Sequence record: PQ416618.1
Source: Escherichia phage vB_VIPECOMC06
Length of the DNA stretch: 64,000 nucleotides
Direction: 5' to 3' (one strand)
Position numbers and translations under genes: made by a program. Below, in pieces: positions 1 through 64,000 of this stretch (its first letter is position 1; the number at the start of each line of letters is the position of its first letter). The notes beneath the pieces were generated by a model. That model worked only from the letters and a program-made list of their open reading frames with translations. It was not told where the DNA came from and made no database searches.

Positions 1-1
1 A

Positions 2-268
2 CGTCAACGTTCTAAACAAGGGTTGGATGCAATTCTTTCTCACATTCGTCAAGGCCGTTCGCAACTAGCCCGTACTATGGGCACTAACAATATTGAATAT
101 GATGTAATCTTTGTTGCAGCTAAGAACATGAAACCCCTGACTACTGGTTACGGTAAAGGACAATTGGCTCTGGCATTCACTCGCAATCATACATCAGAAT
201 ATCAAACACTCACTGAAATGAACCGTCTTCTGGCAGATAATTTCAAATTCATTCTGCAGAGTTACTAA
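2..268 (+). CDS. ndd: Nucleoid disruption protein Ndd, C-terminal part (5' end lies outside the window)
   Basis: Frame is open to the window edge; translation (…[25 protein letters not shown]…[20 protein letters not shown]…NFKFILQSY) matches my recollection of the T4 Ndd C-terminus; located upstream of gene 52 as in T4. Confidence 0.75.
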
Positions 269-320
269 TTTATACAGGCCTATTAAGCTAGGCCTTTAAT
301 TTATTTTTGAGGTAATTAAA

Positions 321-470
321 ATGGTAGCATGGATTATTGCATTGCTGTGTTGGTCGTTTTTATTCGTTAACACTTTAGTTACAGGCGAAACAACAGTATT
401 TCAACAGGCTGTGTCACAAGGTACCTTAGCGGTCTTAGCTCTTCTTAACGTATTAAAAGGCGAGCAATGA
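321..470 (+). CDS. Small hydrophobic membrane protein, 49 aa (below ORF-track cutoff); positional candidate for T4 ac
   Basis: ATG at 321 preceded by GAGGT; translation MVAWIIALLCWSFLFVNTLVTGETTVFQQAVSQGTLAVLALLNVLKGEQ; stop overlaps next start (ATGA). Confidence 0.45.
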   Translation: MVAWIIALLCWSFLFVNTLVTGETTVFQQAVSQGTLAVLALLNVLKGEQ

Positions 471-607
471 TTAAGAAAATCTTAGCAGGAGCCTTCGGGC
501 TCTTGTTGTTGCTTACTGTTCTGTACTACGGTGTGATGTTTGGGCTAATCCAAGTAGTGCTTTTCATTTCGGATGTTATAATGGTTATTCGTTCATTAGT
601 ATGGTGA
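467..607 (+). CDS. Small hydrophobic membrane protein, 46 aa (below ORF-track cutoff)
   Basis: ATG overlapping previous stop; translation MIKKILAGAFGLLLLLTVLYYGVMFGLIQVVLFISDVIMVIRSLVW; ends 4 nt before gene 52. Confidence 0.4.
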   Translation: MIKKILAGAFGLLLLLTVLYYGVMFGLIQVVLFISDVIMVIRSLVW

Positions 608-611
608 AAAT

Positions 612-1937
612 ATGCAATTGAATTCTCGTAATCTAAAAAGTATTATTGATAACGAAGCCTTAGCATATGCGATGTACACCGTTGAAAACCGTGCAATCCC
701 AAACATGATTGATGGATTTAAGCCGGTTCAACGTTTTGTGGTTCATCGTGCGTTAGATTTGGCTCGTGGTAATAAAGAAAAATTTCATAAACTTGCGTCA
801 ATTGCAGGCGGTGTTGCAGATTTAGGTTATCATCATGGCGAATCTTCTGCACAAGATGCAGGTGCATTGATGGCTAACACATGGAACAACAACTATCCAC
901 TGTTAGATGGCCAAGGCAACTTTGGTTCTCGAACAGTCCAAAAAGCTGCAGCATCTCGTTATATTTTTGCTCGTGTAAGTAAAAATTTCTATAACGTATA
1001 TAAAGATACTGAATATGCTCCAGCTCATGAAGATAAAGAACACATTCCACCAAAATTCTATCTTCCTATTATTCCGACAGTTCTTTTGAATGGTGTCTCT
1101 GGTATTGCAACCGGTTACGCAACAAATATTCTGCCTCATAGTTTTAAAACAGTCAAAAAGGCTGTATTACAAGCTCTTCAAGGTAAAAATGTCACTAAGC
1201 CAAAAGTTGAATTCCCGGAATTCCGTGGTGAAGTACATGAAGTTGATGGGCGTTATGAGATTCACGGAACATATAAGTTCACATCTCGCACTCAAATGCA
1301 GATAACTGAAATCCCATATAAATTCGACCGTGAAACGTATGTGAGTAAGGTTCTTGACCCGTTGGAAGACAAAGGTCTAATCTCATGGGAAGATGATTGC
1401 GGTGAACACGGCTTTGGGTTTAAGGTGAAGTTCCGTAAAGAGTACTCGCTTCCTGATGATGAAGAGCTACGTCATGAAAAAATCATGAAAGATTTTAGTC
1501 TCATCGAACGTCGTTCACAAAACATCACAGTGATTAATGAAAAGGGTAAATTAGCGGTCTATGATAACGTAGTGGACTTAATCAAAGATTTTGTTGAAGT
1601 CCGTAAGACTTACGTTCAAAAACGTATTGACAACAAAATCCTTGAATCTGAAAAAGCATTTAAACTGGCTTTTGCTAAGGCACACTTCATCAAAAAAGTT
1701 ATTACAGGTGAAATTGTGATTCAGGGCAAGACTCGTAAAGCTTTGACTGAAGAGCTAGCACAAATCGAAATGTACAAAGAACATGTCGATAAACTGGTAG
1801 GCCTTAACATCTTCCATATCACTTCCGACGAAGCACGTAAACTGGCAGAAGAAGCTAAAGCTAAGAAAGAAGAAAATGAGTATTGGAAGTCTACCGATGT
1901 TGTGACAGAGTACACTAAAGACTTGGAGGCACTTTGA
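612..1937 (+). CDS. 52: DNA topoisomerase II medium subunit (gp52)
   Basis: 441 aa, GyrA-like N-terminus (NRAIPNMIDGFKPVQRF); length and sequence match T4 gp52; followed by motA as in T4. Confidence 0.95.
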   Translation: MQLNSRNLKSIIDNEALAYAMYTVENRAIPNMIDGFKPVQRFVVHRALDLARGNKEKFHKLASIAGGVADLGYHHGESSAQDAGALMANTWNNNYPLLDGQGNFGSRTVQKAAASRYIFARVSKNFYNVYKDTEYAPAHEDKEHIPPKFYLPIIPTVLLNGVSGIATGYATNILPHSFKTVKKAVLQALQGKNVTKPKVEFPEFRGEVHEVDGRYEIHGTYKFTSRTQMQITEIPYKFDRETYVSKVLDPLEDKGLISWEDDCGEHGFGFKVKFRKEYSLPDDEELRHEKIMKDFSLIERRSQNITVINEKGKLAVYDNVVDLIKDFVEVRKTYVQKRIDNKILESEKAFKLAFAKAHFIKKVITGEIVIQGKTRKALTEELAQIEMYKEHVDKLVGLNIFHITSDEARKLAEEAKAKKEENEYWKSTDVVTEYTKDLEAL

Positions 1938-2013
1938 GTGCCCTAGCCTTAGGATTTCTCGGTGCAATAGCTGCACTAGTGATTTGGCTGTATCGGTTGG
2001 ACAAACATGATTA

Positions 2014-2035
2014 GGGAGCTTCGGCTCCCTTTTGT
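2014..2035 (+). terminator. Intrinsic terminator hairpin (UUCG tetraloop) after gene 52
   Basis: GGGAGCTTCGGCTCCC followed by TTTTGTG. Confidence 0.65.
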
Positions 2036-2054
2036 GCATTTTTCTCACAAAACA

Positions 2055-2088
2055 GTTTACATGTGCTTCAAACATGATATTATAGACC
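2055..2088 (+). promoter_or_regulatory. Early (sigma70-type) promoter upstream of motA
   Basis: GTTTAC -35 and GATATTATAGAC extended -10 at T4-early spacing. Confidence 0.65.
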
Positions 2089-2122
2089 TATCAAAACAAA
2101 ACAACCAAATTGGAGAAATAAA

Positions 2123-2755
2123 ATGTCTAAAGTTACTTACATCATCAAAGCTTCTGAAAACGCTCTGAATGAAAAAACTGCTGCAATAATGGTTTATATC
2201 ATTAAGAACAACTTCACCACTGCTGCCAATGTCCGTGAAGCTCTGGAAGCGGAATACAATGCATCAGTTGTTAACTCTAACATTGGTGTATTGATTAAGA
2301 AAGGTTTAGTCGAAAAATCCGGTGATGGACTTATAGCAACAGGCGAAGCAATGGATATTATCCAAAAAGCTGCAGACCTCTTTGCCCAAGAAAATGCTCC
2401 AGAACTTCTTCAGAAACGTAACACTAGAAAAGCACGTGGAGTTACTCCTGAAATGCATGAATTAGCAAACTTTGTTTTTGAAAATATTAAAGATAAAGTT
2501 GAAGTTAAAGAAATTGGTGAAAACCGTAGTAACTTGGAAGTTCGATTTGCAAAACGAGTTCTAGGTATTCGTCAGATCGAAATTCGTCGAGATGGTTGTC
2601 TTAGAATATTTGCATACAACATGTCAGAAACTGAATCAAAACTGTTTACTTCTCTTGAAAATGATGTTAAAATTAAGATCGGTGGTAAATATACTTACAT
2701 TGACTTCCCTAATGTATCCAAAGAAATCATTACCCTTGTAACTAACGTACTGTGA
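2123..2755 (+). CDS. motA: Middle-transcription activator MotA
   Basis: 210 aa; MSKVTYIIKAS…SNIGVLIKKGLVEKSGDGLI… matches T4 MotA; RBS GGAGAAA. Confidence 0.95.
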   Translation: MSKVTYIIKASENALNEKTAAIMVYIIKNNFTTAANVREALEAEYNASVVNSNIGVLIKKGLVEKSGDGLIATGEAMDIIQKAADLFAQENAPELLQKRNTRKARGVTPEMHELANFVFENIKDKVEVKEIGENRSNLEVRFAKRVLGIRQIEIRRDGCLRIFAYNMSETESKLFTSLENDVKIKIGGKYTYIDFPNVSKEIITLVTNVL

Positions 2756-2765
2756 GGAATACATA

Positions 2766-3110
2766 ATGAATAAGCTGAATATTATTAACGAACTTCGTAA
2801 ATGTGCAGAACCTACTCAGGAAGGATGGGATATTTGGTACCACGGGGCTTATTTAGGGACAATTGTAAAGATTAAAGCTGGGTTATATTTAATTATTCGC
2901 GAAAATTCTGAATTCCCTAATGGAGTAGCTCCTGGCGGTATACGTAAAAACTACATGGCAGCGATCAGTTCATTTGTTGATGCAGCTTACGAAATCTATA
3001 AAGAAGATTATAAAGAATATCAGCAGTCACAACCGGTTATTCGTTCGATTGGTGTAAATAAACAAGCACAAAAATCTATTTGGCAACGTATTAAGGAATG
3101 GTTTAAATGA
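2766..3110 (+). CDS. Hypothetical early protein (motA.1 position)
   Basis: 114-aa ORF, tightly packed, overlapping stop/start with next ORF. Confidence 0.6.
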
Positions 3111-3568
3111 AATCATTTAAAGAACGTTTAGAGCTATTAGATTTGGCCTTGTCTCGTGAGACTCCTGAAAGTCTAGCAGAAAAATTCCAGTCCTATGGTT
3201 ATAATTATTCTGCTGATGATATAATGAATGAAGTTCCTGAAATCTGTTGGCAAACGTGTTATTGGAATAATGACCAAAAAGTTCAACGTGTTATAGTATG
3301 TGCAGCTAATAGGTTTAAATTGAAGAGTGGTGGAACTCTGGTTATTCCTGGAGTTCGTCATTACTCTAAAGATATGGCTGAAGTACTTGATATAGTTGGT
3401 CCTCAATTAGTCTCTCAACAAGTTTGTGGTGACGATCAAGGCTTTATCGACCAATACTCTAATTATTGGACTCGTGAAGAAGCAATGATTATTGCAACGT
3501 ATGCTGGACAGGTACGTATTGAACGTGGCGGAAGCGAGAAAGAACTTTATTCAGAGGACCTTTATTAA
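3107..3568 (+). CDS. Hypothetical protein, 153 aa
   Basis: ORF with coupled stop/start; no recognisable family. Confidence 0.6.
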
Positions 3569-3849
3569 TGAATATTAAACAACTCCAGAAAGATGCTATT
3601 GAATCACGTATCCAAGATATCAAACGTCTTAATCATATGATGGAAGAAAACTATGGTATGTATGCTAATCAGCCTGGTTGGGACGCTTTAGACCATCCTT
3701 ATTTGGTCAATTTATGTAAAGGTGATACGTTAGCAATTATTCGTGATGGGCTAAAACCTTTCTTGCGTGATATGTATATTAAAATGAACGAAGAAATTAT
3801 TAGCTCGTTGCAATATCAATTAAGGAAATTAGATGATGAGAATAATTGA
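3568..3849 (+). CDS. Hypothetical protein, 93 aa
   Basis: ORF in operon-like packing. Confidence 0.55.
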   Translation: MNIKQLQKDAIESRIQDIKRLNHMMEENYGMYANQPGWDALDHPYLVNLCKGDTLAIIRDGLKPFLRDMYIKMNEEIISSLQYQLRKLDDENN

Positions 3850-4060
3850 TTCTAAAGCAGATTATTTTAATTCTGTTAATGATAAGAATAAAGCTTTAAT
3901 TCGCCACTTTATTACTGAGATGGGATACACTGACTCTAAAGATTTGAAAGAGCACATTATCGAATGTTCTGTGGCTAAAAAGTTTTCTTTTACCGATAAA
4001 TGTTTAAACGAGGTTATAAAGCATTATGAACAATCTTGTAGCAAAACACGATTTCAATAA
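3833..4060 (+). CDS. Hypothetical protein, 75 aa
   Basis: ORF overlapping previous gene end. Confidence 0.5.
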   Translation: MMRIIDSKADYFNSVNDKNKALIRHFITEMGYTDSKDLKEHIIECSVAKKFSFTDKCLNEVIKHYEQSCSKTRFQ

Positions 4061-4134
4061 GGCTTCTGTTCATAAGGACAAGAAGAAATCAGAACTTCAA
4101 TCTAAACGCAAACAAAAACATAAGGGTAAAGACT

Positions 4135-4434
4135 ATGCTTACTAAAATCAAAGAAAATCCTGCCACTGAACTTGTTATTCGTTGTGAAGAACTTGCAGAG
4201 CTTTATCAGGTTAACCGAGAAGTGTATCGTAGTGTTATCATAGATATGGAAGATGAAGTCTGCTCTCGACTTGAGTTTAGTGTTGATTTCAGTCATTTTA
4301 AACCTGGTGAAATCACTATTGTATTTGGTTCTGACTACACCGAAGAACAGGCTCTTAATGCCCTAGAATATGAAATATCATTCTTCGACATACAGGACTA
4401 CATTGATAGTTATAAGGAACAATATGAGTCATAA
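4135..4434 (+). CDS. Acidic small protein, 99 aa; candidate Arn-like DNA mimic (by position and charge only)
   Basis: About 24 D/E in 99 aa; lies next to asiA where T4 carries arn; sequence identity to T4 Arn not verifiable from memory. Confidence 0.5.
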   Translation: MLTKIKENPATELVIRCEELAELYQVNREVYRSVIIDMEDEVCSRLEFSVDFSHFKPGEITIVFGSDYTEEQALNALEYEISFFDIQDYIDSYKEQYES

Positions 4435-4585
4435 TCTTCAGAACGTAGTAGAGGCCGAACGTGAGCGTGAGGCTTTAGTCTATAATGAACTATTAGCTCA
4501 GTTCTTAGCCTTACACTCGTATGAACAGGAAGACTATACCAATTACGTTAAAAGCGTAGAAAAAGCCGTTTACAATCAACACTGA
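4424..4585 (+). CDS. Hypothetical small protein, 53 aa (ATG start inside track ORF 4370..4585)
   Basis: ATG at 4424 preceded by AAGGAA; overlaps upstream stop by 11 nt. Confidence 0.35.
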   Translation: MSHNLQNVVEAEREREALVYNELLAQFLALHSYEQEDYTNYVKSVEKAVYNQH

Positions 4586-4631
4586 TAATGGTACTATATC
4601 CATATCAACTAAGTGGAATGAATAAAACGTT

Positions 4632-4904
4632 ATGAATAAAGACATTGAAATCGTACGTGAAATTATTACTATTGCTTCTATTTTGATTAAATTCTCTAGG
4701 GAAGATATTGTTGAAGACCGAGCAAGTTTCATCGGATTCTTGAATGAGATTGGAATTAAAAAAGATGGTCGGCAGCTAAATCAGAATTCGTTCAGAAAAC
4801 TAATTACAAATTTAACTGCCGAAGAAAAGAAAACACTGATTAGTGAATTCAACGAAGGTTTTGAAAATATTTATCGTCATTTAGCGATGTATTCTAACAA
4901 CTAA
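4632..4904 (+). CDS. asiA: Anti-sigma70 factor AsiA
   Basis: 90 aa; MNKDIEIVREIITIASILIKFSREDIVE… nearly identical to T4 AsiA. Confidence 0.95.
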   Translation: MNKDIEIVREIITIASILIKFSREDIVEDRASFIGFLNEIGIKKDGRQLNQNSFRKLITNLTAEEKKTLISEFNEGFENIYRHLAMYSNN

Positions 4905-5564
4905 TTATTTGGCCCTTCCTAGTATTCGGATCGCTTGGTTGCATATAGCCGCTAAGCGATCTTCCTCAAGTATATTACTCCCCTTATACCAATACATCGT
5001 CACAGTTCCGGCATAGATGTTATCCAAATTAAAGTATGGACAACTATACATATAAGAAAGTTCAGCAGTCTTAGATTTTGTAGGCAAAAATGCAAATTCT
5101 GATTTAGATGAGAAATGACGGCCACTTAAATGAATTATATATTCATTGGCCGTTTTATCCACCGGGAATCCGCCAAGGGACTTTTCAGAAATTGTGCTAG
5201 GTAGTTTGCCTTCATAAGCTATAAGGTCGACGAAATAATTTAAGTTTTTAGGTCTGAAAGAATACACAGCACTAAAATCTGCACCAGATGAGATATGAAC
5301 TATTTGCAGTTGTTCTAGAGCCGCAGATTCAAAACGTAAAGCTCGTTCTTTTTGGATTATTTCAGTATAAGTATCATACTTAGCTCTTACGTAATAATCC
5401 AGCAAAATACTTCCTTTGTACCATATTAGTGCCATTAGGAACAAAAGAATAATTACCGCTACTCGTGACATTAAAACCTTTCCAGTAGCGTTATCTTTGA
5501 AAATACGATCTAGCAACCCAAATAGAATATCACTAGGCGAAGATGATACTTTTGGTGTTGCCAT
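4905..5564 (-). CDS. t: Holin T
   Basis: 219 aa; N-terminus SPSDILFGLLDRIFKDNATGKVL, single TM, C-terminus …ILGRAK as in T4 gpt. Confidence 0.95.
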   Translation of the reverse strand: MATPKVSSSPSDILFGLLDRIFKDNATGKVLMSRVAVIILLFLMALIWYKGSILLDYYVRAKYDTYTEIIQKERALRFESAALEQLQIVHISSGADFSAVYSFRPKNLNYFVDLIAYEGKLPSTISEKSLGGFPVDKTANEYIIHLSGRHFSSKSEFAFLPTKSKTAELSYMYSCPYFNLDNIYAGTVTMYWYKGSNILEEDRLAAICNQAIRILGRAK

Positions 5565-5573
5565 AATACCTCC

Positions 5574-6125
5574 TTACTTAAAGATATTTATAATCGCTTT
5601 GACAATAGATTTGTTTTCAAGGTCAGGGAATTTGGGGAATTCACCGCCAAGATGTTCATGTTTTTCTAAAAGGGCAAAGAATTTTTTGAGCTCTTTAAAT
5701 TTTCGTTTTTCTTCTCTATTAGCAACCTCTGCGTCAATAAGAGAACTTAAAACACTGAATAATTTATAGAGTTCATGAATTTTCTTATCACGTTGAACTA
5801 CGCGTTTATATGCTTCATCTTCCTTCCACCCGTCGTCGGTCCAAATGTCAAATTCGCCAGGTTCTTCTGTAGTAACATTTTGAAGAGCCCCTGGAGTGTC
5901 AATAACAATTTTTTGCTTATCATAAGTCCATACTGTTTTTCCGCGATGGTCTTCAACATAAACCCATTCTTGCTCGCGTTCGTCAAATATAACAGCATAG
6001 CCTTCTTTATGGTCTAAAGGTTTTTTTGGTGTCGAATGAGCCGGAAATCCTACGCCTTTTAATGGTTTATAATTTTCTTCTTTGTAAAATTCTTTAGTGT
6101 CAAAATAATAGTGATAGAGTTTCAT
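5574..6125 (-). CDS. 38: gp38, T4-type long tail fibre assembly/receptor-recognition protein
   Basis: 183 aa; MKLYHYYFDTKEFYKEENYKP…ALLEKHEHLGGEFP matches T4 gp38. Confidence 0.9.
   Translation of the reverse strand: MKLYHYYFDTKEFYKEENYKPLKGVGFPAHSTPKKPLDHKEGYAVIFDEREQEWVYVEDHRGKTVWTYDKQKIVIDTPGALQNVTTEEPGEFDIWTDDGWKEDEAYKRVVQRDKKIHELYKLFSVLSSLIDAEVANREEKRKFKELKKFFALLEKHEHLGGEFPKFPDLENKSIVKAIINIFK
5586..5593 (-). promoter_or_regulatory. Late promoter (TATAAATA) for holin t
   Basis: TATAAATA on minus strand 22-29 nt upstream of t start, inside gp38 3' end. Confidence 0.6.
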
Positions 6126-6132
6126 ATTATAA

Positions 6133-6150
6133 AAGGGACCGAAGTCCCTT
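6133..6150 (-). terminator. Stable UUCG hairpin between genes 37 and 38
   Basis: AAGGGACCGAAGTCCCTT; on the minus strand the loop reads CUUCGG. Confidence 0.5.
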
Positions 6151-6154
6151 CTCC

Positions 6155-9100
6155 TTATGCTAAACGAACGATATAGTTAAAAGCAACGTTTTTAACTGTG
6201 TTTTCTGTATTTCCTGTGGCATTTACAGTTATTGTATGTCCATGGGAACCAATTGCAACAGTATGAGAATGAGCACCAATACCTACCGTATGGGTATGAG
6301 CACCAATACCAACAGTGTGGGCATGGTTACCCGTAGCGCTAGTAGTACCAGACCAACTATGGGTGTGGGCACCGTCTGAAGAAGTTTTGGCCATATTCGA
6401 CGATGCAGTAGCACCGCTCACGGATCCAGTGATTTTAGCGTTACCGTTTGGACCAGCACTATTGTATCCATCATAGAATATGCTAGCGGGTACGCCGCCT
6501 TGTATCTGAGGGCCTGAACGCGCGTGTTGGTGAGCACCGGCGGAACTAGTATTACCACTCACTGTATGGTTATGGTTGCCAGTGGTATTACTGGTCTTAG
6601 TACCATAATCAAAGCTTGAAGTCGTTTTGCTACCGTAATCAAAACTAGAAGTGGTCTTAGTACCCAAATCTGTGTTTGATGCACTTGCACTATGGCTATG
6701 TGACTTAACACCGTCTGCTTCTGTACTTAATACAGCACGCCCAGATGGTTTACCCTTGATAGTTTGACCACGCATATCAGGCAGAGAACCGGAAGGATAC
6801 ACAGCGGCTAACTTAGGATACAAGCCAGCATCAAATGTTTGACCTTCCATTATGGCATAACCTTCAGGAGGTGTATCAGTAGGCCAAGGAATCGGAGCAC
6901 CAATTGGATAACTTGAGACAATATCCGTCTTAAGGTTATTTATTGTGGTATTCAAGTTAGCAAAGTTACCAGAACCACCAGTAATATTACCATCAGTTCC
7001 TAGTTGGGCATTTCCGACTTTAAAGGGTTTAGTGATTGACACGAAATTATCACTTATAACAAGACCGTGTCCATACGATTGGCTATAAAGTGATAAATCA
7101 TTTCCAGAACCACCAAGACCAACATACCAAGATCTAGTTCCAGCTTTAGAACCCTGCAAATAATTAGCAGAAGAAGATGAAGGAGAATCTAGAGTAAGCG
7201 CTGCATTACGTTCATTAATAGTTACTGGACATATCATTTTAATAGTTTTAAGACTATTACTTACTTGTAATAATCCTGTACCAGATCCAGAATCTCCTAA
7301 ATGAACATCGTGCGACATTTTAACTGTGCCAGTGTTCAGTTCTATTGTCAATGGTCTAAGATTACTTATACCGCCTGATTCTCCAGCATCTTTAGGAGTC
7401 GGGATAATATATAATGATGCTTCTGAACGACGGAAAATTGCCCCGTATTCAGCATTCCAAATTCTTAATGCATCAGCTGTTCCGCCGATTTTAACTTGAC
7501 CAGTAATAGAAGAACCACCAGTTAAATTAAGCCCATTATTCATGGTCACAGCACCTTCATGTGTACTCAATCCTCCCACATAAAGGTTGCCAGTGGCGGT
7601 CAATGTTCCTTTTGCATTTAAAGAACCTGAAACTTGCATTAATACAGGGCCTATAGTTTCGTCACCTGTAGGCGCACCACGTTGAGAATAAAAATGGTAT
7701 CCTTGTCCGTCACTAACTTCAAATACAGTTTCACGATATTTATCACCAGTGGTGTTAAATGCATTACCCCATGCTTTAACAGTTACATAACTCTTATTCT
7801 GACCTGCTCGAGTACCACCTTCCCACATGATTTGCTTAGTGCCATCAATACCTGAAGCTGCTTTAAAAACTAGAGAAGCATTAGTTCCATCACCATTAAA
7901 ATATAATCCATTATTAAGTTTTAATGTTTGAACAGAAGCGATGGTACCATCAGCACGTAAATTTAATGAATTTGAACCAGTTTTAAGATCTAAAATTCCT
8001 GGTTCAACAAGAAGTCCATCGCCCATGCTAACAGACATACGACCCGTGCCGCGGAAATAGTGATACATTTTAGAATTACTGCTATAACCAATATGAGTCT
8101 GCCCATCGCCGTTATTATTACCATCAACATCGGTGCGTGCGGTAAACATTGCTTGGTTGTTATTTGGAAAATCCCAAGTAGAACCGGAATCTCGACTATA
8201 ACCAACCGTCAATTTTTTAGTACTATTAATACCATTATTCAAAATGGTAGCGGTTGAAATACTGTTAGCCATTAAGTCAATAACGCCATCACGGACCCAT
8301 TTAATACCAGTATCGTTATCGCCAATTGCAATACCAATGGAAATGGCAGACTCTAAAGGATAACGCCCATTTGTACCATTATCAGGAAGACCTACTGAAA
8401 TAGATTTACCTGCGGTAATACGCCCGGAAGTATCAAACGCCCATTGGAAATATTGAGCACCAGTCCCTGTCCACCAAGAAATTTCGTGTGGTTTACCTGA
8501 ACGAGCATCAGCAATTTCATGGAAAATAGCAGAAGAAACATGTCCGCGGAATTTACGAAGGTAGTTTATACCATTAGTATCCAAATCCGTTTCGGTTGGA
8601 GTATAGCGCCAAGTCGGTAATGAAACTAAATCATATGCAGTATCAATATTAGTGTCCCAAGATTTAGTGCTCACATTGATATTTTTGGTAATAACTTTAG
8701 GACCAATTAAAGAACCAGCTTTAGTTTCAATATTACTTTGAGTAACTAAATATCCATTAGCTACTAATAAATTTCCGGAATCAACTTGAAAATTACCATT
8801 ACGGTTAAAGGTCCAATATTTCGAAGTGCCTGTTTCATCAATATAATGCATCTTCATTGAGCCTTCATTAACTAAGGTCCCTAATGAGAAAGTACCATCT
8901 TTATAACGTTGCTTAATTAACGGGTTATATTCTGAAGTAGCGGTTGATGCGGAAATATCCATGAAAATAGGGGCTTTTGCCGTGTGTTGACCAGCCCAAG
9001 AACCAACTCCGGTGGCCTTATAAGCAAATTCGATATATCCACCAGATGCAACATTTTGTGAGCCTATTAAATTAAATGTACCTGTCTGAGTATAGTTACC

Positions 9101-9295
9101 TACATGAGTTACATTACCGTTAATATCCCCGCCTTTAGCAAAACCCAGATCAATGATATTTCCTAAATCATCTTTAGTAAAAATTGTTCTATCTTTTAAG
9201 TTTATAGCCAATTCACCTTCGGCTAATACTGAAGCAGCAGGGCGTGCACCTGCGGTTTTGCTTCTTTTAAATTGTATTTGTTTTAAAGTAGCCAT
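6155..9295 (-). CDS. 37: Long tail fibre distal subunit gp37
   Basis: 1046 aa; N-terminus [21 protein letters not shown]…; C-terminal His-x-His-x-Thr repeats typical of the gp37 needle. Confidence 0.95.
6230..6345 (-). repeat. In-frame tandem His-x-His-x-Thr-Val-(Gly/Ala)-Ile-Gly coding repeats at the gp37 C-terminus
   Basis: Protein segment [36 protein letters not shown]; DNA shows repeated ATGAGCACCAATACC-like units. Confidence 0.7.
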
Positions 9296-9303
9296 AAGTC
9301 CTC

Positions 9304-9969
9304 TTAATAATAGCCGAAATCTTGAACAGAATCCTTAATTACGATTTGGTCGAAACGAGGAACATGATTAGCCTCAGACGCCGGATTCTGTGAGAAAAAG
9401 TTTGGTGCTGTTAAAGTACCAGTCATGGTGTCGCCTTTACGCAATACACGGGAATTTGCGTTATCCGTAACAATATTTATTCGTCCATCAACATAGTCCT
9501 TTCTAGTAAGGTCATTCGCTGCTACAGGAGCAGTAGCGTTAGAACGGACAGGACCAGTTGCATAAATACCACCTTTAGTGCTGATATCACCAGTACGAGT
9601 GTTAACAACAACAGTTCTACCTGCAGATCCTTGTGATGATTTAAAACCAATGCCATACCATGAAACAATATCAATATTTGCTGTATCAAAAGTAGCAGCA
9701 TCGCCATTGCCAGGATAAATACCACTTTGATTTGTGTTATTTACGGCATAAGGTACTTGCACACCATTATTAAATGTTACTCGAGCGGCATACGTACCAC
9801 CATTAGCTTTAGAAACAAAATCGTTATCAGCCGCTTGTGGTTTATTATATTCTGAATAGAGTTTAAACGTTTTATACAGGACGTCATCACCTGCTGGCAT
9901 TAAAGGGAAATTACCTTGATGCCATATAACGGCACCGCCAGTTGTACTACCAGCTTTTAAATCGGCCAT
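9304..9969 (-). CDS. 36: Long tail fibre hinge connector gp36
   Basis: 221 aa, same size as T4 gp36; sits between 35 and 37. Confidence 0.9.
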
Positions 9970-9993
9970 AGTTGTCTCCTTATATGTATACCA

Positions 9994-10001
9994 TATTTAT
10001 A
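9994..10001 (-). promoter_or_regulatory. Late promoter for gene 36
   Basis: TATAAATA on minus strand about 25 nt upstream of gp36 start. Confidence 0.65.
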
Positions 10002-10008
10002 CAAAAAT

Positions 10009-10026
10009 GGGAGACCGAAGTCTCCC
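10009..10026 (-). terminator. Stable UUCG hairpin between genes 35 and 36
   Basis: GGGAGACCGAAGTCTCCC with flanking T run on minus strand. Confidence 0.5.
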
Positions 10027-10031
10027 TAAAT

Positions 10032-11159
10032 TTATTCTGATGCTTCTTTAAATTCTTGTCCAAATACCTTACCAGTATCAGTTGAAGATTGAGTAGGTAA
10101 TGTCATTATGTCTGTGGCACTTAAAGATTCTGAAACATAATTTACACGAATACCATTTATACCAAACTCAGCAGGTTTTGAAACGCTTCCATTATATGAT
10201 ACTTCAGTGAATATAACGTTTCTTAATCCACCTTGCCCGACTGGAGCTGTACGATAACAATAAATCGTGAACCCGTCAGCACCAGCAGGAATTTCTATGT
10301 AGTCTTCATATATCTTCCATTCACCTGCAGCCCCATCAAAGTTTATATCCTTAAATGAAATAGGTGAAGTAGAAGGAGATTTAAAGAAACGAATAGAAAG
10401 TCGTGTCGTCCCTTGTGCTAACAAATCAGCATCGGCCATTAGTTGGAATTTCATATAAAGGAAATCTCCAGGCTTCAATTTATACCCAGCGAGAGGTGTA
10501 ATAAGGGACGTTGTAGGCATCCTTTTAATTTCATTATTAGTACCTCCAACAGCAGATAAAAATGTGTCTGTCGATTCGTACGTACGACTAGGGAAGCCGG
10601 TAGCACCAATATCATCGATCGTGTCGTACACAACATCAAGTGGTGTACTATAGTCGGTTGAAGTTTTCTTATTACTATACTTAATATGTTCTAGTGCTAT
10701 AGCATTCTTACCAGAAATATAAAATGCAGAATAAGAAATGTCCACTATATTTAAAACTTGTTGAGCTAATGGAATAACAGAACTCCCAGCTTTAGTAAAC
10801 CATGCAAGAACTTCAGGTGGAAAGTTCGTTTTAGCGTTAGTAACAAGAGCAAATATAAAATTTGAAGCATATGTGTCCATGAAAGTAACAAATGCACTTG
10901 ACGTGGCGTCGTTTTCAGTAGAGAAATTATATGACTTAGATTCAACTACTGCACCTGTTGTAGGATTTATTACACGAACGTTTAATCCAACGGAAAAAAC
11001 CTGGGACCCAAGTGGATTATCTTGGAACTTAATATAAGCAGGAGATGTTGATAGCGGACAAGAGCCCGCTATACTTAATTTAAATCGTACTGAATTGCTT
11101 TCCGATAAAAATGGCGTTTGGACATATCCTTGTCCAAACTTAGCCATAAATTTTTCCAT
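10032..11159 (-). CDS. 35: Long tail fibre hinge protein gp35
   Basis: 375 aa; size and synteny as T4 gp35. Confidence 0.9.
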   Translation of the reverse strand: MEKFMAKFGQGYVQTPFLSESNSVRFKLSIAGSCPLSTSPAYIKFQDNPLGSQVFSVGLNVRVINPTTGAVVESKSYNFSTENDATSSAFVTFMDTYASNFIFALVTNAKTNFPPEVLAWFTKAGSSVIPLAQQVLNIVDISYSAFYISGKNAIALEHIKYSNKKTSTDYSTPLDVVYDTIDDIGATGFPSRTYESTDTFLSAVGGTNNEIKRMPTTSLITPLAGYKLKPGDFLYMKFQLMADADLLAQGTTRLSIRFFKSPSTSPISFKDINFDGAAGEWKIYEDYIEIPAGADGFTIYCYRTAPVGQGGLRNVIFTEVSYNGSVSKPAEFGINGIRVNYVSESLSATDIMTLPTQSSTDTGKVFGQEFKEASE

Positions 11160-11167
11160 AATACCTC

Positions 11168-14100
11168 TTATTCAACCCATTCAAATTTAACAGATTTATT
11201 CACAGGGTCTGGAATAATGCGGACATTACCAATCCTTAAGAAATCACGAATAGTAAGATTCCCCATTGTAGCATTATCAGATGGTAAAGCGCCAATATCA
11301 GAAGGTTGAGGAGGGTTTCCACCATCAAATACCTGAACAAAACTCGACCAAGAATTTTTAGTTTTCTGCCATGTACGTGTCCAACGGGTTGTACGTGCTT
11401 CTGGAGTTGTTGGATAAGTAATCCAATCTTGGTAAAGCGAATCAAGTGTGTTACCAAACTGAGTCAATGTACCAGGAGATTTAACTTCTTCGCCACGTTC
11501 TAAGTATGGAAGTCCAGTCACTTCATTAGTTTTTTCAACCATTTTAAAATAACCTGGGAACTGGTTATAAGTGGCTGAATCGTTAATATCGATTGACCAG
11601 AATCCTACAGTATCAGATGTTGGTGCACGTGTATATAAATCAGATGTTTTAGTACCTTGAGAACGAATTCTCGAGTTAACCGTTAAACCACCTGAATTTA
11701 TAGTAGCACCTTTAGCAATGATTAAGCTTTCACCAATCGTTACTTGACCAGATGTATTGTTAATAGCTAAAGGACGTAATCCATTAAATCCACCAGTCTG
11801 ATCACCTGATGCAGTAAGCATAAAATAGGTATTAACAGCATCATTACGAATAAAGAATCCGTAATTACCACTAATAGCTCTAAAAGCATTCGATGATTTG
11901 CTGATGAATTCACCATTAGCAGTAACTGAACTACCAAATGTTGCAACGCCGTTCGCGTTCAAAGAACCTGAAGCGTTGACATTTATCGGCATCACAGTAC
12001 CATTGATACTAAACGTTATATTCCCAGCTTTATTGCGTTGAGAATAAAAGTGATTAGACGTTTCATCACCAACTTCAAATACAGTAGAACGTGTTGTATC
12101 TGAACCGCCACCAAACTGATTTCCCCATACACGGATGCTCATTGACTGTGCTGGGTTAGTTCCAGTTTGAGGTCCTTTTTCAAAAATCAGACGAGTTGCT
12201 GTTCCAGCGTTAGAAATAGTTAATGTACTATTTGCCGAAACTGAACCACCAAACGTAGCAGTACTAGATGATACAAGAGGGGCACTCAGATTCGTTTGTT
12301 GGGTTAATGTTAGTGAACCATTAACCGTCTGTGCAATGTCCCTACGAATGAACTGAGATGAATCTAGGCCATCCAATAAATTCGTGTCAGCAGCTTTTGC
12401 TTTTAATGGCAAGTAATTTGCTAATACACGGTTTAATTCATATGGTGATACTGCATAGCTATTTTTCTCATATAGCTCTAAGTTCTGTGTAGAACCGACT
12501 GTATCATTACCAACGAATGTAATTGAACCGGATGAAGTTTTAACGAATCCACGAATTGCTGTAGTAGCAGCCCATGTTGGTTCGTTCTGGACAATCCATT
12601 TTAAATTCTTAGGAGATACAGCAGTGTTCGCTGACGTTCCAGTCACAGTTTCAGTCTGGGTTGCAACCTTGATTACACCTTCAGACGTTTCAGTGGACTT
12701 AGTCCCTAAAAGCTTTTTAGGAGTAATAAGAACATCATCTAAAGTTCCTGCATTAGATTCTGCCTGGGTCGCTACGCGAAGTGTACCACGTTGTGTTTCA
12801 TTTGCTTTAGAAATATCAAGAGTATAATGGTTCCACAAGGTTCCTTCTTCAATAAGTCCGGAATCAGAATTAACACTGGTACGGTCAGAAGAATCAAAAT
12901 GAGTTTTAATTTTCAGTGGAGTCGAGATACGAGTATCATCAGTTCCAGTATCAAATTCAACTTGCGTAGCAATTTCGGCTATGCCGGATAATCCTTCCGT
13001 CGCTCTCCTATCATTTAACGTCTTAGGCGTTACTGCACGTGTATAATCAGTCCCAGCATTAGTTTCTGCTTGCGTAGCAATTTCAATTAAACCAATACGT
13101 CCATCAGTAGAAGTTTTCTTATGTAGTGTTTCAGGAGTTACTACAGCATGAGAGTATCCAGACTGAGATTGTCCAGCAATTACTTCACTATCAATAGCTA
13201 AAATTACTGCACCTTGTTGAGCATACGTTGCTTTATATTGGTCAAGGGCTTTAGGAGAAATAGTTAAATTATTTACGGTTTTATTATAAACGTTAGTGCC
13301 TGCGGCCCCACGAGTTTCGGCAGGAGTAGCAGAAGTAGTCGATACATATTTAACTATACCAGACAGCGTTTCAGAGCCCTGACGTGCCTGTAATTTCTTA
13401 GGCGTAATAATCGTTGTGTCATCAAGACCAGCATCGGTTTCAGTCTGAGTAGCAATTTCAGCAAGACCGCGACGAGTTTCAGTTGCTGTACGCTCATTTA
13501 GTTTTTTAGGCGTAACAATAGTATCGTCCACAAATGATGCTGTGGAGTTCTGGTTAACTTGTGCTGTTGTAGCAATTTTAGCGATACCACGTCGAGCTTC
13601 AGTTGCTGTACGATTTGCCAACGTTTCAGGAGTAATAGCAACTTCTTTAGCCGGAGTATTCTCTAAATCAACATTTGCTTGCGCTTGAGTAGCAAGAGCA
13701 ATAACACCTAAACGAGCTCGTGTAGCATCAGATCCAGCATCAACACGTTCTACCGTAGGGACATTCTGTTGCACAACCCAATAATGAGTGTCAGAATCAG
13801 TGTCTTCGATATACGCTAATTCTAATACAGGAACATATGAAGTAGTGCCATTGAATTCTAGTTCAGTAACAGAGACCCATTGAGCATCAGGTGGATATTC
13901 AGAACGTTTAGGGAACTGAAGTAATGCGACAGAAGAAGCAATTGTATCACCTTCGGCAGCTTTAATTTTTACTGTTTGGCCTTTACGCATGTAGTTCATT
14001 GAAATTTTAACAGTGTCACCACTCAAAATTCCAGTAGGCAGCGTAAGATTAATAGTTCCGGTTGTAGCGTTATTTGTGCCAAAAATAAGAACTTCTTCGT

Positions 14101-15043
14101 TTGGACGAATATTTGAATCTGCACGGATAATACGAAGACGCGATTTCTGGTCGCCTTCCCATATACGCCATAAACTATTTGCAGCATCAAAAACAAAAAA
14201 CGCGTCAGAGTCATTTCTGCCTTCGGCAATATGAGTCCCTACTTCACCAATAGACGTTGTATCATCAAATGTTTTAACAATTGTATGATACAGTGGGTTT
14301 AATCTATCTAAATCGACTAGGCTGATTATATCACCATTGTTAGCATTACGTGGAAGTGTAATGTTGATTGGTGCTGCACTAGTAAAACGACGAACTATAA
14401 AATCATTTGCTTGTGCTTGATATGGTGTCGCAGGTGTAACAGTGATTGATTCTTTACCGTAATCAATGATATACATCTGCCACAAACGATTACTAAACAC
14501 AAACACTAGTTGTGAACGTGGTCGCGTCATTAAAACTGAACGAACTTGTTCGCCTCTAAAGTTTAAAATACTCTGCACAGACGCGTTAATCTGTACTTTA
14601 ACTGTCCCGGTTCTTCCACCAATATCAGCCAAAACAACAGTATCACCATCAACCGGCGCATTTGGCAATGTGAAAACCATATCATTGCCGGCACCGGTGT
14701 TAACCGAAATCGAATCACCTGAAGAAAGTTGATAAGTCCCAGAAGCGACAGTTATCCATTGTGCATCTGTACGAACTGCACGCCATTGTAAAAGGTTAAA
14801 TGTCCCGGAAGGAGACACGATATCATTTATTGCTTGATATAAACGGTTGTCATAAAGAACAACAAATCCTTTGTTATATCCACGCGTAGAATCATATACT
14901 TGAACGGTGTTTTCTTGTACCAGGAAGTCAACGTTTACGCCATCAGTACCTACTGTACGGTCGGCTAATGCTACGTTAACAATCTTGTCGCCACCGGCGT
15001 CCAGACCGTCTTCGGCTCTGAACTTACGTTTGATGTCGGCCAT
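11168..15043 (-). CDS. 34: Long tail fibre proximal subunit gp34
   Basis: 1291 aa; MADIKRKFRAEDGLDAGGDKIVNV…; internal TPK(K/T)L…ATE…G…IAT repeats. Confidence 0.95.
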   Translation of the reverse strand: MADIKRKFRAEDGLDAGGDKIVNVALADRTVGTDGVNVDFLVQENTVQVYDSTRGYNKGFVVLYDNRLYQAINDIVSPSGTFNLLQWRAVRTDAQWITVASGTYQLSSGDSISVNTGAGNDMVFTLPNAPVDGDTVVLADIGGRTGTVKVQINASVQSILNFRGEQVRSVLMTRPRSQLVFVFSNRLWQMYIIDYGKESITVTPATPYQAQANDFIVRRFTSAAPINITLPRNANNGDIISLVDLDRLNPLYHTIVKTFDDTTSIGEVGTHIAEGRNDSDAFFVFDAANSLWRIWEGDQKSRLRIIRADSNIRPNEEVLIFGTNNATTGTINLTLPTGILSGDTVKISMNYMRKGQTVKIKAAEGDTIASSVALLQFPKRSEYPPDAQWVSVTELEFNGTTSYVPVLELAYIEDTDSDTHYWVVQQNVPTVERVDAGSDATRARLGVIALATQAQANVDLENTPAKEVAITPETLANRTATEARRGIAKIATTAQVNQNSTASFVDDTIVTPKKLNERTATETRRGLAEIATQTETDAGLDDTTIITPKKLQARQGSETLSGIVKYVSTTSATPAETRGAAGTNVYNKTVNNLTISPKALDQYKATYAQQGAVILAIDSEVIAGQSQSGYSHAVVTPETLHKKTSTDGRIGLIEIATQAETNAGTDYTRAVTPKTLNDRRATEGLSGIAEIATQVEFDTGTDDTRISTPLKIKTHFDSSDRTSVNSDSGLIEEGTLWNHYTLDISKANETQRGTLRVATQAESNAGTLDDVLITPKKLLGTKSTETSEGVIKVATQTETVTGTSANTAVSPKNLKWIVQNEPTWAATTAIRGFVKTSSGSITFVGNDTVGSTQNLELYEKNSYAVSPYELNRVLANYLPLKAKAADTNLLDGLDSSQFIRRDIAQTVNGSLTLTQQTNLSAPLVSSSTATFGGSVSANSTLTISNAGTATRLIFEKGPQTGTNPAQSMSIRVWGNQFGGGSDTTRSTVFEVGDETSNHFYSQRNKAGNITFSINGTVMPINVNASGSLNANGVATFGSSVTANGEFISKSSNAFRAISGNYGFFIRNDAVNTYFMLTASGDQTGGFNGLRPLAINNTSGQVTIGESLIIAKGATINSGGLTVNSRIRSQGTKTSDLYTRAPTSDTVGFWSIDINDSATYNQFPGYFKMVEKTNEVTGLPYLERGEEVKSPGTLTQFGNTLDSLYQDWITYPTTPEARTTRWTRTWQKTKNSWSSFVQVFDGGNPPQPSDIGALPSDNATMGNLTIRDFLRIGNVRIIPDPVNKSVKFEWVE
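12950..13750 (-). repeat. Diverged in-frame repeats in gp34 (about 28-aa units TPK(K/T)L-x-RTATE-x-(R/S)G-IA-(E/K)IAT-Q)
   Basis: At least six copies of the motif visible in the gp34 translation. Confidence 0.6.
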
Positions 15044-15073
15044 TCGTTTTTCCTTTATTGTTTCAATAATACT

Positions 15074-15081
15074 TATTTATA
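15074..15081 (-). promoter_or_regulatory. Late promoter for gene 34
   Basis: TATAAATA on minus strand about 31 nt upstream of gp34 start. Confidence 0.7.
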
Positions 15082-15084
15082 CCA

Positions 15085-15118
15085 GTTTACGCTTTCAAAT
15101 GAGTATGTTACTATAGAC
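15085..15118 (+). promoter_or_regulatory. Early promoter upstream of rnh
   Basis: GTTTAC … GTTACTATAGAC. Confidence 0.65.
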
Positions 15119-15146
15119 AAGTTGACTAACTGAACAAGAGGTTCAT

Positions 15147-16064
15147 ATGGATTTAGAAATGATGTTGGATGAAGATTACAAAGAAGGTATTGCACTTGCC
15201 GACTTTAGTAACATTGCATTGGCAGCTGCATTAAACAACTTTGAAGACGGCGATAAAATTACTGTTCCGATGGTTCGCCATGTAATCTTGAATTCAATTC
15301 GTAAAAACGTAGTGATGTTCCGTAAGCAAGGCTATACAAAATTTGTATTGTGTATGGATAATGCTACTTCAGGTTATTGGCGTCGTGACTTTGCTTACTA
15401 TTACAAGAAAAATCGTAAAACCGATCGTGAAGCTTCAAAGTGGGATTGGGAAGGATATTTTACTGCACTCCGTCAAGTTGTTGATGAGATTAAGAAATAC
15501 ATGCCATACGTTGTAATGGATATTGACAAGTATGAAGCGGATGACCATATCGGTGTATTAACTAAATATTTGTCATTAGCTGGACATAAGGTATGTATTG
15601 TTGCATCAGATGGTGACTTTACACAATTACACAAATATCCTAACGTTAAACAGTGGTCGCCACCACAGAAAAAATGGGTTAAAATTAAGAACGGTTCTGC
15701 TGAAATTGATTGCATGACTAAAATTCTTAAAGGTGACCGTAAAGACGGCGTTGCATCTGTTCGAGTTCGTGGCGACTTCTGGTTTACCAGAGTTGATGGT
15801 GAACGAACTCCGAGCATGAAAACAACGATTATTGAAGCAATTGCCAATGACCGTTCTCAAGCTGAAGTATTATTAAGTGCGGAAGAATATAAACGGTATC
15901 AAGAAAATTTGGTTCTCATTGATTTTGATTATATCCCTGATAATATTGCTTCAACCATTATAGAGTATTATAACTCATATAAACCACAACCTAAAGGCAA
16001 GATTTATTCATACTTTGTAAAATCTGGTCTTTCTAAATTAACAAGTGTAATTAATGAATTCTGA
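15147..16064 (+). CDS. rnh: RNase H (5'-3' exonuclease/flap endonuclease)
   Basis: 305 aa; MDLEMMLDEDYKEGIALADF… matches T4 Rnh. Confidence 0.95.
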   Translation: MDLEMMLDEDYKEGIALADFSNIALAAALNNFEDGDKITVPMVRHVILNSIRKNVVMFRKQGYTKFVLCMDNATSGYWRRDFAYYYKKNRKTDREASKWDWEGYFTALRQVVDEIKKYMPYVVMDIDKYEADDHIGVLTKYLSLAGHKVCIVASDGDFTQLHKYPNVKQWSPPQKKWVKIKNGSAEIDCMTKILKGDRKDGVASVRVRGDFWFTRVDGERTPSMKTTIIEAIANDRSQAEVLLSAEEYKRYQENLVLIDFDYIPDNIASTIIEYYNSYKPQPKGKIYSYFVKSGLSKLTSVINEF

Positions 16065-16071
16065 GGTAAAC

Positions 16072-16341
16072 ATGGCTAAGAAAGAAGCAGTTGAATTTAA
16101 TCAAGATGTGCATGGTGAAGAACTGGCTAAACTAGTCAAGGAAGCTTCCGATAACAAACTTAAAATTTCTGGTTATAATGAACTGATTAAAGACATTCGT
16201 ACTCGTGCTAAAGAAGAGCTTGGCGTCGATGGAAAAATGTTTAATCGTTTGTTAGCTCTTTATCATAAAGATGCTCGTGATCAATTTGAAGCTGAAAACG
16301 AAGAGGTAGTCGAGCTTTATGACACAGTTTTCACTAAGTGA
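16072..16341 (+). CDS. dsbA: dsDNA-binding protein DsbA (late transcription)
   Basis: ATG at 16072 with GAGGT RBS gives 89 aa MAKKEAVEF… matching T4 DsbA; track start 16054 is probably too far upstream. Confidence 0.9.
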   Translation: MAKKEAVEFNQDVHGEELAKLVKEASDNKLKISGYNELIKDIRTRAKEELGVDGKMFNRLLALYHKDARDQFEAENEEVVELYDTVFTK

Positions 16342-16657
16342 TATTAAACCGGTTGATGAGGCCGGTTTATCTGAACAAGAATTAGCGGTAAAACACGATA
16401 AAGATGATATCGCTAAATTGCTTGACCGACAAGAAAACGGATTCATTATCGAATCCATGGTTGAACAATTTGGTATGTCTTATTTAGAAGCAACAACTGC
16501 TTTCTTGGAAGAAAATTCTATTCCAGAAACACAATTTGCTAAATTTATTCCTACAGGAATTGTTGAAAAAATTACAAGCGAAGCAATTGATGAAAACATG
16601 CTTCGCCCATCAGTTGCTCGTGGTGAAAAAACTAATACGTTAGATTTCTTATTATGA
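16319..16657 (+). CDS. 33: Late transcription co-activator gp33
   Basis: 112 aa; MTQFSL…ENSIPETQFAKFIP…KTNTLDFLL matches T4 gp33. Confidence 0.9.
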   Translation: MTQFSLSDIKPVDEAGLSEQELAVKHDKDDIAKLLDRQENGFIIESMVEQFGMSYLEATTAFLEENSIPETQFAKFIPTGIVEKITSEAIDENMLRPSVARGEKTNTLDFLL

Positions 16658-17337
16658 AATACGTTGTGTATAAAACTACCAATAAAATAAATGGTAAAAT
16701 TTATATAGGCGTACACAAAAAACATAAAGAGAAAGATTGGTATATTGGGTCTGGCCGCGCTATATTAGCGGCCAAAGCTAAATACGGACTAAAAAATTTT
16801 TATACTGAAGTTCTTTATGAATATGATAATGACAAGGACGCCTATAAAAAAGAAGCAGAATTGGTTAATGAAGATTTTGTTTTGCGAACTGATACTTATA
16901 ACCTGGTTCCAGGTGGTAAAGGTGGCCCTGGTAAAAAACAAAGTGATGAAGCTAAAAGGGCTATTTCACTTTCTAAAATAGGGAAACCTAGATCTGAAGA
17001 GACTAAGGCTAAAGTATCTAAAACCAGATTAGAAAGAAAAATACCATCACCTAATAAGGGTAAGAAACTATCTGAAGCTCATAAATTAGCTTTGAGTAAA
17101 GTCCGAAAAGGGCGAAAAACGAATAAGCCGATGCCTGATTCAACCAAAGAAGCTCTTAGAATAGCAAATTCAAAGCCGCATTCTAAAGAAAGAACTATTA
17201 AAAAACAAAAACCTATAATTATTGATGGTATAAAATACTCATCATGTACAGAAGTTTCGGATGTTTTTAATATTTCTGCATCTCTAGTTACGTATAGACT
17301 TAAATCTTCAAAATGGCCTGGATGGAACTATGATTAA
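16654..17337 (+). CDS. Free-standing GIY-YIG homing endonuclease (Seg-like)
   Basis: 227 aa; N-terminal GIY-YIG motifs (GKIYIG … WYIGSG), central basic repeats (NUMOD-like), C-terminal HTH-like region; inserted between 33 and 59 with overlapping stop/start at both ends. Confidence 0.85.
   Translation: MKYVVYKTTNKINGKIYIGVHKKHKEKDWYIGSGRAILAAKAKYGLKNFYTEVLYEYDNDKDAYKKEAELVNEDFVLRTDTYNLVPGGKGGPGKKQSDEAKRAISLSKIGKPRSEETKAKVSKTRLERKIPSPNKGKKLSEAHKLALSKVRKGRKTNKPMPDSTKEALRIANSKPHSKERTIKKQKPIIIDGIKYSSCTEVSDVFNISASLVTYRLKSSKWPGWNYD
16654..17337 (+). mobile_element. Putative homing endonuclease gene insertion between genes 33 and 59
   Basis: Seg-type GIY-YIG ORF at a junction that I recall as directly adjacent in T4. 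Confidence 0.5.
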
Positions 17338-17983
17338 AATACGCATGCCTCCTGACGGAGAACGTTATATTAATGGTAAATCAGTATATAAACTATACTT
17401 GATGTGCAAAAACCACTTTGGTGGTCGGTATGACGTAATCAAATATAACTGGTGCATGCGTGTTTCGGATAATGCGTATCAAAAACGCCGAGATAAATAT
17501 TTCTTTGAAAAACTAGCAGAGAAATATAAATTGAAGGAACTCACCTTGATATTTATAAGCAACTTAGTTGCTAACCAAGACGCATGGATTGGTGAGATAT
17601 CAGACGCTGATGCATTAGTTTTCTATAGGGAATATATTGGACGTCTCAAACAAGCCAAGGAGACGTTTGCTGAAGATGTACGTAACATCTACTATTTCAG
17701 TAAGAAAGTGGAAGTTAGTGCGCTTCAAGAGATATTTGATTATAATAACAACGTTCAGTCGAGCTACATATTCAAATTGCTACAAAGCAATATAATTTCA
17801 TTTGAGACTTTCTTATTGTTGGACTCATTTTTGAATATTATAGATAAGCACGACGAACTTACTGACAATTTGGTCTGGCAAAATTATTCTACCAAATTAA
17901 AGGCATATCGAAAAATACTTCAAATCGATGGAAATGCTGCTAAGAAATTGTTCATAGAAACAATCAAATCATGTAGGTATTAA
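17330..17983 (+). CDS. 59: Helicase loader gp59
   Basis: 217 aa; MIKIRMPPDGERYINGKSVYKLYLM… matches T4 gp59. Confidence 0.95.
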   Translation: MIKIRMPPDGERYINGKSVYKLYLMCKNHFGGRYDVIKYNWCMRVSDNAYQKRRDKYFFEKLAEKYKLKELTLIFISNLVANQDAWIGEISDADALVFYREYIGRLKQAKETFAEDVRNIYYFSKKVEVSALQEIFDYNNNVQSSYIFKLLQSNIISFETFLLLDSFLNIIDKHDELTDNLVWQNYSTKLKAYRKILQIDGNAAKKLFIETIKSCRY

Positions 17984-18012
17984 GCTTTATTTCTTGTGTG
18001 TTAAAATTACTT

Positions 18013-18020
18013 TATAAATA
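18013..18020 (+). promoter_or_regulatory. Late promoter upstream of gene 32
   Basis: TATAAATA on plus strand in the gene 32 leader. Confidence 0.55.
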
Positions 18021-18030
18021 AATCATACCA

Positions 18031-18100
18031 GCTACGAGGTATAAGTGTCGTAGCAACCAACTGTAAATAAATTAAATAATCTAAATAAAGGTAATAATCC
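18031..18100 (+). promoter_or_regulatory. Gene 32 mRNA leader: hairpin/pseudoknot-like element plus AU-rich unstructured tract (candidate translational operator)
   Basis: Inverted repeat GCTACGA…TCGTAGC followed by an A/U-rich run (AAATAAATTAAATAATCTAAATAAAGG) reaching the RBS. Confidence 0.5.
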
Positions 18101-19000
18101 ATGTTTAAACGTAAATCTACTGCTGACCTCGCTGCTCAAATGGCTAAACTGAATGGTAACAAAGGTTTCTCTTCAGAAGATAAAGGCGAATGGAAGCTGA
18201 AACTCGATGCATCTGGTAATGGTCAAGCGGTAATTCGTTTCTTGCCAGCAAAAACTGATGATGCACTACCATTTGCAATTCTTGTTAACCACGGTTTCAA
18301 GAAAAACGGTAAATGGTATATTGAAAATTGCTCTTCTACACATGGTGATTATGACTCTTGTCCTGTATGTCAGTACATTAGTAAAAATGACCTGTACAAT
18401 ACTAACAAAACTGAATATTCTCAACTGAAACGTAAAACTTCTTATTGGGCTAATATTCTGGTTGTTAAAGACCCTCAAGCTCCAGATAACGAAGGTAAAG
18501 TATTTAAATATCGTTTCGGTAAAAAGATTTGGGACAAAATTAATGCAATGATTGCAGTTGATACTGAAATGGGTGAAACTCCAGTTGATGTTACTTGCCC
18601 GTTTGAAGGTGCTAACTTCGTTCTTAAAGCTAAGCAGGTTTCTGGTTTTAGCAACTATGACGAATCTAAATTCTTGGGTCAATCTGAAATTCCTCGTATT
18701 AATGACGAAGCATTCCAGAAAGAACTATATGACCAGATGGTAGACCTTACTACTTTGACGGCTAAAGACCAGTTCAAATCCTTTGAAAAATTAAATGAAT
18801 CTTTCGCTAAGGTTCTTGGTACTGCCGCTCTTGGTGGTGCAGCAGCCGCAGCAGCTTCTGTTGCTGATAAAGTTGCTTCTGACCTTGACGATTTTGATAA
18901 AGACATGGAAGCCTTTAGTTCTGCAAAAACTGAAGATGACTTCATGAGTTCCTCGTCTTCTGACGATGGCGACCTCGATGACCTGTTAGCTGGTCTATAA
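18101..19000 (+). CDS. 32: ssDNA-binding protein gp32
   Basis: 299 aa; [23 protein letters not shown]… with acidic C-terminus; matches T4 gp32. Confidence 0.95.
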
Positions 19001-19007
19001 TAAATTG

Positions 19008-19029
19008 GGAGACTTCGGTCTCCCTTTTG
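19008..19029 (+). terminator. Intrinsic terminator after gene 32
   Basis: GGGAGACTTCGGTCTCCC + TTTT. Confidence 0.7.
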
Positions 19030-19055
19030 AGTATCTGTAAATTGCCGAAAAAGTT

Positions 19056-19088
19056 GTTTACTTTTCCTTTAAACATGATACTATAGAC
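19056..19088 (+). promoter_or_regulatory. Early promoter upstream of ORF 19114
   Basis: GTTTAC … GATACTATAGAC. Confidence 0.65.
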
Positions 19089-19113
19089 TTATCAACAACA
19101 TGAGGAAATCAAA

Positions 19114-19500
19114 ATGGAAATCGGAAAATCTTATATCATTAACCCTTTATTTAAAGACGACTTTGCTAACGAGTGCCGTTGCAATGCAATGATGCTAAAT
19201 TTAATAGAGAAGCACGGACCTAGTTTTGTTGTAGATGAAATGGAAAGTGATGATTGTGCTGGTGACTGTGTGGTACGTGTAACTATGGAAGACGGCACTG
19301 AATACATGGCCGGTGGCCCACTTGAGACGTATTTTGAGATTTACTCTGAAGAATTCAAATACTTTACTGAGGTAACTTTAGAAAAGCCTCAACCTACTAA
19401 CGAAGGTATAACTTTAGGTGTAACAAAAATCCATTGTATCGTAGATGAAACCAACGTCGACGAAATCATCAAACTTTTGCAAAAAACTTTTAAAAAGTAG
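19114..19500 (+). CDS. Hypothetical early protein (frd.x position)
   Basis: 128-aa ORF with GAGGAAA RBS and early promoter upstream. Confidence 0.6.
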   Translation: MEIGKSYIINPLFKDDFANECRCNAMMLNLIEKHGPSFVVDEMESDDCAGDCVVRVTMEDGTEYMAGGPLETYFEIYSEEFKYFTEVTLEKPQPTNEGITLGVTKIHCIVDETNVDEIIKLLQKTFKK

Positions 19501-19538
19501 TTTACAACAAGATAGGGCTATGTTATAGTAGCCCTATC
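19500..19538 (+). promoter_or_regulatory. Early promoter with stem-loop (PeSL-like) upstream of ORF 19562
   Basis: GTTTAC -35; -10 TGTTATAGTA flanked by perfect 10-bp inverted repeat GATAGGGCTA / TAGCCCTATC. Confidence 0.65.
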
Positions 19539-19561
19539 AAATAAAAGTGAAGGAGAATAAA

Positions 19562-21257
<1,696 letters not shown>

Positions 21258-21258
21258 A

Positions 21259-21513
21259 ATGATTTTACGTTTTATTAATTCATATGGCACCACAATTTTT
21301 GAAATGAAAAATCCTACCGAACTGGATATCCCTTCACCGAATAGTGAAATCACAGTTAAAGGTGAACGATTCATTTGTTATTCACATGAACGAATTTATG
21401 AATATCGTGAATTTTGTGGTGGCTACGGCATGGAAAAAGAACCGTTGGTTTATTTCGATATCACGGTCTTGACACCTAAAGAATACGAAGAAATTATTGC
21501 TGAGGATAATTAA
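21259..21513 (+). CDS. Hypothetical protein, 84 aa
   Basis: ORF immediately after td. Confidence 0.55.
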   Translation: MILRFINSYGTTIFEMKNPTELDIPSPNSEITVKGERFICYSHERIYEYREFCGGYGMEKEPLVYFDITVLTPKEYEEIIAEDN

Positions 21514-21565
21514 CGCTTCAGTTTAAAAGTGTATAATAAATTAACGGGATAAATACTATCCCGTT
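21514..21565 (+). promoter_or_regulatory. Putative promoter and leader hairpin upstream of nrdA
   Basis: CGCTTCA … GTGTATAAT, then hairpin AACGGGA…TCCCGTT. Confidence 0.4.
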
Positions 21566-21600
21566 TGGAGTAATGTCTATCAACCTATACTGAGGAATAT

Positions 21601-23856
21601 ATGCAAGTAATTAAGAGCAGTGGGGTATCCCAAAATTTTGATGCACAGAAAATTATTCAAGTCTTAACTTGGCAGTGTGAAGGAACACAAATCGACCCGT
21701 ATGAATTGTATGAAGAAATTAAGACCCATCTGGTTGATGGGATGAGCACCAAAGATATCCAGAAGATTTGTATTAAAGTTGCAGCTAACTCGATTTCTGT
21801 CGAAGAACCTGATTATCAGTATGTCGCCGCCAAAGGGCTAATGTTTGCACTCCGTAAAGATGTATACGGACAGTTTGAACCGCCTGCTTTTATCGACCAT
21901 ATTTCTCACTGTGTTAATGAAGGCAAATACGACCCTGAGTTGTTGTCTCAATATTCAGCAGAAGAAATCATTTATCTCGATTCACAGATTAAACATGAAC
22001 GAGACTTTGACCTGACTTATGCTGGTGCTATGCAGCTTAAAGAAAAATATCTAGTTAAAGATAAAACAACTGGGAAGATTTATGAAACTCCACAGTTTGC
22101 TATCATGGCTATTGGCATGGCCTTACACCAAGACGAAACTCATGACCGTTTGAAACATATTATTCGTTTTTATGATGCCGTTTCTACTCATCAAGTTTCA
22201 TTGCCAACCCCAATTATGGCAGGTGCTCGTACTCCGACTCGCCAGTTCTCTAGTTGTGTAGTTATTGAAGCCGGTGATTCGTTAAAATCTATTAACAAAA
22301 CTTCAGCATCAATTATTGAATATATTTCTAAACGAGCTGGTATCGGTATCAACGTTGGTATGCTTCGTGCAGAAGGTTCTAAGATCGGTACGGGTGAAGT
22401 TCGACATACAGGTGTTATTCCATTCTGGAAACATTTCCAAACTGCAGTAAAATCTTGTTCTCAAGGTGGTATTCGTGGTGGTGCTGCTACAGCGTATTAT
22501 CCGATGTGGCACTTAGAAGTAGAGAACCTATTAGTTCTGAAAAATAACAAAGGGGTGGATGAAAACCGTATTCGACATATGGACTACGGAATTCAGATTA
22601 ATGACCTTATGATGGAACGCCTTGGTAAAAATGATTATATTACTTTATTTAGCCCTCACGAAATGTCAGGCGAACTATACTACTCGTTCTTTGAAGATCA
22701 AGATAAATTCCGTGAGCTTTATGAGAAAGCTGAAAAAGACCCGACAATCAGAAAGAAAAGAATCAAAGCACTAGAACTCTTTGAATTGTTCATGACTGAA
22801 CGTTCTGGCACTGCTCGAATTTATCCACAATTCGTTGATAACACGAATAACTACACTCCGTTTATTCGCGAAAAAGCTCCAATTCGTCAGAGTAACTTAT
22901 GTTGTGAAATCGCTATTCCGACTAATGACGTGAATGGTCCTGATGCTGAAATTGGTTTATGCACATTATCTGCTTTTGTATTAGATAAATTTGATTGGCA
23001 AGACCAAGATAAAATTAATGAACTTGCTGAAGTACAAGTACGTGCACTCGATAACCTGTTAGACTATCAAGATTATCCGGTTCCAGAAGCTTTAAAAGCT
23101 AAAAAGCGTCGTAACTTGGGTATTGGTGTGACGAACTATGCTGCATGGTTAGCTTCTAACTTTGCTTCATATGAAGACGCTAACGATTTGACTCATGAAT
23201 TGTTTGAGAGATTGCAATATGGCCTTATCAAAGCTTCAATCAAACTCGCCAAAGAAAAAGGATGTTGCGAGTATTATTCAGACACTAAATGGTCTAGAGG
23301 CGAATTACCTATCGACTGGTACAATAAAAAGATTGACCAAATCGCAGCCCCGAACTACGTCTGTGACTGGGAAGAACTTCGAGCTGAACTCAAAGAACAT
23401 GGAATTCGTAACTCAACGTTGTCTGCACTCATGCCTTGTGAGTCAAGCAGTCAAGTATCGAACTCTACAAACGGGATTGAGCCCCCACGCGGTCCAGTAA
23501 GTATTAAAGAATCTAAAGAAGGCAACTTCCGACAGGTTGTTCCTAATATAGAACATAACATGAGTCTTTACGACTACGCGTGGAAACTTGCTAAGAAAGG
23601 TAATAAACCTTATTTGACCCAAGTTGCTATCATGTTGAAATGGGTGTGCCAATCTGCTTCTGCTAATACTTACTATGACCCTGCAGTATTTGAGAAAGGT
23701 AAAGTGCCAATGTCAGTAATGCTTGACGATCTACTTTACTTCTGGTACTTTGGTGGAAAAAACCTCTACTATCATAACACTCGTGATGGGTCAGGTACAG
23801 ATGACTATGAATTAGAAACACCTAAAGCTGAAGATTGTTCTGCTTGTAAGCTTTAA
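21601..23856 (+). CDS. nrdA: Aerobic ribonucleotide reductase large subunit
   Basis: 751 aa; class Ia RNR alpha motifs; matches T4 NrdA. Confidence 0.95.
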   Translation: MQVIKSSGVSQNFDAQKIIQVLTWQCEGTQIDPYELYEEIKTHLVDGMSTKDIQKICIKVAANSISVEEPDYQYVAAKGLMFALRKDVYGQFEPPAFIDHISHCVNEGKYDPELLSQYSAEEIIYLDSQIKHERDFDLTYAGAMQLKEKYLVKDKTTGKIYETPQFAIMAIGMALHQDETHDRLKHIIRFYDAVSTHQVSLPTPIMAGARTPTRQFSSCVVIEAGDSLKSINKTSASIIEYISKRAGIGINVGMLRAEGSKIGTGEVRHTGVIPFWKHFQTAVKSCSQGGIRGGAATAYYPMWHLEVENLLVLKNNKGVDENRIRHMDYGIQINDLMMERLGKNDYITLFSPHEMSGELYYSFFEDQDKFRELYEKAEKDPTIRKKRIKALELFELFMTERSGTARIYPQFVDNTNNYTPFIREKAPIRQSNLCCEIAIPTNDVNGPDAEIGLCTLSAFVLDKFDWQDQDKINELAEVQVRALDNLLDYQDYPVPEALKAKKRRNLGIGVTNYAAWLASNFASYEDANDLTHELFERLQYGLIKASIKLAKEKGCCEYYSDTKWSRGELPIDWYNKKIDQIAAPNYVCDWEELRAELKEHGIRNSTLSALMPCESSSQVSNSTNGIEPPRGPVSIKESKEGNFRQVVPNIEHNMSLYDYAWKLAKKGNKPYLTQVAIMLKWVCQSASANTYYDPAVFEKGKVPMSVMLDDLLYFWYFGGKNLYYHNTRDGSGTDDYELETPKAEDCSACKL

Positions 23857-23908
23857 GTCTTTTGATTATAATTTACTCATGGATGAGTTAAACTAAGTGA
23901 GAAATATA

Positions 23909-25087
23909 ATGAGTACAGTTTTTAACACACAACAAGTCGATGTTTTGAATGAGCCGATGTTCTTTGGTTCTGGTCTTGGTATTGCGCGTTATGATATTCA
24001 ACGCCATAAAGTTTTTGAAGATTTGACCGAAAAACAATTGTCATTTTTCTGGCGCCCCGAAGAGGTAAACTTGATGTTGGACTCTGCGCAGTTCAATAAG
24101 CTTCCTCAGTTCCAACAGGACATCTTTACAAACAACCTTAAGTATCAATCATTATTAGATTCTATCCAAGGCAGAGCCCCATCTGCGGTACTTATGGCAC
24201 TGATTTCTGACCCTTCATTAGATACATGGGTTGCAACATGGACATTCAGTGAAACTATTCACTCTCGTTCGTATACTCATATTATGCGAAATCTTTATAC
24301 AGACCCATCTAAGGTATTTGATGAAATTGTATTAGACGAAGCAATCATGAAACGAGCTGAATCAATAGGTAAATATTACGATGATGTTCTAGTTAAAACA
24401 CGTGAATGGGAAAATGCTAAAGAAATTTTTAAATGTTTTTCCGAAAATGAATATGATTTGGATGCATATTCAAATAGTCTTATGCATGTGGAAGAATGTA
24501 AACGTGCATTAATGAAGTCTCTTTATCTCTGCTTACACGTTATTAACGCCTTAGAAGCTATTCGTTTTTATGTATCTTTTGCATGTACTTTCAACTTCCA
24601 TAAGAACATGGAAATCATGGAAGGTAATGCAAAGATTATGAAGTTCATCGCTCGTGACGAACAACTCCACCTTAAAGGCACTCAGTACATTATCCGTCAA
24701 CTTCAATCTGGTACTGATGGTGATGAGTGGGTTCAAATTGCTAAAGAATGTGAACAAGACGCAGTTGACATTTTTATGGAAGTAAATAGACAAGAGAAGG
24801 AATGGGCTGCACACCTCTTTAAAGACGGTACATGCCCGGGTATCAATACGCAGAGTATGTGTGCTTTTGTTGATTACTTGACTGTGTCTCGTATGAAACA
24901 GTGCGGTTTGCCATGCCCAATAACTGATGCTCCGACCAAGCATCCGTATCCTTGGATTCGTGAATATCTGAACTCTGATTTAGTTCAATCAGCTCCTCAG
25001 GAAGTTGAAATCAGTTCTTATCTTGTCGCACAAATTGATAATGATGTAGACCAAAATGTAATCAATTCATACAAAAAATATTTCTAA
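23909..25087 (+). CDS. nrdB: Aerobic ribonucleotide reductase small subunit, uninterrupted (no intron)
   Basis: ATG at 23909 gives MSTVFNTQQVDVLNEPMFFG… matching T4 NrdB; track start 23897 is a GTG. Confidence 0.95.
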   Translation: MSTVFNTQQVDVLNEPMFFGSGLGIARYDIQRHKVFEDLTEKQLSFFWRPEEVNLMLDSAQFNKLPQFQQDIFTNNLKYQSLLDSIQGRAPSAVLMALISDPSLDTWVATWTFSETIHSRSYTHIMRNLYTDPSKVFDEIVLDEAIMKRAESIGKYYDDVLVKTREWENAKEIFKCFSENEYDLDAYSNSLMHVEECKRALMKSLYLCLHVINALEAIRFYVSFACTFNFHKNMEIMEGNAKIMKFIARDEQLHLKGTQYIIRQLQSGTDGDEWVQIAKECEQDAVDIFMEVNRQEKEWAAHLFKDGTCPGINTQSMCAFVDYLTVSRMKQCGLPCPITDAPTKHPYPWIREYLNSDLVQSAPQEVEISSYLVAQIDNDVDQNVINSYKKYF

Positions 25088-25091
25088 GGAC

Positions 25092-25109
25092 GGGACTTCG
25101 GTCCCACTT
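25092..25109 (+). terminator. Hairpin/terminator after nrdB
   Basis: GGGACTTCGGTCCC + CTTT. Confidence 0.55.
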
Positions 25110-25113
25110 TATT

Positions 25114-25524
25114 ATGAAAGATATTGCCGCCGAATATTCCTTTATTAAATATACAGAATTGGAGCTATTAGAAGATGCAACAATTAAAACAGTTGATGTC
25201 CCTAATAAGAAAAATGTCATATACGCTATTGCTATAGATGACGAACTTGTGTATATTGGTAAAACCAAGAATTTAAAGAAACGCATTAACTATTATCGAA
25301 CAGCCATAAATCGAAAAGACCAGACTTCAGATTCAAGAAAATCTCTTATGATTTTGGATGCCTTAATGCAAGGCAAAAAGGTTGAATTCTGGGCCCGCCA
25401 ATGTTTTGACCTTTCAGTCACCAACGAACTTGGTTCAATGACCATCGCAACAATGGACCTTGAAGAACCGCTTTTTATCAAAAAGTTCAACCCGCCTTGG
25501 AATATCCAACATAAGAAAAAGTAG
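25114..25524 (+). CDS. denA: Endonuclease II
   Basis: 136 aa; MKDIAAEYSFIKYTELEL…FNPPWNIQHKKK matches T4 DenA. Confidence 0.9.
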   Translation: MKDIAAEYSFIKYTELELLEDATIKTVDVPNKKNVIYAIAIDDELVYIGKTKNLKKRINYYRTAINRKDQTSDSRKSLMILDALMQGKKVEFWARQCFDLSVTNELGSMTIATMDLEEPLFIKKFNPPWNIQHKKK

Positions 25525-25556
25525 TTTACATGCCACAAGGATTGTGGTACAATTTA
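25524..25556 (+). promoter_or_regulatory. Early promoter with stem-loop upstream of rnlA
   Basis: GTTTAC; inverted repeat CCACAA/TTGTGG; -10 TACAAT. Confidence 0.6.
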
Positions 25557-25571
25557 AAAAAAACTAACTGA

Positions 25572-26705
<1,134 letters not shown>

Positions 26706-26707
26706 TG

Positions 26708-26740
26708 GTTTACAAACACCACGGAAGGTGTTACTATGGC
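26708..26740 (+). promoter_or_regulatory. Early promoter with stem-loop upstream of alc
   Basis: GTTTAC; inverted repeat AACACC/GGTGTT; -10 GTTACTAT. Confidence 0.6.
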
Positions 26741-26767
26741 TTTTATCAACAACACGAGGAGAAAATT

Positions 26768-27268
26768 ATGAATATGCAATTGATTACTAACGATATGGTT
26801 GTGGCAGCATTTGGTGATTCTACAGACGGAATCCGAGTCTTTAAGAAAGGACGTCCAGTTGGTTATCTTACTGACCTACGTGTTACACTGGCCAAAAATG
26901 CTAAAAAGAAGTTAAAGCAAAAAGAATATTCAACACGTTACACCGAAGAGAAACGTGAAGCGATGCCAGAAGCAGTTAATGCCATGGTAGAATTTCTTCA
27001 AAACAATTTGACTAAATATGACGCTAATGTGTTCATTAATATTAGTCAACCAAATGTACATATCGCAGGTATAAAATTCTACATTATTTGCGACCCTCTT
27101 ACCGACAAATTCAACCGCCTCGGAATTTCAAGTCCATATCATACAGCAGAAGAGTTGTGTGTATTGTTTGAATCGTACAAAATCCAGTGCGATGGTCCGA
27201 AAACCGTTCTTATCAATGGATTATCCCGAGATGAAATCATTGAGATTATTAAAACATGCTTAAAGTAA
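26768..27268 (+). CDS. alc: Alc (transcription termination on dC-DNA)
   Basis: ATG at 26768 after GAGGAG RBS gives MNMQLITNDMVVAAFG… resembling T4 Alc; track start 26705 lies inside an early promoter. Confidence 0.8.
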   Translation: MNMQLITNDMVVAAFGDSTDGIRVFKKGRPVGYLTDLRVTLAKNAKKKLKQKEYSTRYTEEKREAMPEAVNAMVEFLQNNLTKYDANVFINISQPNVHIAGIKFYIICDPLTDKFNRLGISSPYHTAEELCVLFESYKIQCDGPKTVLINGLSRDEIIEIIKTCLK

Positions 27269-27612
27269 ATCCGATTTATGCTATAGTAGCAGCTTTTGCT
27301 CTAGTTTCTACGGTAACAATAGTTGTCTTAAACAACAAAGTTGATTCGTTGAATACTGAATTAGCTTCTGTCAAAGAGACCGCTAAAAACAATGCTAAAG
27401 TATTAGACGACTTCAAGGTTCAATATCAGTCAATCGAAGAAATGACTTATAAGAACCGTGTTTTAGTTGACCAACTTAAGGCCGAAAATGAAAAGCTCCG
27501 TAAGGATTCGAAGAAGAAGAACGTGGTGGCGAGTAAGCCAGGATTGGTCGAAAAACAAATCAACAAGTCCTTCGATTCCTTTGCAGAAGACCTCAGGAAG
27601 CTCTCAGAATGA
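27256..27612 (+). CDS. i-spanin (inner-membrane spanin subunit; pseT.3 position)
   Basis: 118 aa; N-terminal TM helix then coiled-coil; followed by overlapping lipoprotein ORF. Confidence 0.75.
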   Translation: MLKVNPIYAIVAAFALVSTVTIVVLNNKVDSLNTELASVKETAKNNAKVLDDFKVQYQSIEEMTYKNRVLVDQLKAENEKLRKDSKKKNVVASKPGLVEKQINKSFDSFAEDLRKLSE

Positions 27613-27899
27613 TTAAATTAACCGCAGTTGTATTATCTATTGGCATTTTGGCTGGGTGTGCCCAGGATGTGCCCTTAAGCCCTAAAGAAACTTTACATCC
27701 GCCATGGCCTGAATCTATTGTTGAATATAACCAGAAATGGCAAGTAAAGGTTATTGATGGTAATCCGTGGGTTGGAATGCCGTTTGAAGACTCTCAAGAA
27801 TTTCGTATCTGGTTAAACGACGTAAAAAGATATGTACATGACCAGAAGACTATGATATGTTATTATCGTAGTGGTTTAAAAGAGGAAAAATGCCAATGA
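27609..27899 (+). CDS. o-spanin (outer-membrane lipoprotein spanin subunit; pseT.2 position)
   Basis: 96 aa; signal peptide with lipobox LAGC; ATGA overlap with i-spanin. Confidence 0.8.
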   Translation: MIKLTAVVLSIGILAGCAQDVPLSPKETLHPPWPESIVEYNQKWQVKVIDGNPWVGMPFEDSQEFRIWLNDVKRYVHDQKTMICYYRSGLKEEKCQ

Positions 27900-28114
27900 C
27901 TAAAGAACAGCACGAATACATTAAAGGGCTTATCTATGAATCTGAAATGGCGGCTATGATTTATGGGCGACAGATTCAACGATTAGAATCTTTGCCTCCG
28001 ACTAACGACCGCTTGTTAGTTCAGTCTCGTGCTAATCTGAAAAATGAATATCAGAATAAGTGGGCAGTAGCGACTAAAGCTCTTCACGAGTATATTGAAT
28101 CTTTAGTAAAATAG
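27890..28114 (+). CDS. Hypothetical protein, 74 aa (pseT.1 position)
   Basis: ORF overlapping o-spanin stop. Confidence 0.5.
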   Translation: MPMTKEQHEYIKGLIYESEMAAMIYGRQIQRLESLPPTNDRLLVQSRANLKNEYQNKWAVATKALHEYIESLVK

Positions 28115-28148
28115 TTTACAAACTCTCGGGAGCAGAGTATAATGCTCC
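28114..28148 (+). promoter_or_regulatory. Early promoter with stem-loop upstream of ORF 28150
   Basis: GTTTAC; GGAGCA … TATAAT … TGCTCC inverted repeat around -10. Confidence 0.6.
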
Positions 28149-28149
28149 T

Positions 28150-29383
<1,234 letters not shown>

Positions 29384-29384
<1 letters not shown>

Positions 29385-29575
29385 TGAAACGATTATATGA
29401 AGTGATTGAGGCCATCGAACAGCATAAAGAATATTTGTTTGTAGCCTGGCCTTTAGTAAATGGACAGTTCGGTATTGATGTGCTGGACTATGAGCATGAA
29501 GAACGTTTGGACTGCGGTATATTTGATAACGTCGACCAGGCAATTGAATGGTTAAATGAAAACTATGTACGATAA
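29384..29575 (+). CDS. Hypothetical protein, 63 aa
   Basis: ORF with ATGA overlap to pseT. Confidence 0.5.
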
Positions 29576-29780
29576 ACATCACGAAATCGAAGATGAAGCA
29601 TACAAAATGCTTCGTAAACTAGTGGGACTCAATATGAGTTCTACATTAATCAACAAGCTTACCGAAATTCGTAACGACCTGAATACTCGTTACAAAGGCG
29701 AATATCATGTAGAGTTTGTTCCTGTAGGTGAACCGACCGAGCAATTTGTTGTTCGAGTTAAAGTAAATACTGTACACTGA
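29556..29780 (+). CDS. Hypothetical protein, 74 aa
   Basis: ORF. Confidence 0.5.
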   Translation: MKTMYDKHHEIEDEAYKMLRKLVGLNMSSTLINKLTEIRNDLNTRYKGEYHVEFVPVGEPTEQFVVRVKVNTVH

Positions 29781-29787
29781 GGTAATT

Positions 29788-30063
29788 ATGTTCCCAACTT
29801 ATTCTGAAATTGTAAAGGTAGTCTTCAGTCAGATTATTGCTAATAATATGTTTGAAGTGTTTGATAATGCAGCCGAACTCAGAGTTCATGCTCAACTAAC
29901 TCATGTACTCAATGCTTTGCTCCCAGACCAAGTAGATTCTATTGCTATTACTCTTCTCCCTGGGTCTGCACACGTCATAGTGGTATTTGATCTTGACGGC
30001 GATTTAGTTATCCAATGTGATATCAATTTCGGTACACAAAAAATTGAATGCAAAGCAATTTAA
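29788..30063 (+). CDS. Hypothetical protein, 91 aa
   Basis: ORF. Confidence 0.5.
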   Translation: MFPTYSEIVKVVFSQIIANNMFEVFDNAAELRVHAQLTHVLNALLPDQVDSIAITLLPGSAHVIVVFDLDGDLVIQCDINFGTQKIECKAI

Positions 30064-30065
30064 TG

Positions 30066-30099
30066 GTTTACAACATGGTGGAGTTGTGATACTATAACT
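30066..30099 (+). promoter_or_regulatory. Early promoter upstream of ORF 30124
   Basis: GTTTAC … GATACTATAACT. Confidence 0.6.
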
Positions 30100-30123
30100 C
30101 TACCAACAAATGAGGAAATAGAA

Positions 30124-30360
30124 ATGCTAAGTGAAAACCCAATTACAGTACACGAATTTCAGATTAAAGTAAAAGAATTTGCTCAAGCACTCATCAATAA
30201 AGTGTCTGAACGTTTCCAAGATGCAACATTACGAGTTATTCAAGAATCTCCACGTTCTTTTCTCATAATCGTTAATCCTAAAGATGGTGACCAAATTACT
30301 AATCTTAAATTAGGCAGTGATGGTCTTGTTGAAGCAACTCGAGTATATGGAACACTATAA
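30124..30360 (+). CDS. Hypothetical early protein, 78 aa
   Basis: ORF with GAGGAAA RBS and early promoter upstream. Confidence 0.55.
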   Translation: MLSENPITVHEFQIKVKEFAQALINKVSERFQDATLRVIQESPRSFLIIVNPKDGDQITNLKLGSDGLVEATRVYGTL

Positions 30361-30480
30361 TTAGAGCTATCTCATTACTATCGAGAATGGTCATAAATCT
30401 GAGCACTACCAACTTAGCCTGTCTAATCCGGTTAAAGGTGTTGTTGAATCAGAATCTGTTTATATCTCCTAAGGATTGTT

Positions 30481-31473
30481 ATGTTACCTGTCATCAGAAA
30501 ACTTATTTCTCCAAAAGAACTGGCTGAGATTATTCCTTTGTCGGAAGCTTACGCATCACAAGTGGCTTCTCATCGCGAACAAGTTAATTCGATTATGAAC
30601 GGTGAAGACCCACGCAAACTTATTGTTGTAGGTCCTTGTTCAATTCATGACCCTATTGCTGCTGTTGAATACGGCAAACGTCTGGCTGAACTTCAAACTC
30701 GTCTTCCTAATGTTCTGTTAGTGATGCGCGTTTATTTTGAAAAGCCTCGAACTACCGTAGGTTGGAAAGGTCTTGTAAATGATCCATATCTTGACGGAAG
30801 TTTTGATATGAACCACGGTCTTATAGTTGCACGAACATTGTGTCGTAAACTTCTACGCATGGGACTTCCATTAGCAACTGAAGTATTAGACCCATTCACG
30901 ATTAAGTATCTTTCTGGTATTTTCTCATGGGTTGCTATTGGCGCCCGTACGACTGAAAGTCAGACACATCGTGAAATTGCTTCAGGTCTACCGATGTGCG
31001 TAGGCTTCAAGAACGCAACCAATGGTTCTATTAAAGTAGCTACAGACGCGATGTATAGTGCCGCCTGGCCTCATCGGTATATGGGTATGGACGTCGATGG
31101 TACTGTAGGCATTGTTGAAGCTGAAGGTAATCAGAATACGCATATCGTATTGCGTGGCGGGACTAACGGCCCGAACTATCATTCTTCTGATATTCAAGAA
31201 GCTTCTAACAAAGCAAGTGCATTAGGTCTGAATCATTATGTAATGGTTGACTGTAGCCATGCAAACGCTGATGGGTATTATAGCAATCAAATTGGTATTG
31301 GTAAAAATTTAGCAGCTAATGATTTGGTCAAAGGAATTATGATAGAATCATTCCTACATGAAGGAAATCAAAAAATTTCTGATAATATGTCCTATGGCGT
31401 TTCCGTTACCGATGCGTGCATCAGTTGGGAACAAACTAAAGAGCTGTTAACTTATATTAATAAGGTTCAATAA
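30481..31473 (+). CDS. 3-deoxy-D-arabino-heptulosonate-7-phosphate (DAHP) synthase, class I (AroG/AroF/AroH-like)
   Basis: 330 aa; colinear with E. coli AroG: …VVGPCSIHD…, MRVYFEKPRTTVGWKGLVNDP, GARTTESQTHRE, DCSHAN, MIESFLHEGNQ, SVTDACI; all four metal-ligand positions (Cys, His, Glu, Asp) present; TAATG coupling to cd. Confidence 0.9.
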   Translation: MLPVIRKLISPKELAEIIPLSEAYASQVASHREQVNSIMNGEDPRKLIVVGPCSIHDPIAAVEYGKRLAELQTRLPNVLLVMRVYFEKPRTTVGWKGLVNDPYLDGSFDMNHGLIVARTLCRKLLRMGLPLATEVLDPFTIKYLSGIFSWVAIGARTTESQTHREIASGLPMCVGFKNATNGSIKVATDAMYSAAWPHRYMGMDVDGTVGIVEAEGNQNTHIVLRGGTNGPNYHSSDIQEASNKASALGLNHYVMVDCSHANADGYYSNQIGIGKNLAANDLVKGIMIESFLHEGNQKISDNMSYGVSVTDACISWEQTKELLTYINKVQ

Positions 31474-32054
31474 TGAAAGCTAGCACATATCTTCAAATTG
31501 CTTATTTGATTTCTCAAGAATCAAAATGTTGTTCATGGAAAGTTGGTGCCGTCATTGAAAAAGATGGACGCATTATCTCTACTGGATATAATGGCTCACC
31601 AGCAGGTGGCGTTAACTGTTGTGAACATGCATCCGAAAATGGTTGGTTGAAGAATAAACCAAGCCCGGTCATCGTTGCTGGACATAAAGAAGGCACTACG
31701 GCATTTGGACGGGCAGATAATTTTGTTTTGGCTAAAGAACATCGGGCCGCTCATAGTGCATGGTCTGCTAATAATGAAATCCATGCGGAATTGAACGCAA
31801 TTTTGTTTGCAGCTCGTAAAGGTAATTCTATTGAAGGTGCTACGTTATATACGACGCTTTCTCCGTGTCCTGATTGCACTAAAGCTATTACGCAGTCAGG
31901 TATTAAAAAGGTTGTATACGCAGAATTATATGACAGATCTCCTGAAAATTGGGCAGACATTCTAAAACAAGCCGGTATTGAAGTAATTCAGTACTCTCGT
32001 AATAATCTTCGTTCTCTGAATTGGGAACAAATCCGAAACTTTTGTGGTGAATAA
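31473..32054 (+). CDS. cd: dCMP deaminase
   Basis: 193 aa; MKASTYLQIAYLISQESKCCSWKVGAVIEK…HAE…SPCPDC matches T4 Cd. Confidence 0.95.
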   Translation: MKASTYLQIAYLISQESKCCSWKVGAVIEKDGRIISTGYNGSPAGGVNCCEHASENGWLKNKPSPVIVAGHKEGTTAFGRADNFVLAKEHRAAHSAWSANNEIHAELNAILFAARKGNSIEGATLYTTLSPCPDCTKAITQSGIKKVVYAELYDRSPENWADILKQAGIEVIQYSRNNLRSLNWEQIRNFCGE

Positions 32055-32055
32055 T

Positions 32056-32352
32056 ATGATTTTAACTGAACAAGAAACTATGGTTCTTCGTGAACGTATT
32101 AAAACTATTCTATCTGTAGGCGTTCATTGTGTTGTATTTGAAAAGGCTAACGGCGAGGTACGCACTATGTTTGCTTCGCGCGATGAACTTGAAGTCAAAT
32201 ATGAAAATAACAATCCAGCAACAGAAGTTCGTTATGAACCTCGTGAATCAGTTCGAGCATTCGATACCAAGTTAGGCCAGTGGCGTTCTTTCCGCCTTGA
32301 TAAAGTAATTTCGGTTGATGGTACTCCGGTGGAACGTTTGCTTCTTATGTAA
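32056..32352 (+). CDS. Hypothetical protein, about 98 aa
   Basis: ATG at 32056 (track ORF begins at alternative start 32044). Confidence 0.55.
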   Translation: MILTEQETMVLRERIKTILSVGVHCVVFEKANGEVRTMFASRDELEVKYENNNPATEVRYEPRESVRAFDTKLGQWRSFRLDKVISVDGTPVERLLLM

Positions 32353-32380
32353 TATGCTTTACGAATAGTATGGTATTATT
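32353..32380 (+). promoter_or_regulatory. Middle promoter (MotA box) upstream of gene 31
   Basis: ATATGCTTTA MotA-box-like element followed about 12 bp later by TATTAT -10. Confidence 0.5.
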
Positions 32381-32409
32381 AATCTATCGTCAAACAACAA
32401 GGAAATAAG

Positions 32410-32742
32410 ATGTCTGAAGTACAACTCCCAATTCGTGCTGTTGGTGAATATGTCATTCTGGTTTCTGAACCCGCTCAAGCAGGCGATGAAGAAGTTACAG
32501 AATCAGGACTTGTGATTGGTAAACGTGTTCAAGGTGAAGTTCCTGAACTATGTGTAGTTCATTCTGTAGGTCCTGATGTTCCTGAAGGTTTTGTTGAAGT
32601 CGGTGATTTGACTCCACTACCAGTTGGACAAATTCGAAATGTTCCGCATCCATTTGTGGCTTTAGGTCTTAAACAACCTAAAGAAATTAAACAGAAATTC
32701 GTAACATGTCACTATAAAGCTATTCCATGTCTTTATAAGTGA
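32410..32742 (+). CDS. 31: Co-chaperonin gp31 (GroES functional analogue)
   Basis: 110 aa; essentially identical to T4 gp31 ([33 protein letters not shown]…). Confidence 0.95.
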
Positions 32743-32752
32743 TATAAATAAC

Positions 32753-32760
32753 TATATGAA
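32753..32760 (+). promoter_or_regulatory. Late promoter upstream of rIII
   Basis: TATAAATA on plus strand after gene 31. Confidence 0.5.
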
Positions 32761-32866
32761 GAGAACACTCTTCTAAGCGGTAGCCTACAACTGAGAGACT
32801 TGTCGAAAGAAGGTGAAATTCAGAAGAACGTGGCTACTAAATATTATCTCGAATTGAGAATTTAAA

Positions 32867-33115
32867 ATGATTAAACAATTACAACACGCTCTTGAACTGC
32901 AACGCCATGCATGGAATAATGGCCATGACAATTACGGTGCATCTATTGATGTTGAAGCCGAAGCTCTTGAAATCTTACAGTATTTCAAACATCTGAATCC
33001 AGCACAAGCCGATCTTCGCGATATCCTGGTCCAGAAAGATGAATTGAAATATGCTAAGCCTCTGGCTTCTGCAGCACGTAAAGCAGTTCGTCATTTTGTT
33101 ATTACTTTGAAATAA
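32867..33115 (+). CDS. rIII: Lysis inhibition accessory protein RIII
   Basis: 82 aa; MIKQLQHALELQRHAWNNGHDNYG… matches T4 RIII. Confidence 0.9.
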   Translation: MIKQLQHALELQRHAWNNGHDNYGASIDVEAEALEILQYFKHLNPAQADLRDILVQKDELKYAKPLASAARKAVRHFVITLK

Positions 33116-33278
33116 TTACTACCATGCGTCAGCAAAATGTTAGCTGTGTAAGTCATGGTAGGTATGATGACGGGTTTACGGTTATCCTGTCGTTAAATAT
33201 CCAAAACCTATGTTCCCCTTGAGGGCTTGAGCAGGCAATGTCAATAAGTCCTGCATTTTCATTTAAAGAGAATTTATA

Positions 33279-33458
33279 ATGGCAAAACAAGCTAAAGCAA
33301 AGAAAGCAGTCGAAAAGAAAGTTGATGGTACCTCTAAACGCGCTGGATACAAGCGTGGGTCGAACTATCGTATTAATCAAACCGTTGAGAAGATCATGCG
33401 CAGAGCACGTGCAGTTCTTCGAGATGATGCTTCTCGTTTTGGAAAGGTTGTTGCATAA
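33279..33458 (+). CDS. Small basic protein, 59 aa (below ORF-track cutoff)
   Basis: MAKQAKAKKAVEKKVDGTSKRAGYKRGSNYRINQTVEKIMRRARAVLRDDASRFGKVVA; followed directly by a UUCG terminator hairpin; explains locus better than antisense track ORF 33153..33380. Confidence 0.5.
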   Translation: MAKQAKAKKAVEKKVDGTSKRAGYKRGSNYRINQTVEKIMRRARAVLRDDASRFGKVVA

Positions 33459-33463
33459 TTTTA

Positions 33464-33485
33464 GGGAGACTTCGGTCTCCCTTTT
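33464..33485 (+). terminator. Intrinsic terminator after small ORF 33279
   Basis: GGGAGACTTCGGTCTCCC + TTTTGTG. Confidence 0.7.
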
Positions 33486-33518
33486 GTGCGTTTAGGGCAG
33501 AAAAAGTTTAAAAAAGAT

Positions 33519-33551
33519 GTTTACTCTCCTGTAGGATGTGTTACTATAGAC
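33519..33551 (+). promoter_or_regulatory. Early promoter upstream of ORF 33589
   Basis: GTTTAC … GTTACTATAGAC. Confidence 0.65.
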
Positions 33552-33588
33552 TTGTACCACCTAATCAATAAAACAACCGGAGAATAAA

Positions 33589-33960
33589 ATGAACATTATC
33601 AATTTAAATGCTACAATTAAATGCCGTGACCATGATGGATATAAATCTCAAGTTGTTAACGAGTTACAGTGGATGGTTCGTTCAGTTCAAGGTGATGTGG
33701 TTTATTGTACAACTCCTGATGGCCCTTCAGACGATTTTTGTTATCATATCGAAATCGAAAACTTTTTCACTGGTGAAATTTACCGTCTGAATTCTACAGT
33801 TTATGGTTGTATTCGTTCTAAAACTTACGAAGATGAAGAGACTGGTTACTCTGAAGATGTTGTATGGTACGAAAATGCCAGAAATCGCGCAGAGGCATTA
33901 ATCGAGAAGATTAAAGCAAAAGGTGTTATCGATTCAGCTAAGTGGACAAAAATCAAATAA
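33589..33960 (+). CDS. Hypothetical early protein, 123 aa
   Basis: ORF with own early promoter and RBS GGAGAA. Confidence 0.6.
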   Translation: MNIINLNATIKCRDHDGYKSQVVNELQWMVRSVQGDVVYCTTPDGPSDDFCYHIEIENFFTGEIYRLNSTVYGCIRSKTYEDEETGYSEDVVWYENARNRAEALIEKIKAKGVIDSAKWTKIK

Positions 33961-33964
33961 AAAT

Positions 33965-34004
33965 GTTTACTTTGGTACAGGTTTTGTTATTATAGACCTG
34001 TACC
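33965..34004 (+). promoter_or_regulatory. Early promoter with stem-loop (PeSL-like) upstream of ORF 34035
   Basis: GTTTAC; -10 GTTATTATAGAC flanked by inverted repeat GGTACAGG / CCTGTACC. Confidence 0.65.
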
Positions 34005-34034
34005 AACAAACAACTTAAACATCTGGAGAATAAA

Positions 34035-34400
34035 ATGAACTACATCAACTTCGAACGTAAATATGTTTCTAACGGTATTGCTGGTTCTATTGATACGATT
34101 TGCTTATGGAAACATAATAACGGTTCAGTATGTGAAATTGAGCAGTATATGACTCCTAATTACGTTTATATGCGATTTGAAAATGGCATCACGGTTTCAA
34201 TCACGATGGAAGGTTCTACTTTTAAAATCGCTTTAGATGATGATTTCCGTCAACGTGATTTAGGTACCCATCCTTGCTGGAACGGCGTTAATCGTAAGCT
34301 TCTGGTTAAAACCTGGATTCGTCACATCCTGAGCAACCGAGCTAAACCTGAACATCTCGAAGCAATCTTTGATGTAGTTCTGAATGAATTCGATATCTAA
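34035..34400 (+). CDS. Hypothetical early protein, 121 aa
   Basis: ORF with own early promoter; followed by UUCG hairpin. Confidence 0.6.
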   Translation: MNYINFERKYVSNGIAGSIDTICLWKHNNGSVCEIEQYMTPNYVYMRFENGITVSITMEGSTFKIALDDDFRQRDLGTHPCWNGVNRKLLVKTWIRHILSNRAKPEHLEAIFDVVLNEFDI

Positions 34401-34410
34401 TCTTAAAAAT

Positions 34411-34430
34411 GGAGGCTTCGGCCTCCTTTG
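34411..34430 (+). terminator. Hairpin/terminator after ORF 34035
   Basis: GGAGGCTTCGGCCTCC + TTTG. Confidence 0.55.
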
Positions 34431-34441
34431 AGGAAAATATT

Positions 34442-34729
34442 ATGTTTATGACCACTTATTTCGATACTCGTAAAAATTTCTGTGAAGTTGTTTTCTCTAA
34501 AGCTGGTAAAGACGTTCCTGCCGACAAACAACCTACTCGTGAATCTATTAAGGCTTATGCTGATGTTGTATGCCCGGTAGAATTCCGTACTGTTAATGGA
34601 CGTGATACCCTGGCAATCACTAAGCTCAACCGTGACATCAATATCGACCCAAGTGTCGCCCGTGAAGTCAATACCTCTGACATCTATGGTGGTAATGTTA
34701 AATCACACGGCTTTCAGATGAGGTTCTAA
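34442..34729 (+). CDS. Hypothetical protein, about 95 aa
   Basis: ATG at 34442 after GAGGAAAA; track start 34409 would read through the terminator hairpin. Confidence 0.5.
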   Translation: MFMTTYFDTRKNFCEVVFSKAGKDVPADKQPTRESIKAYADVVCPVEFRTVNGRDTLAITKLNRDINIDPSVAREVNTSDIYGGNVKSHGFQMRF

Positions 34730-34923
34730 TGCAACTATTCTTATCACAAACAGTCCAGTTAAAAGGCATAGGTATTCCTGGAATGATTTCAAAGGTTCTA
34801 CCTGCTTTTAAATTAGGTAATGTTACTATTAAAAAAGCCTACGCCGTCTTATGGGTCGATGGAACTGAAGACGTTCGCATGAGTTCTGAATTAGAAGTTA
34901 TCAAAAACCTTAAAAGACTATGA
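34729..34923 (+). CDS. Hypothetical protein, 64 aa
   Basis: ORF with coupled stops and starts. Confidence 0.4.
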   Translation: MQLFLSQTVQLKGIGIPGMISKVLPAFKLGNVTIKKAYAVLWVDGTEDVRMSSELEVIKNLKRL

Positions 34924-35372
34924 TTGAAATCAGAAGCAATTTTCCATGGCCGTCATGTGCATTAAGTAACTTTGCTAAATGGCCTTTTGTTATGGATGGT
35001 ATTCAATTCGGAGGTCTTGAAGGATTTCTCCAAGGATGTAAGGTGAAAAATATTGAACAACAAAAACGTATATTTGGGTTGTCCGGATTGGCTGCACAGC
35101 AAGCTGGAAGGTCTTATGCAAGAGCTCAGGACCGTGGGACTCTCTTCTGGTTAGGAGTTCCATTTTCAAGATACTCCGAAGCGTGGAAAGAATTATACAC
35201 AAATGCATATTTTGAAGCCGCGATCCAAAACAAGGGGTTTCGTGATGCCTTACAAGCCTCTAAAGGAAAAATTTTGAAGCACAGCATGGCTAGCGGTCTA
35301 ACAAAAGATGATACAATACTAACCGAAGCTGAATTTATTGATGTGTTAAACCTATTAAGAGACTCTTTATGA
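34920..35372 (+). CDS. NADAR-family (YbiA/DUF1768-like) protein
   Basis: 150 aa; …LSNFAKWPFVMDGIQFGGLEGFLQGCKV… and C-terminal helical region align in pattern with E. coli YbiA (FSNFAAWPIKVDGKTWPTSEHYFQAQKF…). Confidence 0.6.
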   Translation: MIEIRSNFPWPSCALSNFAKWPFVMDGIQFGGLEGFLQGCKVKNIEQQKRIFGLSGLAAQQAGRSYARAQDRGTLFWLGVPFSRYSEAWKELYTNAYFEAAIQNKGFRDALQASKGKILKHSMASGLTKDDTILTEAEFIDVLNLLRDSL

Positions 35373-36193
35373 AACCTACTATTTTGACCGATATTGATGG
35401 TGTATGTTTAAGCTGGCAATCCGGACTTCCTTATTTTGCCCAAAAATATAATCTTCCATTAGAACATATTTTAAAAATGATTCAGGACGAAAAATTTATT
35501 TCTCCTGGTAAACTATTCAATACCGACGATAACCTTGGTAAACAATTAATAGAAAAATATAATAGCTCTGATTTTATTCGTTACTTAGCGCCTTATTCAG
35601 ATGCTCTTCGAGTTATCAATAAACTAAAAGAAGACTATAATTTTGTAGCCGTGACGGCGCTAGGTGATTCAATTGATGCTCGATTGAATAGACAATTTAA
35701 TTTGAATGCTTTGTTCCCAGGCGCTTTCTCTGAAGTAATGATGTGTGGTCATGATTCTTCAAAGGAACAATTATTCGAACTAGCTAAAACAAAATATAAC
35801 GTGATTTGTTACGTTGACGATTTAGCTCATCACTGTGACCATGCAGCAGAAATTCTTAATGTACCGATTTATTGGTTGGCTCGAGGTGAACGTGATGCCA
35901 TTCCTCGTACTGCACAACGTGTACACACGTGGGATGATATTGAATCTCGTTTGGTTCCACCTGAGCATAAGTCAGGTTCAGATCGTGAAGACCTTTTAAA
36001 ACGATTGGCCGATTTGCTTAAAGAATCTGGTGCAACAAGTCCAGGTGCATGGCCTAATCAAATCGGCGGCCCCTCGACAACACGTACTCCATATACCTGG
36101 CGAACTCCAGGACCAACTGATATGCAGCCGTGGTGGACGATTCAAAACTTTCCTTTAGATTCGTCTAAATGGACTTGGTCTATAAATTGTTAA
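35369..36193 (+). CDS. HAD-superfamily phosphatase-like protein (5'(3')-nucleotidase-like N-terminal domain) with unusual Trp/Pro/Thr-rich C-terminal tail
   Basis: 274 aa; motif I DIDGV near N-terminus, later VDD motif; C-terminal 60 aa compositionally odd. Confidence 0.5.
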   Translation: MKPTILTDIDGVCLSWQSGLPYFAQKYNLPLEHILKMIQDEKFISPGKLFNTDDNLGKQLIEKYNSSDFIRYLAPYSDALRVINKLKEDYNFVAVTALGDSIDARLNRQFNLNALFPGAFSEVMMCGHDSSKEQLFELAKTKYNVICYVDDLAHHCDHAAEILNVPIYWLARGERDAIPRTAQRVHTWDDIESRLVPPEHKSGSDREDLLKRLADLLKESGATSPGAWPNQIGGPSTTRTPYTWRTPGPTDMQPWWTIQNFPLDSSKWTWSINC

Positions 36194-36202
36194 GGGTTAA
36201 TT

Positions 36203-36472
36203 ATGTTTGTAGTTCATGATATTACAGATGGCAAAAACACAACGCGTGACTACGGTCACGTTAACATGTTCTTTCGAGACTGGCCATTGTTTCGTTCAGT
36301 AAAAGACGCAGAAATATTTAAAGAGTGTGTTGAACAAGGGTTCATCTACATTTCAGAATACTATGTTGAAGGACTCGGTAAATGGATTACCACTTATCAG
36401 AAAACGCTGAAATCGCTTCTAGATGAAGTGGCTTATAATAGAACCGTAACCAAAATCGAGGACATCAAATGA
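36203..36472 (+). CDS. Hypothetical protein, 89 aa
   Basis: ORF directly upstream of ligase. Confidence 0.5.
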   Translation: MFVVHDITDGKNTTRDYGHVNMFFRDWPLFRSVKDAEIFKECVEQGFIYISEYYVEGLGKWITTYQKTLKSLLDEVAYNRTVTKIEDIK

Positions 36473-37962
36473 TTTTAGATATTTTAAACCAAATAGCTGC
36501 GATCGGTTCTACTAAAACAAAACAAGAAATCCTTAAGAAAAATAAGGACAACAAATTACTTGAACGTGTGTATCGTTTAACATATGCACGTGGTATCCAG
36601 TATTATATTAAGAAATGGCCGGGGCCAGGTGAAAGGTCTCAAGCATATGGTCTTCTTGAATTAGATGACATGTTGGATTTTATTGAGTTCACATTAGCCA
36701 CTCGTAAACTCACTGGTAATGCTGCAATTAAAGAGCTCATGGGTTATATCGCTGATGGTAAACCTGATGATGTAGAAGTCCTTCGACGTGTAATGATGCG
36801 CGACCTTGAAGTAGGTGCTTCAGTGTCTATCGCGAATAAGGTGTGGCCTGGACTTATTCAATTGCAACCACAGATGTTAGCATCTGCATATGATGAGAAA
36901 TTGATTACTAAAAATATTAAATGGCCTGCATTTGCCCAATTAAAAGCAGATGGTGCTCGTTGTTTCGCTGAAGTTCGCGATGATGGTGTTCAATTCTTTT
37001 CTCGTGCCGGTAACGAATATCACGGTCTTACTCTATTAGCGGATGAACTAATGGAAATGACTAAAGAAGCTCGTGAAAGACACCCTAATGGGGTTTTAAT
37101 CGACGGTGAATTAGTTTATCATTCATTTGATATTAAAAAGGCTGTGAGCTCAGGAAATGACCTGTCGTTCTTATTTGGTGATAATGAAGAATCTGAAGAA
37201 GTACAAGTTGCAGACCGTAGCACTTCAAATGGTTTAGCAAATAAATCTCTTCAAGGGACTATTTCTCCTAAAGAAGCGGAAGGTATGGTTCTTCAAGCCT
37301 GGGACTATGTTCCTTTAGATGAAGTCTATTCTGATGGCAAAATTAAAGGTCAGAAATACGATGTTCGTTTTGCTGCTCTTGAAAATATGGCTGAAGGCTT
37401 TAAGCGAATTGAGCCAATTGAAAATCAGTTAGTTCGTAATCTTGATGAAGCTAAAGTGGTTTATAAAAAATATGTTGACCAAGGTCTTGAAGGTATTATC
37501 CTTAAAAACCGTGATTCATATTGGGAAAACAAACGCTCTAAGAACCTAATTAAATTTAAAGAAGTTATTGATATCGCTTTAGAAGTTGTAGGATACTATG
37601 AACACTCTAAAGACCCTAACAAATTAGGTGGTGTCGAACTCGTATCACGTTGTCGTCGTATTACAACCGATTGTGGTTCAGGGTTTAAAGATACAACTCA
37701 TAAAACAGTTGACGGTGTAAAGGTTCTTATTCCTTTAGACGAGCGTCATGATTTAGACCGTGAACGATTAATGACCGAAGCTCGTGAAGGTAAATTAATT
37801 GGACGTATCGCTGATTGTGAATGTAATGGTTGGGTTCATTCTAAAGGCCGTGAAGGTACTGTAGGTATTTTCCTTCCAATTATTAAAGGGTTCCGTTTTG
37901 ATAAAACAGAAGCGGATTCGTTTGAAGACGTATTTGGACCGTGGTCCCAGACAGGTTTATAA
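36469..37962 (+). CDS. 30: ATP-dependent DNA ligase gp30
   Basis: 497 aa; MILDILNQIAAIGSTKTKQEIL…, adenylation motif KADGAR; matches T4 DNA ligase. Confidence 0.95.
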   Translation: MILDILNQIAAIGSTKTKQEILKKNKDNKLLERVYRLTYARGIQYYIKKWPGPGERSQAYGLLELDDMLDFIEFTLATRKLTGNAAIKELMGYIADGKPDDVEVLRRVMMRDLEVGASVSIANKVWPGLIQLQPQMLASAYDEKLITKNIKWPAFAQLKADGARCFAEVRDDGVQFFSRAGNEYHGLTLLADELMEMTKEARERHPNGVLIDGELVYHSFDIKKAVSSGNDLSFLFGDNEESEEVQVADRSTSNGLANKSLQGTISPKEAEGMVLQAWDYVPLDEVYSDGKIKGQKYDVRFAALENMAEGFKRIEPIENQLVRNLDEAKVVYKKYVDQGLEGIILKNRDSYWENKRSKNLIKFKEVIDIALEVVGYYEHSKDPNKLGGVELVSRCRRITTDCGSGFKDTTHKTVDGVKVLIPLDERHDLDRERLMTEAREGKLIGRIADCECNGWVHSKGREGTVGIFLPIIKGFRFDKTEADSFEDVFGPWSQTGL

Positions 37963-38150
37963 TGAAAGCTTATTTAGAAACAGTTGTTGTAGCTAAGAAG
38001 GATGGTGGAGATGTTTCCACCTCTTGCTCTCAGATTATATTAGATTTTCCTAATGAAAATTCGTATCGGGTTTTCGTAGATAACGTTAATGGGTACGAAA
38101 AAGGCCCCAATTTTGAAGTTTATCGCACTTTGCTCCCGATTGTAGATTAA
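37962..38150 (+). CDS. Hypothetical protein, about 62 aa
   Basis: ATG at 37962 overlapping ligase stop (TAATG); followed by UUCG hairpin. Confidence 0.45.
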   Translation: MKAYLETVVVAKKDGGDVSTSCSQIILDFPNENSYRVFVDNVNGYEKGPNFEVYRTLLPIVD

Positions 38151-38169
38151 GAGCCTTCGGGCTCTTTTT
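38150..38169 (+). terminator. Intrinsic terminator after ORF 37962
   Basis: AGAGCCTTCGGGCTCT + TTTTG. Confidence 0.65.
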
Positions 38170-38205
38170 GGCATAAATATAAATTATTACTAAAAGGAAA
38201 ACACT

Positions 38206-40293
38206 ATGTCTGAACAATTAAATGAAGTGTTTGAATCTGAAGGCAGTCTTCCTGTCGTCAATTTGAACCCTAAAGCTAAAGTTCCACAAGTCTGGAAAAT
38301 TGGTGATGTTGATACAAACATTGTAGTTCGCTTATTCTCTTACCTTTCTGAAGGCGATGCTGTAAAACAAGTTAAACTTGGCGACAAATACGCTCATGTT
38401 GTTATTATGAGTCTGTCTGAAAAGGGTAATCTCGCTGAATTGAAAAACGGCCTTGGTCCTGCTCCTATTGATGCAATCAACACCATTTTCAATACAGTAT
38501 ATGAACAAGTTAAAGCTCTTCGTATGGATGCAGTTCTGTTCCGATTCCCTACAAAGAAATTGAAAGGACGCGGACAACAACTTCAAACTCTTCTTGCTCG
38601 TTTAGTTTCTACTAAAACCGGTGGTCGTTTTAAAGTATTGTCGGCAATGTATCAATTCACAGGTAAACACACCTATGTGATGATGGTTCGTAAAAATGCT
38701 AACATTGAAGATATTAAAGGCATCCCTAACATTAACACAGAGTTGTACACGAAAGTTGATTCTGACGTTGGAGAAGTTTATGTGAGTAAAAAGACTGGTG
38801 AAATGGTCACCAAAGAAACGGCTATCGCTGGTTCTATTGCTGCTGTAGAAGAAAAACGTAAAGATAAGCCTGTTATTGCTCGTACTAAAATTTCTCGTCG
38901 TGCTATTGCAGCAAGTCAATCTTTAGAAGCTGACCGCCAAGAAGGTGAGTTATTCCAGAAATACGAAAATTCTGCTAAAGAAGTTAGTGGCCCAGCTACA
39001 GCCGAATTACTTCCTGAAGCATATGAAATCGTACTAGCCCAAGCATCGTCCACAGCAAAAGGCACTTTAGTTGCTGATATCGAAAATAAGATTTATAATC
39101 GTATTGATGAATCCTTTAGATTTGCTGATGAAGTTTCTTATGGTAGTGTTATTAAACCAACTTTAGAAAAGTTTGCTAAGAAAATTAAAACTGAAAAAAC
39201 AACATCTGTTAAAGCATTAGCTGCTTTTGTTGAAGCTGCAAATGAAATTGCAGACTCTATTAAAGACGAATGGTTTGAAGATTTTAGACGTGATAATTTC
39301 CAACTGGCTGACGACGTTTTAGCTGAAGTATCTGAAAAAACTTGGAAACAACGTAAATCAGCGTTCTTGTCTAATGTGATGTATACTTATGCACGAGAAT
39401 CGGCTAGAGGCACCTTTAATATAACAATGAATCGGGTCCCTAATCAATACTCTGTTGCTGAAAAACGAGCTATTCGTGAATATGCCTCTTCTGCGTATAC
39501 TGATATCAATAATATGTTGTTAGGTCGTTATAAACCAGATTTTTACGATGTTGCAGATGAAGATGAAGTTAAACGCGCTATTGATGGTCTTGATTCAGCG
39601 TTTTTAAATGGAGACCGTTTACCTGAAGGACTAACGTTATATAGAGCTCAGTCTATCAGAATGCCTATTTACGAAGCAATGGTTAAAAATAAGGTATTCT
39701 ACTTCAGAAACTATGTTTCCACTTCACTAGCTCCTATTATTTTCGGTGGGTTTAAAGAGAACGTTGCCCTTGGACTTGCTCCTGAAGAAGTTCGCAAAGA
39801 GCTTAACATTGACAATAATGACGAAGGTGTTACTATTTCTCCTAGTCTGGTGCGTACCGCTATGCATGCACCAGACCAAATCCGTGTTAACGTTGGATGG
39901 GCTATTGATGGCGCCCATAAAGTTAACGTGATTTATCCTGGACAGTTGAGTAATCACCCTAATGAGCAAGAAATTATTTTGCCTAGAGGTATTCTCTTGC
40001 AGATAAATAAAATTACAGATGCGTCATCTGACACCGGTGCAGGTTTAGAATCCAACCTTAAATTTATTCAAGCTGAAGTCATGTCCTCAGACCAGTTGGA
40101 CGAAGCTGTCATTTACGATGGTGATGTTCTCATGGAAACAGGCGAGGTGGTTGCTATGACTGGTGAAATCGAATCGGATGAGCCGGTATCGTTCTCTTCA
40201 TTTGTAGAAAAAACTAGTGCTCCTAAAGGATTGAAATTGTTAGCATCTTTAATGGATTTAGAATCAGTTCCGTTTAAATTTGTCCAAGGATAG
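38206..40293 (+). CDS. alt: Alt-like ADP-ribosyltransferase (packaged, modifies host RNA polymerase in T4)
   Basis: 695 aa; position next to gene 54 as in T4; R-S-E-type ART signature elements (…LYRAQS…, …YVSTSL…, …EQEIILPRG…); conserved …ISRRAIAASQSLEA…. Confidence 0.8.
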   Translation: MSEQLNEVFESEGSLPVVNLNPKAKVPQVWKIGDVDTNIVVRLFSYLSEGDAVKQVKLGDKYAHVVIMSLSEKGNLAELKNGLGPAPIDAINTIFNTVYEQVKALRMDAVLFRFPTKKLKGRGQQLQTLLARLVSTKTGGRFKVLSAMYQFTGKHTYVMMVRKNANIEDIKGIPNINTELYTKVDSDVGEVYVSKKTGEMVTKETAIAGSIAAVEEKRKDKPVIARTKISRRAIAASQSLEADRQEGELFQKYENSAKEVSGPATAELLPEAYEIVLAQASSTAKGTLVADIENKIYNRIDESFRFADEVSYGSVIKPTLEKFAKKIKTEKTTSVKALAAFVEAANEIADSIKDEWFEDFRRDNFQLADDVLAEVSEKTWKQRKSAFLSNVMYTYARESARGTFNITMNRVPNQYSVAEKRAIREYASSAYTDINNMLLGRYKPDFYDVADEDEVKRAIDGLDSAFLNGDRLPEGLTLYRAQSIRMPIYEAMVKNKVFYFRNYVSTSLAPIIFGGFKENVALGLAPEEVRKELNIDNNDEGVTISPSLVRTAMHAPDQIRVNVGWAIDGAHKVNVIYPGQLSNHPNEQEIILPRGILLQINKITDASSDTGAGLESNLKFIQAEVMSSDQLDEAVIYDGDVLMETGEVVAMTGEIESDEPVSFSSFVEKTSAPKGLKLLASLMDLESVPFKFVQG

Positions 40294-40326
40294 TTTACAA
40301 ACACATGGATGTGTGATACTATCATC
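40294..40326 (+). promoter_or_regulatory. Early promoter upstream of ORF 40352
   Basis: GTTTAC; near-palindromic ACACATGGATGTGT; -10 GATACTAT. Confidence 0.6.
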
Positions 40327-40351
40327 CCATCAACAACATGAGGAAAACGTT

Positions 40352-40645
40352 ATGAAATCTATGCTTCGCTTTAATGGTCAAGAACTAGTAGTTGAAGATG
40401 TTATCCCAGCGGATGATGCTTTTAACGAAGCTGTGATTGACGAATTGAATCGAGTATTCCCAGGTGCATTCCATATTGCTATGGAACCTCTTAAAAACTT
40501 TCGTGACCCTGAGCACACTGATCAAATTTTTGTCGGTGTAGTGACAGGTCATTTAGAAACAGAGGTACCAATGGTTGTATTAGTTAAATACTCTAAAGAT
40601 GATACTCCATTCCGAGCACCAGCATTCCTTTCATTCCGTAAATAA
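40352..40645 (+). CDS. Hypothetical early protein, about 97 aa
   Basis: ATG at 40352 after GAGGAAAA with early promoter upstream; track ORF 40280 starts inside the promoter. Confidence 0.5.
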   Translation: MKSMLRFNGQELVVEDVIPADDAFNEAVIDELNRVFPGAFHIAMEPLKNFRDPEHTDQIFVGVVTGHLETEVPMVVLVKYSKDDTPFRAPAFLSFRK

Positions 40646-40652
40646 ACCCCTA

Positions 40653-40676
40653 AAGGGAGACGTTGTCTCCCTTTTT
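40653..40676. terminator. Bidirectional terminator between ORF 40352 (+) and gene 54 (-)
   Basis: AAGGGAGACGTTGTCTCCCTT flanked by A run and T run. Confidence 0.65.
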
Positions 40677-40678
40677 CC

Positions 40679-41641
40679 TTATAGTCCTAAAACTCTTGAC
40701 GCAGAATTCACAACACCTGTCAATGTGTTTATATTAGACACACCTCCAGCAGTCCCACCTAATCTAGAAAGTCTTGATACTGCACTTCCTAGACCAGAAT
40801 CATTCTGATTATTTCCAAACATTCCTGAAACACTACTAATAAGTCCTGATTCCAGCCATTCTAAAGCAGCCTGTCTATTTACAGCACCTGATTGCATAAC
40901 GCGATAAGCAAATGTTACATCAAAAACTGTTATCTGATTATCACCATCATACGTTAACTCAGGAGAAGAGACACTAACAGGAATACATCCAGTGAACATG
41001 ACAGCGGTATGTGGTAAACCATTTCGTGCATGTAAATTAACCTGAATATCTGCTTCGACGTCTTGTGGTAAAGCACGAAGACCTGTTACAGGGTCTTGGA
41101 CTGAGTTTACCCAGTCTTGCATTGCTCTAAAGTTAGATGCTTCTGAATCCATTCTAAAGCTTATTACTAACGGGTCCATTTCACGGCCGGTAATTCGGAT
41201 GTTCGGTGAGTTATGGTTGAAATCTGTTTCATAAGATAATCGGTTCTCAGGCATTTTTACAGAATAAATCATTAAACCTGTATTATTATATGCCATATTG
41301 AAGAAGTCTATCAGATAAGATCCTACTGTGAACTCGCCTAACAAGCTTTGTACCGTACGTTGACTCATTGCTCCAATCAGATATTTACTTACACCCGATT
41401 TTCGAATTAATTTCTGTGTTCCTGCTGTAATCAGGGTTGTTACGCCCTGATTGATATCACCTTGAGTTAATCCTAACCAATCGGAATCCAACCCTAAGTT
41501 ATTATAAGCAAAACTACCAATTGACGAAATTAGTGAAGACGATTTGGTTGATGGTGTAGTAGCAAATACACAACTAAACATATTGTTTCGTTGGAAATCT
41601 GCATTTATAGCTTGGTTATTAAATTCTTCTAAAGAGTACAT
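40679..41641 (-). CDS. 54: Baseplate tail-tube initiator gp54
   Basis: 320 aa; MYSLEEFNNQAINADFQRNNMFSCVF… matches T4 gp54. Confidence 0.85.
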   Translation of the reverse strand: MYSLEEFNNQAINADFQRNNMFSCVFATTPSTKSSSLISSIGSFAYNNLGLDSDWLGLTQGDINQGVTTLITAGTQKLIRKSGVSKYLIGAMSQRTVQSLLGEFTVGSYLIDFFNMAYNNTGLMIYSVKMPENRLSYETDFNHNSPNIRITGREMDPLVISFRMDSEASNFRAMQDWVNSVQDPVTGLRALPQDVEADIQVNLHARNGLPHTAVMFTGCIPVSVSSPELTYDGDNQITVFDVTFAYRVMQSGAVNRQAALEWLESGLISSVSGMFGNNQNDSGLGSAVSRLSRLGGTAGGVSNINTLTGVVNSASRVLGL

Positions 41642-42750
41642 TAGAAAGTCCCCGCATAAAGTGAAGAACGGTTTAATGTAATAATTTCTCGCATTGTTAT
41701 CTCTAACGTAAATGTTGATGGTAAGTTAGGAGCAACAGCGAGACCATTAAATTGTCCATTTGGAGTTTTATCAAAACGTACGCTTTGAATTTGGCATGGG
41801 CCAAATACGTCAGTTAATCCATCAAATTTAGACGTATAACCAAAGTTTTTAACCATCCAAATTGTAGGGTTGCTTACAACTAATACATTTGTTAATGACG
41901 CAGTAATCTTTTCAAACAATGTCTTATTTTTTACTGCATCATCAGGCGTCATAGGCTCAATAAACGTTGAACGGTACCATTCGTCTAAATAACTTTTAAT
42001 CTCTTGGGCGTACTGTGATTTACCGGTCTCACCATATGAGAAATAGTTAAAATACTGGTAAATGTTTATAATAGCCATAAGGTCTTCAGTTGAACGTGGA
42101 GTTAAATCCCATGTAAAGACTTTAGTACGGTTCTCAGCACCGCCATACATACTACGAGAAGTCGTATAAATCTGTTCGTTATTATCAGCCATAAGCCCTT
42201 GAGTAATAGAATCTAATGCACCAAAAACTGCAGTAGAAGCAATGTTACTTAAAACACCCGTAGCAGTACCTCCACCTTTAGTAATAAGGCTATCACCGAT
42301 ATCGTTAAAACGATGTGAAGTTGTATCAACGTCAGATTTGGAACGTGGCAAAAGTATATTAGCAACAGGAGTTTTATTTATAGTAGGTTTATTAGCTCCG
42401 GCAGGAAGCAACCCATTAGAGAATTTAGTCACTGCATCTTTCACATTATCAGTTAAATCTGATATGATACCATTAGATGAAGTGCCGGCGTATGCCGGAC
42501 GTAAATTCCTGAGGGATCCTGAATCTCGTGCAGACATATTGTACGCGGTAAATAATAACCCATTCTTATAAAGGTCTGTTACCTGGAAGTCTCCTGTGGA
42601 GTCATTTCCGGCTGCTCTTCCTGTAGGAAATTGAGCAACATAAGTTTTAGTAGTTGTTTCGGTTTTAGTGCTTTGCCCAGCACTTTCTGAGACTGGGATT
42701 GCTTTATTTAAATCCTTTGCATCTACTACTATTTCTTTTACACTAATCAT
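41641..42750 (-). CDS. 48: Baseplate tail-tube junction protein gp48
   Basis: 369 aa; size and synteny as T4 gp48. Confidence 0.85.
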   Translation of the reverse strand: MISVKEIVVDAKDLNKAIPVSESAGQSTKTETTTKTYVAQFPTGRAAGNDSTGDFQVTDLYKNGLLFTAYNMSARDSGSLRNLRPAYAGTSSNGIISDLTDNVKDAVTKFSNGLLPAGANKPTINKTPVANILLPRSKSDVDTTSHRFNDIGDSLITKGGGTATGVLSNIASTAVFGALDSITQGLMADNNEQIYTTSRSMYGGAENRTKVFTWDLTPRSTEDLMAIINIYQYFNYFSYGETGKSQYAQEIKSYLDEWYRSTFIEPMTPDDAVKNKTLFEKITASLTNVLVVSNPTIWMVKNFGYTSKFDGLTDVFGPCQIQSVRFDKTPNGQFNGLAVAPNLPSTFTLEITMREIITLNRSSLYAGTF

Positions 42751-42758
42751 AATAATCC

Positions 42759-44531
42759 TTAATTAACACCGGTGGCATGGAAAATTCCAGGAGCCGTTGT
42801 ACTTGTTACAGGGGTCATATTCTGGACTACGGTATTCTTTTTGACGACATTATTTGTGTTACTAATCGCCGCTACCGGTTGCTGTTGTTTAGATTCAGAA
42901 GCACGTCCTTTCTCTATTGACTGAACTTGTTTTGCTTCAGGAGATTTAGTCGAAGATTCAGGCTTAACTGTCGTCTGAGCCTTTTTGGCTTCAGCCATTT
43001 TATTATTTAGCTTTTCAAATCTAGCATCTAATTCCTTTTTAACAACAGGAGTTTTATTAAGTTCAGGGTCTTTAATAAGTTTACTTAAATCAGCATAAGA
43101 CTTCTCGACGTTTTTAGCATTTTCTGGATTAGTCATATCGATTTTATCGATATAATCCTCAAATCTAACCAGCGCCGCACGAGTTTCATTAGCTTTTATA
43201 TACGCCTCTTTACGCTCCTCTTCAGGTAACTCTTTTAATTTTGCTGATTCCGCAGCACGCTCATCGCTTGTACTAAACTCTTCTTTATTGTCATTACCAC
43301 GAACCCAGTTAGTAACGAATGTTTTGCCGCGTTGTAACATATCAAGACCTTTAGAAACGGTTCCTAATTCCCCATCGTCACGCTTCATTTGATATTTAGC
43401 GACTTTCTCTTGGTCTTCTTTCTTTAATGTGTTCCCAGTAGTTTCTTGGAATCCTTCCAAAGCACGTCCTTCTATTTCGTCCGCAGTATCACCAAAACCT
43501 ATAGCACGCAATATAGACGCGGAGAGTTTGGCCATTCCTAATTGAATTAGTTCACCTAAGTTCATTAATGCTGTTCCTACACCTTTGACAATAGCAACGG
43601 TTAAACCACCCCAGTCTCCAGCTTCCCACAATTGTTTTATAGAGTCGATAGAAGTGAATATATCACTTAAGAATTTACCCCACTCTTTAGCTTCATCGGA
43701 GAATTTAGTAAAGTTTTCATCAAATAAATCCCAGGCAGAAGTGAACTTGTCTGTCCAATATTTGAAATGGACTATCAATAAATCAATACCGATAACAATA
43801 CCAAGAATAAGTGCGGCCATTTTTGCTGCTTCAATAGCCGCCGTTATAGTGTATTTGAAAAGCATTCCAGCAATTCTGTCTGAAATTGATATTGATTTAT
43901 TAAACCCGGCTTGAACTGTTTTGGTGAGCATTGCGATTTTATCGCTCAATTTAAAGCTAATTCCGCCTTTAGAATCGGAAGTAGAATTAGCACTTTCTTG
44001 AACCGGGGCCGGGAAGAAATCTTCGTCTGGCTTATTATCAATCTTTTCAGGTGTAGGTAATGCTTTAAACAGCTCATCATAAGTTTCATTCTCAACCACT
44101 TTAACAGGTATTGCGTTCTCAATTACTTCAAGAGAGGTGCCTCCTGTATTTTGAATAGCGGTAGATGTTTGTAATTTTTGCTCTAATAATGTAGCTAATC
44201 GGTCTAACTTAGAGCTTATTGCACTAGAAACTTCGTTTATACTTTTAGTGACTTCAGTTTGTTTTTCAATAACTTCTGCGATAAGCTCTGTGCCTTCAGC
44301 AGTATTATCTGTCGAATTCTTTAAGTCTCCAATTGATTCAATAATTCCATTGCCTTTATCTTCTACACTTTGTGATGTGAGTTCAGACGCGGCTTGGACA
44401 TCGTCTAGTTTTGATGAAATGTCATTCAATGCTTCTAATGAATCGGTAGCTGCTGTTGCAGCTACTTTTTGTGGTTTATTATCGGCAATGACCTTATTTC
44501 TACGCATGGATTTCATTTCTTCAGGTTTCAT
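42759..44531 (-). CDS. 29: Baseplate hub / tail length tape-measure protein gp29
   Basis: 590 aa, same length as T4 gp29; synteny. Confidence 0.85.
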   Translation of the reverse strand: MKPEEMKSMRRNKVIADNKPQKVAATAATDSLEALNDISSKLDDVQAASELTSQSVEDKGNGIIESIGDLKNSTDNTAEGTELIAEVIEKQTEVTKSINEVSSAISSKLDRLATLLEQKLQTSTAIQNTGGTSLEVIENAIPVKVVENETYDELFKALPTPEKIDNKPDEDFFPAPVQESANSTSDSKGGISFKLSDKIAMLTKTVQAGFNKSISISDRIAGMLFKYTITAAIEAAKMAALILGIVIGIDLLIVHFKYWTDKFTSAWDLFDENFTKFSDEAKEWGKFLSDIFTSIDSIKQLWEAGDWGGLTVAIVKGVGTALMNLGELIQLGMAKLSASILRAIGFGDTADEIEGRALEGFQETTGNTLKKEDQEKVAKYQMKRDDGELGTVSKGLDMLQRGKTFVTNWVRGNDNKEEFSTSDERAAESAKLKELPEEERKEAYIKANETRAALVRFEDYIDKIDMTNPENAKNVEKSYADLSKLIKDPELNKTPVVKKELDARFEKLNNKMAEAKKAQTTVKPESSTKSPEAKQVQSIEKGRASESKQQQPVAAISNTNNVVKKNTVVQNMTPVTSTTAPGIFHATGVN

Positions 44532-45061
44532 TCAAGCAATCCAATAATTTCTGCTATACCCTTAATAGGGCCATTAGGGCCTGGAATAGCAATAGTTGTC
44601 GAAAGGTCTTCTGCCCATTTGATTACAAAAGCAGGCATCTCAAGGAAAGAAATTTCTTTCTCTTCGTCATTAACTTTTATTAAGCAATTTGATAGCATTT
44701 CACTGATTGTAGCGAATTGTTCAAATTTGCCTGGAGGTCTAAAATAAAAAGTATTACCTTGAAATTGGAATTCTGTTCGTTGGCATACATAGACGTCATC
44801 TAGTTTATAAGTGAATCCATCTTTTTCAACTTCAGACTTAAGTTTGTTATTAAATTCCAATATGTGTAGACATGCAAAATCAAAATCTGCGGGACTCATA
44901 TTTTTACAAATAGAATCAGCTAAGATTTTCATGTTTTCGTCAGGACCTTTAACGTCCTTTAAAAGATTATAATGTTTGAGCCCTAATTTAGGAATCATTA
45001 CCTTTTTATTAGACTGTGGTAGAATTATTTTCTTTAGAGGTAGAATCAGATTTAAGTTCAT
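44528..45061 (-). CDS. 28: Baseplate hub distal subunit gp28
   Basis: 177 aa; synteny; overlaps gp27 end as in T4. Confidence 0.8.
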
Positions 45062-46181
45062 TTTTAACCTTAACCGGGTTAACAGGTTCTAACACCATTG
45101 AGTTGGTAAACATATACAGATGAGTTTGTGAGTTGTTATTTGATAACTCATGAATAACTTCATCCACGTAAAATTCGGATTTGAATTGGTTCTTTTGGTC
45201 AACAAATATAATTTTAGTAGCAGGCGTTATGTTAAAATTACCTGTAGTAGTGCATTTAGCATATCCGTCATATTGAGCCATTGTCTGAAGACGACTTGCT
45301 TCTTCAAATCCATTACGATAGGTCATTTCAGAATATCCACCAGATCTTGACACAAGAATAGCGTTATCACCGTCGCCTGTAACAATAACCGGAATAGATG
45401 TATCTAAAAATGAATGAGCGAATATCGTGGCGTTTTTAATAGGGTCTCTTGTAAATTGGTTAGCTTTAGTCATCCAGGTGAAATCCCATACTAATGGATA
45501 CTCAAGCTCTTGAATATACTGACCTACAGTATTTGGCTCGCCTACAATCATCTTAATGCCTTCCTGACCAATAAGAGTATCATAGTCAATCATGTTTACG
45601 CCTAAAATATCTTGCCATACGAATACGAACTTATCACTCGCTGTAGCAAGTCCTAATTCTCTGACATATGCCAAATAATCATCAAATGTGCTTGTCCAAG
45701 GAATATCAGGAACATAAGCATTAATAGTGTTTATTGGCGGAGTAATTAACGTACGGTCTTTATATATGACACCTAACATTTCACGTATAGATTCTCCTGC
45801 ATCTGAGAAGAATGGACGCCCAAATTTAAGGTTCTCTATAGAATGTATTGTTCCAAGCTCAATTGCAATAATATTGTCACCTTTTGAGTCCACAGACACA
45901 GAATAATGTCTACATCCATAAATTCGAGTTCTAACTTGGAGAGGTGTGTTTGAATTTGAAACAGAGATTTGGACTATCTGTCTACCATCCATTTTAGTGT
46001 GGATGTTTTTAGTGTCATAAAATTGAAGAATCCCTTCATTTCTTCCATATAGCGAATCTCGCATTGTTAAAGTTGTTATTGTTGCTGCGAGTTCAACGTA
46101 TCTATTTTCTTGCCAAGCCGAATAATCTTGATATAATTTAACGCTTAAGTTAGGATATCCTGGACGTTGGAATACTGTCAT
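45009..46181 (-). CDS. 27: Baseplate hub subunit gp27
   Basis: 390 aa; …[12 protein letters not shown]…[22 protein letters not shown]… matches T4 gp27. Confidence 0.9.
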
Positions 46182-46930
46182 TTTTTATGGTCCTTTTCTA
46201 CTAATGTTAAAGCAATACCACGTTCAACAGGAATCATTTGCATAATAGAATCCAATGTGTATTGACTCTTTACTAGTGAATGGTTTATCTGATAGAATGT
46301 AAAAATCTCATCAGGGTTAACTAACAATTTAAAAACCTCTAAGATATCAGTATATGTTTTAACATGACGTTCACAACAACCTAATCTAAGGGTCAAATTA
46401 ATAGGGTTCATAGAAGCAATAACCTTCTCGAGCGAGTCAATGTCTATTGCTTCTATTACTTGGATTTGGTTCTCTTCAGTCAAATCATTCCATGGGTACC
46501 ATTCATCATTATAATATATTTCCTTTATGTTTTCACTTATCATTAATGCTTTATTGTCATAAAACTTTTCAGGGAAAGAAAAACGTATTTTTATACCAGC
46601 AACATCAAGTTCAGGTTCGACTAGTTCTTTTTGATATATCTCAAATGGTGCAGTTTTTTCTTTAGAGCATTTAGGGCAAGTGAAAATAACGGGAACTTTT
46701 GTTTTGCCTATAGAGCCTGCAAAAACTTGCAGGAATATAAATGGTTGCCATGTTTTAGGGTACTCGCCAAAATAATCATCAATCAGATCGGCAATTATTT
46801 CTTTTTGTTCTTGCGGCGAACGATGTTCGATATCATTTCTAACTAGTAAAAAGTCTCTATAATCCGCCACAGTGAACGGCTTAAAACGATGAACACCATC
46901 CGGTAATTTACAACGAATTATATTAGCCAT
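46178..46930 (-). CDS. 51: Baseplate hub assembly catalyst gp51
   Basis: 250 aa; synteny with 27 and 26. Confidence 0.8.
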
Positions 46931-46947
46931 AATTACTCCTTTTCTAT

Positions 46948-46959
46948 TATTTATAAATA
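46948..46959. promoter_or_regulatory. Overlapping divergent late promoters for gene 51 (minus) and gene 26 (plus)
   Basis: Quasi-palindrome TATTTATAAATA reads TATAAATA on both strands in the 47-nt divergent intergenic region. Confidence 0.6.
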
Positions 46960-46977
46960 CACAATAAAGGAGTTAAC

Positions 46978-47604
46978 ATGTACAAATATACGTTTACCGT
47001 ACGTTTAGGCGATAAAGAAGTGAATTGTAGAGCCTTTACTTTAAAAGAATATTTAGGACTCATTGGTGCGCGGGCTACCGGTACTATTGAATCAGCAGTG
47101 AACAATATTATCACTAATTGCTCTAACGCTAAAAACTTGACTAAACAAGAAGCCGAGTTATTGTTGGTAAATCTGTGGGCACATTCATTAGGTGAAGTGA
47201 ATCAAGAACACACCTGGAATTGTTCCTGTGGGCATTCATTTCAAGTCTATATGAATTTATTGCACACTCAATTAGATGAACAGGCCGATCCCTGGTATTC
47301 GTTCAGTGGTATTAAAATTAAGTTCCGTCAACCTAAATTATTTGACGATAAAAATATCGCATTAATGATTGCTTCATGTATTGAGGCCGTTTTTGTCAAT
47401 GGAGAGTCCATCCCTGTTGAAGATTTAACTGAAGCAGAAATAAACGACCTTTACGGCCTTATAACAGAAGATGACATGATCAATATTAAAAATCTTTTAG
47501 TATCGCCATCAATTTATCTGGCAACCCCTATTAAATGTCCCAAATGTGGGGCGTCACACGTTCACACAATACGAGGCCTCAAAGAATTCTTTGAGTTACT
47601 ATAA
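46978..47604 (+). CDS. 26: Baseplate hub subunit gp26
   Basis: 208 aa; synteny; C-terminal Cys pairs. Confidence 0.8.
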   Translation: MYKYTFTVRLGDKEVNCRAFTLKEYLGLIGARATGTIESAVNNIITNCSNAKNLTKQEAELLLVNLWAHSLGEVNQEHTWNCSCGHSFQVYMNLLHTQLDEQADPWYSFSGIKIKFRQPKLFDDKNIALMIASCIEAVFVNGESIPVEDLTEAEINDLYGLITEDDMINIKNLLVSPSIYLATPIKCPKCGASHVHTIRGLKEFFELL

Positions 47605-48002
47605 TGTCTAATATCAATAAACTTTATTCAGATATCGACCCAGAAATGCGTATGGATTGGAACAAGGACGTTGCTCGTTCTGTAGGACTTCGTTCTATTA
47701 AAAATAGTCTTCTTGGCATAGTGACAACTAGAAAAGGCTCACGCCCCTTCGACCCTGAATTTGGATGCGATTTGGTCGACGAACTTTTCGAGAACATGAC
47801 ACCACTTACAGCCGATACGATTGAGCGTAATATCCAGGCAGCTGTTCGTAACTATGAGCCGCGCATCGACAAACTTTCTGTAAGTGTAACGCCAGTATAT
47901 GATGACTATACAGTTATAGTAGAGATTAGATTTTCGGTCGTAGACAACCCTGACGATATTGAACAAATTAAACTTCAGTTAGCGTCAAGCAATAGAGTGT
48001 AA
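47604..48002 (+). CDS. 25: Baseplate wedge subunit gp25 (LysM-like fold)
   Basis: 132 aa; MSNINKLYSDIDPEMRMDWNKDV… nearly identical to T4 gp25. Confidence 0.95.
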   Translation: MSNINKLYSDIDPEMRMDWNKDVARSVGLRSIKNSLLGIVTTRKGSRPFDPEFGCDLVDELFENMTPLTADTIERNIQAAVRNYEPRIDKLSVSVTPVYDDYTVIVEIRFSVVDNPDDIEQIKLQLASSNRV

Positions 48003-48082
48003 TGCTTCAAGGCAACCTATGTATAATGGTTTTAGGTCCTTCCGATACAGCCGGGAGATTATTAGTTAAAAGAGAGAACATT

Positions 48083-48496
48083 ATGAAGCTGGAAGATTTA
48101 CAGGAAGAGTTGGACGCAGACTTAGCTATTGATATGTCAAAGTTGCAATATGAGACGGCGAATAATGTTAAGTTATACAGCAAATGGCTACGTAAGCACT
48201 CATTTATTCGTAAAGAAATGTTGCGTATAGAGACTCAGAAGAAAACTGCTTTAAAAGCAAGATTAGACTACTACTCGGGACGAGGTGACGGTGATGAATT
48301 CAGTATGGACCGATACGAGAAATCTGAAATGAAAACTGTCCTGGCTGCAGATAAAGATGTGCTTAAAATAGAGACTACTTTACAATACTGGGGAATTTTA
48401 CTTGAGTTCTGTAGTGGTGCACTTGACGCAGTTAAGTCTCGTAGTTTTGCACTTAAACATATCCAGGATATGCGAGAATTTGAAGCGGGGCAATAA
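48083..48496 (+). CDS. uvsY: Recombination mediator UvsY
   Basis: ATG at 48083 gives 137 aa MKLEDLQEELDADLAIDMSKLQYE… matching T4 UvsY; track start 48002 is an upstream extension. Confidence 0.95.
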   Translation: MKLEDLQEELDADLAIDMSKLQYETANNVKLYSKWLRKHSFIRKEMLRIETQKKTALKARLDYYSGRGDGDEFSMDRYEKSEMKTVLAADKDVLKIETTLQYWGILLEFCSGALDAVKSRSFALKHIQDMREFEAGQ

Positions 48497-48720
48497 TGCG
48501 TTATTCAATTGAAGATGCCTTTAATAATGATGAAGAATTTGAAACTGAAATTAAATTCTTAATGGGAAAGTATCGTCTACGTCGTCAGGATATTCGTATT
48601 CTGGCAGACCACCCTTGTGGCGAAGACGTCCTTTATATTAAAGGAAAGTTTGCTGGGTACATCGACGAGTATTTTTATACAAAAGATATGGGTATCGATA
48701 TGTGTATGCGAGTGATATAA
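48496..48720 (+). CDS. Hypothetical protein, 74 aa (uvsY.-1 position)
   Basis: ORF coupled to uvsY stop. Confidence 0.55.
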   Translation: MRYSIEDAFNNDEEFETEIKFLMGKYRLRRQDIRILADHPCGEDVLYIKGKFAGYIDEYFYTKDMGIDMCMRVI

Positions 48721-48723
48721 ATA
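48716..48723 (+). promoter_or_regulatory. Late promoter for small ORF 48753
   Basis: TATAAATA about 30 nt upstream of ATG. Confidence 0.55.
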
Positions 48724-48752
48724 GATATGTAATTTCAACTTAGGAGGCAATC

Positions 48753-48920
48753 ATGTCAGATAAGATTTGTGTTGTCTGTAAAACTCCAATCGATTCTGCA
48801 TTGGTTGTTGAAACAGACAAAGGACCAGCACATCCTGGACCTTGTTATAATTATGTCCAACAAATGCCGGTTTCAGAAAGTTCAGAAGAGCAATTGAACG
48901 AAACCCAACTTTTACTATAG
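48753..48920 (+). CDS. Small Cys-containing protein, 55 aa (below ORF-track cutoff)
   Basis: ATG at 48753 after strong RBS TAGGAGG; TATAAATA about 30 nt upstream; MSDKICVVCKTPIDSALVVETDKGPAHPGPCYNYVQQ…; terminator hairpin downstream. Confidence 0.55.
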   Translation: MSDKICVVCKTPIDSALVVETDKGPAHPGPCYNYVQQMPVSESSEEQLNETQLLL

Positions 48921-48930
48921 TGTTACCTTT

Positions 48931-48972
48931 TTTGCCTATGGTTTTGGCCCTTCCAAAAAGGTCGGGCCTTTT
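48931..48972. terminator. Bidirectional terminator between small ORF 48753 (+) and uvsW.1 (-)
   Basis: GGCCC…GGGCC hairpin flanked by T runs on both sides. Confidence 0.55.
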
Positions 48973-48976
48973 TTAA

Positions 48977-49210
48977 TTAGAAGTCTTCTTCCTCATCCTC
49001 ATCATCATCGCCTTCAAGTTCGGCACGCTTACCTGCTAAGGCATCCCTGACAGAAATATCATCTGTATCTTTTAATTCCGTTTCTTTTATACGTTTCTTA
49101 TAATAAGCTTCCAATTCTTCAAGCCCTTCTAGGGTATGACAACTAGCAATTTTACCCATGAATTCGTCAATAGATGCTTCGTATAAAAATTGTTTAAATT
49201 CAAGTACCAT
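48977..49210 (-). CDS. UvsW.1-like small acidic protein
   Basis: 77 aa with acidic C-terminus; immediately downstream of uvsW, separated by a stop codon, a hairpin and its own RBS. Confidence 0.7.
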   Translation of the reverse strand: MVLEFKQFLYEASIDEFMGKIASCHTLEGLEELEAYYKKRIKETELKDTDDISVRDALAGKRAELEGDDDEDEEEDF

Positions 49211-49221
49211 TTTTATCTCCT

Positions 49222-49237
49222 AAGGGCCGAAGCCCTT
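49222..49237 (-). terminator. Hairpin between uvsW and uvsW.1
   Basis: AAGGGCCGAAGCCCTT immediately after uvsW stop, followed on minus strand by RBS and ATG of uvsW.1. Confidence 0.45.
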
Positions 49238-50750
49238 ATAAATTAATTGTTTTCATTACATAGTTAAATTTCTCATCAGCGTAACGTTGGATACGATCAA
49301 TACCGTGTTTTAACAAGTAATTAAGATGAGTATACTTCTTTTTAGTATTTAATGATTTAGGTTTTACACCTGCGTCATCGATGAGATCCCAAACTGTAGC
49401 AACAGCTTTAGAACCATGCTTACGAAGCACACGACCTACGGTTTGAAGTACGATAATTTTTGATTTAACACCATGGGCAAAAATAACATGATGAAGATTC
49501 TTGACTGAAATACCAGTAGAGAATACTCCATATGATGCGACAATAATAATGCCTTTACCATTTTCTGCCATGACTTTAAGCGCGTTACGTGTTTCAGTAT
49601 CAACTTCACCTGATACGTAATAAACTTTTTCGTATCCAAGCTCTTTAATAGCTTCAAATATTTCTTTACCGTGTGTAACGTGTTTAAACATTACAAAGGC
49701 GTTCTCGTCTTTCTTAGCCAATTTGACTGAAAGTTGAGCAATCCACTTTGTACGACGTTTTAGCCCGGTAATAATTTTAACTTCTTCTTGGTATGTTTTA
49801 CCTTTTAATTTAACAGTGAATTCGTCCGGATAACGAAGGAAAATACTATTAATCTTAAGCTCAGTTACTTGTCCGTCTTCCATTAATTTAGACGTGCTAA
49901 CAGGACGGAAGATTTCGCCGAACATACCTACATACTGCATTACATTGGCTTTTCCGTCTCTTAATGAGCCAGATAAACCGAATTTAAACATGCAATTATT
50001 TAATCCTGAGATGATTGAAGAAATACTTTTGCCTGTTGCTAAGTGGCATTCATCGTTCATCATCATACCGAATTGAGAGAACCATTCTTTAGGCTGCTTA
50101 ACTACCGTTTGCCATGTGCCAACAATAATTGGAGCGTCGTTTTTAGATTTGTCTGCTTTATCAGCACCACCGCCAATTTTCTTAATCATCGAATGACTAA
50201 ACAAGCGGTAATCAACAAAATCATTAGCCATCTGGGTTGTCAATGCTGTTGTAGGGACGATAATGAGAATTTTACCTTCATAGTTCTCTAGATAATATCG
50301 AGCTAAAAGTGCTTGGATTAGTGATTTACCTGCTGATGTCGGAAGGTTTAAAATTCGACGACGATTAACTAGTCCTTCGTATACTGCATCTTTTTGATAC
50401 CAATGTGGTTCGATTTTAGAGTTGCCCGAATAAATTTCTTGTTTAGAAAGCCATTCGTCAAAATCTTCCCTGGTAAGGTCTTCGGTTTCAAAGATTTTAG
50501 GGTCAATCCATACAGAATAACTCATATTGTTACAGAACTTTTTTATTTGTCCTACAAGTCCATATGGTAACAAACGGTTGTAATCTAAAAGTCGAATTCT
50601 ACCATCCCATTGCCCATAGCGATATTTTGGGTTAAATTTATACCCGTCAGCTTCAAAGCTAAAAAAGTCACGAAGTTCGTAAAACGTACTTTCGTCGCAT
50701 TCAATGCGCACGTGACTAAAATCATAAAAATGTACTTTAATGTCAGTCAT
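49236..50750 (-). CDS. uvsW: UvsW RNA-DNA and DNA-DNA helicase (SF2)
   Basis: 504 aa; MTDIKVHFYDFSHVRIECDESTFYELRDFFSFEADGYKF…, Walker A PTSAGKS, DECH box; matches T4 UvsW. Confidence 0.95.
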   Translation of the reverse strand: MTDIKVHFYDFSHVRIECDESTFYELRDFFSFEADGYKFNPKYRYGQWDGRIRLLDYNRLLPYGLVGQIKKFCNNMSYSVWIDPKIFETEDLTREDFDEWLSKQEIYSGNSKIEPHWYQKDAVYEGLVNRRRILNLPTSAGKSLIQALLARYYLENYEGKILIIVPTTALTTQMANDFVDYRLFSHSMIKKIGGGADKADKSKNDAPIIVGTWQTVVKQPKEWFSQFGMMMNDECHLATGKSISSIISGLNNCMFKFGLSGSLRDGKANVMQYVGMFGEIFRPVSTSKLMEDGQVTELKINSIFLRYPDEFTVKLKGKTYQEEVKIITGLKRRTKWIAQLSVKLAKKDENAFVMFKHVTHGKEIFEAIKELGYEKVYYVSGEVDTETRNALKVMAENGKGIIIVASYGVFSTGISVKNLHHVIFAHGVKSKIIVLQTVGRVLRKHGSKAVATVWDLIDDAGVKPKSLNTKKKYTHLNYLLKHGIDRIQRYADEKFNYVMKTINL

Positions 50751-50779
50751 GTCAAATTACCATGTAATAAATATAGTTA

Positions 50780-50787
50780 TATTTATA
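50780..50787 (-). promoter_or_regulatory. Late promoter for uvsW
   Basis: TATAAATA on minus strand about 30 nt upstream of uvsW start. Confidence 0.55.
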
Positions 50788-50800
50788 ATGAGGAAATACC

Positions 50801-51469
50801 ATGATCGATAAAGACTATATTGAAGAGTTACGTGCTCTTTCTGATAAAAAGGAAGCCAAAGCTAAACTGTTTGAATATGCGGAACAATTTGGCATTAGTG
50901 TTAAGAAAACAAAATCATTTGATAATATTGTTATTGATATCGAAGAAGCTCTTAACGCACTGGCTGATGAACCATTACCTGAAACTGATGGATTATCTAT
51001 CACCGATTTAATTACTGCCGCAGATGATGTGGACGGTGTTAATTTCACCAACGAAGAAGTTAAAGAAGAAGCTATTCTGTTGTTTGATTCTCCAACAGAA
51101 CAAGTTGAAGTATTAGAAGTTGTCGAACAAGAAAAAGAATTCGACCATGATAAATTCAAAGAAGCAATTACTCAGGTTGTTGAATCTGAAAAAGAGCCTG
51201 AGGCAGAGGTAAATAAAGAAGTAAAATTTGTTCTGCCTGAAAATTTTAGTCCTACACTCATTAAATTAGGCAAAAGCCCAGGATATGTTACTGTTCCTTG
51301 GTGGATTTATCAATGGATAGCCGAAACCCCAGATTGGAAATCTCGCCCAACTAGTTTTGTGCATGCTTCTGCTCACCAAACATTATTTAGCTTAATTTAT
51401 TATATTAATCGCGATGGATCAGTTCTAATTCGTGAATCTCGTAATTCTTCTTTCGTAACATTAAAATAA
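50801..51469 (+). CDS. Hypothetical acidic protein at the position of T4 inh (prohead protease inhibitor)
   Basis: 222 aa; assignment by synteny (upstream of hoc) and similar length only. Confidence 0.5.
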   Translation: MIDKDYIEELRALSDKKEAKAKLFEYAEQFGISVKKTKSFDNIVIDIEEALNALADEPLPETDGLSITDLITAADDVDGVNFTNEEVKEEAILLFDSPTEQVEVLEVVEQEKEFDHDKFKEAITQVVESEKEPEAEVNKEVKFVLPENFSPTLIKLGKSPGYVTVPWWIYQWIAETPDWKSRPTSFVHASAHQTLFSLIYYINRDGSVLIRESRNSSFVTLK

Positions 51470-51478
51470 GGATAACTT

Positions 51479-52609
51479 ATGGCTTTTACAGTTGATATAA
51501 CTCCTAAAACACCTACTGGAGTTATAGATGAGACTAAGCAGTTTACTGCTACTCCCAGTGGTGAAACTGGAGGTGGAACTATTACCTATGCATGGAGTGT
51601 AGACGATGCTCCTCAAGTAGGATCGGCAGAAACTTTTGATTATGTGTTAAAAGGACCTGCTGGAACAAAAACAATTAAAGTTGTTGCAACAAATACTATT
51701 CCTGACTCTGAAGCTGAAACAGCTGAAATTAGTACAACTATTACAGTTCAAAACAAAACACAGACAACTACGTTGGCAGTAACTCCTAATAGTCCTCCAG
51801 CAGGAGTAATTGGAACCCCAGTTCAATTTACTGCTGCCTTAGCTTCTCAACCGGCTGGAGCGTCTGCTACGTATCAGTGGTATGTAGATGATTCACAGGT
51901 TGGTGGAGAAACTAACTCTACATTTAGCTATACTCCAACTACAAGTGGAGTTAAAAAAATCAAGTGTGTAGCTCAAGTAACCGCAACAGATTATGATGCA
52001 CTGAGCGTTACTTCTAATGAAGTATCATTGACAGTTAATAAGAAGACAATGAATCCACAGGTTACATTGACTCCTCCTTCTATTAACGTTCAGCAAGATG
52101 CTTCGGCTACATTTACTGCTAATGTAACTGATGCTCCTGAAGAAGCGCAAATTGCGTATTCATGGAAGAAAGATTCTTCTCCTGTAGAAGGGTCAACTAA
52201 CGTATACACCGTTGATACATCATCTATTGGAAGTCAAACTATTGAAGTTACTGCAACTATTACTGCAACTGATTACGATAGCAAAACTATTACAGCAGAA
52301 GGTCAAGTTCAAGTGACTGATAAAGTTGCTCCAGAACCAGAAGGTGAATTACCTTATGTTCATCCTCTTCCACATCGTACTTCAGCTTATATCTGGTGCG
52401 GTTGGTGGGTTATGGATGAAATCCAAAAAATGACTGAAGAAGGTAAAGATTGGAAAACTGACGACCCGGATAGTAAATACTACCTGCATCGTTACACTCT
52501 TCAGAAGATGTTGAAAGACTATCCGGAAGTTGATGTTCAAGAATCACGTAATGGATACATCATTCATAAAACTGCTTTGGAAACTGGTATCATCTATACA
52601 TATCCATAA
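51479..52609 (+). CDS. hoc: Head outer capsid protein Hoc (tandem Ig-like domains)
   Basis: 376 aa, same length as T4 Hoc; repeated Ig-like segments (…TPKTPTGVIDETKQFTATPSG…, …TPNSPPAGVIGTPVQFTAAL…). Confidence 0.85.
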   Translation: MAFTVDITPKTPTGVIDETKQFTATPSGETGGGTITYAWSVDDAPQVGSAETFDYVLKGPAGTKTIKVVATNTIPDSEAETAEISTTITVQNKTQTTTLAVTPNSPPAGVIGTPVQFTAALASQPAGASATYQWYVDDSQVGGETNSTFSYTPTTSGVKKIKCVAQVTATDYDALSVTSNEVSLTVNKKTMNPQVTLTPPSINVQQDASATFTANVTDAPEEAQIAYSWKKDSSPVEGSTNVYTVDTSSIGSQTIEVTATITATDYDSKTITAEGQVQVTDKVAPEPEGELPYVHPLPHRTSAYIWCGWWVMDEIQKMTEEGKDWKTDDPDSKYYLHRYTLQKMLKDYPEVDVQESRNGYIIHKTALETGIIYTYP

Positions 52610-52614
52610 TCGTA

Positions 52615-52640
52615 AGGGGCTTCGGCCCCTTTCTTCGTTT
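52615..52640 (+). terminator. Intrinsic terminator after hoc
   Basis: AGGGGCTTCGGCCCCT + TTCTTCGTTTTT. Confidence 0.65.
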
Positions 52641-52702
52641 TTAAAGCATACAAAACACATCTTGAGATTGATGTATAATGGCACAAACCAAATGATACGG
52701 GA

Positions 52703-52903
52703 TTGATTATGAGAGTTGAAGTTGAAGTTTATACATTACATGAGGCGGGATTTTCATTCGTAGAAATTGCTCAAAAAATCGGTTTACAACCTAAAGAAGT
52801 TGGATTACTATGGACTAAAGCCGAGACAGCTCGGTCAAAGTTTAAAGCAAAAGAAAAAGTTGTATACCGTAAACGTTTGATTAACAAAAAGGTGAAGAAA
52901 TGA
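52703..52903 (+). CDS. Hypothetical small protein with HTH-like segment
   Basis: 66 aa; …EAGFSFVEIAQKIGLQPKEV… resembles a helix-turn-helix. Confidence 0.5.
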   Translation: MIMRVEVEVYTLHEAGFSFVEIAQKIGLQPKEVGLLWTKAETARSKFKAKEKVVYRKRLINKKVKK

Positions 52904-53151
52904 GTTTTGCACAGGAATTAAGAGAAAGGGCGCTGGCCACTAAAGCCAATTTGTTGAAAGATTTTATTACTAACTTCTCTGTGATGGCAGAGAAAGCCGC
53001 TGACAAAGGCCAGACACAATTTACATACTATCCGTCAAAGAATGATTTAACTATCACCGAGCAAATCGGGGAATGGTTCCGTGATAATGGCTTTCAGTAC
53101 AAAATTAATCATGACCAGCGTGATGGGCACTGGATAGAAATCAAGTTCTAG
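52900..53151 (+). CDS. Hypothetical protein, 83 aa
   Basis: ORF coupled to previous gene. Confidence 0.5.
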   Translation: MSFAQELRERALATKANLLKDFITNFSVMAEKAADKGQTQFTYYPSKNDLTITEQIGEWFRDNGFQYKINHDQRDGHWIEIKF

Positions 53152-53152
53152 T

Positions 53153-53180
53153 ATGCTTTACATTTTTTGATGGTATAATG
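53153..53180 (+). promoter_or_regulatory. Middle promoter (MotA box) upstream of rnlB
   Basis: ATGCTTTA followed by TGGTATAAT -10. Confidence 0.5.
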
Positions 53181-53270
53181 AATCTAGGTTCTATCCATTC
53201 AAATTAAACATTGGGCCAGAGATAGAGTCTCTGCTAATTATTTTGATATTATTATTTATAATGGTGATTT

Positions 53271-54269
53271 ATGTTTAAGAAATACAGCAGTCTTGAAAAC
53301 CACTACAACTCTAAGTTTATTGAAAAACTCTACACTAATGGTTTGACTACTGGTGTTTGGGTAGCACGTGAGAAAATCCATGGGACCAACTTCTCGTTAA
53401 TAATTGAACGTGACAACGTCACATGCGCCAAGCGCACAGGCCCTATTCTTCCAGCAGAAGATTTTTACGGCTATGAAATCGTACTCAAGAAGTATGATAA
53501 AGCTATTAAAGCCGTTCAGGAATTAATGCACGCAGATCGAGCAGTATCATATCAAGTATTCGGTGAATTCGCTGGTGGTGGAATCCAGAAAGGTGTTGAC
53601 TACGGTGAAAAAGATTTTTATGTGTTCGATATCATTATCAATACAGAAAGTGGTGATAATACGTATTTGACCGATTACGAAATGCAAGATTTCTGTAATG
53701 AATTCGGTTTTAAAATGGCACCAATGCTTGGTCGTGGCACATTTGATTCTCTTATCATGATTCCAAACGACCTTGATTCCGTCTTAGCCGCTTATAATGC
53801 TACTGCGTCAGAAGACCTTGTAGAAGCAAATAATTGTGTATTTGATGCTAATGTTATTGGCGATAATACAGCAGAAGGTTATGTTCTGAAGCCTTGTTTC
53901 CCTAAATGGCTGCCAAACGGTACTCGTGTAGCTATTAAGTGCAAGAACTCTAAATTCAGTGAAAAGAAAAAGTCTGATAAGCCTATTAAAACTCAGGTTC
54001 CATTAACCGAAATTGACAAAAACTTGCTTGATGTTCTAGCTTGTTATGTTACATTAAACCGTGTTAATAATGTGATTTCTAAGATTGGGACTGTAACGCC
54101 AAAAGATTTTGGCAAAGTGATGGGATTAACTGTTCAAGATATTCTGGAAGAAACTTCTCGTGAAGGTATTGTATTAACATCATCTGATAATCCGAATCTT
54201 GTTAAGAAAGAATTAGTCCGAATGGTGCAAGATGTTCTGCGTCCTGCATGGATTGAATTAGTATCATAA
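53271..54269 (+). CDS. rnlB: RNA ligase 2
   Basis: 332 aa; [21 protein letters not shown]…[16 protein letters not shown]… matches T4 Rnl2. Confidence 0.9.
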
Positions 54270-54277
54270 CGAAAAAG

Positions 54278-54298
54278 GGACCTTACGGTCCCTTTTTA
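54278..54298. terminator. Bidirectional terminator between rnlB (+) and gene 24 (-)
   Basis: GGGACCTTACGGTCCC flanked by A run and T run. Confidence 0.7.
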
Positions 54299-55579
54299 TT
54301 AATCAATAATAATTTTAGGCAATTTAACACCGAGTAAAACAGACAAGTCTGAACGTCCTGCCATTTTATCCATGTCCCCACCATCAATTATTCTCGCTTC
54401 TTTTTCATCTTTTGCTACTGTGTAAGGATTTGCTGATAAAGCATATCTAACCAATAATCCGATAGATGGTTGCAAGCTTTCTGGATCAACTACGACTTTA
54501 AATGCACCGACATGTTCCGGGTCATCTAAATCTACTCCTTCAGTGTATGGAGCATAAAAGACGGACCCTACAATTTCTTTTTCGCCGATATTTTCTACAA
54601 CACCCACAATAACATAATCTAACGGACTGTTGGTATCGCAGTAAAGAGGTAATCCATTTGCCAAGAATCCATAAGCATTTTGTGAAAGATACTTGTCATC
54701 TTCTGGCTTATGTTTTAACCAACCGGAAGCAGCAAGAATAGCAGCTGCACGAGCTGAGGCTACACAAAACGTTGCAGTATAAGTTGTCTCTTTTTGAATG
54801 TGTGATACCATTTCACACACCATTCGATATAACGAACGACCTGCTTCTGGAGCGGATGCATAGCTCAAGTCAATAAATCCGGTGTCAGTAATTCCAGTAA
54901 CTTTATAACGTTTCGATACAGTAATTAAAGACTGAAGAATATCTTTATTAATTTCATCAGCCATTTCAGTGGCAAGCAAATCTTCTAAGAAGTTAGGGGC
55001 ATCAAATCCATTCGCTTCCAAATCTTGCGCTAATTCAACCGTGAGGCCAGTTTTAAGTTTACGAGATTTGACTGAAGTTTGCCATTTATTAATCTGGAAT
55101 CTTGCATCAGCAATTTCGCTACCAGAACTTTCAAATTTGCTTGTTACCGCTGCATCTGAAAATAACCGTACCTTTAAATGAACGACTGCAATCTGAAGAG
55201 CTAATTCTAGATCACTTTCTTGAATATCTGCAAATGGTGTATCTTCTAACACTTTATAGACGATATTATTATATTTGAAAAAATCGCCTTTATTTAGTGT
55301 GTCTTTTGATTCTTCTGTGAGCTCAGTAATTTTTTCTCGGTCTACATATCCAACTTCGCCTGCATAAGTAGCACCAGTTTTAAATGTGAATTCGTTATCT
55401 GGGTTAAGATATTTGATACCATAAAAAGCAGCAACAGGTTGATTAGTTCTTTGTGTTGCTACAATGTCAGAATATATTAATTTAGTCGTAGCGCGAGTCA
55501 AAGCAACGAGATTTGGGCGACCGATTGAGTTGCTAGTAGACGTTGTAGATTCACGCAATAATTTTTGGATTTTACTCAT
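54299..55579 (-). CDS. 24: Capsid vertex protein gp24
   Basis: 426 aa; …LLRESTTSTSNSIGRPNLVALTRATTKLIYSDIVATQRTNQPVAAFYG… matches T4 gp24. Confidence 0.95.
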   Translation of the reverse strand: MSKIQKLLRESTTSTSNSIGRPNLVALTRATTKLIYSDIVATQRTNQPVAAFYGIKYLNPDNEFTFKTGATYAGEVGYVDREKITELTEESKDTLNKGDFFKYNNIVYKVLEDTPFADIQESDLELALQIAVVHLKVRLFSDAAVTSKFESSGSEIADARFQINKWQTSVKSRKLKTGLTVELAQDLEANGFDAPNFLEDLLATEMADEINKDILQSLITVSKRYKVTGITDTGFIDLSYASAPEAGRSLYRMVCEMVSHIQKETTYTATFCVASARAAAILAASGWLKHKPEDDKYLSQNAYGFLANGLPLYCDTNSPLDYVIVGVVENIGEKEIVGSVFYAPYTEGVDLDDPEHVGAFKVVVDPESLQPSIGLLVRYALSANPYTVAKDEKEARIIDGGDMDKMAGRSDLSVLLGVKLPKIIID

Positions 55580-55606
55580 TGCATTTTTTCCTTATGTGAT
55601 ATAGAT

Positions 55607-55614
55607 TATTTATA
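55607..55614 (-). promoter_or_regulatory. Late promoter for gene 24
   Basis: TATAAATA on minus strand about 28 nt upstream of gp24 start. Confidence 0.7.
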
Positions 55615-55620
55615 AAGATT

Positions 55621-55654
55621 GTTTACAACGTATTTGGTATGTGATACTATAGAC
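55621..55654 (+). promoter_or_regulatory. Early promoter upstream of ORF 55681 (inside late head module)
   Basis: GTTTAC … GATACTATAGAC. Confidence 0.65.
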
Positions 55655-55680
55655 TTATCAACTACAGAGGAGTAAACAAA

Positions 55681-55950
55681 ATGACTAAAGCACGTTTCTT
55701 ACGAGATACTTTAAAAGTTCTGGAAGCTGAAGCAGTTAAGTTAGTAGAAAAATATGGTGCAAAAGTTAATGGTAATGCCTTCAACAAAGTATGGATGAAA
55801 GTTGATTCTGAAGCTCGAGCTAAAGGTTATTGGGCCACTGATAAACTTGCATCATTCAAAAACAAAGATGGTTCTCCAGCATATGTCCAAGAAGGTATGC
55901 CTAATTGGCAAAATATTTTGAAAACTTACATCGAAATTGCACAGAAATAA
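55681..55950 (+). CDS. Hypothetical early protein, 89 aa, embedded between late genes 24 and 23
   Basis: ORF with GAGGAG RBS and own early promoter; opposite strand to flanking head genes. Confidence 0.55.
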   Translation: MTKARFLRDTLKVLEAEAVKLVEKYGAKVNGNAFNKVWMKVDSEARAKGYWATDKLASFKNKDGSPAYVQEGMPNWQNILKTYIEIAQK

Positions 55951-55960
55951 AACCAAAAAT

Positions 55961-55978
55961 GGGAGACCGAAGTCTCCC
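55961..55978. terminator. Bidirectional terminator between ORF 55681 (+) and gene 23 (-)
   Basis: GGGAGACCGAAGTCTCCC flanked by A runs. Confidence 0.7.
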
Positions 55979-56002
55979 AAAATAAGATTTAATCAATTAA
56001 GA

Positions 56003-57571
56003 TTAGATGCCTTTTACATATACACGGCGGAAGTAAGCGTTCTTACCAAGGCTGTTCAGGATAGACGGCATACCGGACTGGATGCGAGCACCTGGAGCCT
56101 GCAGGGAACTTTCAGCAAACGGGTTAACACCGATACCGTAACGAGTTTTAAAGCCCATTACCGGCTGGAAGTTCTTAGGATCGGAACCACGCAGTGGGGT
56201 AAGTGCAACGTAAGGAGCATAGTAAATACCTGCATCCATTTCGTTAGCGCCTTTGTAACCAACGGTAAAGTAATCCTGTTTAGCATACTGGTCGATGTAT
56301 ACGCGGTACTTACCACCAAGTACACCGGCAAATACAGACTTAGTAGTGTCGGTATTAAAACCAGAAGCCAGACCCTGTGCAGCGTAAGAAATACCAGTAT
56401 CAACTGAAGCCAGTACGTTAACTACGTTACGGGAAGCGATAATGAAGTTACCTTCACCACGACCGGTTTGACGAGCAATTTCAACTGCTTCTTTATCAAT
56501 CTGGAACAACAGAGCTTTAAAGCTTTCACCGGCCCAACGAGCACCACGGATATCAATCGGGTCCTGGAAGTCAAATACACCAGCTTTAGAACCAACGATA
56601 TTAGTCATACCAGATTTACCAACCTGAGCGGAGTAGTTAATCCAGTCAACAACTTCACGGTTGATTTCCAGCATAATTTCAGTAGCAAGAATACCACTCA
56701 GTTCAGCATCAGCATCCATACCGTGTACTGCACGGAGGTCTTGTGCCAATTCGATGGAGTAAGCTGCTTTCAGCTGACGAGATTTAGCTTCAATAACTTG
56801 TTTGTCGATACGGAAGCCCATTTCGTTCCATGGGTTATCGGTAGAACCGTTGAAACCTTCCTGAAGCTCGGCGATAGAAGTAGCCATACCTTCAGCGATT
56901 TCTACCAGTACACCAGCTTCCATTTGTTTCTTAATTTCAGCATCCAGTTTAGTTGCATCGGTAGCACTAGCATCGATTGTTACTACAGCAGAAGCTTGTA
57001 GATACACAGTACCAGTGTCCTGGAAGAAGTGAGTATAGATATCACCTACAACGGTTTGTGTGCTAGCAGCCAGAGCTGGGAATTTCTTAGCAGCACCCTG
57101 ACCAGAGAACATCGCGTCTGGAGCATACATCGGATGGAAAGCTTCTTTAGCGTCAGCAGCGATAGGGTCTTTACCATATACTGCACGGAGAGCAAATACC
57201 TGACCGGTAGGGCTGTTCATAGGCTGAACACCACAAATATCGAAAGCGATCAGATTAGGAATAGCACGACGAACCATACCCATAACTGCCGGCCCAATCT
57301 GGGTTACTGCACCGGAGGTTTGACCTGCTGCGATGTTCTGAGCATTATAACCGTGGTCACCACCAATTTCAGCTTCGGTCAAGAAAGAACCAAATGCCTG
57401 AGCGATTTTCTCGTCTTTATATTCAGGGGATACTTCGAAATCTTTTTCCTGGTTTTCGAAGATTTTAGCGATAATAGCCTGCTTGCTATTAGCGATTTCC
57501 GGCAGGCCTTCACCTTCCAGCAGTTCTTTCCATTTGTCTACGAGCTGAGCTTTAGTTTTGATAGTAGTCAT
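56003..57571 (-). CDS. 23: Major capsid protein gp23
   Basis: 522 aa; MTTIKTKAQLVDKWKELLEGEGLPEIANSKQAIIAKIFENQEKDF… nearly identical to T4 gp23. Confidence 0.97.
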   Translation of the reverse strand: MTTIKTKAQLVDKWKELLEGEGLPEIANSKQAIIAKIFENQEKDFEVSPEYKDEKIAQAFGSFLTEAEIGGDHGYNAQNIAAGQTSGAVTQIGPAVMGMVRRAIPNLIAFDICGVQPMNSPTGQVFALRAVYGKDPIAADAKEAFHPMYAPDAMFSGQGAAKKFPALAASTQTVVGDIYTHFFQDTGTVYLQASAVVTIDASATDATKLDAEIKKQMEAGVLVEIAEGMATSIAELQEGFNGSTDNPWNEMGFRIDKQVIEAKSRQLKAAYSIELAQDLRAVHGMDADAELSGILATEIMLEINREVVDWINYSAQVGKSGMTNIVGSKAGVFDFQDPIDIRGARWAGESFKALLFQIDKEAVEIARQTGRGEGNFIIASRNVVNVLASVDTGISYAAQGLASGFNTDTTKSVFAGVLGGKYRVYIDQYAKQDYFTVGYKGANEMDAGIYYAPYVALTPLRGSDPKNFQPVMGFKTRYGIGVNPFAESSLQAPGARIQSGMPSILNSLGKNAYFRRVYVKGI

Positions 57572-57588
57572 TTGTGTTAACCTTTAAA

Positions 57589-58401
57589 TTAGAAACGAGA
57601 TGCGACTTTCGCATATAAACTTACATTAGAATTCTGTTCTACCTGAGTTGTGGTAGTGTCAACTGCTTCGGCAACAAAATTAAGACCGGCAGCGTCATTG
57701 TCAACTGTATTTATATTTTCGGTAATAGCGGCTTCTTCTTTAGTAGAACCTTTAACCATTTCTACAATAGCAGTTAACTTAGTACCAAATGCGTCAGAAT
57801 AATCCATACCTTCAACCAGGCCAATAACTTTTTCTTTCTGAGATTCAGTCAGGTCTTTTACGCTTTCAATAATAGCGGTTTCACGCTGAACGTAATTGAT
57901 ATATGCATCACGTTTGGTAACTTCTTCGAACAAACGAGCGGTTTCTTCTTTATGTTCGGCCAGCTCTTCTTCCATTTCTGCTACAACATCTACAGATTCT
58001 TCTGGAACAACAACGTTATGTTCAACAAACAGTTCTTTCAGACCACCAAGCATGGATTCGAACAAATCAGCTTTAATGCCTTTATCAACTGCGATTTGGT
58101 TTTCTGCGAGCCATTCTTTTGCAAGATGGTCTAGGAATTTAGAAGCTTGTTCAGCCAATTTTTTATCAGCTTTCTCTTCAGCATCTTCTTTAGCCTTTTC
58201 AACTTCTTCTTCGGCCTTTTCGGCGATGGCTTTGATATGAGATTCAGCCAGTTTGACTGCTTCCTGCTTAACGGTGGCTTCGAATACAGTGCTGAAATTA
58301 GCTTTAACGTCCGGAGACAGTTCTACTGATTCGAAAACACTATTAAGAGCAACTGAAGTCTCGATGTTTTGAGCTTCTTTCAAAAGTTGTTCTTTGATCA
58401 T
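57589..58401 (-). CDS. 22: Prohead core scaffold protein gp22
   Basis: 270 aa, acidic coiled-coil; matches T4 gp22. Confidence 0.9.
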   Translation of the reverse strand: MIKEQLLKEAQNIETSVALNSVFESVELSPDVKANFSTVFEATVKQEAVKLAESHIKAIAEKAEEEVEKAKEDAEEKADKKLAEQASKFLDHLAKEWLAENQIAVDKGIKADLFESMLGGLKELFVEHNVVVPEESVDVVAEMEEELAEHKEETARLFEEVTKRDAYINYVQRETAIIESVKDLTESQKEKVIGLVEGMDYSDAFGTKLTAIVEMVKGSTKEEAAITENINTVDNDAAGLNFVAEAVDTTTTQVEQNSNVSLYAKVASRF

Positions 58402-58431
58402 TTTAGTGTCCTGTGGTTTAGATTACATTAT

Positions 58432-58439
58432 TATTTATA
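58432..58439 (-). promoter_or_regulatory. Late promoter for gene 22
   Basis: TATAAATA on minus strand about 31 nt upstream of gp22 start, overlapping gp21 stop. Confidence 0.7.
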
Positions 58440-59076
58440 ATGCTTTTAAACTCTCTGCGAGAGCTTTAAATGCTTCGTCAGCACTGTTTTTGGTGATTTC
58501 CACCGAATTTTCTGATTCTGATATTTGTTTAGGAGTAACCCAAGCATCTGGAGCAGAAGGTCCCCATACGGCATCTACGCCGACGGTTAATTTAAATCCT
58601 TCGTTCACGATACGGTACCCTTTATTGGTGTCGGTTAAAGAACCAAGACCACGAGAGGAAACACCTGGAATCCAACCAGCTCGTATATTAGCAGCTAATT
58701 TATCGCCGGGACCATGGTCGCCTTCAATAATTCTAGCACGTCCATATACATCGTTTCCTTTCCACCACATATCTTCAATAATGATAGCGGCTTGCATAGG
58801 GTCAACATTTGCACGAGGTGGATGGTTTAATTCTCCAAGGGCTTGTTTGGTTGCAACTTGTTCTTTAATATAGTCACTTACTGCTTTTTCCAAAACACGT
58901 TTAGGATATAAACGTTTATTTCGGTTAACAACCTCTGCCTGAAGAAAAATACCTTCTATATAAAGCCCTGGTTTTAAGCCAGAATCTTTTCCATCATGAG
59001 ATTCCAACATTGGAACGCCATCAATAATCTCACCGGGTTGACCCCAAGTTTCAATAAGTAACTCGGGTTTATTCAT
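58435..59076 (-). CDS. 21: Prohead core protease gp21
   Basis: 213 aa; …LIETWGQPGEIIDGVPMLESHDGKD… matches T4 gp21. Confidence 0.95.
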   Translation of the reverse strand: MNKPELLIETWGQPGEIIDGVPMLESHDGKDSGLKPGLYIEGIFLQAEVVNRNKRLYPKRVLEKAVSDYIKEQVATKQALGELNHPPRANVDPMQAAIIIEDMWWKGNDVYGRARIIEGDHGPGDKLAANIRAGWIPGVSSRGLGSLTDTNKGYRIVNEGFKLTVGVDAVWGPSAPDAWVTPKQISESENSVEITKNSADEAFKALAESLKAL

Positions 59077-59501
59077 TAGCTTAATCCTAATGCTTTACGA
59101 CGTTTAAGAGCTTTTTTACGCTTACGTAAGCCTTTAACTTGGCCTGAAGGGTTAGCTTTTTTAGCTTTAACGACCTTACGAGCGATTTGTCTACGTTTTG
59201 CTTTAGAAAGACCAGTTGTTTGGAACGCGTTACGTTCACGAGTTTTACGGTCTTTAGTGCGAGTGACTTCACCACGAGAAGAAACATGTTTAACGATAAA
59301 CTCATTTAACTGTTCTTCATTAATAATGGAAGCCATTGCAACAGCTAAATCCGTTTCAGTTTCAAGCATGTTCTCGATAATAGTATTTATATCGTCAATA
59401 TCGAGAGCAGAAGACAATGCATCGATTAGGCCCTGTGCTTCAGGAATAAGTGCTTCGACATTTTCGAGTACTAATTCATAAGATTCAGGGATAAGATACA
59501 T
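59076..59501 (-). CDS. 68: Prohead core protein gp68
   Basis: 141 aa; synteny between 21 and 67. Confidence 0.8.
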
Positions 59502-59728
59502 TATTCATCGTCCTCATCATCTTCGTCTTCGTCGTCATCATCTTCGTCTTCGTCGTCTTCCGAAGCTTTCTCTTCTTCAGGTTCTTCGCCTTCAATCAAA
59601 AATTGAGAAGCGATTTCTGCTTTGCGTGCTTCAATCAAACGAACCGTTTTTTCTGCCATTGCACTTTCAAAAAACTTTCGAGTAGCAACGAGGTCGTTTG
59701 ATTTAATAGCTTGAATTAAATCGTCCAT
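59501..59728 (-). CDS. 67: Prohead core protein gp67 (acidic)
   Basis: 75 aa with poly-D/E C-terminus. Confidence 0.8.
59510..59575 (-). repeat. Poly-acidic codon repeat (GAAGACGA-like) encoding the gp67 D/E tail
   Basis: Protein C-terminus [19 protein letters not shown]. Confidence 0.6.
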
Positions 59729-61299
59729 TAAAAATCCTCTTGTTCTTGGTCGGGGTCTTGGAAACGAGCCTCTTTCGACTCTTCTTCAATTTGCTTAGCC
59801 TCTTGTTCAATTTCCTCGTCAGACATCTGAAGAATATCTTTCATAGCTGTTCTGTGAGAAATATATTTACCAATAAATGGTTCGGCCATCTGAAGCATAT
59901 TAATGCGACGCTCCAGAATCTCAGCATCCTTTAATTCCGAGAAATAACTATCCCGATGAAATTTTATCTTAATATTATTTATTTCATCATTCCACTCATC
60001 TTCTGTAATAATTCCTTTAAGAATTAAATTAGTTTTAAGCGGGTCTAGGAATATCTCTTCAAATTTATGTTGCAGCTCACGAATAAATTTACCAAATGAC
60101 AATTCATCTCGTGTAATAGAAGTACCAGCATCAAACTGTATACCACCTTGGTCACTTGGAATACGGGTAATAGGAATACGTAAAGCCATATAAAGCGCAT
60201 TACGGAACCAACGTACATCTTCCATATTTCCGGTATTATCTGCACCTGGTAATGTGTCAACTTCTGTTACTGCTTTACCATCACGTCGTTGTAACCAATA
60301 ATCTTCGGTCATCGACATAATATGCTGCTGGTTTTTAATCTTGCCTGTAGTAGCATCATATGCAATACGGTTTTTCATCGTATTCATAACATGTTGCATA
60401 TGTTCTGCTGCTTTTCTTGAAGGCATATTACCTGTATCAACGTACCATACACGACGATCAGGAGCACGAGTAATACGATAAATTACTACGGCATCCTCAA
60501 GAAGTTTTAATTGGTTCGCTGGCTTAATAGCCCGATGCAAATAACCGATGATATTTTTACCACAACAATCAACTAAACCAGAATGGGCATAAACAATAGC
60601 GGCTTTAGGGATTTTTATTTTTGTGCCAGCTTCATATATGCGACCATCACAAGCATAAGATTCTTGTGATGTGTCATAAATGAAATATTCTTTATAACCC
60701 TTGACTATTTTAACACCAGCTTCAGTGGTTGTAATAACTTCACGGACATATTGAACTTGACGTGGGTCTAAACGACGAAGCTCTTTAATACCTTCTTTAG
60801 GGCGTTTAGGGTCAATAATTTTATGGAAGAAAATTCGAGAATCCACATACCAACGTCTAAAATGATCTGAACCTTTACGTTGGAAAGATAAATGATTTAA
60901 CACTTCGTTAAATTCATCCAACATCATTGATTTGATATTTGGACTAAATTTTGTGTTGTCTAAATTTATAGAAACGACTTCTGTATCATCTTCATACACG
61001 ATAGCATCGGAAACTATTTCAGAGACCGCGTTATCCACTTCATAGTTCGTCATCAAATTTCGATACGTATCGATTAATTCACGGGTTGATTTGAGCCCTG
61101 GTTCTTGACTACCGAACATTCTCTGAAACATAGCATTATATGTTTGCTGTGCTTCATTTTCAGATACTTCGTATTCTTTAGCGCCGTCGTCTAATTTTGG
61201 TGCGGTGATAGATTCTAAATTTTCTTTTTCTTGGTCTTTGTAATCACGTTCGTCCATTTTTGCCCATGGAGCAAACAAACTTAAGATATTAAATTTCAT
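59728..61299 (-). CDS. 20: Portal vertex protein gp20
   Basis: 523 aa; [26 protein letters not shown]… matches T4 gp20. Confidence 0.95.
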
Positions 61300-61327
61300 T
61301 GTATTCTCCGAATGGGAATTATAGTTA

Positions 61328-61335
61328 TATTTATA
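61328..61335 (-). promoter_or_regulatory. Late promoter for gene 20
   Basis: TATAAATA on minus strand about 29 nt upstream of gp20 start. Confidence 0.7.
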
Positions 61336-61383
61336 TGGACTTCTCCGTCATCACGGGAAGCTGGGGATTTCTCCCCAACCAGA

Positions 61384-61875
61384 TTATTCCCACCAATCAA
61401 GAGCAAGAGTTACTTCGAACGTTTCAATCTCGTTATTGCTGTCCCAGTCAAGAGATACTTCACCAACGTTAGTAGGCCACAAGCCAACAATTTCAACTTC
61501 TTTAGTGACCGTTTTAGCATCACGAGCAAATTGACGAACGATAGCAGTCTTTTTATATTCAGCAGGTTTACCACCGGTAATTTCGTTACCTTGTCCTGCT
61601 GCAATACCTTGCCAATCAACAAATTTCTGACGAATGCTATGAGCATCATCGTTCATTACTGTAATAGTCCAATCATCGAATGTACGATCACCGGCCACGT
61701 TAATTTTACGGTTCATATAAGAAACAGGAACCTTTTCAACGATCGCAGCAGGAAGAGCCGTAGCACGACACTGGAAGCTAAAGTTTTGCCCAAGATAAGA
61801 GATTTCTACTTCGAACAGGTTAGGGCGAGCGAAATCACCTGATTCGAAGGCACGAGTTACGTCATCTACAAACAT
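61384..61875 (-). CDS. 19: Tail tube protein gp19
   Basis: 163 aa; MFVDDVTRAFESGDFARPNLFEVEISYLGQNF… matches T4 gp19. Confidence 0.95.
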   Translation of the reverse strand: MFVDDVTRAFESGDFARPNLFEVEISYLGQNFSFQCRATALPAAIVEKVPVSYMNRKINVAGDRTFDDWTITVMNDDAHSIRQKFVDWQGIAAGQGNEITGGKPAEYKKTAIVRQFARDAKTVTKEVEIVGLWPTNVGEVSLDWDSNNEIETFEVTLALDWWE

Positions 61876-61947
61876 ATTAGCCTCTGTAGTAATATGGGCT
61901 TAGGATTAACCGGAGGCCCATAGAATTAATTTTTAAACGATATAGTA

Positions 61948-61955
61948 TATTTATA
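61948..61955 (-). promoter_or_regulatory. Late promoter for gene 19
   Basis: TATAAATA on minus strand in the 18-19 intergenic region. Confidence 0.6.
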
Positions 61956-61987
61956 TGGGCTACCGAAATAGCCCATCAGGCGTCTTA

Positions 61988-63970
61988 TTAGCCACTTACA
62001 GTACCAATTAGTTCGTCGAAATCGGCACCGGTTGCTGTTGCTACAAAGTTCAACGTAATATAATTTATCGAGCGGGCAGGTTGTAAGTAGAAAGTAGCTA
62101 CAAATTCATTACGGTCGATAACTGCTGGGGTGTTATTGGTAGTATCACAAACAACTTTAAAGTTATATACACCACCAAGAGCTTTAATACCCTGTAGATA
62201 TTGAGAAGTCTCTGTACGGAAAGAAGAACGGGTAAATGCGTTGTTCAATTCAAACAGGCGATATTTAGATGCTGAACCAATGTTCGTTTTAACCATATTG
62301 AACAAACGACGAACGTTAATACGGTCAAATGGTGAAGGAACAGAAGTGGCAGTTTTATCACCATACAGAACATACCCATCACCACCGGTACCAGTAACAG
62401 GGTTAATAGCTTCCTGATACAAACGATCGCGCTGTGGTTGGCGAGTTTCAATTGCAAGCTTAATAACGTTAAGAATTTGTCCACGGTTATAACCGGCAGG
62501 AGACATCCAAGGCTGAGAAATATTGTCTGTGCGAGCACAAAGACCAGCAATATCAGCAGCTAATGGAACCCAACGATTCACGTCGTTATATTTGTCATAT
62601 TGATATTTATAGTTACCGTCAATAGCAGCATAAGTAGAACTTATATTAAAGTTATTATCGGTGTAAGTTCCTGACGCAGTACGCCAATCAACCAGATTAT
62701 CAACTGCACGATTAACAGGAATACCGACTATGGTTGCACGTGGCGGTGAGCAAAGAACCAAACAATCTTGGCGAGAATCACCAATTGCTACAACATGTTT
62801 CTGAACTGTAGAAGCAACTTCTAAAGATTCACCTGCACAAGAACCGGCAATAAACAACTGCGCATTAACAGATTCACGGTCAGCAAACAAATCCCAAGCT
62901 TCCATTAAATCACCAGCGTCAACCGTTTCATTAGATGATAAGCCACCACTCAGTTTGATTACACCAGAGAAACCTTTTGGCCAACCTTGTGCAGTAGCGA
63001 AAATATAATTGCTTGCGCCTTTAGCAAAGAAATCATCAATAAAGATATTACTACCATAAATATCGCGTTCACCGCGCTTAGTAGAAAGAATTACGCTCTG
63101 AACTACAGCATCGTTACGACGAACGATAATTGCATATTGGTCATCAGTTTGCGGGCCATATCCAAACACTGCTTTAGCAGTAGATGCACGAGTACCACCA
63201 TCAGGATAAATTTTTAACTGGGCTGAAGCACCTTTGTCATAGTCTGCTTTAGATACGATTTCAATTTCAAGCTGGTCACCAAGTTCACCAGGATAAAGAG
63301 CAACTACGCCTGGGACACCATATTTTTTAATAGATTCTTGGAAAGTTAGAGAAGTAATAGCTTCTTCAGAAGTTTCAACTTCAGTTAACAGAATACCCGA
63401 ATCGGTTACGATAGAACCAATTGTAATAACGCCGGAAAGTCCAGAAGAAGAACTGGCAACTTCGGCCGTCCAATTAGAACCCAATGTCGGATATTCATTA
63501 ATTTCTTTTGCACGAGCAATAATTTTACCGGTTGGGATATAAATGTTAAGAATTTTACCATCGACATCAACTGAAGTGACATAACCATCTGCTTCAACAG
63601 TTTCAGTCAAATACTTAACGATAATTTTATCACCAACTGCATAGTTACTACCAGTAGCAGAGATTGTGAATTCAATATTGCCTGCTACAGGAGATGAGTT
63701 CTTAGCAGTATCACGATCAACTGCGCGTACAACACGAAGGTCATTACCATATTGAAGGAAGTTCATAGCAGACATGAAATAATCTGCTGTATCCGTATTA
63801 GGAGTACCAAACATATCAACTAATGAAACTTCATCAGTGATTTGTTTAATCTGGAATGCCGGTCCCCATTGGAATTTTCCAGCCAGGGCAGCAGTACCAG
63901 TGGAGTTATTAACTACAGTACTCTGTACGGTAGTTTCTTTGAGCTCAACGCCCGGAGAGAGAAGTGCCAT
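61988..63970 (-). CDS. 18: Tail sheath protein gp18
   Basis: 660 aa; MALLSPGVELKETTVQSTVVNNSTGTAALAGKFQWGPAFQ… matches T4 gp18. Confidence 0.95.
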   Translation of the reverse strand: MALLSPGVELKETTVQSTVVNNSTGTAALAGKFQWGPAFQIKQITDEVSLVDMFGTPNTDTADYFMSAMNFLQYGNDLRVVRAVDRDTAKNSSPVAGNIEFTISATGSNYAVGDKIIVKYLTETVEADGYVTSVDVDGKILNIYIPTGKIIARAKEINEYPTLGSNWTAEVASSSSGLSGVITIGSIVTDSGILLTEVETSEEAITSLTFQESIKKYGVPGVVALYPGELGDQLEIEIVSKADYDKGASAQLKIYPDGGTRASTAKAVFGYGPQTDDQYAIIVRRNDAVVQSVILSTKRGERDIYGSNIFIDDFFAKGASNYIFATAQGWPKGFSGVIKLSGGLSSNETVDAGDLMEAWDLFADRESVNAQLFIAGSCAGESLEVASTVQKHVVAIGDSRQDCLVLCSPPRATIVGIPVNRAVDNLVDWRTASGTYTDNNFNISSTYAAIDGNYKYQYDKYNDVNRWVPLAADIAGLCARTDNISQPWMSPAGYNRGQILNVIKLAIETRQPQRDRLYQEAINPVTGTGGDGYVLYGDKTATSVPSPFDRINVRRLFNMVKTNIGSASKYRLFELNNAFTRSSFRTETSQYLQGIKALGGVYNFKVVCDTTNNTPAVIDRNEFVATFYLQPARSINYITLNFVATATGADFDELIGTVSG

Positions 63971-64000
63971 TTTAATTCCTCTTAATTTGCTTTATTTTAT

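Follow-up and report, generated by a model that had tools for sequence, protein, structure and literature searches.

Mosigvirus ac-family and 52.1 genes, probably encoding small membrane proteins, occupy the ndd–gene 52 interval of an RB69-like phage

Introduction

In bacteriophage T4, the genes around gene 52 follow the order ndd, stp, ac, 52.1, 52, motA.1, motA. Escherichia phage vB_VIPECOMC06 (PQ416618.1), of which a stretch of 64,000 nt was analysed here (the window), has two short open reading frames, ORF1 and ORF2, between ndd and gene 52. This arrangement raises the questions of whether the two ORFs are genes, to which families they belong, what became of stp, and what their products might do during infection.

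Results

The window begins inside ndd, truncating this gene for the nucleoid disruption protein, and the remaining 3' part lies at positions 2–268 on the plus strand (PF06591 Phage_T4_Ndd, E=1e-50, profile positions 74–154 of 154; phrog_1102); the gene bears the name ndd at the equivalent place in the phages AV112 and RB69. Gene 52, which encodes the 441-aa medium subunit of DNA topoisomerase II and is annotated thus in all relatives (tblastn found it in 1990 phage records), extends from 612 to 1937 on the plus strand. The initial annotation described the gap between these genes as filled by ORFs of 49 and 46 codons overlapping by ATGA, and our coordinates confirm this description. Specifically, ORF1 (321–470, plus strand, ATG start) encodes 49 aa and ORF2 (467–607, plus strand, ATG start) 46 aa, the ATGA at 467–470 supplying both the stop codon of ORF1 and the start codon of ORF2, and gene 52 starts at 612, 4 nt past the ORF2 stop codon. 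Reading the sequence for Shine-Dalgarno-like motifs, we found GAGG at 309–312 (plus strand), 8 nt ahead of the ORF1 ATG and invariant in the Mosigvirus alignment, AAGG at 457–460 ahead of ORF2, and GGTGA at 603–607 ahead of gene 52. ORF1 and ORF2 are translationally coupled via the ATGA overlap.

A megablast search with bases 1–2200 returned 152 phage records with a query coverage of 80% or more. The best match was Escherichia phage AV112, with 98.5% identity over the 2.2-kb query, and by sequence the window is assigned to Mosigvirus, i.e. the RB69-like T-even phages of the Tevenvirinae. The two genes had been taken to be unannotated, but in RB69, the type Mosigvirus, the names 'ac' and 'gp52.1' go back to the first annotation of the genome, and AV112 and many other records annotate both; AV112 labels ORF1 'acridine resistance' and ORF2 'hypothetical protein', and the RefSeq record of phi25-307 has 'hypothetical protein' for each. 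The ORF1 protein is at least 99% identical in 64 deposited genomes and that of ORF2 is 100% identical in vB_EcoM_G2285, and the frames are present in 293 (ORF1) and 918 (ORF2) phage records. The genes ac and 52.1 are, then, not new: both were already listed when the T4 and RB69 genomes were annotated. Annotation of individual records is uneven: 52.1 is uncalled in some GenBank relatives (e.g. EO1, C2-3 and SP18 have 'none'), some records have the overlapping ac feature alone under the 52.1 match, and in Yersinia phage fPS-90 ac is labelled 'sugar ABC transporter permease'.

Because ORFs of this size are frequent by chance here, the ORF listing of this AT-rich DNA containing many spurious ORFs of 40–100 aa, the case for genes rests on comparison and not on the open frames. 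In codon alignments with eight to nine phages from four genera, pS and pN across genera were 0.59–0.84 and 0.30–0.48 for ORF1, and 0.67–0.81 and 0.17–0.32 for ORF2; between RB69 and the window, ORF1 has four synonymous and zero non-synonymous changes. The initial annotation held that the genes would be in doubt if their frames were not conserved in related phages; they are kept in Mosigvirus, Tequatrovirus, Dhakavirus and Jiaodavirus. We also considered that ORF1 and ORF2 might be chance open frames in an intergenic spacer that are not translated, a view to which the abundance of short ORFs in AT-rich sequence and the fact that the T4 homologues went unseen in a proteome lend some weight. It is contradicted by the strong family profile matches described below, by the conservation over four genera with pS far above pN, by the Shine-Dalgarno motifs and coupled starts, and by T4 ac, whose ORF was defined genetically, by mutations within it (Wang and Ripley 1998, as cited in PMC4120765; bioRxiv 10.1101/2025.06.30.662393). 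The profile matches and the excess of pS over pN effectively refute the chance-ORF reading, to which we give next to no credence, and the comparisons identify ORF1 and ORF2 as real genes under purifying selection.

ORF1 was assigned as an ac-family gene ('acridine resistance protein', TGET subtype) based on its match to phrog_2501 (E=2.9e-22, residues 1–48) and the RB69 and AV112 annotations. T4 Ac (gene ac, 51 aa, NP_049877) matches the same profile with E=2.2e-25, making PHROG 2501 a family common to both proteins, and a Pfam search with ORF1 returned no family covering Ac. ORF1 resembles T4 Ac in family, slot, size and two-helix hydrophobic architecture and is 37% identical to it over 35 aa; it is identical to RB69 ac (NP_861957) over the 48 residues of the latter. 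In an alignment of nine Ac-family proteins, W11, T18, V26, Q29 and Q33 are invariant and a VF/I.QA..QG motif is common. The residues that T4 Ac and ORF1 have in common (W, T, VF.QA..QG) include the glycine at which G38R inactivates T4 Ac and abolishes acriflavine sensitivity (bioRxiv 10.1101/2025.06.30.662393); this residue, G34 in ORF1, is present in eight of the nine aligned sequences. ORF1 also lies where an ac gene would be looked for, after ndd and before 52.1, on the same strand and coupled to the 52.1 start, and the ac–52.1 order is the same in T4, RB69, phage 212, JS98 and Jiaodavirus. The initial annotation had pointed to T4 ac and 52.1 as sequences for comparison, and T4 indeed has ac at this place, ORF1 and ORF2 being 37% and 74% identical to their T4 counterparts; what it had missed is that both ORFs are themselves homologues of ac and 52.1.

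The relationship between ORF1 and T4 Ac is not one of strict orthology. T4-type Ac proteins form a tight cluster, mostly 90–100% identical, that is confined to Tequatrovirus-like phages and lies apart from the TGET type, found in Mosigvirus, Dhakavirus and Jiaodavirus, to which ORF1 belongs. Tequatrovirus phiC600P9 (locus L006) has tandem ac-family genes at 1183–1338 and 1349–1507, one TGET-type and one T4-type, and because the two types occur there side by side and ORF1 groups with the TGET type, ORF1 is closer to a paralogue that is absent from T4. The first of the tandem genes is unannotated in the phiC600P9 record, and the T4 Ac query matched at two places in about 50 records. Since ORF1 is of the TGET subtype, an acridine phenotype would follow for it from family membership and not from strict orthology. 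ORF1 could, therefore, be a functionally diverged paralogue of T4 Ac that confers no acridine sensitivity and has another role, e.g. in modulating a different host membrane protein or in superinfection or lysis timing, in which case the 'acridine resistance' label on Mosigvirus genes would be over-transferred. The tandem in phiC600P9 implies non-redundant roles for the two types, and the identity of only 37% over 35 aa and the separate T4-type cluster (at least 90% identity) point the same way; moreover, acridine sensitivity has been demonstrated only for T4 and T2-type Ac, and a literature search for RB69 and acriflavine found an unrelated mention only and no experiment on a TGET-type protein. 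Against divergence stand the placement of both types in one PHROG with strong E-values, the architecture, W/T/VF.QA..QG motif and functionally critical glycine common to both types, and the fact that Mosigvirus, Dhakavirus and Jiaodavirus have no ac-family gene in the slot other than the TGET type. We regard a diverged function as unlikely, yet as the alternative that has to be taken most seriously, and retain an Ac-like role for ORF1 as our working hypothesis.

The junction between ac and 52.1 differs among relatives together with the C-terminus of Ac, and three versions exist within Mosigvirus. The window (455–470) reads ...GAG CAA TGA, with the 4-nt ATGA overlap and the C-terminus KGEQ. A C>T change in RB69 (locus L010, 4272–4317, minus strand) gives TAATG with a 1-nt overlap and the C-terminus KGE, and a 1-nt deletion in phi25-307 (locus L002, 1940–1988) gives an 8-nt overlap like that of T4 and the C-terminus KASND. 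The 'ND*' C-terminus of many genes upstream of 52.1 is set by the 52.1 start, ATGATTAA.

ORF2 was assigned as gene 52.1 (DUF7396). It matches Pfam PF24129 DUF7396 with 78.7 bits (cutoff 27) over residues 1–46 of 46 and phrog_3595 with E=1.7e-22, a profile that T4 gp52.1 matches too. Like ORF2, T4 gp52.1 (NP_049876; PF24129, PHROG 3595) has 46 aa, matches the profile over its full length and lies directly upstream of gene 52; the two proteins are 74% identical, their sole difference being the N-terminal hydrophobic stretch, which is AGAFGLLLLLTV here and GYSLALAALLVA in T4. In an alignment of gp52.1 from eight phages in four genera, 20 of the 46 columns are invariant and the C-terminal half almost so; the invariant residues MIKK, L19-Y-Y-G22, V31-L-F-I-S-D36, S43-L and W46 are all present in ORF2. 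The near-invariant C-terminal half (LYYG...VLFISDVI...SL.W), with its buried Asp, points to a specific intramembrane interaction.

Both proteins had been predicted to be single-pass hydrophobic peptides. The hydrophobicity stands, with GRAVY values of 1.11 (ORF1) and 1.86 (ORF2) and best 19-residue hydropathy windows of 2.19 and 2.52, respectively; the single pass is not established. Single-sequence AlphaFold2 modelled ORF1 (pLDDT 78) as a helix at residues 2–21, a break at T22-G-E24 and a second helix at 25–46, and ORF1 thereby has the architecture of Ac, i.e. 46–52 aa with an N-terminal hydrophobic helix, a short polar break and a second helix; this model agrees with the two-helix ESMFold picture of T4 Ac (bioRxiv 10.1101/2025.06.30.662393). 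ORF2 was modelled as one uninterrupted helix at 2–45 (pLDDT 96), comprising about 40 consecutive, mostly apolar residues with KK at the N-terminus, the invariant YYG in the centre and D36 and R42 in the second half. An apolar helix of 44 residues exceeds the length of one membrane span, and ORF2 could instead form a two-helix hairpin around the invariant YYG.

T4 Stp is a 26-aa activator of the host PrrC anticodon nuclease (PHROG 6763). In T4, Dhakavirus and some other relatives, its gene follows ndd directly; it is absent here, where a 52-nt, ORF-free spacer with a hairpin (269–320) occupies the stp slot instead; because ndd ends at 268 and ORF1 starts at 321, there is no room for stp. The spacer contains no Stp-type 26-aa ORF (MSNFHNEH...) directly after ndd. 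We also considered that stp might have been relocated and rejected this because tblastn searches with T4 and JS98 Stp gave noise only, the best matches, with E of 0.1 in the 64-kb window and 0.2–0.38 in the complete AV112 genome, all falling within unrelated genes. The initial annotation, which had deduced the loss of stp at this site from the gap size, was right, and stp was found neither elsewhere in the window nor in AV112. Separately, Stp-like 25-residue matches of 92–96% identity were found in Raoultella phage RP180 and vB_EcoS-Ro145clw (NC_048181 43056–43130; MG852086 33554–33628), which are non-T4-like phages of about 42–45 kb, and weaker ones in many Salmonella phages of about 37–52 kb; this suggests that stp-like peptides exist outside the Tevenvirinae.

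The spacer hairpin was found in a terminator scan (276–308, plus strand; AGGCCTA-TTAAGC-TAGGCCT with seven pairs and a T-rich tail). Its stem is conserved in four Mosigvirus sequences, and in one IMG/VR locus (L015) it has changes on both arms that are G.U-compatible. Its energy of -11.3 kcal/mol (64-nt context) is not distinguishable from that of shuffled sequences (z = -0.46), which makes 276–295 no more than a possible terminator. Of note, the stem AGGCCT is palindromic, and the loop in RB69 (locus L010) is the reverse complement of that in the window (ATTAAGCT vs AGCTTAAT), i.e. the hairpin is flipped. A promoter in the spacer was rejected: a sigma-70 promoter scan of 269–320 gave none and no MotA box (TGCTT) was seen by eye in 121–320. 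With no promoter detected in the spacer, transcripts that start further upstream probably cover ORF1, ORF2 and gene 52.

For a comparison across T-even phages, we assembled 30 loci that were not de-replicated: the window, eight annotated phages and 22 IMG/VR loci obtained with the 52.1 profile. Of these loci, 22 extend as far as gene 52, and in every one of them the 52.1 stop codon is 4–5 nt ahead of the gene 52 start. Upstream of 52.1, the content is variable: two membrane families (57–61 aa and 53–60 aa), stp, and ac of the TGET or the T4 type all occur. Gene ac itself is absent from 12 of the 30 loci, all of which keep 52.1, and we therefore rejected the idea that Ac and 52.1 form an obligate pair. 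Mosigvirus has the smallest set, with only the hairpin, ac and 52.1 between ndd and gene 52. In other genera, the 57–61 aa family (...FER[IL][CS]K..G.Y[KE]) and the 53–60 aa family (...G[VA]W.P...) populate the ndd–52.1 interval, collectively at 1004–1180 in loci L007 and L009, at 914–1087 and 1463–1624 in L008, and in L021, L026 and L031–L036. In Dhakavirus and other loci, the 53–60 aa family stands in place of ac and likewise overlaps 52.1 by 8 nt; an hhalign probability of 1.2% led us to reject it as a remote Ac homologue. JS98 (locus L008, 1328–1402), L017 and L025 have a 24-codon fragment, LGYSVALSSLLVTLYYGV..., that is like the N-terminal half of 52.1 and lies upstream of the intact gene, apparently a duplication or recombination remnant in Dhakavirus.

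Because 52.1 is the one invariant small gene of the ndd–52 cassette and always ends 4–5 nt before gene 52, we asked whether its product might work with the topoisomerase and not with Ac, in which case it would be a membrane peptide, translated together with gp52, by which the T4-type topoisomerase II is tethered or modulated at the inner membrane. The constant spacing to gene 52 next to variable upstream genes fits this idea, as does the number of records with 52.1 (918), which roughly matches the approximately 1070 with a gp52 at least 60% identical; in addition, topoisomerase genes 39 and 60 also give acridine resistance, according to the preprint's mention of Miller et al. 2003 (bioRxiv 10.1101/2025.06.30.662393). 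However, adjacency is weak evidence by itself, and 52.1 is missing from the phages compared outside the enterobacterial Tevenvirinae: in Aeromonas phage 60AhydR15PP, gene 52 directly follows ndd with no small ORF between them, and the membrane ORFs ahead of gene 52 in Acinetobacter phage AbTZA1 and Krischvirus W115 are unrelated ones. Moreover, T4 remains viable when the segment from gp52.1 to rIIB is deleted (PMC9712115), and ac and 52.1 are therefore dispensable in the laboratory. Overall, we consider a role of gp52.1 with the topoisomerase improbable; the further proposition that gp52.1 is the fixed membrane partner of gp52 instead of an Ac accessory, and thereby a possible link between the acridine phenotype of ac and that of the topoisomerase genes, seems to us more improbable still. 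As a separate observation, the gene 52 product of 60AhydR15PP (locus L038, 595–2238) is extended N-terminally by an acidic segment of about 100 residues, which T-even gp52 lacks.

Downstream of gene 52, a 26-aa hydrophobic ORF with a TTG start (MSALALGFLGAIAALVIWLYRLDKHD; 1934–2014, plus strand) overlaps the gene 52 stop codon at the position of motA.1 in T4. Its PHROG match is weak, and because its sequence does not resemble that of T4 motA.1, a motA.1 homologue after gene 52 was rejected. It is followed by a GC-rich hairpin (2013–2030, AGGGAGCCGAAGCTCCCT) that was scored on the minus strand; the stem is, however, close to a palindrome, and on the plus strand it is followed by TTTTGTGCATTTTT. 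Ahead of motA, at 2056–2083, lies the best-scoring sigma-70-like promoter that the scan gave for this region. The close relative AV117 (locus L003, 2623–2838) differs from the window by an additional ORF of 72 codons inserted between gene 52 and motA, where its megablast match is split into two pieces.

Discussion

As a whole, the observations are best explained by ORF1 and ORF2 being the Mosigvirus ac and 52.1 genes and encoding early membrane proteins, with ORF1 most likely acting as T4 Ac does, and we consider this explanation very likely to be correct. The identity of the genes, their conservation, purifying selection, gene order and the absence of stp come from the comparisons described above. 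For early expression, membrane location and the acridine phenotype, the T4 literature would be the guide. Transcripts of T4 ac and 52.1 are classed as 'early', while the proteins were undetected by proteomics/mass spectrometry (PMC9697503 Table S2). By analogy, we have high confidence that ORF1 and ORF2 would specify early small inner-membrane proteins.

The functions in superinfection or host interaction that had been put forward for the two proteins are speculation, the sole documented phenotype of the family being the acridine sensitivity caused by T4 Ac. Deletion or mutation of ac makes T4 resistant to acriflavine, and Ac expressed in E. coli sensitises the cells to acriflavine (3-log) and ampicillin (bioRxiv 10.1101/2025.06.30.662393). 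The same preprint proposes, as a hypothesis, that Ac, once inserted in the membrane, would block AcrAB-TolC, an idea repeated in PMC13250531, and recounts older work in which Ac raises uptake or permeability. Transferred to the window, these reports suggest the following scenario. ORF1, ORF2 and gene 52 would be carried on one mRNA with ORF1 and ORF2 coupled by ATGA, and the two small products would enter the host inner membrane early in infection. ORF1 would then alter the envelope of the infected cell such that cationic DNA intercalators, e.g. acriflavine, accumulate inside, either because it blocks AcrAB-TolC efflux (the current hypothesis, which is speculative) or because it raises permeability (the older view). 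By either route, the phage would be sensitive to acridines and loss of the gene would appear as 'acridine resistance'. We lean towards ORF1 raising intracellular acridine levels like T4 Ac, and do not go further because of the paralogy; that the AcrAB-TolC route is the true mechanism is a tentative proposition that we would rather doubt than adopt.

Against PDB sequences, neither ORF1 nor ORF2 gave anything meaningful at E≤10, AcrZ included, and kinship with solved structures, including AcrZ-type peptides, was rejected for this reason. E. coli AcrZ is a 49-aa single-helix partner of AcrB. Its likeness to ORF1 and ORF2, in size and membrane-helix nature, is a functional analogy only. If the hypothesis of the preprint is right, AcrZ and Ac would both act on AcrAB-TolC; ORF1 and ORF2 have no sequence similarity to AcrZ, and the predicted effect of Ac would be the opposite one, inhibition.

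As a discovery the two genes count for little, many deposited sequences being the same as, or almost the same as, their proteins. The locus nonetheless documents that an annotation cutoff of 50 codons hides real, conserved phage genes, several GenBank relatives leaving 52.1 uncalled, and that the 'acridine resistance' label on Mosigvirus ORF1 reflects distant family membership and not experiment. If ORF1 confers acriflavine sensitivity, the gene would provide a forward-mutation reporter and counter-selection marker in RB69-like phages, as ac does in T4. For the T-even phages, the ndd–52 interval emerges as a compact, swappable cassette of tiny membrane-protein genes.

Follow-up and report, generated by a model that had tools for sequence, protein, structure and literature searches.

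Fourteen sites on the plus strand of the 64,000-nucleotide stretch of DNA analysed here (the window) are probably sigma70-dependent early promoters of the phage T4 type, half of them fused to stem-loops in the manner of PeSL elements, and occasionally used as crossover points. The source phage belongs to the RB69-like (Mosigvirus) relatives of phage T4. The window was ~95-98% identical to published genomes, representing another Mosigvirus isolate, and runs opposite to the T4 map orientation.

Fourteen plus-strand motifs and their genes

We searched the window for the pattern GTTTAC-N17/18-TAYWRT and obtained 14 matches, all on the plus strand, that of the early genes, compared with 0.28 expected from shuffled sequence. 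The matches, after which the promoters are named, start at positions 2055, 4568, 15085, 19056, 19500, 25524, 26708, 28114, 30066, 33519, 33965, 40293, 52782 and 55621. The initial annotation had reported at least 12 plus-strand sites sharing GTTTAC and had proposed a motif search, which bore out the family and placed no member on the minus strand. A two-block position weight matrix (PWM) was made from the 14 sites themselves, and their own scores of 26-39 bits are therefore circular; the informative point is the clean gap that separates them from all others, since the next best plus-strand site scored 17.4 bits (at 2644, inside motA) and the best minus-strand site 13.7 bits. Among the direct-repeat families reported by an unbiased repeat finder, these cassettes ranked at the top (D1, D2 and D6-D9); they have exact stretches of 13-21 nt in common and, over as much as 104 nt, 75% identity. 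The full string TAYTATAGAC was present at only 6 of the 14 sites, the local -10 consensus being biased to TACTAT followed by AGAC. An extended -10 (TGn) occurred at 12 of 14 sites. At 13 of 14 a Shine-Dalgarno sequence (SD) and ATG lay 27-41 nt downstream of the -10. The SD was often GGAG, a possible target of the RegB nuclease. A promoter of this set has A-rich sequence upstream, GTTTAC(A) as its -35, in most cases TGn, TAYTAT as its -10, then a short leader that is CA-rich, the SD and the ATG.

All cassettes lie on the plus strand. P2055 (2030..2125; -35 2055-2060, TGn, -10 TATTAT 2078-2083, SD GGAG) precedes motA, for which MotA domains were found (ATG 2123), and P4568 (4543..4634; -10 TACTAT 4592-4597) precedes asiA (ATG 4632). 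P15085 (15060..15149; -10 15109-15114) leads to rnh, so annotated in relatives (ATG 15147). P19056 (19031..19116; -10 19079-19084) has the leader ATCAACAACATGAGGAAA and an FRD2-family gene (ATG 19114), and shares an exact 21-nt stretch with P55621. P19500 (19475..19564; -10 TATAGT 19524-19529) is followed by a DUF5417, frd.1-like gene (ATG 19562), its SD being GGAGAATAAAA, which fits the RegB consensus. Next come P25524 (25499..25583; -10 TACAAT 25548-25553) before rnlA (ATG 25581), P26708 (26683..26770; -10 26732-26737) before alc (ATG 26768), P28114 (28089..28185; -10 TATAAT 28138-28143, no TGn) before a pseT.2-like gene (phrog_2364, ATG 28183) and P30066 (30041..30126; -10 30090-30095) before a DUF7320, cd.2-like gene (ATG 30124). 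P33519 (33494..33591; -10 33542-33547; ATG 33589, gp30.8) and P33965 (33940..34037; -10 TATTAT 33988-33993; ATG 34035, gp30.7) both carry the SD GGAGAATAAAA and are similar in their 3' halves, P33519 containing a 104-nt repeat with 75% identity to 33948-34051 (family D6). P40293 (40268..40354; -10 40317-40322; ATG 40352, DUF5498) lies directly 3' of the alt stop codon. P52782 (52757..52902; -10 52806-52811, no TGn), after hoc, has an 88-nt leader holding a small hairpin and is followed by phrog_2416 (ATG 52900) and then rnlB, while P55621 (55596..55683; -10 55645-55650; ATG 55681, phrog_6003) lies between genes 24 and 23.

The initial annotation had placed these promoters in front of ORFs of unknown function, marking a mobile accessory repertoire. 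We found otherwise on both counts. All 14 downstream genes are members of conserved T4-type families, namely motA, asiA, rnh, frd.2, frd.1, rnlA, alc, a pseT.2-like gene, cd.2, 30.8, 30.7 and three small ORFs that are conserved. Functions are known for five of them: MotA, AsiA, RNase H, RNA ligase 1 and Alc. Across nine Mosigvirus relatives the promoters keep their positions, and at least seven sites fall where T4 too has a promoter motif, at rnh (position 150763, matching P15085), frd.1 (146143, P19500), alc, cd.2, 30.8 and 30.7 (129918, P33965), with one before frd.3. The T4 record also lists a named early promoter, Pe133295, in the cd.2-cd.3 interval. Since the positions are stable in relatives and shared with T4, the sites appear to be long-lived regulatory sites and not markers of a mobile repertoire. 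From motif, strand and position we infer promoter activity: host RNA polymerase would start at the 14 promoters right after infection and transcribe early genes, among them motA, asiA and alc.

Stem-loops upstream of and within the promoters

Stem-loops occurred in two arrangements, together accounting for 7 of the 14 promoters; the other seven had none above chance. In the first arrangement a canonical UUCG-loop terminator stands upstream of the promoter. A terminator pattern search gave three matches with none expected, all on the plus strand: after gene 52 at 2014..2033 (GGGAGCTTCGGCTCCC followed by TTTT, 21 nt upstream of P2055, also seen in the fold), after gene 32 at 19007..19028 (GGGAGACTTCGGTCTCCC followed by TTTT, 27 nt upstream of P19056) and after gene 30.9 at 33464..33485 (33 nt upstream of P33519, a site also annotated as a terminator in phage WFbE185). 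The terminators at 19007 and 33464 share an identical 23-mer (repeat family D13). These three terminator-plus-promoter composites were missing from the initial annotation.

In the second arrangement the hairpin is embedded in the promoter. We folded 60 nt from each -35 and compared the result with 200 shuffles. The mean fold of the 14 promoter windows was -8.9 kcal/mol, versus -6.0 kcal/mol in random windows of the same length (P about 0.001), and a stem-loop around the -10 better than shuffles was present at only 4 of 14, P19500 (z -5.6), P33965 (z -5.1), P30066 (z -4.7) and P28114 (z -2.6). For the three stems with z <= -4.7, 0 of 200 shuffles folded as well. At every other site the 60-nt fold gave z > -1.8, with no significant hairpin at P4568 (z -0.6), none at P15085 (z +1.3), none above chance at P40293 (z +1.1) and a weak one, CCACAA/TTGTGG, in the P25524 spacer (z -1.1).

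The P19500 hairpin (19511..19538) has perfect 10-bp arms, GATAGGGCTA/TAGCCCTATC, around an 8-nt loop (-18.7 kcal/mol) and covers the spacer and the -10; its homologue is annotated as a terminator in phage WFbE185. At P33965 (33972..34006) the arms TTGGTACAGGT/ACCTGTACCAA form 11 perfect bp (-20.1 kcal/mol), with the -10 inside the 13-nt loop. The P30066 hairpin (30076..30105) forms 13 pairs including G.U around the -10, with the core GGTGGAGTT/AACTCTACC (-16.9 kcal/mol), and at P28114 (28128..28149) GGGAGCA/TGCTCCT surrounds the -10 (60-nt fold -13.5 kcal/mol). All four are on the plus strand. Inverted repeats had initially been assigned to 19511-19538, 33974-34004, about 28129-28148 and about 26714-26736, and all four are present. 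The second actually extends over 33972-34006, the third has 6 perfect bp, or 7 counting an outer G.T that is A-T in 6 of 9 relatives, and the fourth lies at 26715-26732. The repeats at P19500, P33965 and P28114 are above chance, but the 6-bp arms AACACC/GGTGTT in the P26708 spacer are not (z -0.5), and the P30066 hairpin had been overlooked.

We propose that the promoter-fused stem-loops serve the upstream transcription unit. At P2055, P19056 and P33519 the upstream stop codon is 55-117 nt away from the -35, and a UUCG-loop terminator stands just before the promoter; where the stop codon abuts the -35, at -1 to +4 nt in all four embedded cases, the hairpin is folded into the promoter, its 5' arm in the spacer, the -10 in the loop and the 3' arm just downstream. 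A locally started transcript lacks the 5' arm, and the embedded hairpin should therefore be confined to RNA that reads through from upstream, in which it would most likely attenuate or terminate transcription, or shield the 3' end of the upstream message. Because A/C-rich sequence follows the embedded hairpins, and no U-tract, they are not canonical intrinsic terminators. All four end 20-30 nt upstream of the SD. Separately, the T4 alc promoter was the only one seen to pair with its own SD.

Conservation, strand sense and indel junctions

The stems could be incidental to plain early promoters, being chance products of AT-rich spacers or of the partly self-complementary TGTGATAC/TATA context. 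Ten of the 14 promoters, P26708 included, do fold no better than shuffles, and a recurring GATA...TATC pairing belongs to the conserved promoter/leader sequence itself. The 30.7 stem likewise showed no compensatory change in a set of nine distinct orthologues that includes T4: while the loop varies, the 8-bp core barely changes (one G.U variant), which would equally fit a sequence-specific constraint. We nevertheless regard incidental repeats as unlikely, given the fold scores of the four stems and their retention at orthologous T4 promoters, which gave z -3.9 (frd.1), -5.6 (cd.2, with arms GGTAGAGTT/AGCTCTACC in place of the P30066 pair) and -4.8 (30.7). The frd.1 promoter, moreover, has three different complementary arm pairs by lineage, GATAGGGCTA/TAGCCCTATC, AGGCTAT/ATAGCCT and AGGGTA/TACCCT, between which there is one G-C to C-G swap and one inserted base pair. 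Arms unrelated to these occupy a comparable position in other T4-like contigs (GAGGGTTA/TAACCCT and CCGGAAGTT/AGACTTCCGG), and in several relatives the stem is kept despite a degraded -35 (GTGTAC, GTGTAT or GTTTAT). Substitutions of the G.U type were seen at at least seven arm positions and of the A.C type at none, a small count not placed on a phylogeny, and the sense RNA folded better than the antisense in 13 of 13 variants tested, the antisense being weaker by 0.1-8.8 kcal/mol. Stems kept with differing arms, G.U rather than A.C changes and better sense folds together argue for an RNA hairpin in read-through transcripts.

The same observations bear on two further readings. The hairpins could terminate antisense transcription on the minus strand, where the T-rich complement of the A-rich sequence lying upstream of the -35 follows the stem, and a consensus scan does list 19538-19511 as terminator-like on that strand. 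However, the long T-run begins at least 13 nt past the stem instead of adjoining it, wobble pairs become A.C mismatches in the weaker-folding antisense RNA, and the 15-40 kb early block contains no minus-strand gene; we give this reading very little credence. Slightly less remote, though still improbable, is a role as double-stranded DNA, in which the repeats are operators for a dimeric early-shutoff regulator, or cruciforms acting in promoter melting or as recombination hot spots. The repeats are similarly placed relative to the -10 in many promoters, the shutoff of T4 early transcription is not fully explained (PMC2988021), and one mini-circle crossover was mapped to the loop of a PeSL stem-loop (Arbiol et al., PMC2839356). 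Yet the arms differ wholly between promoters, leaving no common protein site, and loop length ranges between 8 and 15 nt. Each G.T on one strand corresponds to an A.C mismatch on its complement, but only G.T-type changes were seen, and the consistently greater stability of the sense folds also speaks against a DNA-level role.

Three indels in close relatives have junctions within cassettes. Phage TU01 has an extra 216-nt ORF between two copies of the P2055 (motA) cassette. In AV115 gene 30.8 is absent, and the junction falls in GGAGAATAAAATGAAC, which the cassettes of P33519 and P33965 share. In S143_2 an additional ORF follows P19056, inserted at the leader/SD and bracketed by repeats of the ATCAACAA...GAGGAAA...ATG leader. 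The AV115 and S143_2 junctions thus lie in the leader/SD part and not in the stems, again contrary to a double-stranded DNA role. Because the cassettes share sequence stretches, we infer that they occasionally act as crossover points at which an intervening ORF is deleted or inserted. The shuffling by cassettes suggested initially fits these three junctions, but most indels in the 15-40 kb region of relatives were homing endonucleases or introns, or lay at promoter-less gene junctions.

Comparison with known systems

T4 early promoters are described as UP/-35/TGn/-10 (PMC2988021), and 57 early promoters were predicted in RB69, with C preferred at -3 to -1 (Nolan et al. 2006, PMC1524935). The sites in the window resemble both in the -35 GTTTAC, spacing, TGn, -10 TAnnnT, A-rich upstream region, C preference before the start site, strand and place upstream of early genes, and we saw no essential difference.

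The embedded hairpins have a parallel in T4 genes soc and 49, where a promoter within a stem-loop likewise yields a transcript-specific RNA structure. For T4 gene e, the promoter lies inside the stem-loop and only the longer transcript forms the structure (PMC3014915, a review). In these genes as here the promoter splits the hairpin, read-through RNA having both arms and local RNA the 3' arm only. They differ in having a late promoter and a hairpin that hides the SD, whereas the promoters here are early and the embedded hairpins stop short of it.

PeSL cassettes have been described in RB49/phi1, PST/T4 and nt-1/KVP40 (Arbiol et al. 2010, PMC2839356; Comeau et al. 2014, PMC4122927). Among the arrangements described in PMC2839356 is a stem-loop placed within the spacer or surrounding the -10, and one RB49 PeSL stem-loop lowered the expression of a downstream lacZ to roughly the same extent as rrnB T1 (PMC2839356). 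Both the RB49 type (stem-loop between -35 and -10, or overlapping the -10) and the PST/T4 type (just upstream of the promoter) occur in the window, within the same compact intergenic unit of upstream stop, AT-rich tract, early promoter, stem-loop, SD and ATG, and close relatives likewise differ by some ORFs gained or lost at junctions in the cassettes. Unlike in the described PeSLs, a stem-loop accompanies only half of the promoters, arms of the G-run/C-run kind are absent, cassettes resemble one another mostly through short exact stretches and not over about 100 bp, the genes downstream belong to conserved T4 families and are not ORFans, and most indels are driven by homing endonucleases. The PeSL match made by the initial annotation thus stands for T4-type early promoters of which a subset has a stem-loop, though an embedded hairpin exceeds chance at only four. 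The promoter-terminator cassettes of this phage are of an already described kind, the PeSLs, and the finding is real but ordinary.

A plus-strand family of putative early promoters

Megablast assigned the window to Mosigvirus, the RB69-like relatives of T4, at 94-98% identity to many published genomes, none of which it matches exactly. Its gene order is that of T4 reversed: 52, motA and asiA on the plus strand are followed by t and 38-34 on the minus strand, then by plus-strand rnh, dsbA, 33, 59, 32, frd, td, nrdA, nrdB and denA, continuing on the same strand with rnlA, alc, pseT, cd, 31, rIII, 30.9-30.1, 30 and alt, after which come baseplate and head genes. Because the T4 order is read in reverse, the plus strand is the early-gene strand. 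A DAHP synthase (aroF-like) gene lies in the early region at 30481-31473, between cd.2 and cd; relatives are annotated alike, and this auxiliary metabolic gene is absent from the T4 locus examined.

A search of the whole window for GTTTAC-N17/18-TAYWRT gave 14 matches where 0.28 were expected by chance, all of them on the plus strand, which bears out the claim of the initial annotation that at least 12 plus-strand sites combine GTTTAC with a -10 element. Named by the start of the -35, the promoters are P2055, P4568, P15085, P19056, P19500, P25524, P26708, P28114, P30066, P33519, P33965, P40293, P52782 and P55621. Every site has a -35 GTTTAC(A) and a properly spaced -10 TAnnnT (in sigma70 terms, a TTTACN hexamer with a spacer of 16-17); the extended -10 (TGn) is present in 12 of the 14, and six carry the complete TAYTATAGAC string. 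The 24 nt 5' of the -35 have an A+T content of 62-88%, compared with about 62% window-wide, and an AAAAAG-type tract is found in the UP region of seven sites. All 14 are oriented with the early-gene strand, in eight the upstream gene's stop codon falls no more than a few bases from the -35, and 13 are followed by a Shine-Dalgarno sequence (SD) and ATG 27-41 nt past the -10. P52782 alone has a long leader, of 88 nt, which contains a small hairpin, GCCGAG-ACA-GCTCGG, at about 52820-52834 ahead of the ORF at 52900. At P19056, the spacer UUUCCUU could base-pair with GAGGAAA, the SD of the FRD2 gene (19056-19115); this fold is weak (z -1.65), poorly conserved among relatives, and may be due to chance.

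In a position weight matrix scan the family sites scored 26-39 bits, values that are circular since the model was made from the same sites, while the best non-family sites reached 17.4 bits on the plus strand and 13.7 on the minus strand. An independent repeat finder returned the promoter cassettes as the leading direct-repeat families of the window. The cassette pair at 33502 and 33948, which flanks gene 30.8, is 75% identical over 104 nt; the other cassette families span 33-54 nt at 60-77% identity, and the longest exact stretches common to cassettes are 13-21 nt. Generic scans of the window did not pick out these elements, with 74 sites against 64.9 expected for a sigma70 consensus and 14 against 12.4 for terminators, and an Rfam search of the whole window gave no match.

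If the sites were instead MotA-dependent middle promoters, a MotA box should replace the -35 at 11-13 nt upstream of the -10. Sites of the form TGCTTNA-N11-13-TANNNT do occur in excess in the window (14 against 3.8 expected, 13 on the plus strand), among them 15947, 20321, 29077, 32355 (before gene 31), 48003 and 53154 (before rnlB), and none of the 14 coincides with an early promoter site. The TGCTTCA of P2055 lies just 7 nt ahead of its -10. As a family the 14 sites show all sequence-level hallmarks of the class, and we regard them as putative T4-type early promoters. They match both the UP/-35/TGn/-10 layout described for early promoters in T4 (PMC2988021) and the 57 early promoters predicted in RB69, where C is preferred at -3 to -1 (PMC1524935).

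The same motif is found in the T4 locus (AF158101) ahead of rnh, frd.3, frd.1, alc, cd.2, 30.8 and 30.7, and promoter positions are stable throughout Mosigvirus and back to T4. The T4 record mentions an early promoter, Pe133295, between cd.2 and cd.3; since this single note is its sole promoter annotation, orthology to mapped T4 promoters is by position and motif. On the T4 minus strand, downstream of the early promoter at 146143 and ahead of frd.1, which starts at 146004, we noted an unannotated 22-codon ORF (146083-146015; MFAPYIMAAVMLVCLYLLIKAC, hydrophobic, with a GGAG SD), also present in two further sequences compared (L028 and L033). The window does not have this ORF, and its promoter cassette directly adjoins the frd.1-like gene.

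The genes behind the promoters are those for MotA, AsiA, RNase H, FRD2, DUF5417 (frd.1), RNA ligase 1, Alc, a pseT.2-like ORF, DUF7320 (cd.2), gp30.8, gp30.7, DUF5498 and two PHROG families of unknown function. All 14 have conserved Pfam or PHROG family matches or are annotated T4 orthologues, five have a known function, and three of the promoters lie within the colinear structural region at 40-56 kb. Given this set of genes, the proposal that the sites flag a mobile repertoire of unknown ORFs is not supported.

Stem-loops at the promoters

Folding of 60-nt segments gave stems above chance around the -10 at P19500 (19511-19538; z -5.6), P33965 (33972-34006; z -5.1), P30066 (30076-30105; z -4.7) and P28114 (28128-28149; z -2.6). 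The coordinates that the initial annotation gave for inverted repeats around the -10 are correct, and three of its four repeats, at P19500, P33965 and P28114, exceed chance; the fourth, at P26708, does not (z -0.5), and the hairpin at P30066 had been overlooked. The remaining nine sites were above -1.8. Three further promoters, P2055, P19056 and P33519, are preceded at 21-33 nt by canonical terminators, GGGAG(A)CTTCGG(T)CTCCC followed by TTTT, so that 7 of the 14 are composites of promoter and stem-loop (four embedded, three with upstream terminators); the seven other promoters showed no stem above chance. The terminators at 19007-19029 and 33464-33486, behind gene 32 and gene 30.9, are identical 23-nt UUCG-loop elements (GGGAGACTTCGGTCTCCCTTTTG). 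Related copies lie at 2014 and 34410, and these terminators form a separate repeat family.

The two arrangements sort by available space: the upstream stop codon lies -1 to +4 nt from the -35 where the hairpin is embedded, and the gap is 55-117 nt where a separate terminator stands upstream. The embedded stems are directly followed by AAATAAAAG (19539), TATGGATAA (28150), AACAAATGA (30106) and CAAACAACT (34007), none of which is a U-tract. Because no U-tract follows the stems, the embedded hairpins fall outside the definition of a Rho-independent (intrinsic) terminator.

Stems are also present at the orthologous T4 promoters of frd.1 (z -3.9), cd.2 (z -5.6) and 30.7 (z -4.8). Single-protein searches of viral contigs yielded few loci (14 for 30.7, two for cd.2 and six for frd.1), and scanning that collection by DNA pattern was more productive. 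The frd.1 promoter has three different complementary arm pairs in three lineages, GATAGGGCTA/TAGCCCTATC, AGGCTAT/ATAGCCT and AGGGTA/TACCCT, which differ by a G-C to C-G exchange, one inserted base pair and a shift of the 5' arm within the spacer. In the ungapped alignment these stem types stand in different registers, which left no one consensus structure to score, and the argument from alternative arms is based on direct reading of the sequences. Unrelated arms occupy a similar position in other T4-like contigs, and at the frd.1 promoter the stem persists in several Mosigvirus relatives whose -35 there is degraded. Among nine distinct 30.7 orthologues the loop varies and the core of the stem is almost invariant; formal pair counting found no covariation in this stem because the core changes so little.

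Across the stems, at least seven arm positions carry G.U-type substitutions and none carries A.C, and the sense fold was stronger than the antisense RNA fold in all 13 variants tested. If the inverted repeat were a protein operator, then its arms would be read as double-stranded DNA, and the restriction to G.U substitutions, the differing arms and the stronger sense folds argue against this. Extrusion of a DNA cruciform is likewise disfavoured by G.U changes in the absence of A.C and by the sense bias, and a terminator acting on antisense transcripts by the 13 of 13 folds that favour the sense strand. The combined pattern argues for a structure in plus-sense, single-stranded nucleic acid. Comparison with T4 and the relatives provides sequence-level evidence that promoter-embedded stems are selected as RNA structures, a point relevant to the insulation of closely packed early genes from their neighbours.

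The T4 alc early promoter (about 136336-136277, minus strand) is predicted to form a long hairpin of -24.4 kcal/mol (z -6.9), with the 5' arm in the promoter spacer and a 3' arm that takes in the alc SD; the SD would be hidden only in read-through RNA. This structure is not kept at window position 26708.

Gene gain and loss at the cassettes

We compared indels against nine Mosigvirus genomes at 14.7-40.3 kb, against one genome at 1-6 kb and by hit table at 40-56.5 kb. The 15-40 kb block contains about 13 events, five of which come from homing endonuclease genes or introns (seg, the introns of td and nrdB, an HNH gene ahead of nrdA, and an endonuclease following pseT), all variable among relatives. 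The seg-like gene (GIY-YIG type; 16654-17337, between genes 33 and 59) is present in the window and six relatives and missing in AV112, S143_2 and p000v. Several other indels lie at promoterless gene junctions that contain repeats of 14-15 nt. One such 15-nt repeat marks 28473-28487, where each of the nine Mosigvirus relatives in the comparison has a 192-nt pseT.1-like ORF that is missing from the window; the ORF before this position also differs from its counterpart in every relative over the leader and first codons (28150-28200).

Three events have junctions inside promoter cassettes. Phage TU01 (MZ560701; 2150-2550, aligned with window 2014-2125) has an additional ORF of 216 nt between gene 52 and motA, with a copy of the motA promoter cassette on either side, both ending in GGAGAAATAAAATGTCTAAA; a small stem-loop, GGGCT...AGCCC, lies ahead of the second copy. 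AV115 lacks gene 30.8, and its P33519 cassette is fused to the 30.7 coding sequence inside the common GGAGAATAAAATGAAC. S143_2 has an extra ORF past P19056 with repeats of leader/SD sequence on both sides. In addition, the 3' half of P33519 resembles a copy of the 3' half of P33965, and a variable block 3' of 30.7 has its own promoter in relatives. A check for indels close to the promoters at 40-56 kb and at 1-6 kb found just one, the TU01 event at motA.

From the three junctions, the half-copy and the promoter-bearing block, it appears that cassettes can act as crossover points, as the PeSL (promoter-early stem-loop) model proposes, and the TU01, AV115 and S143_2 junctions are concrete natural cases of gene gain or loss via cassettes. 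The crossovers fall in the leader/SD part of the cassette rather than in the stem-loop, and cassette events are a minority of indels.

A possible read-through role and relation to known systems

RNA begun at an embedded promoter would lack the 5' arm, so that the hairpin could form only in RNA reading through from upstream. It probably acts on behalf of the upstream unit, attenuating or terminating its transcription or protecting its 3' end. Such a role is consistent with three observations: the homologue of 19511-19538 is annotated as a terminator in phage WFbE185; one PeSL stem-loop of RB49 cut downstream lacZ expression about as strongly as rrnB T1 (PMC2839356); and the hairpins lie directly behind a stop codon. 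The main weakness of a terminator reading is the missing U-tract after the embedded stems. The SD of P19500, P33519 and P33965 is GGAGAATAAAA, in agreement with the consensus for RegB cleavage, GGAGRAYARAA (PMC3014915), and one might speculate that a hairpin 5' of a RegB cut could shield the upstream fragment.

Generalizing, embedded hairpins might be a sense-strand-specific read-through device of T4-like early regions, split by the promoter, although we consider this unlikely to hold as a general rule. Read-through RNA would be stopped, paused, processed or stabilised at the hairpin, and RNA from the embedded promoter would have the 3' arm alone and a leader left open. In some cases, such as the T4 alc hairpin with its SD bound to the 5' arm, translation too would be switched between the two transcript types. 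If true, each tight gene junction would keep adjacent early transcription units insulated at no cost in intergenic space. Late-promoter versions of a promoter-split hairpin are known at T4 genes soc and 49. Such a version is also known at T4 gene e (PMC3014915), and we found no description or test of an early-promoter version in the literature.

T4-type early promoters and PeSL cassettes have both been described, and the window is another Mosigvirus example; it carries little weight for discovery, and its site list cleanly annotates this phage with 14 early promoters, three terminators and four embedded hairpins. The promoter family is confirmed as an observation, and its initial interpretation as PeSL-like is supported in part. 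A preferential link of PeSLs to ORFans in hyperplastic regions was not found for the 14 promoters, a link to indels between close relatives was found in three cases, and the PeSL architecture of an early promoter with a stem-loop in a compact stop-to-start unit is present at 7 of the 14. Two further PeSL properties, termination or attenuation by the stem-loop and mini-circles arising from recombination between cassettes, were assayed in PMC2839356 with reporters and inverse PCR. PeSL stem-loops overlap the promoter in the RB49 type and lie just upstream of it in the PST/T4 type (PMC2839356; PMC4122927), and both arrangements occur among the seven composites of the window.

Follow-up and report, generated by a model that had tools for sequence, protein, structure and literature searches.

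Bacteriophage T4 carries free-standing seg genes at seven sites: uvsX/beta-gt, the tRNA cluster, 5.1/5.3, 23/24, inh/uvsW, soc/56 and 32/59 (PMC2988022). Intronless homing is known for SegF, SegG, SegB and SegE (PMC2988022), and in the model put forward for SegF the endonuclease-free allele is cut in an adjacent gene and the repair replaces the segment together with the endonuclease gene (Belle et al. 2002, via PMC2988022). SegG (gene 32.1) is a promoterless GIY-YIG cassette that cleaves the neighbouring essential gene 32 and carries flanking markers along by co-conversion (PMC2988022; PMC535899). SegD is encoded between genes 23 and 24, and its activity is given as undetermined (PMC2988022). 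The characterised T4 Seg enzymes are described as cutting hundreds to thousands of base pairs from their own genes (PMC2988022). In T4, segG sits between genes 59 and 32 and the 33/59 junction is without an insert (PMC2988022; PMC535899), and RB69, the model Mosigvirus, is listed without any homing endonuclease genes (PMC2993671). The locus considered here, found in an RB69-like Mosigvirus, adds 33/59 as an eighth, unnamed insertion site for Seg-type endonucleases in T4-like phages. No description of an endonuclease at this junction was found in the literature searched.

A GIY-YIG endonuclease gene between genes 33 and 59

The window, which is the whole stretch of 64,000 nt that was analysed, contains the following features at the junction:

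16319..16657, + strand: gene 33, late-transcription co-activator, left flank (Pfam Trans_coact, E=3.5e-26)
16654..17337, + strand: homing endonuclease gene, free-standing GIY-YIG (Seg-like), ATG start, 227 aa (ORF list, TIGR01453, PHROG 314, hhalign and AF2)
16658..17333, + strand: 676-bp segment missing from endonuclease-free Mosigviruses (junction alignment with empty sites)
17330..17983, + strand: gene 59, helicase loader, right flank (Pfam T4_Gp59_N, E=1.9e-49; T4_Gp59_C, E=1e-43)

The other neighbours identified with Pfam are DsbA and RNase H upstream and gp32 downstream. The two overlaps noticed in the initial annotation were confirmed from the ORF coordinates and the sequence: the stop of gene 33 and the start of the endonuclease gene share ATGA (16654–16657), and the 3' end of the latter shares the 8 nt ATGATTAA (17330–17337) with the start of gene 59. 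With its first 8 nt, gene 59 provides the final codons of the endonuclease ORF and its stop, and the copies in Dhakavirus and Karamvirus display the same arrangement. In endonuclease-free Mosigviruses, genes 33 and 59 themselves overlap by ATGA. Alignment to empty-site references, namely the NRG-P0074 junction plus 10 endonuclease-minus loci, revealed a gap of 676 bp in every endonuclease-plus Mosigvirus locus compared, the edges of the insert being ambiguous by the 5-nt repeat TATGA (16653–16657 and 17329–17333). The precise insertion into an otherwise contiguous 33-59 junction that had been proposed is thus seen directly in the empty sites. Since the gene overlaps both neighbours, which overlap each other by 4 nt in the empty site, it lies between genes and outside any intron or intein. 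Rfam families, including group I introns, gave no match in 15000–19200, and no second copy or paralogue of the endonuclease was detected in the window at E<0.01.

A dedicated promoter, a terminator and an intron RNA were looked for at the locus, and none was found. On the + strand, TATAAATA is absent from the endonuclease gene and the region just before it, sigma-70-like matches do not exceed chance, and a + strand terminator is lacking. Without a promoter of its own, the endonuclease gene would ride the dsbA-33-59 transcript, and translation would be coupled from gene 33 through the endonuclease to gene 59. Endonuclease translation would be linked to that of gene 33 via ATGA, and ribosomes could be passed on through the ATGATTAA overlap, so that the essential gene 59 would stay expressed.

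Three regions can be distinguished in the encoded protein:

16654..16926, + strand: N-terminal GIY-YIG nuclease domain, aa 1–91 (motif residues, Foldseek 1mk0, I-TevI alignment)
16930..17178, + strand: basic linker with NUMOD3-like helical repeats, aa 93–175 (Pfam NUMOD3, AF2 helices)
17200..17331, + strand: C-terminal I-TevI-type helix-turn-helix DNA-binding domain, aa 183–226 (PF20987, phmmer, Foldseek)

The NCBIfam model TIGR01453 ('group I intron endonuclease') matched residues 4–224 with 74.1 bits (cut-off 56.05), spanning model positions 3–210 of 215, and PHROG 314 ('homing endonuclease') was hit with E=4e-55. Among Pfam families, I-TevI_DNA-bd (PF20987) matched residues 183–226 (E=5.7e-11) and NUMOD3 residues 93–122 (20.7 bits; cut-off 20.4). 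The Pfam GIY-YIG models alone stayed below threshold (SegE_GIY-YIG, 19.9 bits versus 25), and the family call is therefore based on NCBIfam, profile alignment and the predicted fold. Profile alignment to I-TevI with hhalign gave 96.6% probability over 189 columns with 31% identity, the canonical I-TevI sequence serving as query. I-TevI translated from T4 record MZ375356 is the same as this query except for a frameshift junction and two missing residues. The record itself carries frameshifts in I-TevI.

The AF2 model of the 227-aa protein has a pLDDT of 90.1 and places helices at residues 98–108, 115–127, 141–151 and 162–173 of the linker. Its top two PDB matches in Foldseek are both domains of I-TevI, the catalytic domain (1mk0, the best match; probability 1.00, TM 0.68 on target) and the DNA-binding domain (1i3j_A; probability 1.00), at modest E-values (4e-3). 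The DNA-binding domain was also recovered from sequence by phmmer (PDB 1i3j, E=5e-4). A phmmer search of the PDB with the N-terminal 95 aa gave no match, and a 48-sequence profile searched against the PDB matched the DNA-binding domain of I-TevI only and not its catalytic domain.

The motif residues in the window protein are Y6 (in 'VVY', which replaces GIY), Y17-I-G19, R35, E67/E73 and N83. Invariant in 48 homologues are Y6, N10, K15, Y17, G19, Y30, G32, G34, F49, E67, Y82, N83, G87 and G88, and the alignment to I-TevI pairs Y6, Y17 and G19 with the same residues of that enzyme. I-TevI Arg27 has no cleanly aligned equivalent, the candidate, R35, being Lys in most relatives, and Glu75 of I-TevI pairs at low confidence with E73, the invariant Glu being E67. 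The architecture that had been read from the sequence, of I-TevI/Seg type with NUMOD-like repeats and a C-terminal helix-turn-helix, is the one on which TIGR01453, hhalign, the predicted fold, NUMOD3 and PF20987 agree, and near-identical phages annotate the same gene as 'homing endonuclease'. By family, the protein is an I-TevI/Seg-type GIY-YIG homing endonuclease, and it is presumably active as a nuclease.

Distribution and integrity of the gene

In IMG/VR only one close Mosigvirus locus was available, and the within-genus comparison was for this reason taken from GenBank phage records. The endonuclease gene is present in 28 of ∼154 close Mosigvirus records, and the others (∼126) show a clean 676-bp absence; RB69 has no endonuclease gene at 33/59. 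Plus and minus phages are found even within one species, both in JS09 (SSE1 versus TU01) and in mar005p1 (WFbE185 and JK42 versus mar005P1). The same junction is occupied in Winklervirus (five records plus, five minus), Dhakavirus (four records plus, all others minus), Karamvirus and a Karamvirus-like metagenome contig, and the endonucleases of the other genera are ∼50–60% identical to that of the window over aligned residues (46–56% by tblastn). Genes 33 and 59 are contiguous in T4 and in 20 other T4-like loci examined, one Winklervirus excepted. Comparison of the junction across T4-like genomes, as called for in the initial annotation, hence shows that the gene is not universal.

The statement that T4 has no endonuclease at this place was correct, segG lying beyond gene 59, and the suggestion of a distinct insertion event is supported: the best T4-type match, segD, is ∼33% identical and located elsewhere, and no T4 seg gene occupies 33/59. 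The possibility that the window gene is an orthologue of one of the seven named T4 genes (segA–G) was rejected on the same grounds. As a selfish gene, the 33/59 endonuclease is a new, hitherto uncharacterised member of a known and ordinary kind.

All 10 Mosigvirus copies examined are intact, and their dN/dS is 0.08–0.12 at dS up to 0.25. The endonuclease protein is under purifying selection. The copy in AV116 is frameshifted. A truncated copy of 132 aa annotated in KMB20 was rejected as a case of decay, since the interval translates to a full-length 199-aa ORF and the annotation is wrong. That the frame might be a chance ORF or a mis-annotation rather than a functional gene finds an argument only in the sub-threshold Pfam GIY-YIG score; it is refuted by the TIGR01453 match above cut-off, 642 homologues at E<=1e-5, a dN/dS of ∼0.1 and the confident fold, and can be set aside as next to impossible.

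A divergent tract at the 5' end of gene 59

Comparison of alleles with and without the endonuclease gene pointed to one further feature:

17353..17421, + strand: endonuclease-linked variant tract in gene 59, candidate recognition/cleavage (immunity) region (allele comparison)

The tract corresponds to nt ∼15–95 of gene 59, is sharply bounded and is linked to the endonuclease in four genera. In all four, the nearest plus and minus alleles are 11–22 substitutions apart over the first ∼100 nt of gene 59. When gene 59 nt 1–100 are compared with nt 101–650, the substitutions number 22 versus 0 in Winklervirus, 20 versus 10 in Karamvirus, 16 versus 10 in Dhakavirus and 11 versus 9 in Mosigvirus, with p-values for tract enrichment from 1e-18 to 5e-5. 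On the other side of the insert, the last 100–150 nt of gene 33 contain 0–2 differences in plus/minus pairs; Mosigvirus has no common SNPs within 200 nt upstream, and the case for one-sidedness in this genus is made chiefly by the other three. Control pairs (minus/minus and plus/plus) showed no tract enrichment except for one plus/plus Karamvirus pair, whose two members have tracts that are not alike. Most of the tract changes affect third codon positions. The Karamvirus tract is 83% identical to that of another endonuclease-plus lineage versus 73% to the minus allele of its own genus, and gene 59 outside the tract is 97% identical to its own genus.

In Mosigvirus, the linked bases are 17389T, 17411A, 17413C and 17420–17421GG, which give N28 and G31 in gp59 in place of Q28 and N31. 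All of them occur in 10/10 endonuclease-plus loci, all five in one of the 10 endonuclease-minus loci (NRG-P0074), and those at 17411–17421 in two of these 10. Extended to a 61-nt haplotype, the association holds for 28/28 endonuclease-plus records versus ∼30/128 endonuclease-minus ones (Fisher p=5e-15, relatedness not corrected for). As ∼30 empty Mosigviruses carry the haplotype, the association in this genus could be plain linkage to the lineage of insertion. A simple diagnostic 'immunity SNP' in gene 59 was rejected because the linked bases occur in some empty alleles too, and there are no fixed flank differences outside the insert between the 10 plus and 10 minus Mosigvirus loci. Inspection of the tract by eye for an I-TevI-like CNNNG motif gave no consistent plus versus minus pattern.

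It had been anticipated that the target would lie in or near gene 59 or gene 33, and this could be narrowed: gene 33 contributes no comparative signal, which comes entirely from gene 59, within its first ∼100 nt. With carrier and empty alleles otherwise near-identical in four genera, the likely target is confined to ∼70–100 bp of gene 59. The tract probably holds the endonuclease cutting site, and it has the appearance of a comparative footprint of co-conversion with the endonuclease gene, for which we infer the direction of transfer.

Proposed intronless homing and its alternatives

We consider it quite probable that 'intronless homing', with a target in the 5' part of gene 59, is how this free-standing Seg/I-TevI-type GIY-YIG gene is passed on between T4-like phages. 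In a mixed infection, the enzyme would cleave the allele that lacks the gene, the first ∼100 bp of gene 59 being the most likely place, and the break would be repaired by recombination with the endonuclease-carrying genome as template. Such repair would bring in the 676-bp gene along with the adjacent start of gene 59, and the co-copied stretch would be a variant resistant to the enzyme. That the protein is a nuclease, where it cuts and which way gene conversion runs are all deduced here from comparison of sequences.

Two histories without ongoing homing have to be weighed against this model. The endonuclease might be retired or domesticated, no longer mobile and kept for gene 59 translation or another DNA-binding role. 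Gene 59 translation could indeed proceed via the ATGATTAA overlap and a GGAUGGA-like sequence in the endonuclease 3' end, and an imprecise deletion of a promoterless gene wedged in a chain of overlapping frames would impair the expression of gene 59; a domesticated protein, too, is expected to be under purifying selection. However, precise empty sites are the majority (∼126/154 records), so gene 59 can do without the endonuclease gene, and presence or absence within species together with distinct flank tracts in each plus lineage points to continuing exchange. The equivalent of Arg27 being Lys in most relatives would fit such a history, but all other catalytic motif residues are invariant, and we regard domestication as unlikely.

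Similarly unlikely, in our view, is an ancient insertion that preceded the split of the four genera and was inherited vertically with many precise losses, the tract then marking the recombination that removed the gene. The short direct repeats flanking the insert would allow losses via TATGA or TTATGAT microhomology, the ∼30 empty Mosigvirus alleles with the linked haplotype could be recent losses, and the between-genus identity of the endonucleases (52–61%) is not obviously younger than that of gp33 (54–61%); moreover, the direction of exchange, gain or loss, is not readable from sequence pairs. Yet nothing separates genes 33 and 59 in any other T4-like lineage sampled, and an ancient origin would therefore need very many independent precise losses. 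Deletion by microhomology would leave the plus tract behind, as in NRG-P0074, whereas most empty alleles differ. The Karamvirus tract, furthermore, groups with another plus lineage and not with its own genus, and two endonuclease-plus Karamviruses have different tracts.

The homing model can be taken a step further, to a version that is possible but that we hold to be rather doubtful, in which the endonuclease gene is united with the first ∼90 nt of gene 59 in a single composite mobile cassette that has crossed genera, cuts <100 bp away and has made gene 59 translation dependent on it. Mosigvirus, Dhakavirus, Karamvirus and Winklervirus would be the genera crossed, and an essential replication gene would have been repeatedly overwritten in the part that encodes the N-terminus of its product. 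The dependence of gene 59 on translation of the cassette would favour its retention, and the cut would be unusually close to the insertion (<100 bp versus hundreds to thousands for T4 Seg enzymes).

With homing as the preferred reading, the locus is suited to asking how near its own gene a free-standing endonuclease can cut, whether such elements move between phage genera and whether the ∼30 empty alleles with the linked variant are immune. Many phages of the carrier group are candidates for therapy or biocontrol, and in mixed cocktails the element would bias inheritance of gene 59 and neighbouring alleles.

Compared with I-TevI, the window protein has the same succession of N-terminal GIY-YIG nuclease, extended linker and C-terminal helix-turn-helix DNA-binding domain, with Y6, N10, K15, Y17 and G19 numbered identically. 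It differs in that I-TevI is encoded by the td intron and has a zinc finger in its linker, whereas the window gene is not in an intron and its product has NUMOD3-like repeats and, unlike I-TevI, a Seg-type 'D-W-Y-I-G-S-G' segment after the YIG strand; local identity is ∼30% (tblastn, 32% over the C-terminal 137 aa; hhalign, 31% over the 189 columns). SegD, another free-standing member of the GIY-YIG family with a sporadic distribution, gives the best match of T4 type (∼33% identity to segD of RB55, with 98% of the length aligned); so low an identity, together with its separate locus, marks it as a paralogue rather than the same element. SegG is likewise a free-standing GIY-YIG cassette that adjoins gene 59 in the same operon, but it lies on the other side of that gene; the 59-32 spacer of the window is 117 nt long and has no segG, and tblastn of the window protein against the T4 33-32 region gave no match to segG. 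The characterised T4 Seg enzymes are described as cutting far away, whereas the tract linked to the window element ends within ∼100 bp of the insertion. The SegF paradigm provides a parallel in mechanism: the signature found in four genera, here by sequence comparison alone, is the footprint expected from it.

The endonuclease gene and its product

The window phage is a Mosigvirus of the RB69 group. Pfam searches gave the gene order RNase H, DsbA, gp33, ORF, gp59 and gp32, the late-transcription co-activator gp33 matching Trans_coact (E=3.5e-26) and the helicase loader gp59 matching both of its Pfam domains (E=1.9e-49 and 1e-43). The ORF lies where the initial annotation had placed it and overlaps both neighbours as described there:

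16657, end of gene 33, its TGA sitting within an ATGA shared with the ORF start codon
16654..17337, + strand, endonuclease ORF, ATG start, 227 aa
17330, start of gene 59; the 8 nt ATGATTAA (17330-17337) are common to gene 59 and to the last codons and stop of the ORF

By membership of a curated model, NCBIfam TIGR01453 'group I intron endonuclease' (residues 4-224; 74.1 bits, cut-off 56.05), the product is assigned to the I-TevI/Seg GIY-YIG family; it also matches PHROG 314 'homing endonuclease' (E=4e-55). Pfam recognised an I-TevI DNA-binding domain at residues 183-226 (E=5.7e-11), NUMOD3 barely over threshold (20.7 versus 20.4 bits) and SegE_GIY-YIG below it (19.9 versus 25 bits). An AlphaFold model built from the homologue alignment (mean pLDDT 90.1) found its best two PDB matches in the catalytic (1mk0; probability 1.00, TM 0.68 on target) and DNA-binding (1i3j; probability 1.00) domains of I-TevI, with modest E-values of ~4e-3. 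TIGR01453, the profile alignment to I-TevI (189 columns, probability 96.6%) and the predicted fold thus agree on the architecture first read from the sequence, with GIY-YIG, NUMOD-like and C-terminal HTH parts. Invariant among 48 aligned homologues are Y6, N10, K15, Y17, G19, Y30, G32, G34, F49, E67, Y82, N83, G87 and G88; Y6, Y17 and G19 bear the same numbers in I-TevI. Glu75 of I-TevI stands opposite E73 in a column of low confidence, the invariant glutamate being E67, and Arg27 does not align cleanly, the candidate R35 being Lys in most relatives; the catalytic assignment is therefore likely, short of settled. GenBank labels already read 'homing endonuclease' or 'Seg-like', and none of the papers searched describes or tests an endonuclease at 33/59.

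No + strand late promoter TATAAATA was found within the ORF or just upstream, the nearest lying at 18013, ahead of gene 32. Sigma-70-like matches were no more numerous than in shuffled sequence, no + strand terminator was predicted, and 15000-19200 had no Rfam match, whether to group I introns or to any other family. The stretch ahead of the ORF is T-rich and lacks a Shine-Dalgarno sequence, and in genomes where genes 33 and 59 adjoin directly (empty genomes) it stands in front of gene 59 instead; translation of the ORF is most naturally inferred to proceed through coupling to gene 33. Carriers have GGATGGAAC ahead of gene 59, whose start falls within the end of the endonuclease ORF. The whole window holds 19 copies of the T4 late-promoter octamer TATAAATA (6.7 +/- 2.4 when shuffled), mostly on the - strand of the second half, and this excess and placement fit a late-gene region. 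A second variable patch near the insertion is the interval between gene 32 and frd (19114-19810), where small ORFs (frd.1, frd.2, frd.3-like) vary in number and content among near-identical Mosigviruses (loci L001, L027-L042).

Distribution at the 33-59 junction

Megablast retrieved the whole 33-ORF-59 arrangement from 28 phage records (96-99% identity) and about 126 equally close records that matched as two pieces without the ORF. In empty genomes, as examined in NRG-P0074 aligned with the window, an ATGA overlap joins gene 33 directly to gene 59. The insert measures 676 bp in every carrier, with the 5-nt repeat TATGA on both sides; this repeat, the constant insert and the clean empty site bear out the proposed precise insertion. 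Both states occur within single ICTV species: in Mosigvirus JS09, SSE1 carries the gene and TU01 lacks it, and in Mosigvirus mar005p1 it is present in WFbE185 and JK42 and absent from mar005P1. The RB69 genome lacks it, and RB69 was recorded without any homing endonuclease genes in a 2010 survey (PMC2993671).

That T4 has no endonuclease here, as the initial annotation stated, proved correct: its gene 33 stop and gene 59 start share an ATGA, segG is located between 59 and 32 (PMC535899), and 33/59 is not among the tabulated insertion sites of the T4 seg genes (PMC2988022). The two genes are contiguous in all but one of 22 IMG/VR T4-like loci, a count that sets aside one distant locus in which gp33 was undetected; the sole exception is identical to the locus of Serratia phage CBH8. 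The comparison of T4-like junctions suggested at the outset thus revealed a sporadic ORF and an empty site in most relatives.

T4 Seg proteins are not the next relatives (the best T4-type match, segD, is ~33% identical), and orthology to a named T4 seg gene was rejected on this identity, on the different site and on the lack of any match of the protein to the T4 segG region. The closest relatives are roughly 50-60% identical in aligned residues (tblastn, 46-56%), and all those examined lie at the 33/59 junction:

Winklervirus: Serratia phages CBH8, CHI14 and LC53; Kosakonia phage Kc304
Dhakavirus: Escherichia phages LQ5, AnYang and IME540
Karamvirus or similar: Enterobacter phage KMB20 and metagenome contigs

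The empty site is the majority state among relatives in each of these genera. All copies begin at the gene 33 ATGA and run into gene 59 until a stop. With a gene 59 start of ATGATTAA the overlap is 8 nt; in Winklervirus, whose gene 59 starts with ATGATAAC, it is 26 nt.

Two relatives, at loci L050 (2501-3196) and L053 (2501-3100), the latter joined by KMB20 (L056, 1797-2396), have identical nuclease domain and linker (first ~155 aa) and differ in the C-terminal DNA-binding module: the long form has 231 aa (L050), the short one 199 aa and a Winklervirus-like C-terminus. The pattern resembles an exchange of domains between endonucleases that still share one junction. For KMB20, GenBank gives only a 132-aa 'hypothetical protein'; a truncated gene was rejected, as a full-length 199-aa endonuclease reads from the gene 33 ATGA through this interval, which is mis-annotated. 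In Dhakavirus, a 205-206-aa ORF without a Pfam match occupies the T4 segG position between 59 and 32 (LQ5, L047 3830-4450; likewise L048 and L049), overlapping the gene 59 end in L047 and L048. Another Mosigvirus, Escherichia phage HX01 (JX536493), has a 45%-identical relative (residues 3-179) in an unannotated stretch at another location (L004 2501-3025).

A footprint at the start of gene 59 in four genera

The most informative result is a tract of linked substitutions that accompanies the gene. When carriers were compared with their nearest empty relatives, differences clustered in gene 59 nt 1-100 (binomial p from 1e-18 to 5e-5), and the final 100-150 nt of gene 33 differed at 0-2 positions in each pair.

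Substitutions in gene 59 between carriers and nearest empty relatives
Genus; carrier / empty; nt 1-100; nt 101-650
Winklervirus; CBH8 / Gravdalen; 22; 0
Karamvirus-like; L053 / L009; 20; 10
Mosigvirus; window / TU01; 11; 9
Dhakavirus; LQ5 / 04086; 16; 10

Control pairs within a genus, both empty or both carriers, lacked this excess over nt 1-100, except for one carrier pair in Karamvirus, whose members bear two different tracts; this suggests separate exchange events. The differences fall mainly at third codon positions, and the tract therefore looks imported from a diverged gene 59 rather than randomly damaged. The Karamvirus tract is 83% identical to that of another carrier lineage versus 73% to the empty allele of its own genus, to which gene 59 outside the tract is 97% identical.

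In Mosigvirus the invariably linked bases (window 17389T, 17411A, 17413C and 17420-21GG) turn gp59 Q28 into N28 and N31 into G31, Q28 and N31 being the residues of T4 and most empty alleles. The linked 61-nt haplotype is present in 28/28 carrier records and in ~30 empty ones (NRG-P0074 at L002 2836-2930, KAW3E185, JM10, G53, G2285, F2, mobillu, 13 LF82 isolates and others); it is therefore necessary, not sufficient, for carriage (Fisher p=5e-15, a value that ignores kinship between genomes). Taken alone, the Mosigvirus association may be simple linkage.

Proposed mobility and comparison with T4 enzymes

We propose that a Seg-like enzyme homes here without an intron. Its cut in empty alleles would fall in the initial ~100 bp of gene 59, and repair templated by the carrier genome would bring in the gene along with a gene 59 start that resists cleavage. 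The sequences show the anatomy, the polymorphism, the purifying selection and the flank footprint in four genera; cleavage, cut position and direction of conversion are inferred.

The protein is under purifying selection, as follows from dN/dS of 0.08-0.12 in the most divergent Mosigvirus pairs (dS 0.18-0.25); all ten of the Mosigvirus copies aligned (10/10) are intact. In Escherichia phage AV116 (L057 536-1220), a 1-nt insertion at nt 307 (AAAAGG-GCT to AAAAGGTCCT) shifts the frame after residue 102, and the record's annotation is limited to a 138-aa ORF further downstream. The shift reflects either genuine decay of the gene or a sequencing error. Compared with CBH8 and CHI14, the copy in Serratia phage LC53 (L045 1809-2402) lacks 15 nt of the linker without loss of frame.

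Domestication of the gene with loss of mobility is argued against by the clean empty sites of the majority and by tracts that are still being exchanged. An ancient insertion followed by many precise losses would find room for the ~30 Mosigvirus alleles that have the linked tract and no insert, which may be such losses or else pre-existing resistant alleles; however, genes 33 and 59 are contiguous everywhere else and most empty alleles have a different tract, which argues against this reading.

To specialists the element is ordinary, but its locus amounts to a natural experiment with good replication and an already narrowed candidate target. The footprint of the window element is confined to ~100 bp from the insertion, whereas for the characterised free-standing enzymes of T4 the distance described between gene and cut is hundreds to thousands of bp (PMC2988022), a difference that, if confirmed, would be mildly unusual.

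Follow-up and report, generated by a model that had tools for sequence, protein, structure and literature searches.

The region between pseT and cd of Escherichia phage vB_VIPECOMC06 (PQ416618.1), of which 64,000 nucleotides (the window) were analysed, raises the question of why a lytic coliphage lineage should carry an enzyme that controls flux into the shikimate pathway, and whether this enzyme still obeys the aromatic amino acids that restrain its cellular relatives. The gene in question (Table 1) starts with ATG and encodes a full-length class I-alpha DAHP synthase (DAHPS) of 330 amino acids. A longer N-terminus is not possible because the frame closes within the leader, and no in-frame ATG, GTG or TTG is found further 5'. 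A first-pass annotation made from the sequence had described the product as complete, probably active, adapted to the phage, coupled to cd and possibly insensitive to feedback. Profile matches, sequence identities, conserved residues, codon usage and structure comparison, all of them evidence from sequence and model, support this reading.

The assignment to the DAHP synthase family rests on several profiles. TIGR00034 (aroFGH; NCBIfam) matches with 426.4 bits against a cutoff of 173.2 and aligns residues 5-327 with model positions 8-335 of 342. Pfam PF00793 (DAHP_synth_1) is matched with E = 2e-74 (250 bits vs 25.5), PRK12755 with 454 bits (cutoff 343), and PHROG 5045 with E = 1.5e-181 over residues 1-330 and profile positions 8-337 of 341. 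The protein aligns over its whole length with AroG, AroF and AroH of E. coli K-12, as the first reading had it, at identities of 47, 51 and 44%, respectively. The closest solved structure is E. coli AroF (6agm; E = 1e-104), and the AF2 model (pLDDT 93.3, pTM 0.92) has the (beta/alpha)8 barrel of DAHP synthases, matching 1gg1, 1kfl and 4hso with TM 0.96 and an rmsd of 1.4 A in a Foldseek comparison with the PDB. KDO8P synthase (KdsA), which also belongs to PF00793, can be ruled out: the NCBIfam matches at E <= 0.01 are exclusively DAHP synthase models, and the top structural matches are all DAHP synthases, with no KdsA among them. Scores below threshold were obtained with the AroG-specific equivalog NF006723 (362, cutoff 568) and the AroH-specific PRK12756 (384, cutoff 463), so the label "Tyr-sensitive" in some GenBank records is unsupported.

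Table 1. Features of the cd.2-DAHPS-cd region, with positions in the window.
Feature	Position	Strand	Basis or remark
Promoter-like site (gTTTACA, 17-nt spacer, TG-extended TACTAT)	30067..30095	+	consensus scan; upstream of cd.2
Resident cd.2 (78 aa, DUF7320)	30124..30360	+	95% identical to RB69 Cd.2
Left cassette junction (probable), TAATTAGAGCTATCTCAT	30358..30377	+	resembles RB69/window cd start TAATGAAAGCTAGCACAT
Pseudogene remnant of Kanagawavirus/Marfavirus-type cd.2 (SYLITIENGHKSEHYQLSLSNPVKGVVESESVYIS*)	30365..30472	+	last 35 codons and stop
Shine-Dalgarno AAGGA	30471..30475	+	5 nt before the DAHPS ATG; overlaps the TAA stop of the remnant
Class I-alpha DAHP synthase (3-deoxy-7-phosphoheptulonate synthase, EC 2.5.1.54)	30481..31473	+	profiles, alignment, AF2 model; ORF listing
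Remodelled allosteric pocket of DAHP synthase	residues V135, I141, K142, G146, I147, P171, Y200
TAATG stop/start overlap with dCMP deaminase	31471..31475	+	stop TAA 31471-31473, cd ATG 31473-31475
cd, dCMP deaminase (193 aa), downstream partner	31473..32054	+	ORF listing, Pfam

The active site is preserved. All four metal-ligand motifs named in the first-pass annotation (VVGPCSIHD, DCSHAN, MIESFLHEGNQ and SVTDACI) occur in the translation, and their catalytic residues survive proper alignment: C53, H260, E289 and D311 correspond to C61, H268, E302 and D326 of AroG. The ligands of PEP and of the phosphate of erythrose-4-phosphate (E4P) are likewise all present (R83, K88, P89, R90, T91, R156, K177 and R225, equivalent to AroG R92, K97, P98, R99, T100, R165, K186 and R234). 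Neither the four metal ligands nor the five PEP ligands nor the KPRT motif vary among the window protein and the 24 phage-clade sequences compared, the 13 catalytic residues checked remain unchanged down to 55% identity, and the metal ligands are also kept in Providencia phage P0030, which was later grouped with the phage clade. Judged by these residues, the enzyme is probably catalytically competent and converts PEP and E4P to DAHP and Pi. The gene is under purifying selection. Between genera dN/dS amounts to 0.14-0.33 at saturating synonymous divergence, and the comparison of Entb_45 with PEi26 (dS 0.62) gives 0.16; within Mosigvirus the ratios range from 0.15 to 1.0 and are uninformative, as they derive from 2-13 differences per pair. 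By tblastn, full-length homologues were found in 212 phage records, every one of these matches spanning at least 80% of the protein without a truncated copy.

The feedback pocket is a different matter. In an unbiased scan just 7 of 330 alignment columns discriminate the phage clade from 98 cellular homologues, and four of the seven are among the 10 AroG positions at which feedback resistance has been published (list from PMC9529685; hypergeometric P = 1.4e-5), or five if D155 is counted (P = 3e-7). The changes AroG P150 to I, Q151 to K, D155 to G, S180 to P and F209 to Y are present in 23-24 of the 24 phage sequences, with I141, K142, P171 and Y200 standing in the window protein at AroG P150, Q151, S180 and F209; the canonical P/Q/D/S/F are kept in 90-97 of 99 cellular homologues. 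AroG L156 is also replaced, by Ile. Q151 and S180, which hold the main chain of the inhibitor and contact the part that Phe, Tyr and Trp share (PMC9529685), are invariant in the three E. coli isoenzymes and occur in 96-97 of the 99 cellular homologues. The pocket segment ATEVLDPFTIKYLSGIFSW as a whole is 97.5% conserved within the phage clade compared to 80% in bacteria, which the simple loss of a site would not lead one to expect.

The N-terminus, noted at first reading as about 8 residues shorter than that of AroG, is indeed 8 residues shorter in the alignment (8-9 vs AroF and AroG), and the segment with AroG D6/D7 is deleted in all 24 phage-clade sequences. Shumilin and colleagues reportedly placed, in the structure of 2002 (PDB 1kfl), the N-terminal D6/D7 of the partner subunit in the AroG inhibitor site. 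Together with this deletion, the pocket changes across the clade indicate that Phe, Tyr and Trp probably do not inhibit the phage enzyme. What had been a guess from the short N-terminus thereby gains strength, as inhibitor-contact residues are replaced throughout the phage clade as well.

An unlikely alternative is that the enzyme is active and still regulated by an aromatic amino acid, its pocket having been retuned in the way that distinguishes AroF, AroG and AroH. AroG D146, G178, L179 and V221 are conserved in the phage enzyme, P138 and G202 equal residues P148 and G212 of the Tyr-type AroF, and the Trp-sensitive AroH naturally has Gly at position 150, so not each change means lost regulation. 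Since the pocket is better conserved in phages than in bacteria, it may moreover still bind something. Retuning would, however, have to accommodate Lys and Pro in place of the backbone-contacting Q151 and S180 as well as the missing D6/D7 segment, and single changes (P150L, S180F and Q159A, the last equivalent to Q151) already suffice for resistance (PMC9529685).

The gene call itself is already known. The window phage is a JS09-type Mosigvirus, and 139 phage records contain the same gene with a DNA identity of 95-100%, most of them annotating it as DAHP synthase, aroF or aldolase; it also has its own PHROG and has been mentioned in papers as an auxiliary metabolic gene. The function is thus neither unrecorded nor, as the first-pass annotation assumed, unexpected. 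Our literature search retrieved such annotation-level mentions and no experimental or functional study of a phage DAHP synthase. The features added here to the existing annotations are the clade-specific changes in the pocket and N-terminus, the origin of the leader from a cd.2 remnant, and the absence of the cassette in RB69 and relatives.

DAHPS belongs to an old lineage confined to the T4-like phages that infect Enterobacterales. The phage sequences form a monophyletic clade (bootstrap 200/200; neighbour-joining only), and in five or more T4-like genera the gene occupies the pseT-cd interval, the order pseT...cd.2-DAHPS-...cd being shared by Mosigvirus, Kanagawavirus, Marfavirus, Winklervirus, Bragavirus and a metagenomic T4-like contig. 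The search for a cellular donor turned up nothing close, the best cellular homologues being only 50-55% identical; P0113, the neighbour of the phage clade in the tree, sits on an ordinary bacterial chromosome fragment and was discarded as phage or donor. Neither do further shikimate genes accompany DAHPS: an ORF of shikimate kinase size in Marfavirus encodes an HNH homing endonuclease, and the other ORFs beside the gene in other genera belong to PHROGs of unknown function and of cd.1 size. T4 has cd.5, cd.4, cd.3, cd.2 and cd.1 in this interval and no DAHP synthase, in line with the first reading. RB69 and some 10 further Mosigvirus records, including JK42, JK36 and moha, lack the gene as well, so any benefit must be conditional.

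Within Mosigvirus, DAHPS is an accessory cassette that bears the scar of recombination between phages. The segment 30361-31473 corresponds almost exactly to the insertion relative to RB69. Its first 120 nt had been taken for a leader without a promoter. The latter part stands, as the consensus scan detected no sigma-70-like site within 30361-30480 and a promoter of its own was accordingly discarded for the leader. A regulatory leader it is not: according to colinear tblastx matches, protein alignment and DNA alignment, it is the decayed 3' third of a foreign-type cd.2, and therefore the cassette came by phage-to-phage recombination. The left junction is probably a microhomology that joined the interior of the donor cd.2 to the cd.2/cd boundary of the recipient. 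A G-to-T change at 30362 in the window abolishes an ATG that its relatives retain at this junction, and thereby closes a remnant ORF of 41 aa annotated as hypothetical protein in related records. A riboswitch, attenuator or other structured RNA was rejected for the leader (fold z = 0.42; no Rfam match at E <= 1), and so was TyrR control of the host type, with 74 TyrR-box-like matches compared to 84.6 expected from shuffles and none in 30148-31444. In Kanagawavirus, the TAAGG between cd.2 and DAHPS likewise combines the stop of cd.2 with the Shine-Dalgarno sequence, the same arrangement as that of AAGGA and TAA in the window. The earlier view of the gene as an ameliorated resident and not a recent arrival holds for transfer from host to phage, given the distance to all cellular homologues, while within Mosigvirus the gene is an accessory element.

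Composition and gene order tie DAHPS to its phage surroundings. Its GC content is 40.8% and its GC3 29%, compared to 52% and 50-57% for E. coli aroF, aroG and aroH, and its RSCU values correlate at 0.88 with the other ORFs of the window and at 0.27 with aroFGH, which bears out the phage-like, AT-rich codon usage initially proposed. The translational coupling to cd through TAATG was also read correctly; direct abutment or overlap of DAHPS and cd recurs in Kanagawavirus and in the metagenomic T4-like contig (L015). An early cd.2-DAHPS-cd transcript probably starts at the promoter-like site in front of cd.2, which occupies the position equivalent to that of an annotated early promoter between cd.3 and cd.2 of T4; the site is a consensus match only, in a region that overall is not enriched over shuffles for sigma-70-like sites.

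The explanation that we favour as a whole, and regard as reasonably probable, is a competent class I-alpha DAHP synthase of a T4-like lineage that is expressed early, escapes feedback control and sustains the supply of aromatics. The gene would be read early on a joint cd.2-DAHPS-cd message, with its own AAGGA site directing translation, and the enzyme would condense PEP with erythrose-4-phosphate to DAHP. Since the enzyme has a rebuilt AroF/G/H-type inhibitor pocket and lacks the N-terminal strand closing that pocket, Phe, Tyr and Trp are predicted not to shut it off. Once transcription of host genes has ceased and the isoenzymes of the host are subject to repression or feedback inhibition, the phage enzyme might thus keep carbon entering the remaining shikimate enzymes of the host. 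This would maintain chorismate and aromatic amino acids for an AT-rich phage proteome that is a heavy user of them: in window ORFs of at least 150 aa, F+Y+W make up 9.6% and Tyr 4.0% of residues, compared to about 8.2% and 2.8% in E. coli proteins. The branch-point enzymes PheA, TyrA and TrpE are themselves feedback-controlled, and therefore extra DAHP need not yield extra amino acids.

Other uses of the enzyme were considered in the light of its neighbourhood. A deregulated or re-wired DAHP synthase might be blind to aromatics or sense a ligand relevant to the phage, and its conserved coupling to cd might then reflect service to the nucleotide and folate economy, via chorismate to pABA and folate or via drainage of E4P into pentose phosphates, and not plain supply of amino acids; this we consider rather doubtful. 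Little credence is given to a rebuilt pocket that senses a new effector (chorismate or prephenate, dCTP, hm-dCTP or dTTP, or a phage protein) and ties shikimate entry to the phage programme. The clade-specific residues are strongly conserved, and in every genus examined the gene adjoins, often with translational coupling, the allosteric dCMP deaminase within the nucleotide-metabolism block. No computation points to a ligand, however, so the proposal is purely inferential, and the conservation may instead reflect packing near the active site, which is ~8.5 A away from the inhibitor site (PMC9529685), or a dimer interface that offsets the lost N-terminus. Equally improbable appears a role as carbon-flux valve, with the unregulated enzyme serving as an irreversible sink for E4P (and PEP) toward pentose phosphates and dNTPs, or providing chorismate for pABA and folate (Td, gp42, Frd). 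Such a valve would fit a gene that keeps its place between pseT and cd, is coupled to cd and lies shortly downstream of frd, td, nrdA and nrdB, and it has an analogy in talC and CP12 of cyanophages, which redirect the pentose-phosphate pathway. Its stoichiometry would be wasteful, though, with seven carbons lost per pentose gained, and neighbourhoods in T4-like phages are only loosely functional, the same block also containing gp31, rIII and the spanins. Finally, a nearly neutral passenger gene, disseminated by recombination or by co-conversion with a homing endonuclease and contributing little or nothing to fitness, is very improbable, since the polymorphism of DAHPS in Mosigvirus, its lack in T4 and RB69, the scar on the cassette and the HNH homing endonuclease between DAHPS and cd in Marfavirus are outweighed by a dN/dS of about 0.15-0.3, invariant catalytic residues, 0 truncated copies in 212 and the retention of the locus across genera.

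Among known systems, the JS09-type Mosigvirus phages (ST0, AV113, SSE1, HX01, JS09, PhAPEC2, Bas47 and the O157 typing phages) are the closest. They have the same gene between cd.2 and cd, annotated as phospho-2-dehydro-3-deoxyheptonate aldolase, DAHP synthase or aroF. Their records show essentially no difference to the window apart from the change at 30362, and the proteins of ST0 and AV113 are 100% identical to that of the window. Within this genus, Bas47 (AlbertHofmann, BASEL collection), whose gene bas47_0048 is 97.6% identical to that of the window, lends itself to comparison with RB69, JK42 and moha, from which the gene is naturally absent. E. coli AroF (6agm) and AroG (1kfl/1gg1) share the fold and have identical metal, PEP and E4P ligands, but the phage protein has two small deletions, of 5 aa and of 3 aa, close to the C-terminal helices, and its C-terminus is shorter. 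One might imagine a connection with arabinosyl-hmC, the DNA modification of RB69-type phages, as DAHP is an arabino-heptulosonate and the paralogous KDO8P synthase uses arabinose-5-P. It was rejected because RB69, whose type of phage is described with this modification in PMC6024577, is without the gene, and the protein matches DAHPS models only. Klebsiella phage KLB31, a Kanagawavirus, belongs to the same phage clade (Kanagawavirus proteins are 77% identical to that of the window), and its DAHP synthase has been noted as an auxiliary metabolic gene hypothesized to boost aromatic amino acids, without analysis of the regulatory site (PMC11845039). The claim made there that the gene is unseen in terrestrial phages is contradicted by the 212 records.

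The phage enzyme also resembles the pathway-dedicated DAHP synthases of biosynthetic gene clusters, such as PhzC of phenazine clusters, whose logic is an escape from host control at the entry to the pathway: an additional DAHP synthase comes along with a programme that makes heavy demands on it. PMC8772962 describes PhzC as distinct from aroF/G/H; the enzyme of the phage, by contrast, is of class I-alpha and is supplied without genes of the downstream pathway. The most instructive comparison is with enzymes engineered for feedback resistance, namely AroG P150L, S180F, D146N and F209A and C. glutamicum AroF P155I/L and Q159A (PMC9529685). Of the positions that metabolic engineers mutate, AroG 150, 151, 180 and 209 are naturally substituted in this lytic coliphage lineage, while D146, a key position for engineered resistance, is retained. 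In the phages, several changes are combined with the N-terminal deletion and fixed across genera, with a resistance that is predicted. If the prediction is true, this would be a clean case of a phage that overrides allosteric control of its host beyond adding enzyme copies, and would provide a feedback-resistant class I-alpha DAHP synthase, optimised by natural evolution and of use for making aromatic compounds.

The DAHPS gene encodes a complete class-I DAHP synthase, as the first-pass annotation had read it; profile scores, full-length alignment and predicted fold all agree. The protein gives a significant match to Pfam DAHP_synth_1 (2e-74), scores 426 bits against the NCBIfam aroFGH equivalog TIGR00034 (cutoff 173) and 454 against subfamily PRK12755 (cutoff 343), and falls under the cutoffs of both the AroG-specific and the AroH-specific NCBIfam models. 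Its whole-length identities to AroG, AroF and AroH, extracted from the E. coli K-12 record, are 47, 51 and 44%, respectively, and the closest solved structure is E. coli AroF (6agm, 1e-104). An AlphaFold2 model based on 34 homologues (pLDDT 93.3, pTM 0.92) superimposes on structures of AroG and Neisseria DAH7PS (TM score 0.96, rmsd 1.4 Å). The four motifs quoted earlier for the metal ligands are all found in the translation, and on a 123-sequence alignment these ligands (C53, H260, E289, D311) are invariant in the window and all phage relatives compared, as are the PEP ligands R83, K88, R156, K177 and R225 and the KPRT motif.

The inhibitor pocket is altered. All phage sequences aligned lack the N-terminal segment with AroG D6/D7; these residues help the partner subunit to shut the pocket, and N8K or deletion of Ile11 in this part reportedly desensitizes AroF (Shumilin et al. 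2002; Weaver and Herrmann 1990; Jossek et al. 2001). In the window and in 23–24 of 24 sequences of the phage clade, P150 is replaced by I, Q151 by K, D155 by G, S180 by P and F209 by Y (AroG numbering), while 90–97 of 99 cellular homologues retain P, Q, D, S and F at these positions. Published feedback-resistance positions of AroG are D146, M147, P150, Q151, L175, L179, S180, A202, F209 and V221; S180 (S181 in AroF) contacts the inhibitor main chain, Q159A (Q151-equivalent) is classed as directly interfering with inhibitor binding, and a D155–K127 salt bridge stabilizes the region (PMC9529685). A prior-free scan for columns with one residue in at least 90% of the phage sequences and another in at least 85% of the cellular sequences returned only 7 of 330 columns, AroG 150, 151, 155, 156, 180, 209 and 223. 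Four of these overlap with the published set of ten (hypergeometric P = 1.4e-5), or five if D155 is counted as one of them (P = 3e-7). At the protein level, the phage lineage is thus set apart essentially by remodeling of the inhibitor pocket, while the catalytic core has stayed the same. Conservation of the remodeled segment ATEVLDPFTIKYLSGIFSW is 97.5% among phages versus 80% in bacteria, and therefore the pocket is not simply decaying; it may be structurally constrained or bind something else.

Several observations concur that the gene has long resided in phages, is under purifying selection and is not a recent host capture. Cellular homologues reach at most 50–55% identity, and neighbor-joining of 123 sequences places all 25 from phages in a single clade (200/200 bootstraps) nested in a larger AroF-containing group; the closest non-phage branch, homologue P0113, is encoded on an ordinary fragment of a bacterial chromosome. 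All genera examined share one slot (pseT, small cd.x ORFs, cd.2, DAHPS, 0–2 ORFs, cd, 31.1, 31, rIII), confirmed in Kanagawavirus, Marfavirus, Winklervirus and Bragavirus and also present in a metagenomic T4-like contig whose DAHPS protein is just 57% identical. Between-genus dN/dS is 0.14–0.33 with synonymous sites near saturation, and 0.16 for the least saturated pair, Entb_45 versus PEi26 (dS 0.62); within Mosigvirus the ratio is uninformative, with only 2–13 differences per pair. GC content is 40.8% (GC3 29%), and codon usage correlates at 0.88 with that of the window's other ORFs versus 0.27 with E. coli aroFGH, which bears out the earlier view of a resident with phage-like codon usage.

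In Klebsiella phage vB_Kpn_P545 (Marfavirus; L005 3480–4049), the ORF between DAHP synthase and cd overlaps the DAHPS stop and encodes a 189-aa HNH/NUMOD3 homing endonuclease (phrog_655, 1e-53), so that it is ruled out as a pathway enzyme; such elements could help to shuttle the DAHPS cassette among T4-like phages. A DAHP synthase homologue with 38% identity, annotated as hypothetical, occurs in the non-T4-like Aeromonas phage HJ05 (79 kb, unclassified Caudoviricetes; L008 2399–3562) and is probably an independent acquisition. Several other matches below 50%, on short phage-labeled contigs (Acinetobacter MD-2021a, Salmonella S.Kent 1-2-1, fecal “Bacteriophage sp.”), may be cellular DNA.

Features of the DAHPS locus (window positions)
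Feature	Position	Strand	Details
Promoter-like site	30067–30095		gTTTACA, 17 nt, TG-extended TACTAT; upstream of cd.2; consensus scan
cd.2 remnant	30365–30469, then TAA	+	in-frame translation SYLITIENGHKSEHYQLSLSNPVKGVVESESVYIS
Shine-Dalgarno AAGGA	5 nt before DAHPS ATG	+	30471–30475
DAHPS ORF	30481–31473	+	330 aa, ATG start; mechanical ORF list
TAATG overlap	TAA 31471–31473, next-gene ATG 31473–31475	+	one shared A
Upstream neighbors of DAHPS			PseT polynucleotide kinase, Cd.4, RB69ORF227c-like ORF, Cd.3 (DUF7355), Cd.2 (DUF7320)
Downstream neighbors of DAHPS			dCMP deaminase, 31.1 (WYL_2), gp31

The ORF and its coupling to the next gene are located as first described, and no longer N-terminus is possible, because frame 0 of the 120 nt before the gene (the “leader”) is closed upstream of the ATG. 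T4 has an annotated early promoter at the position matching the promoter-like site before cd.2; together they suggest an early cd.2-DAHPS-cd transcript. The top sigma-70-like match of the region, 28115–28143 (TTTACA, 17 nt, TATAAT; 11/12), precedes small ORFs before pseT and is possibly another early promoter.

The first-pass annotation saw no early promoter in the leader itself. This held, as a consensus scan of the leader found no sigma-70-like site; nor did it contain a TyrR-box-like site, an Rfam match or significant RNA structure (z = 0.42). Protein and DNA alignments identify it as a degenerate remnant of the 3' part of a foreign cd.2, imported with the DAHPS gene. Its translation aligns with the C-terminal third of Kanagawavirus/Marfavirus-type Cd.2 (SYLITIE...VES.SVY) and is unlike the resident Mosigvirus/T4 type (SFLIIVN...VEATRVYGTL), and the DNA match takes in the TAAGG of the donor type, where the DAHPS ribosome-binding site contains the stop codon of cd.2. 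RB69 homology reaches 30375 and restarts at 31470, with 19 bp of RB69 sequence aligning at either end; TAATTAGAGCTATCTCAT, directly after the cd.2 stop, is similar to the cd start TAATGAAAGCTAGCACAT. From these junctions, the most economical history would be that an RB69-like ancestor received a fragment with a cd.2 3' end plus DAHPS from another T4-like phage, with the left junction formed at a short microhomology and the right one resolved through homology at the cd start. At 30347–30472, SSE1, AlbertHofmann (phage Bas47) and PhAPEC2 carry TAATGAGAGC; the 41-aa “hypothetical protein” annotated here in SSE1 and AlbertHofmann is in fact the remnant of the foreign cd.2, fused to five codons that overlap the cd.2 end. 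In the window, base 30362 is T, not G, which turns GAG into TAG in this frame and also abolishes the ATG of the TAATG at the left junction. The top megablast matches all begin at the third base of the query, as expected if it is the window that deviates.

Within Mosigvirus, the gene is accessory. RB69, the type Mosigvirus, joins cd.2 straight to cd via TAATG, and a probe spanning this junction found the empty site in about 11 Mosigvirus records, namely RB69 (two records), ECO111 5-P, vB_Eco_mar005P1 records, JK42, JK36 and moha; in the remaining records the insert splits the junction. T4 carries cd.1 instead of a DAHP synthase, in line with the first-pass annotation. The absence of the gene from RB69 rules out a link with RB69-type arabinosyl-hmC DNA. 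The RB69 dCMP deaminase (L010 6743–7252) is annotated with 169 aa, compared to 193 aa in the window (31473–32054) and T4, but the DNA aligns at 95.5% with just a 3-base length difference over 1.65 kb, which suggests a premature stop, frameshift or annotation issue in the RB69 record.

The best supported role, as far as sequences can tell, would be that of an active DAHP synthase blind to Phe, Tyr and Trp and produced early in infection together with dCMP deaminase. With host transcription off and the host isoenzymes repressed or inhibited, it would keep carbon entering the shikimate route, whose downstream steps would be performed by pre-existing host enzymes. The window's proteins contain 9.6% F+Y+W (Tyr 4.0%), compared to roughly 8.2% (Tyr 2.8%) in E. 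coli proteins, which lends modest support to aromatic supply. Alternatively, the conserved pocket might be retuned yet still sense an aromatic amino acid, or it might bind a new effector. It has also to be considered that the enzyme could serve the nucleotide program as an E4P/PEP sink or chorismate/folate supplier, the sole hint being its conserved neighborhood with frd, td, nrdAB and cd. The selection data speak against a near-neutral passenger.

The gene's function, at first called unexpected, is a known and widely annotated feature. The window is a JS09-type Mosigvirus, and the 1113-bp stretch of gene and leader occurs in 139 phage records at 95–100% identity (megablast), in most of them annotated as phospho-2-dehydro-3-deoxyheptonate aldolase, DAHP synthase, aroF or AroG. 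Phages ST0 and AV113 encode a protein 100% identical to that of the window, which belongs to PHROG 5045, classed as an auxiliary metabolic gene; 212 phage records contain full-length homologues (tblastn), among them proteins with 57–77% identity from T4-like phages infecting Klebsiella, Serratia, Erwinia, Enterobacter, Edwardsiella and Proteus. Naming in GenBank is inconsistent (aldolase, “Tyr-sensitive aroF,” AroG, “phosphate synthase I alpha,” hypothetical protein), and the pocket residues do not support the “Tyr-sensitive” label. Some records label the adjacent cd as ribD or tRNA-specific adenosine deaminase, and a 98% identical protein named “3-deoxy-7-phosphoheptulonate synthase [Escherichia coli]” (P0001) probably stems from a phage genome under its host's name. 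Full-text literature searches turned up no experiments with a phage DAHP synthase; the passing mentions are a domain listing in the phiC120 genome paper (PMC8022965) and the hypothesis, in a Klebsiella phage study, that the enzyme boosts aromatic amino acids (PMC11845039). No annotation or paper was found to describe the pocket remodeling. Beyond this record, two points remain of interest: a natural feedback resistance, as predicted here, and the unexplained conservation of the rebuilt pocket.
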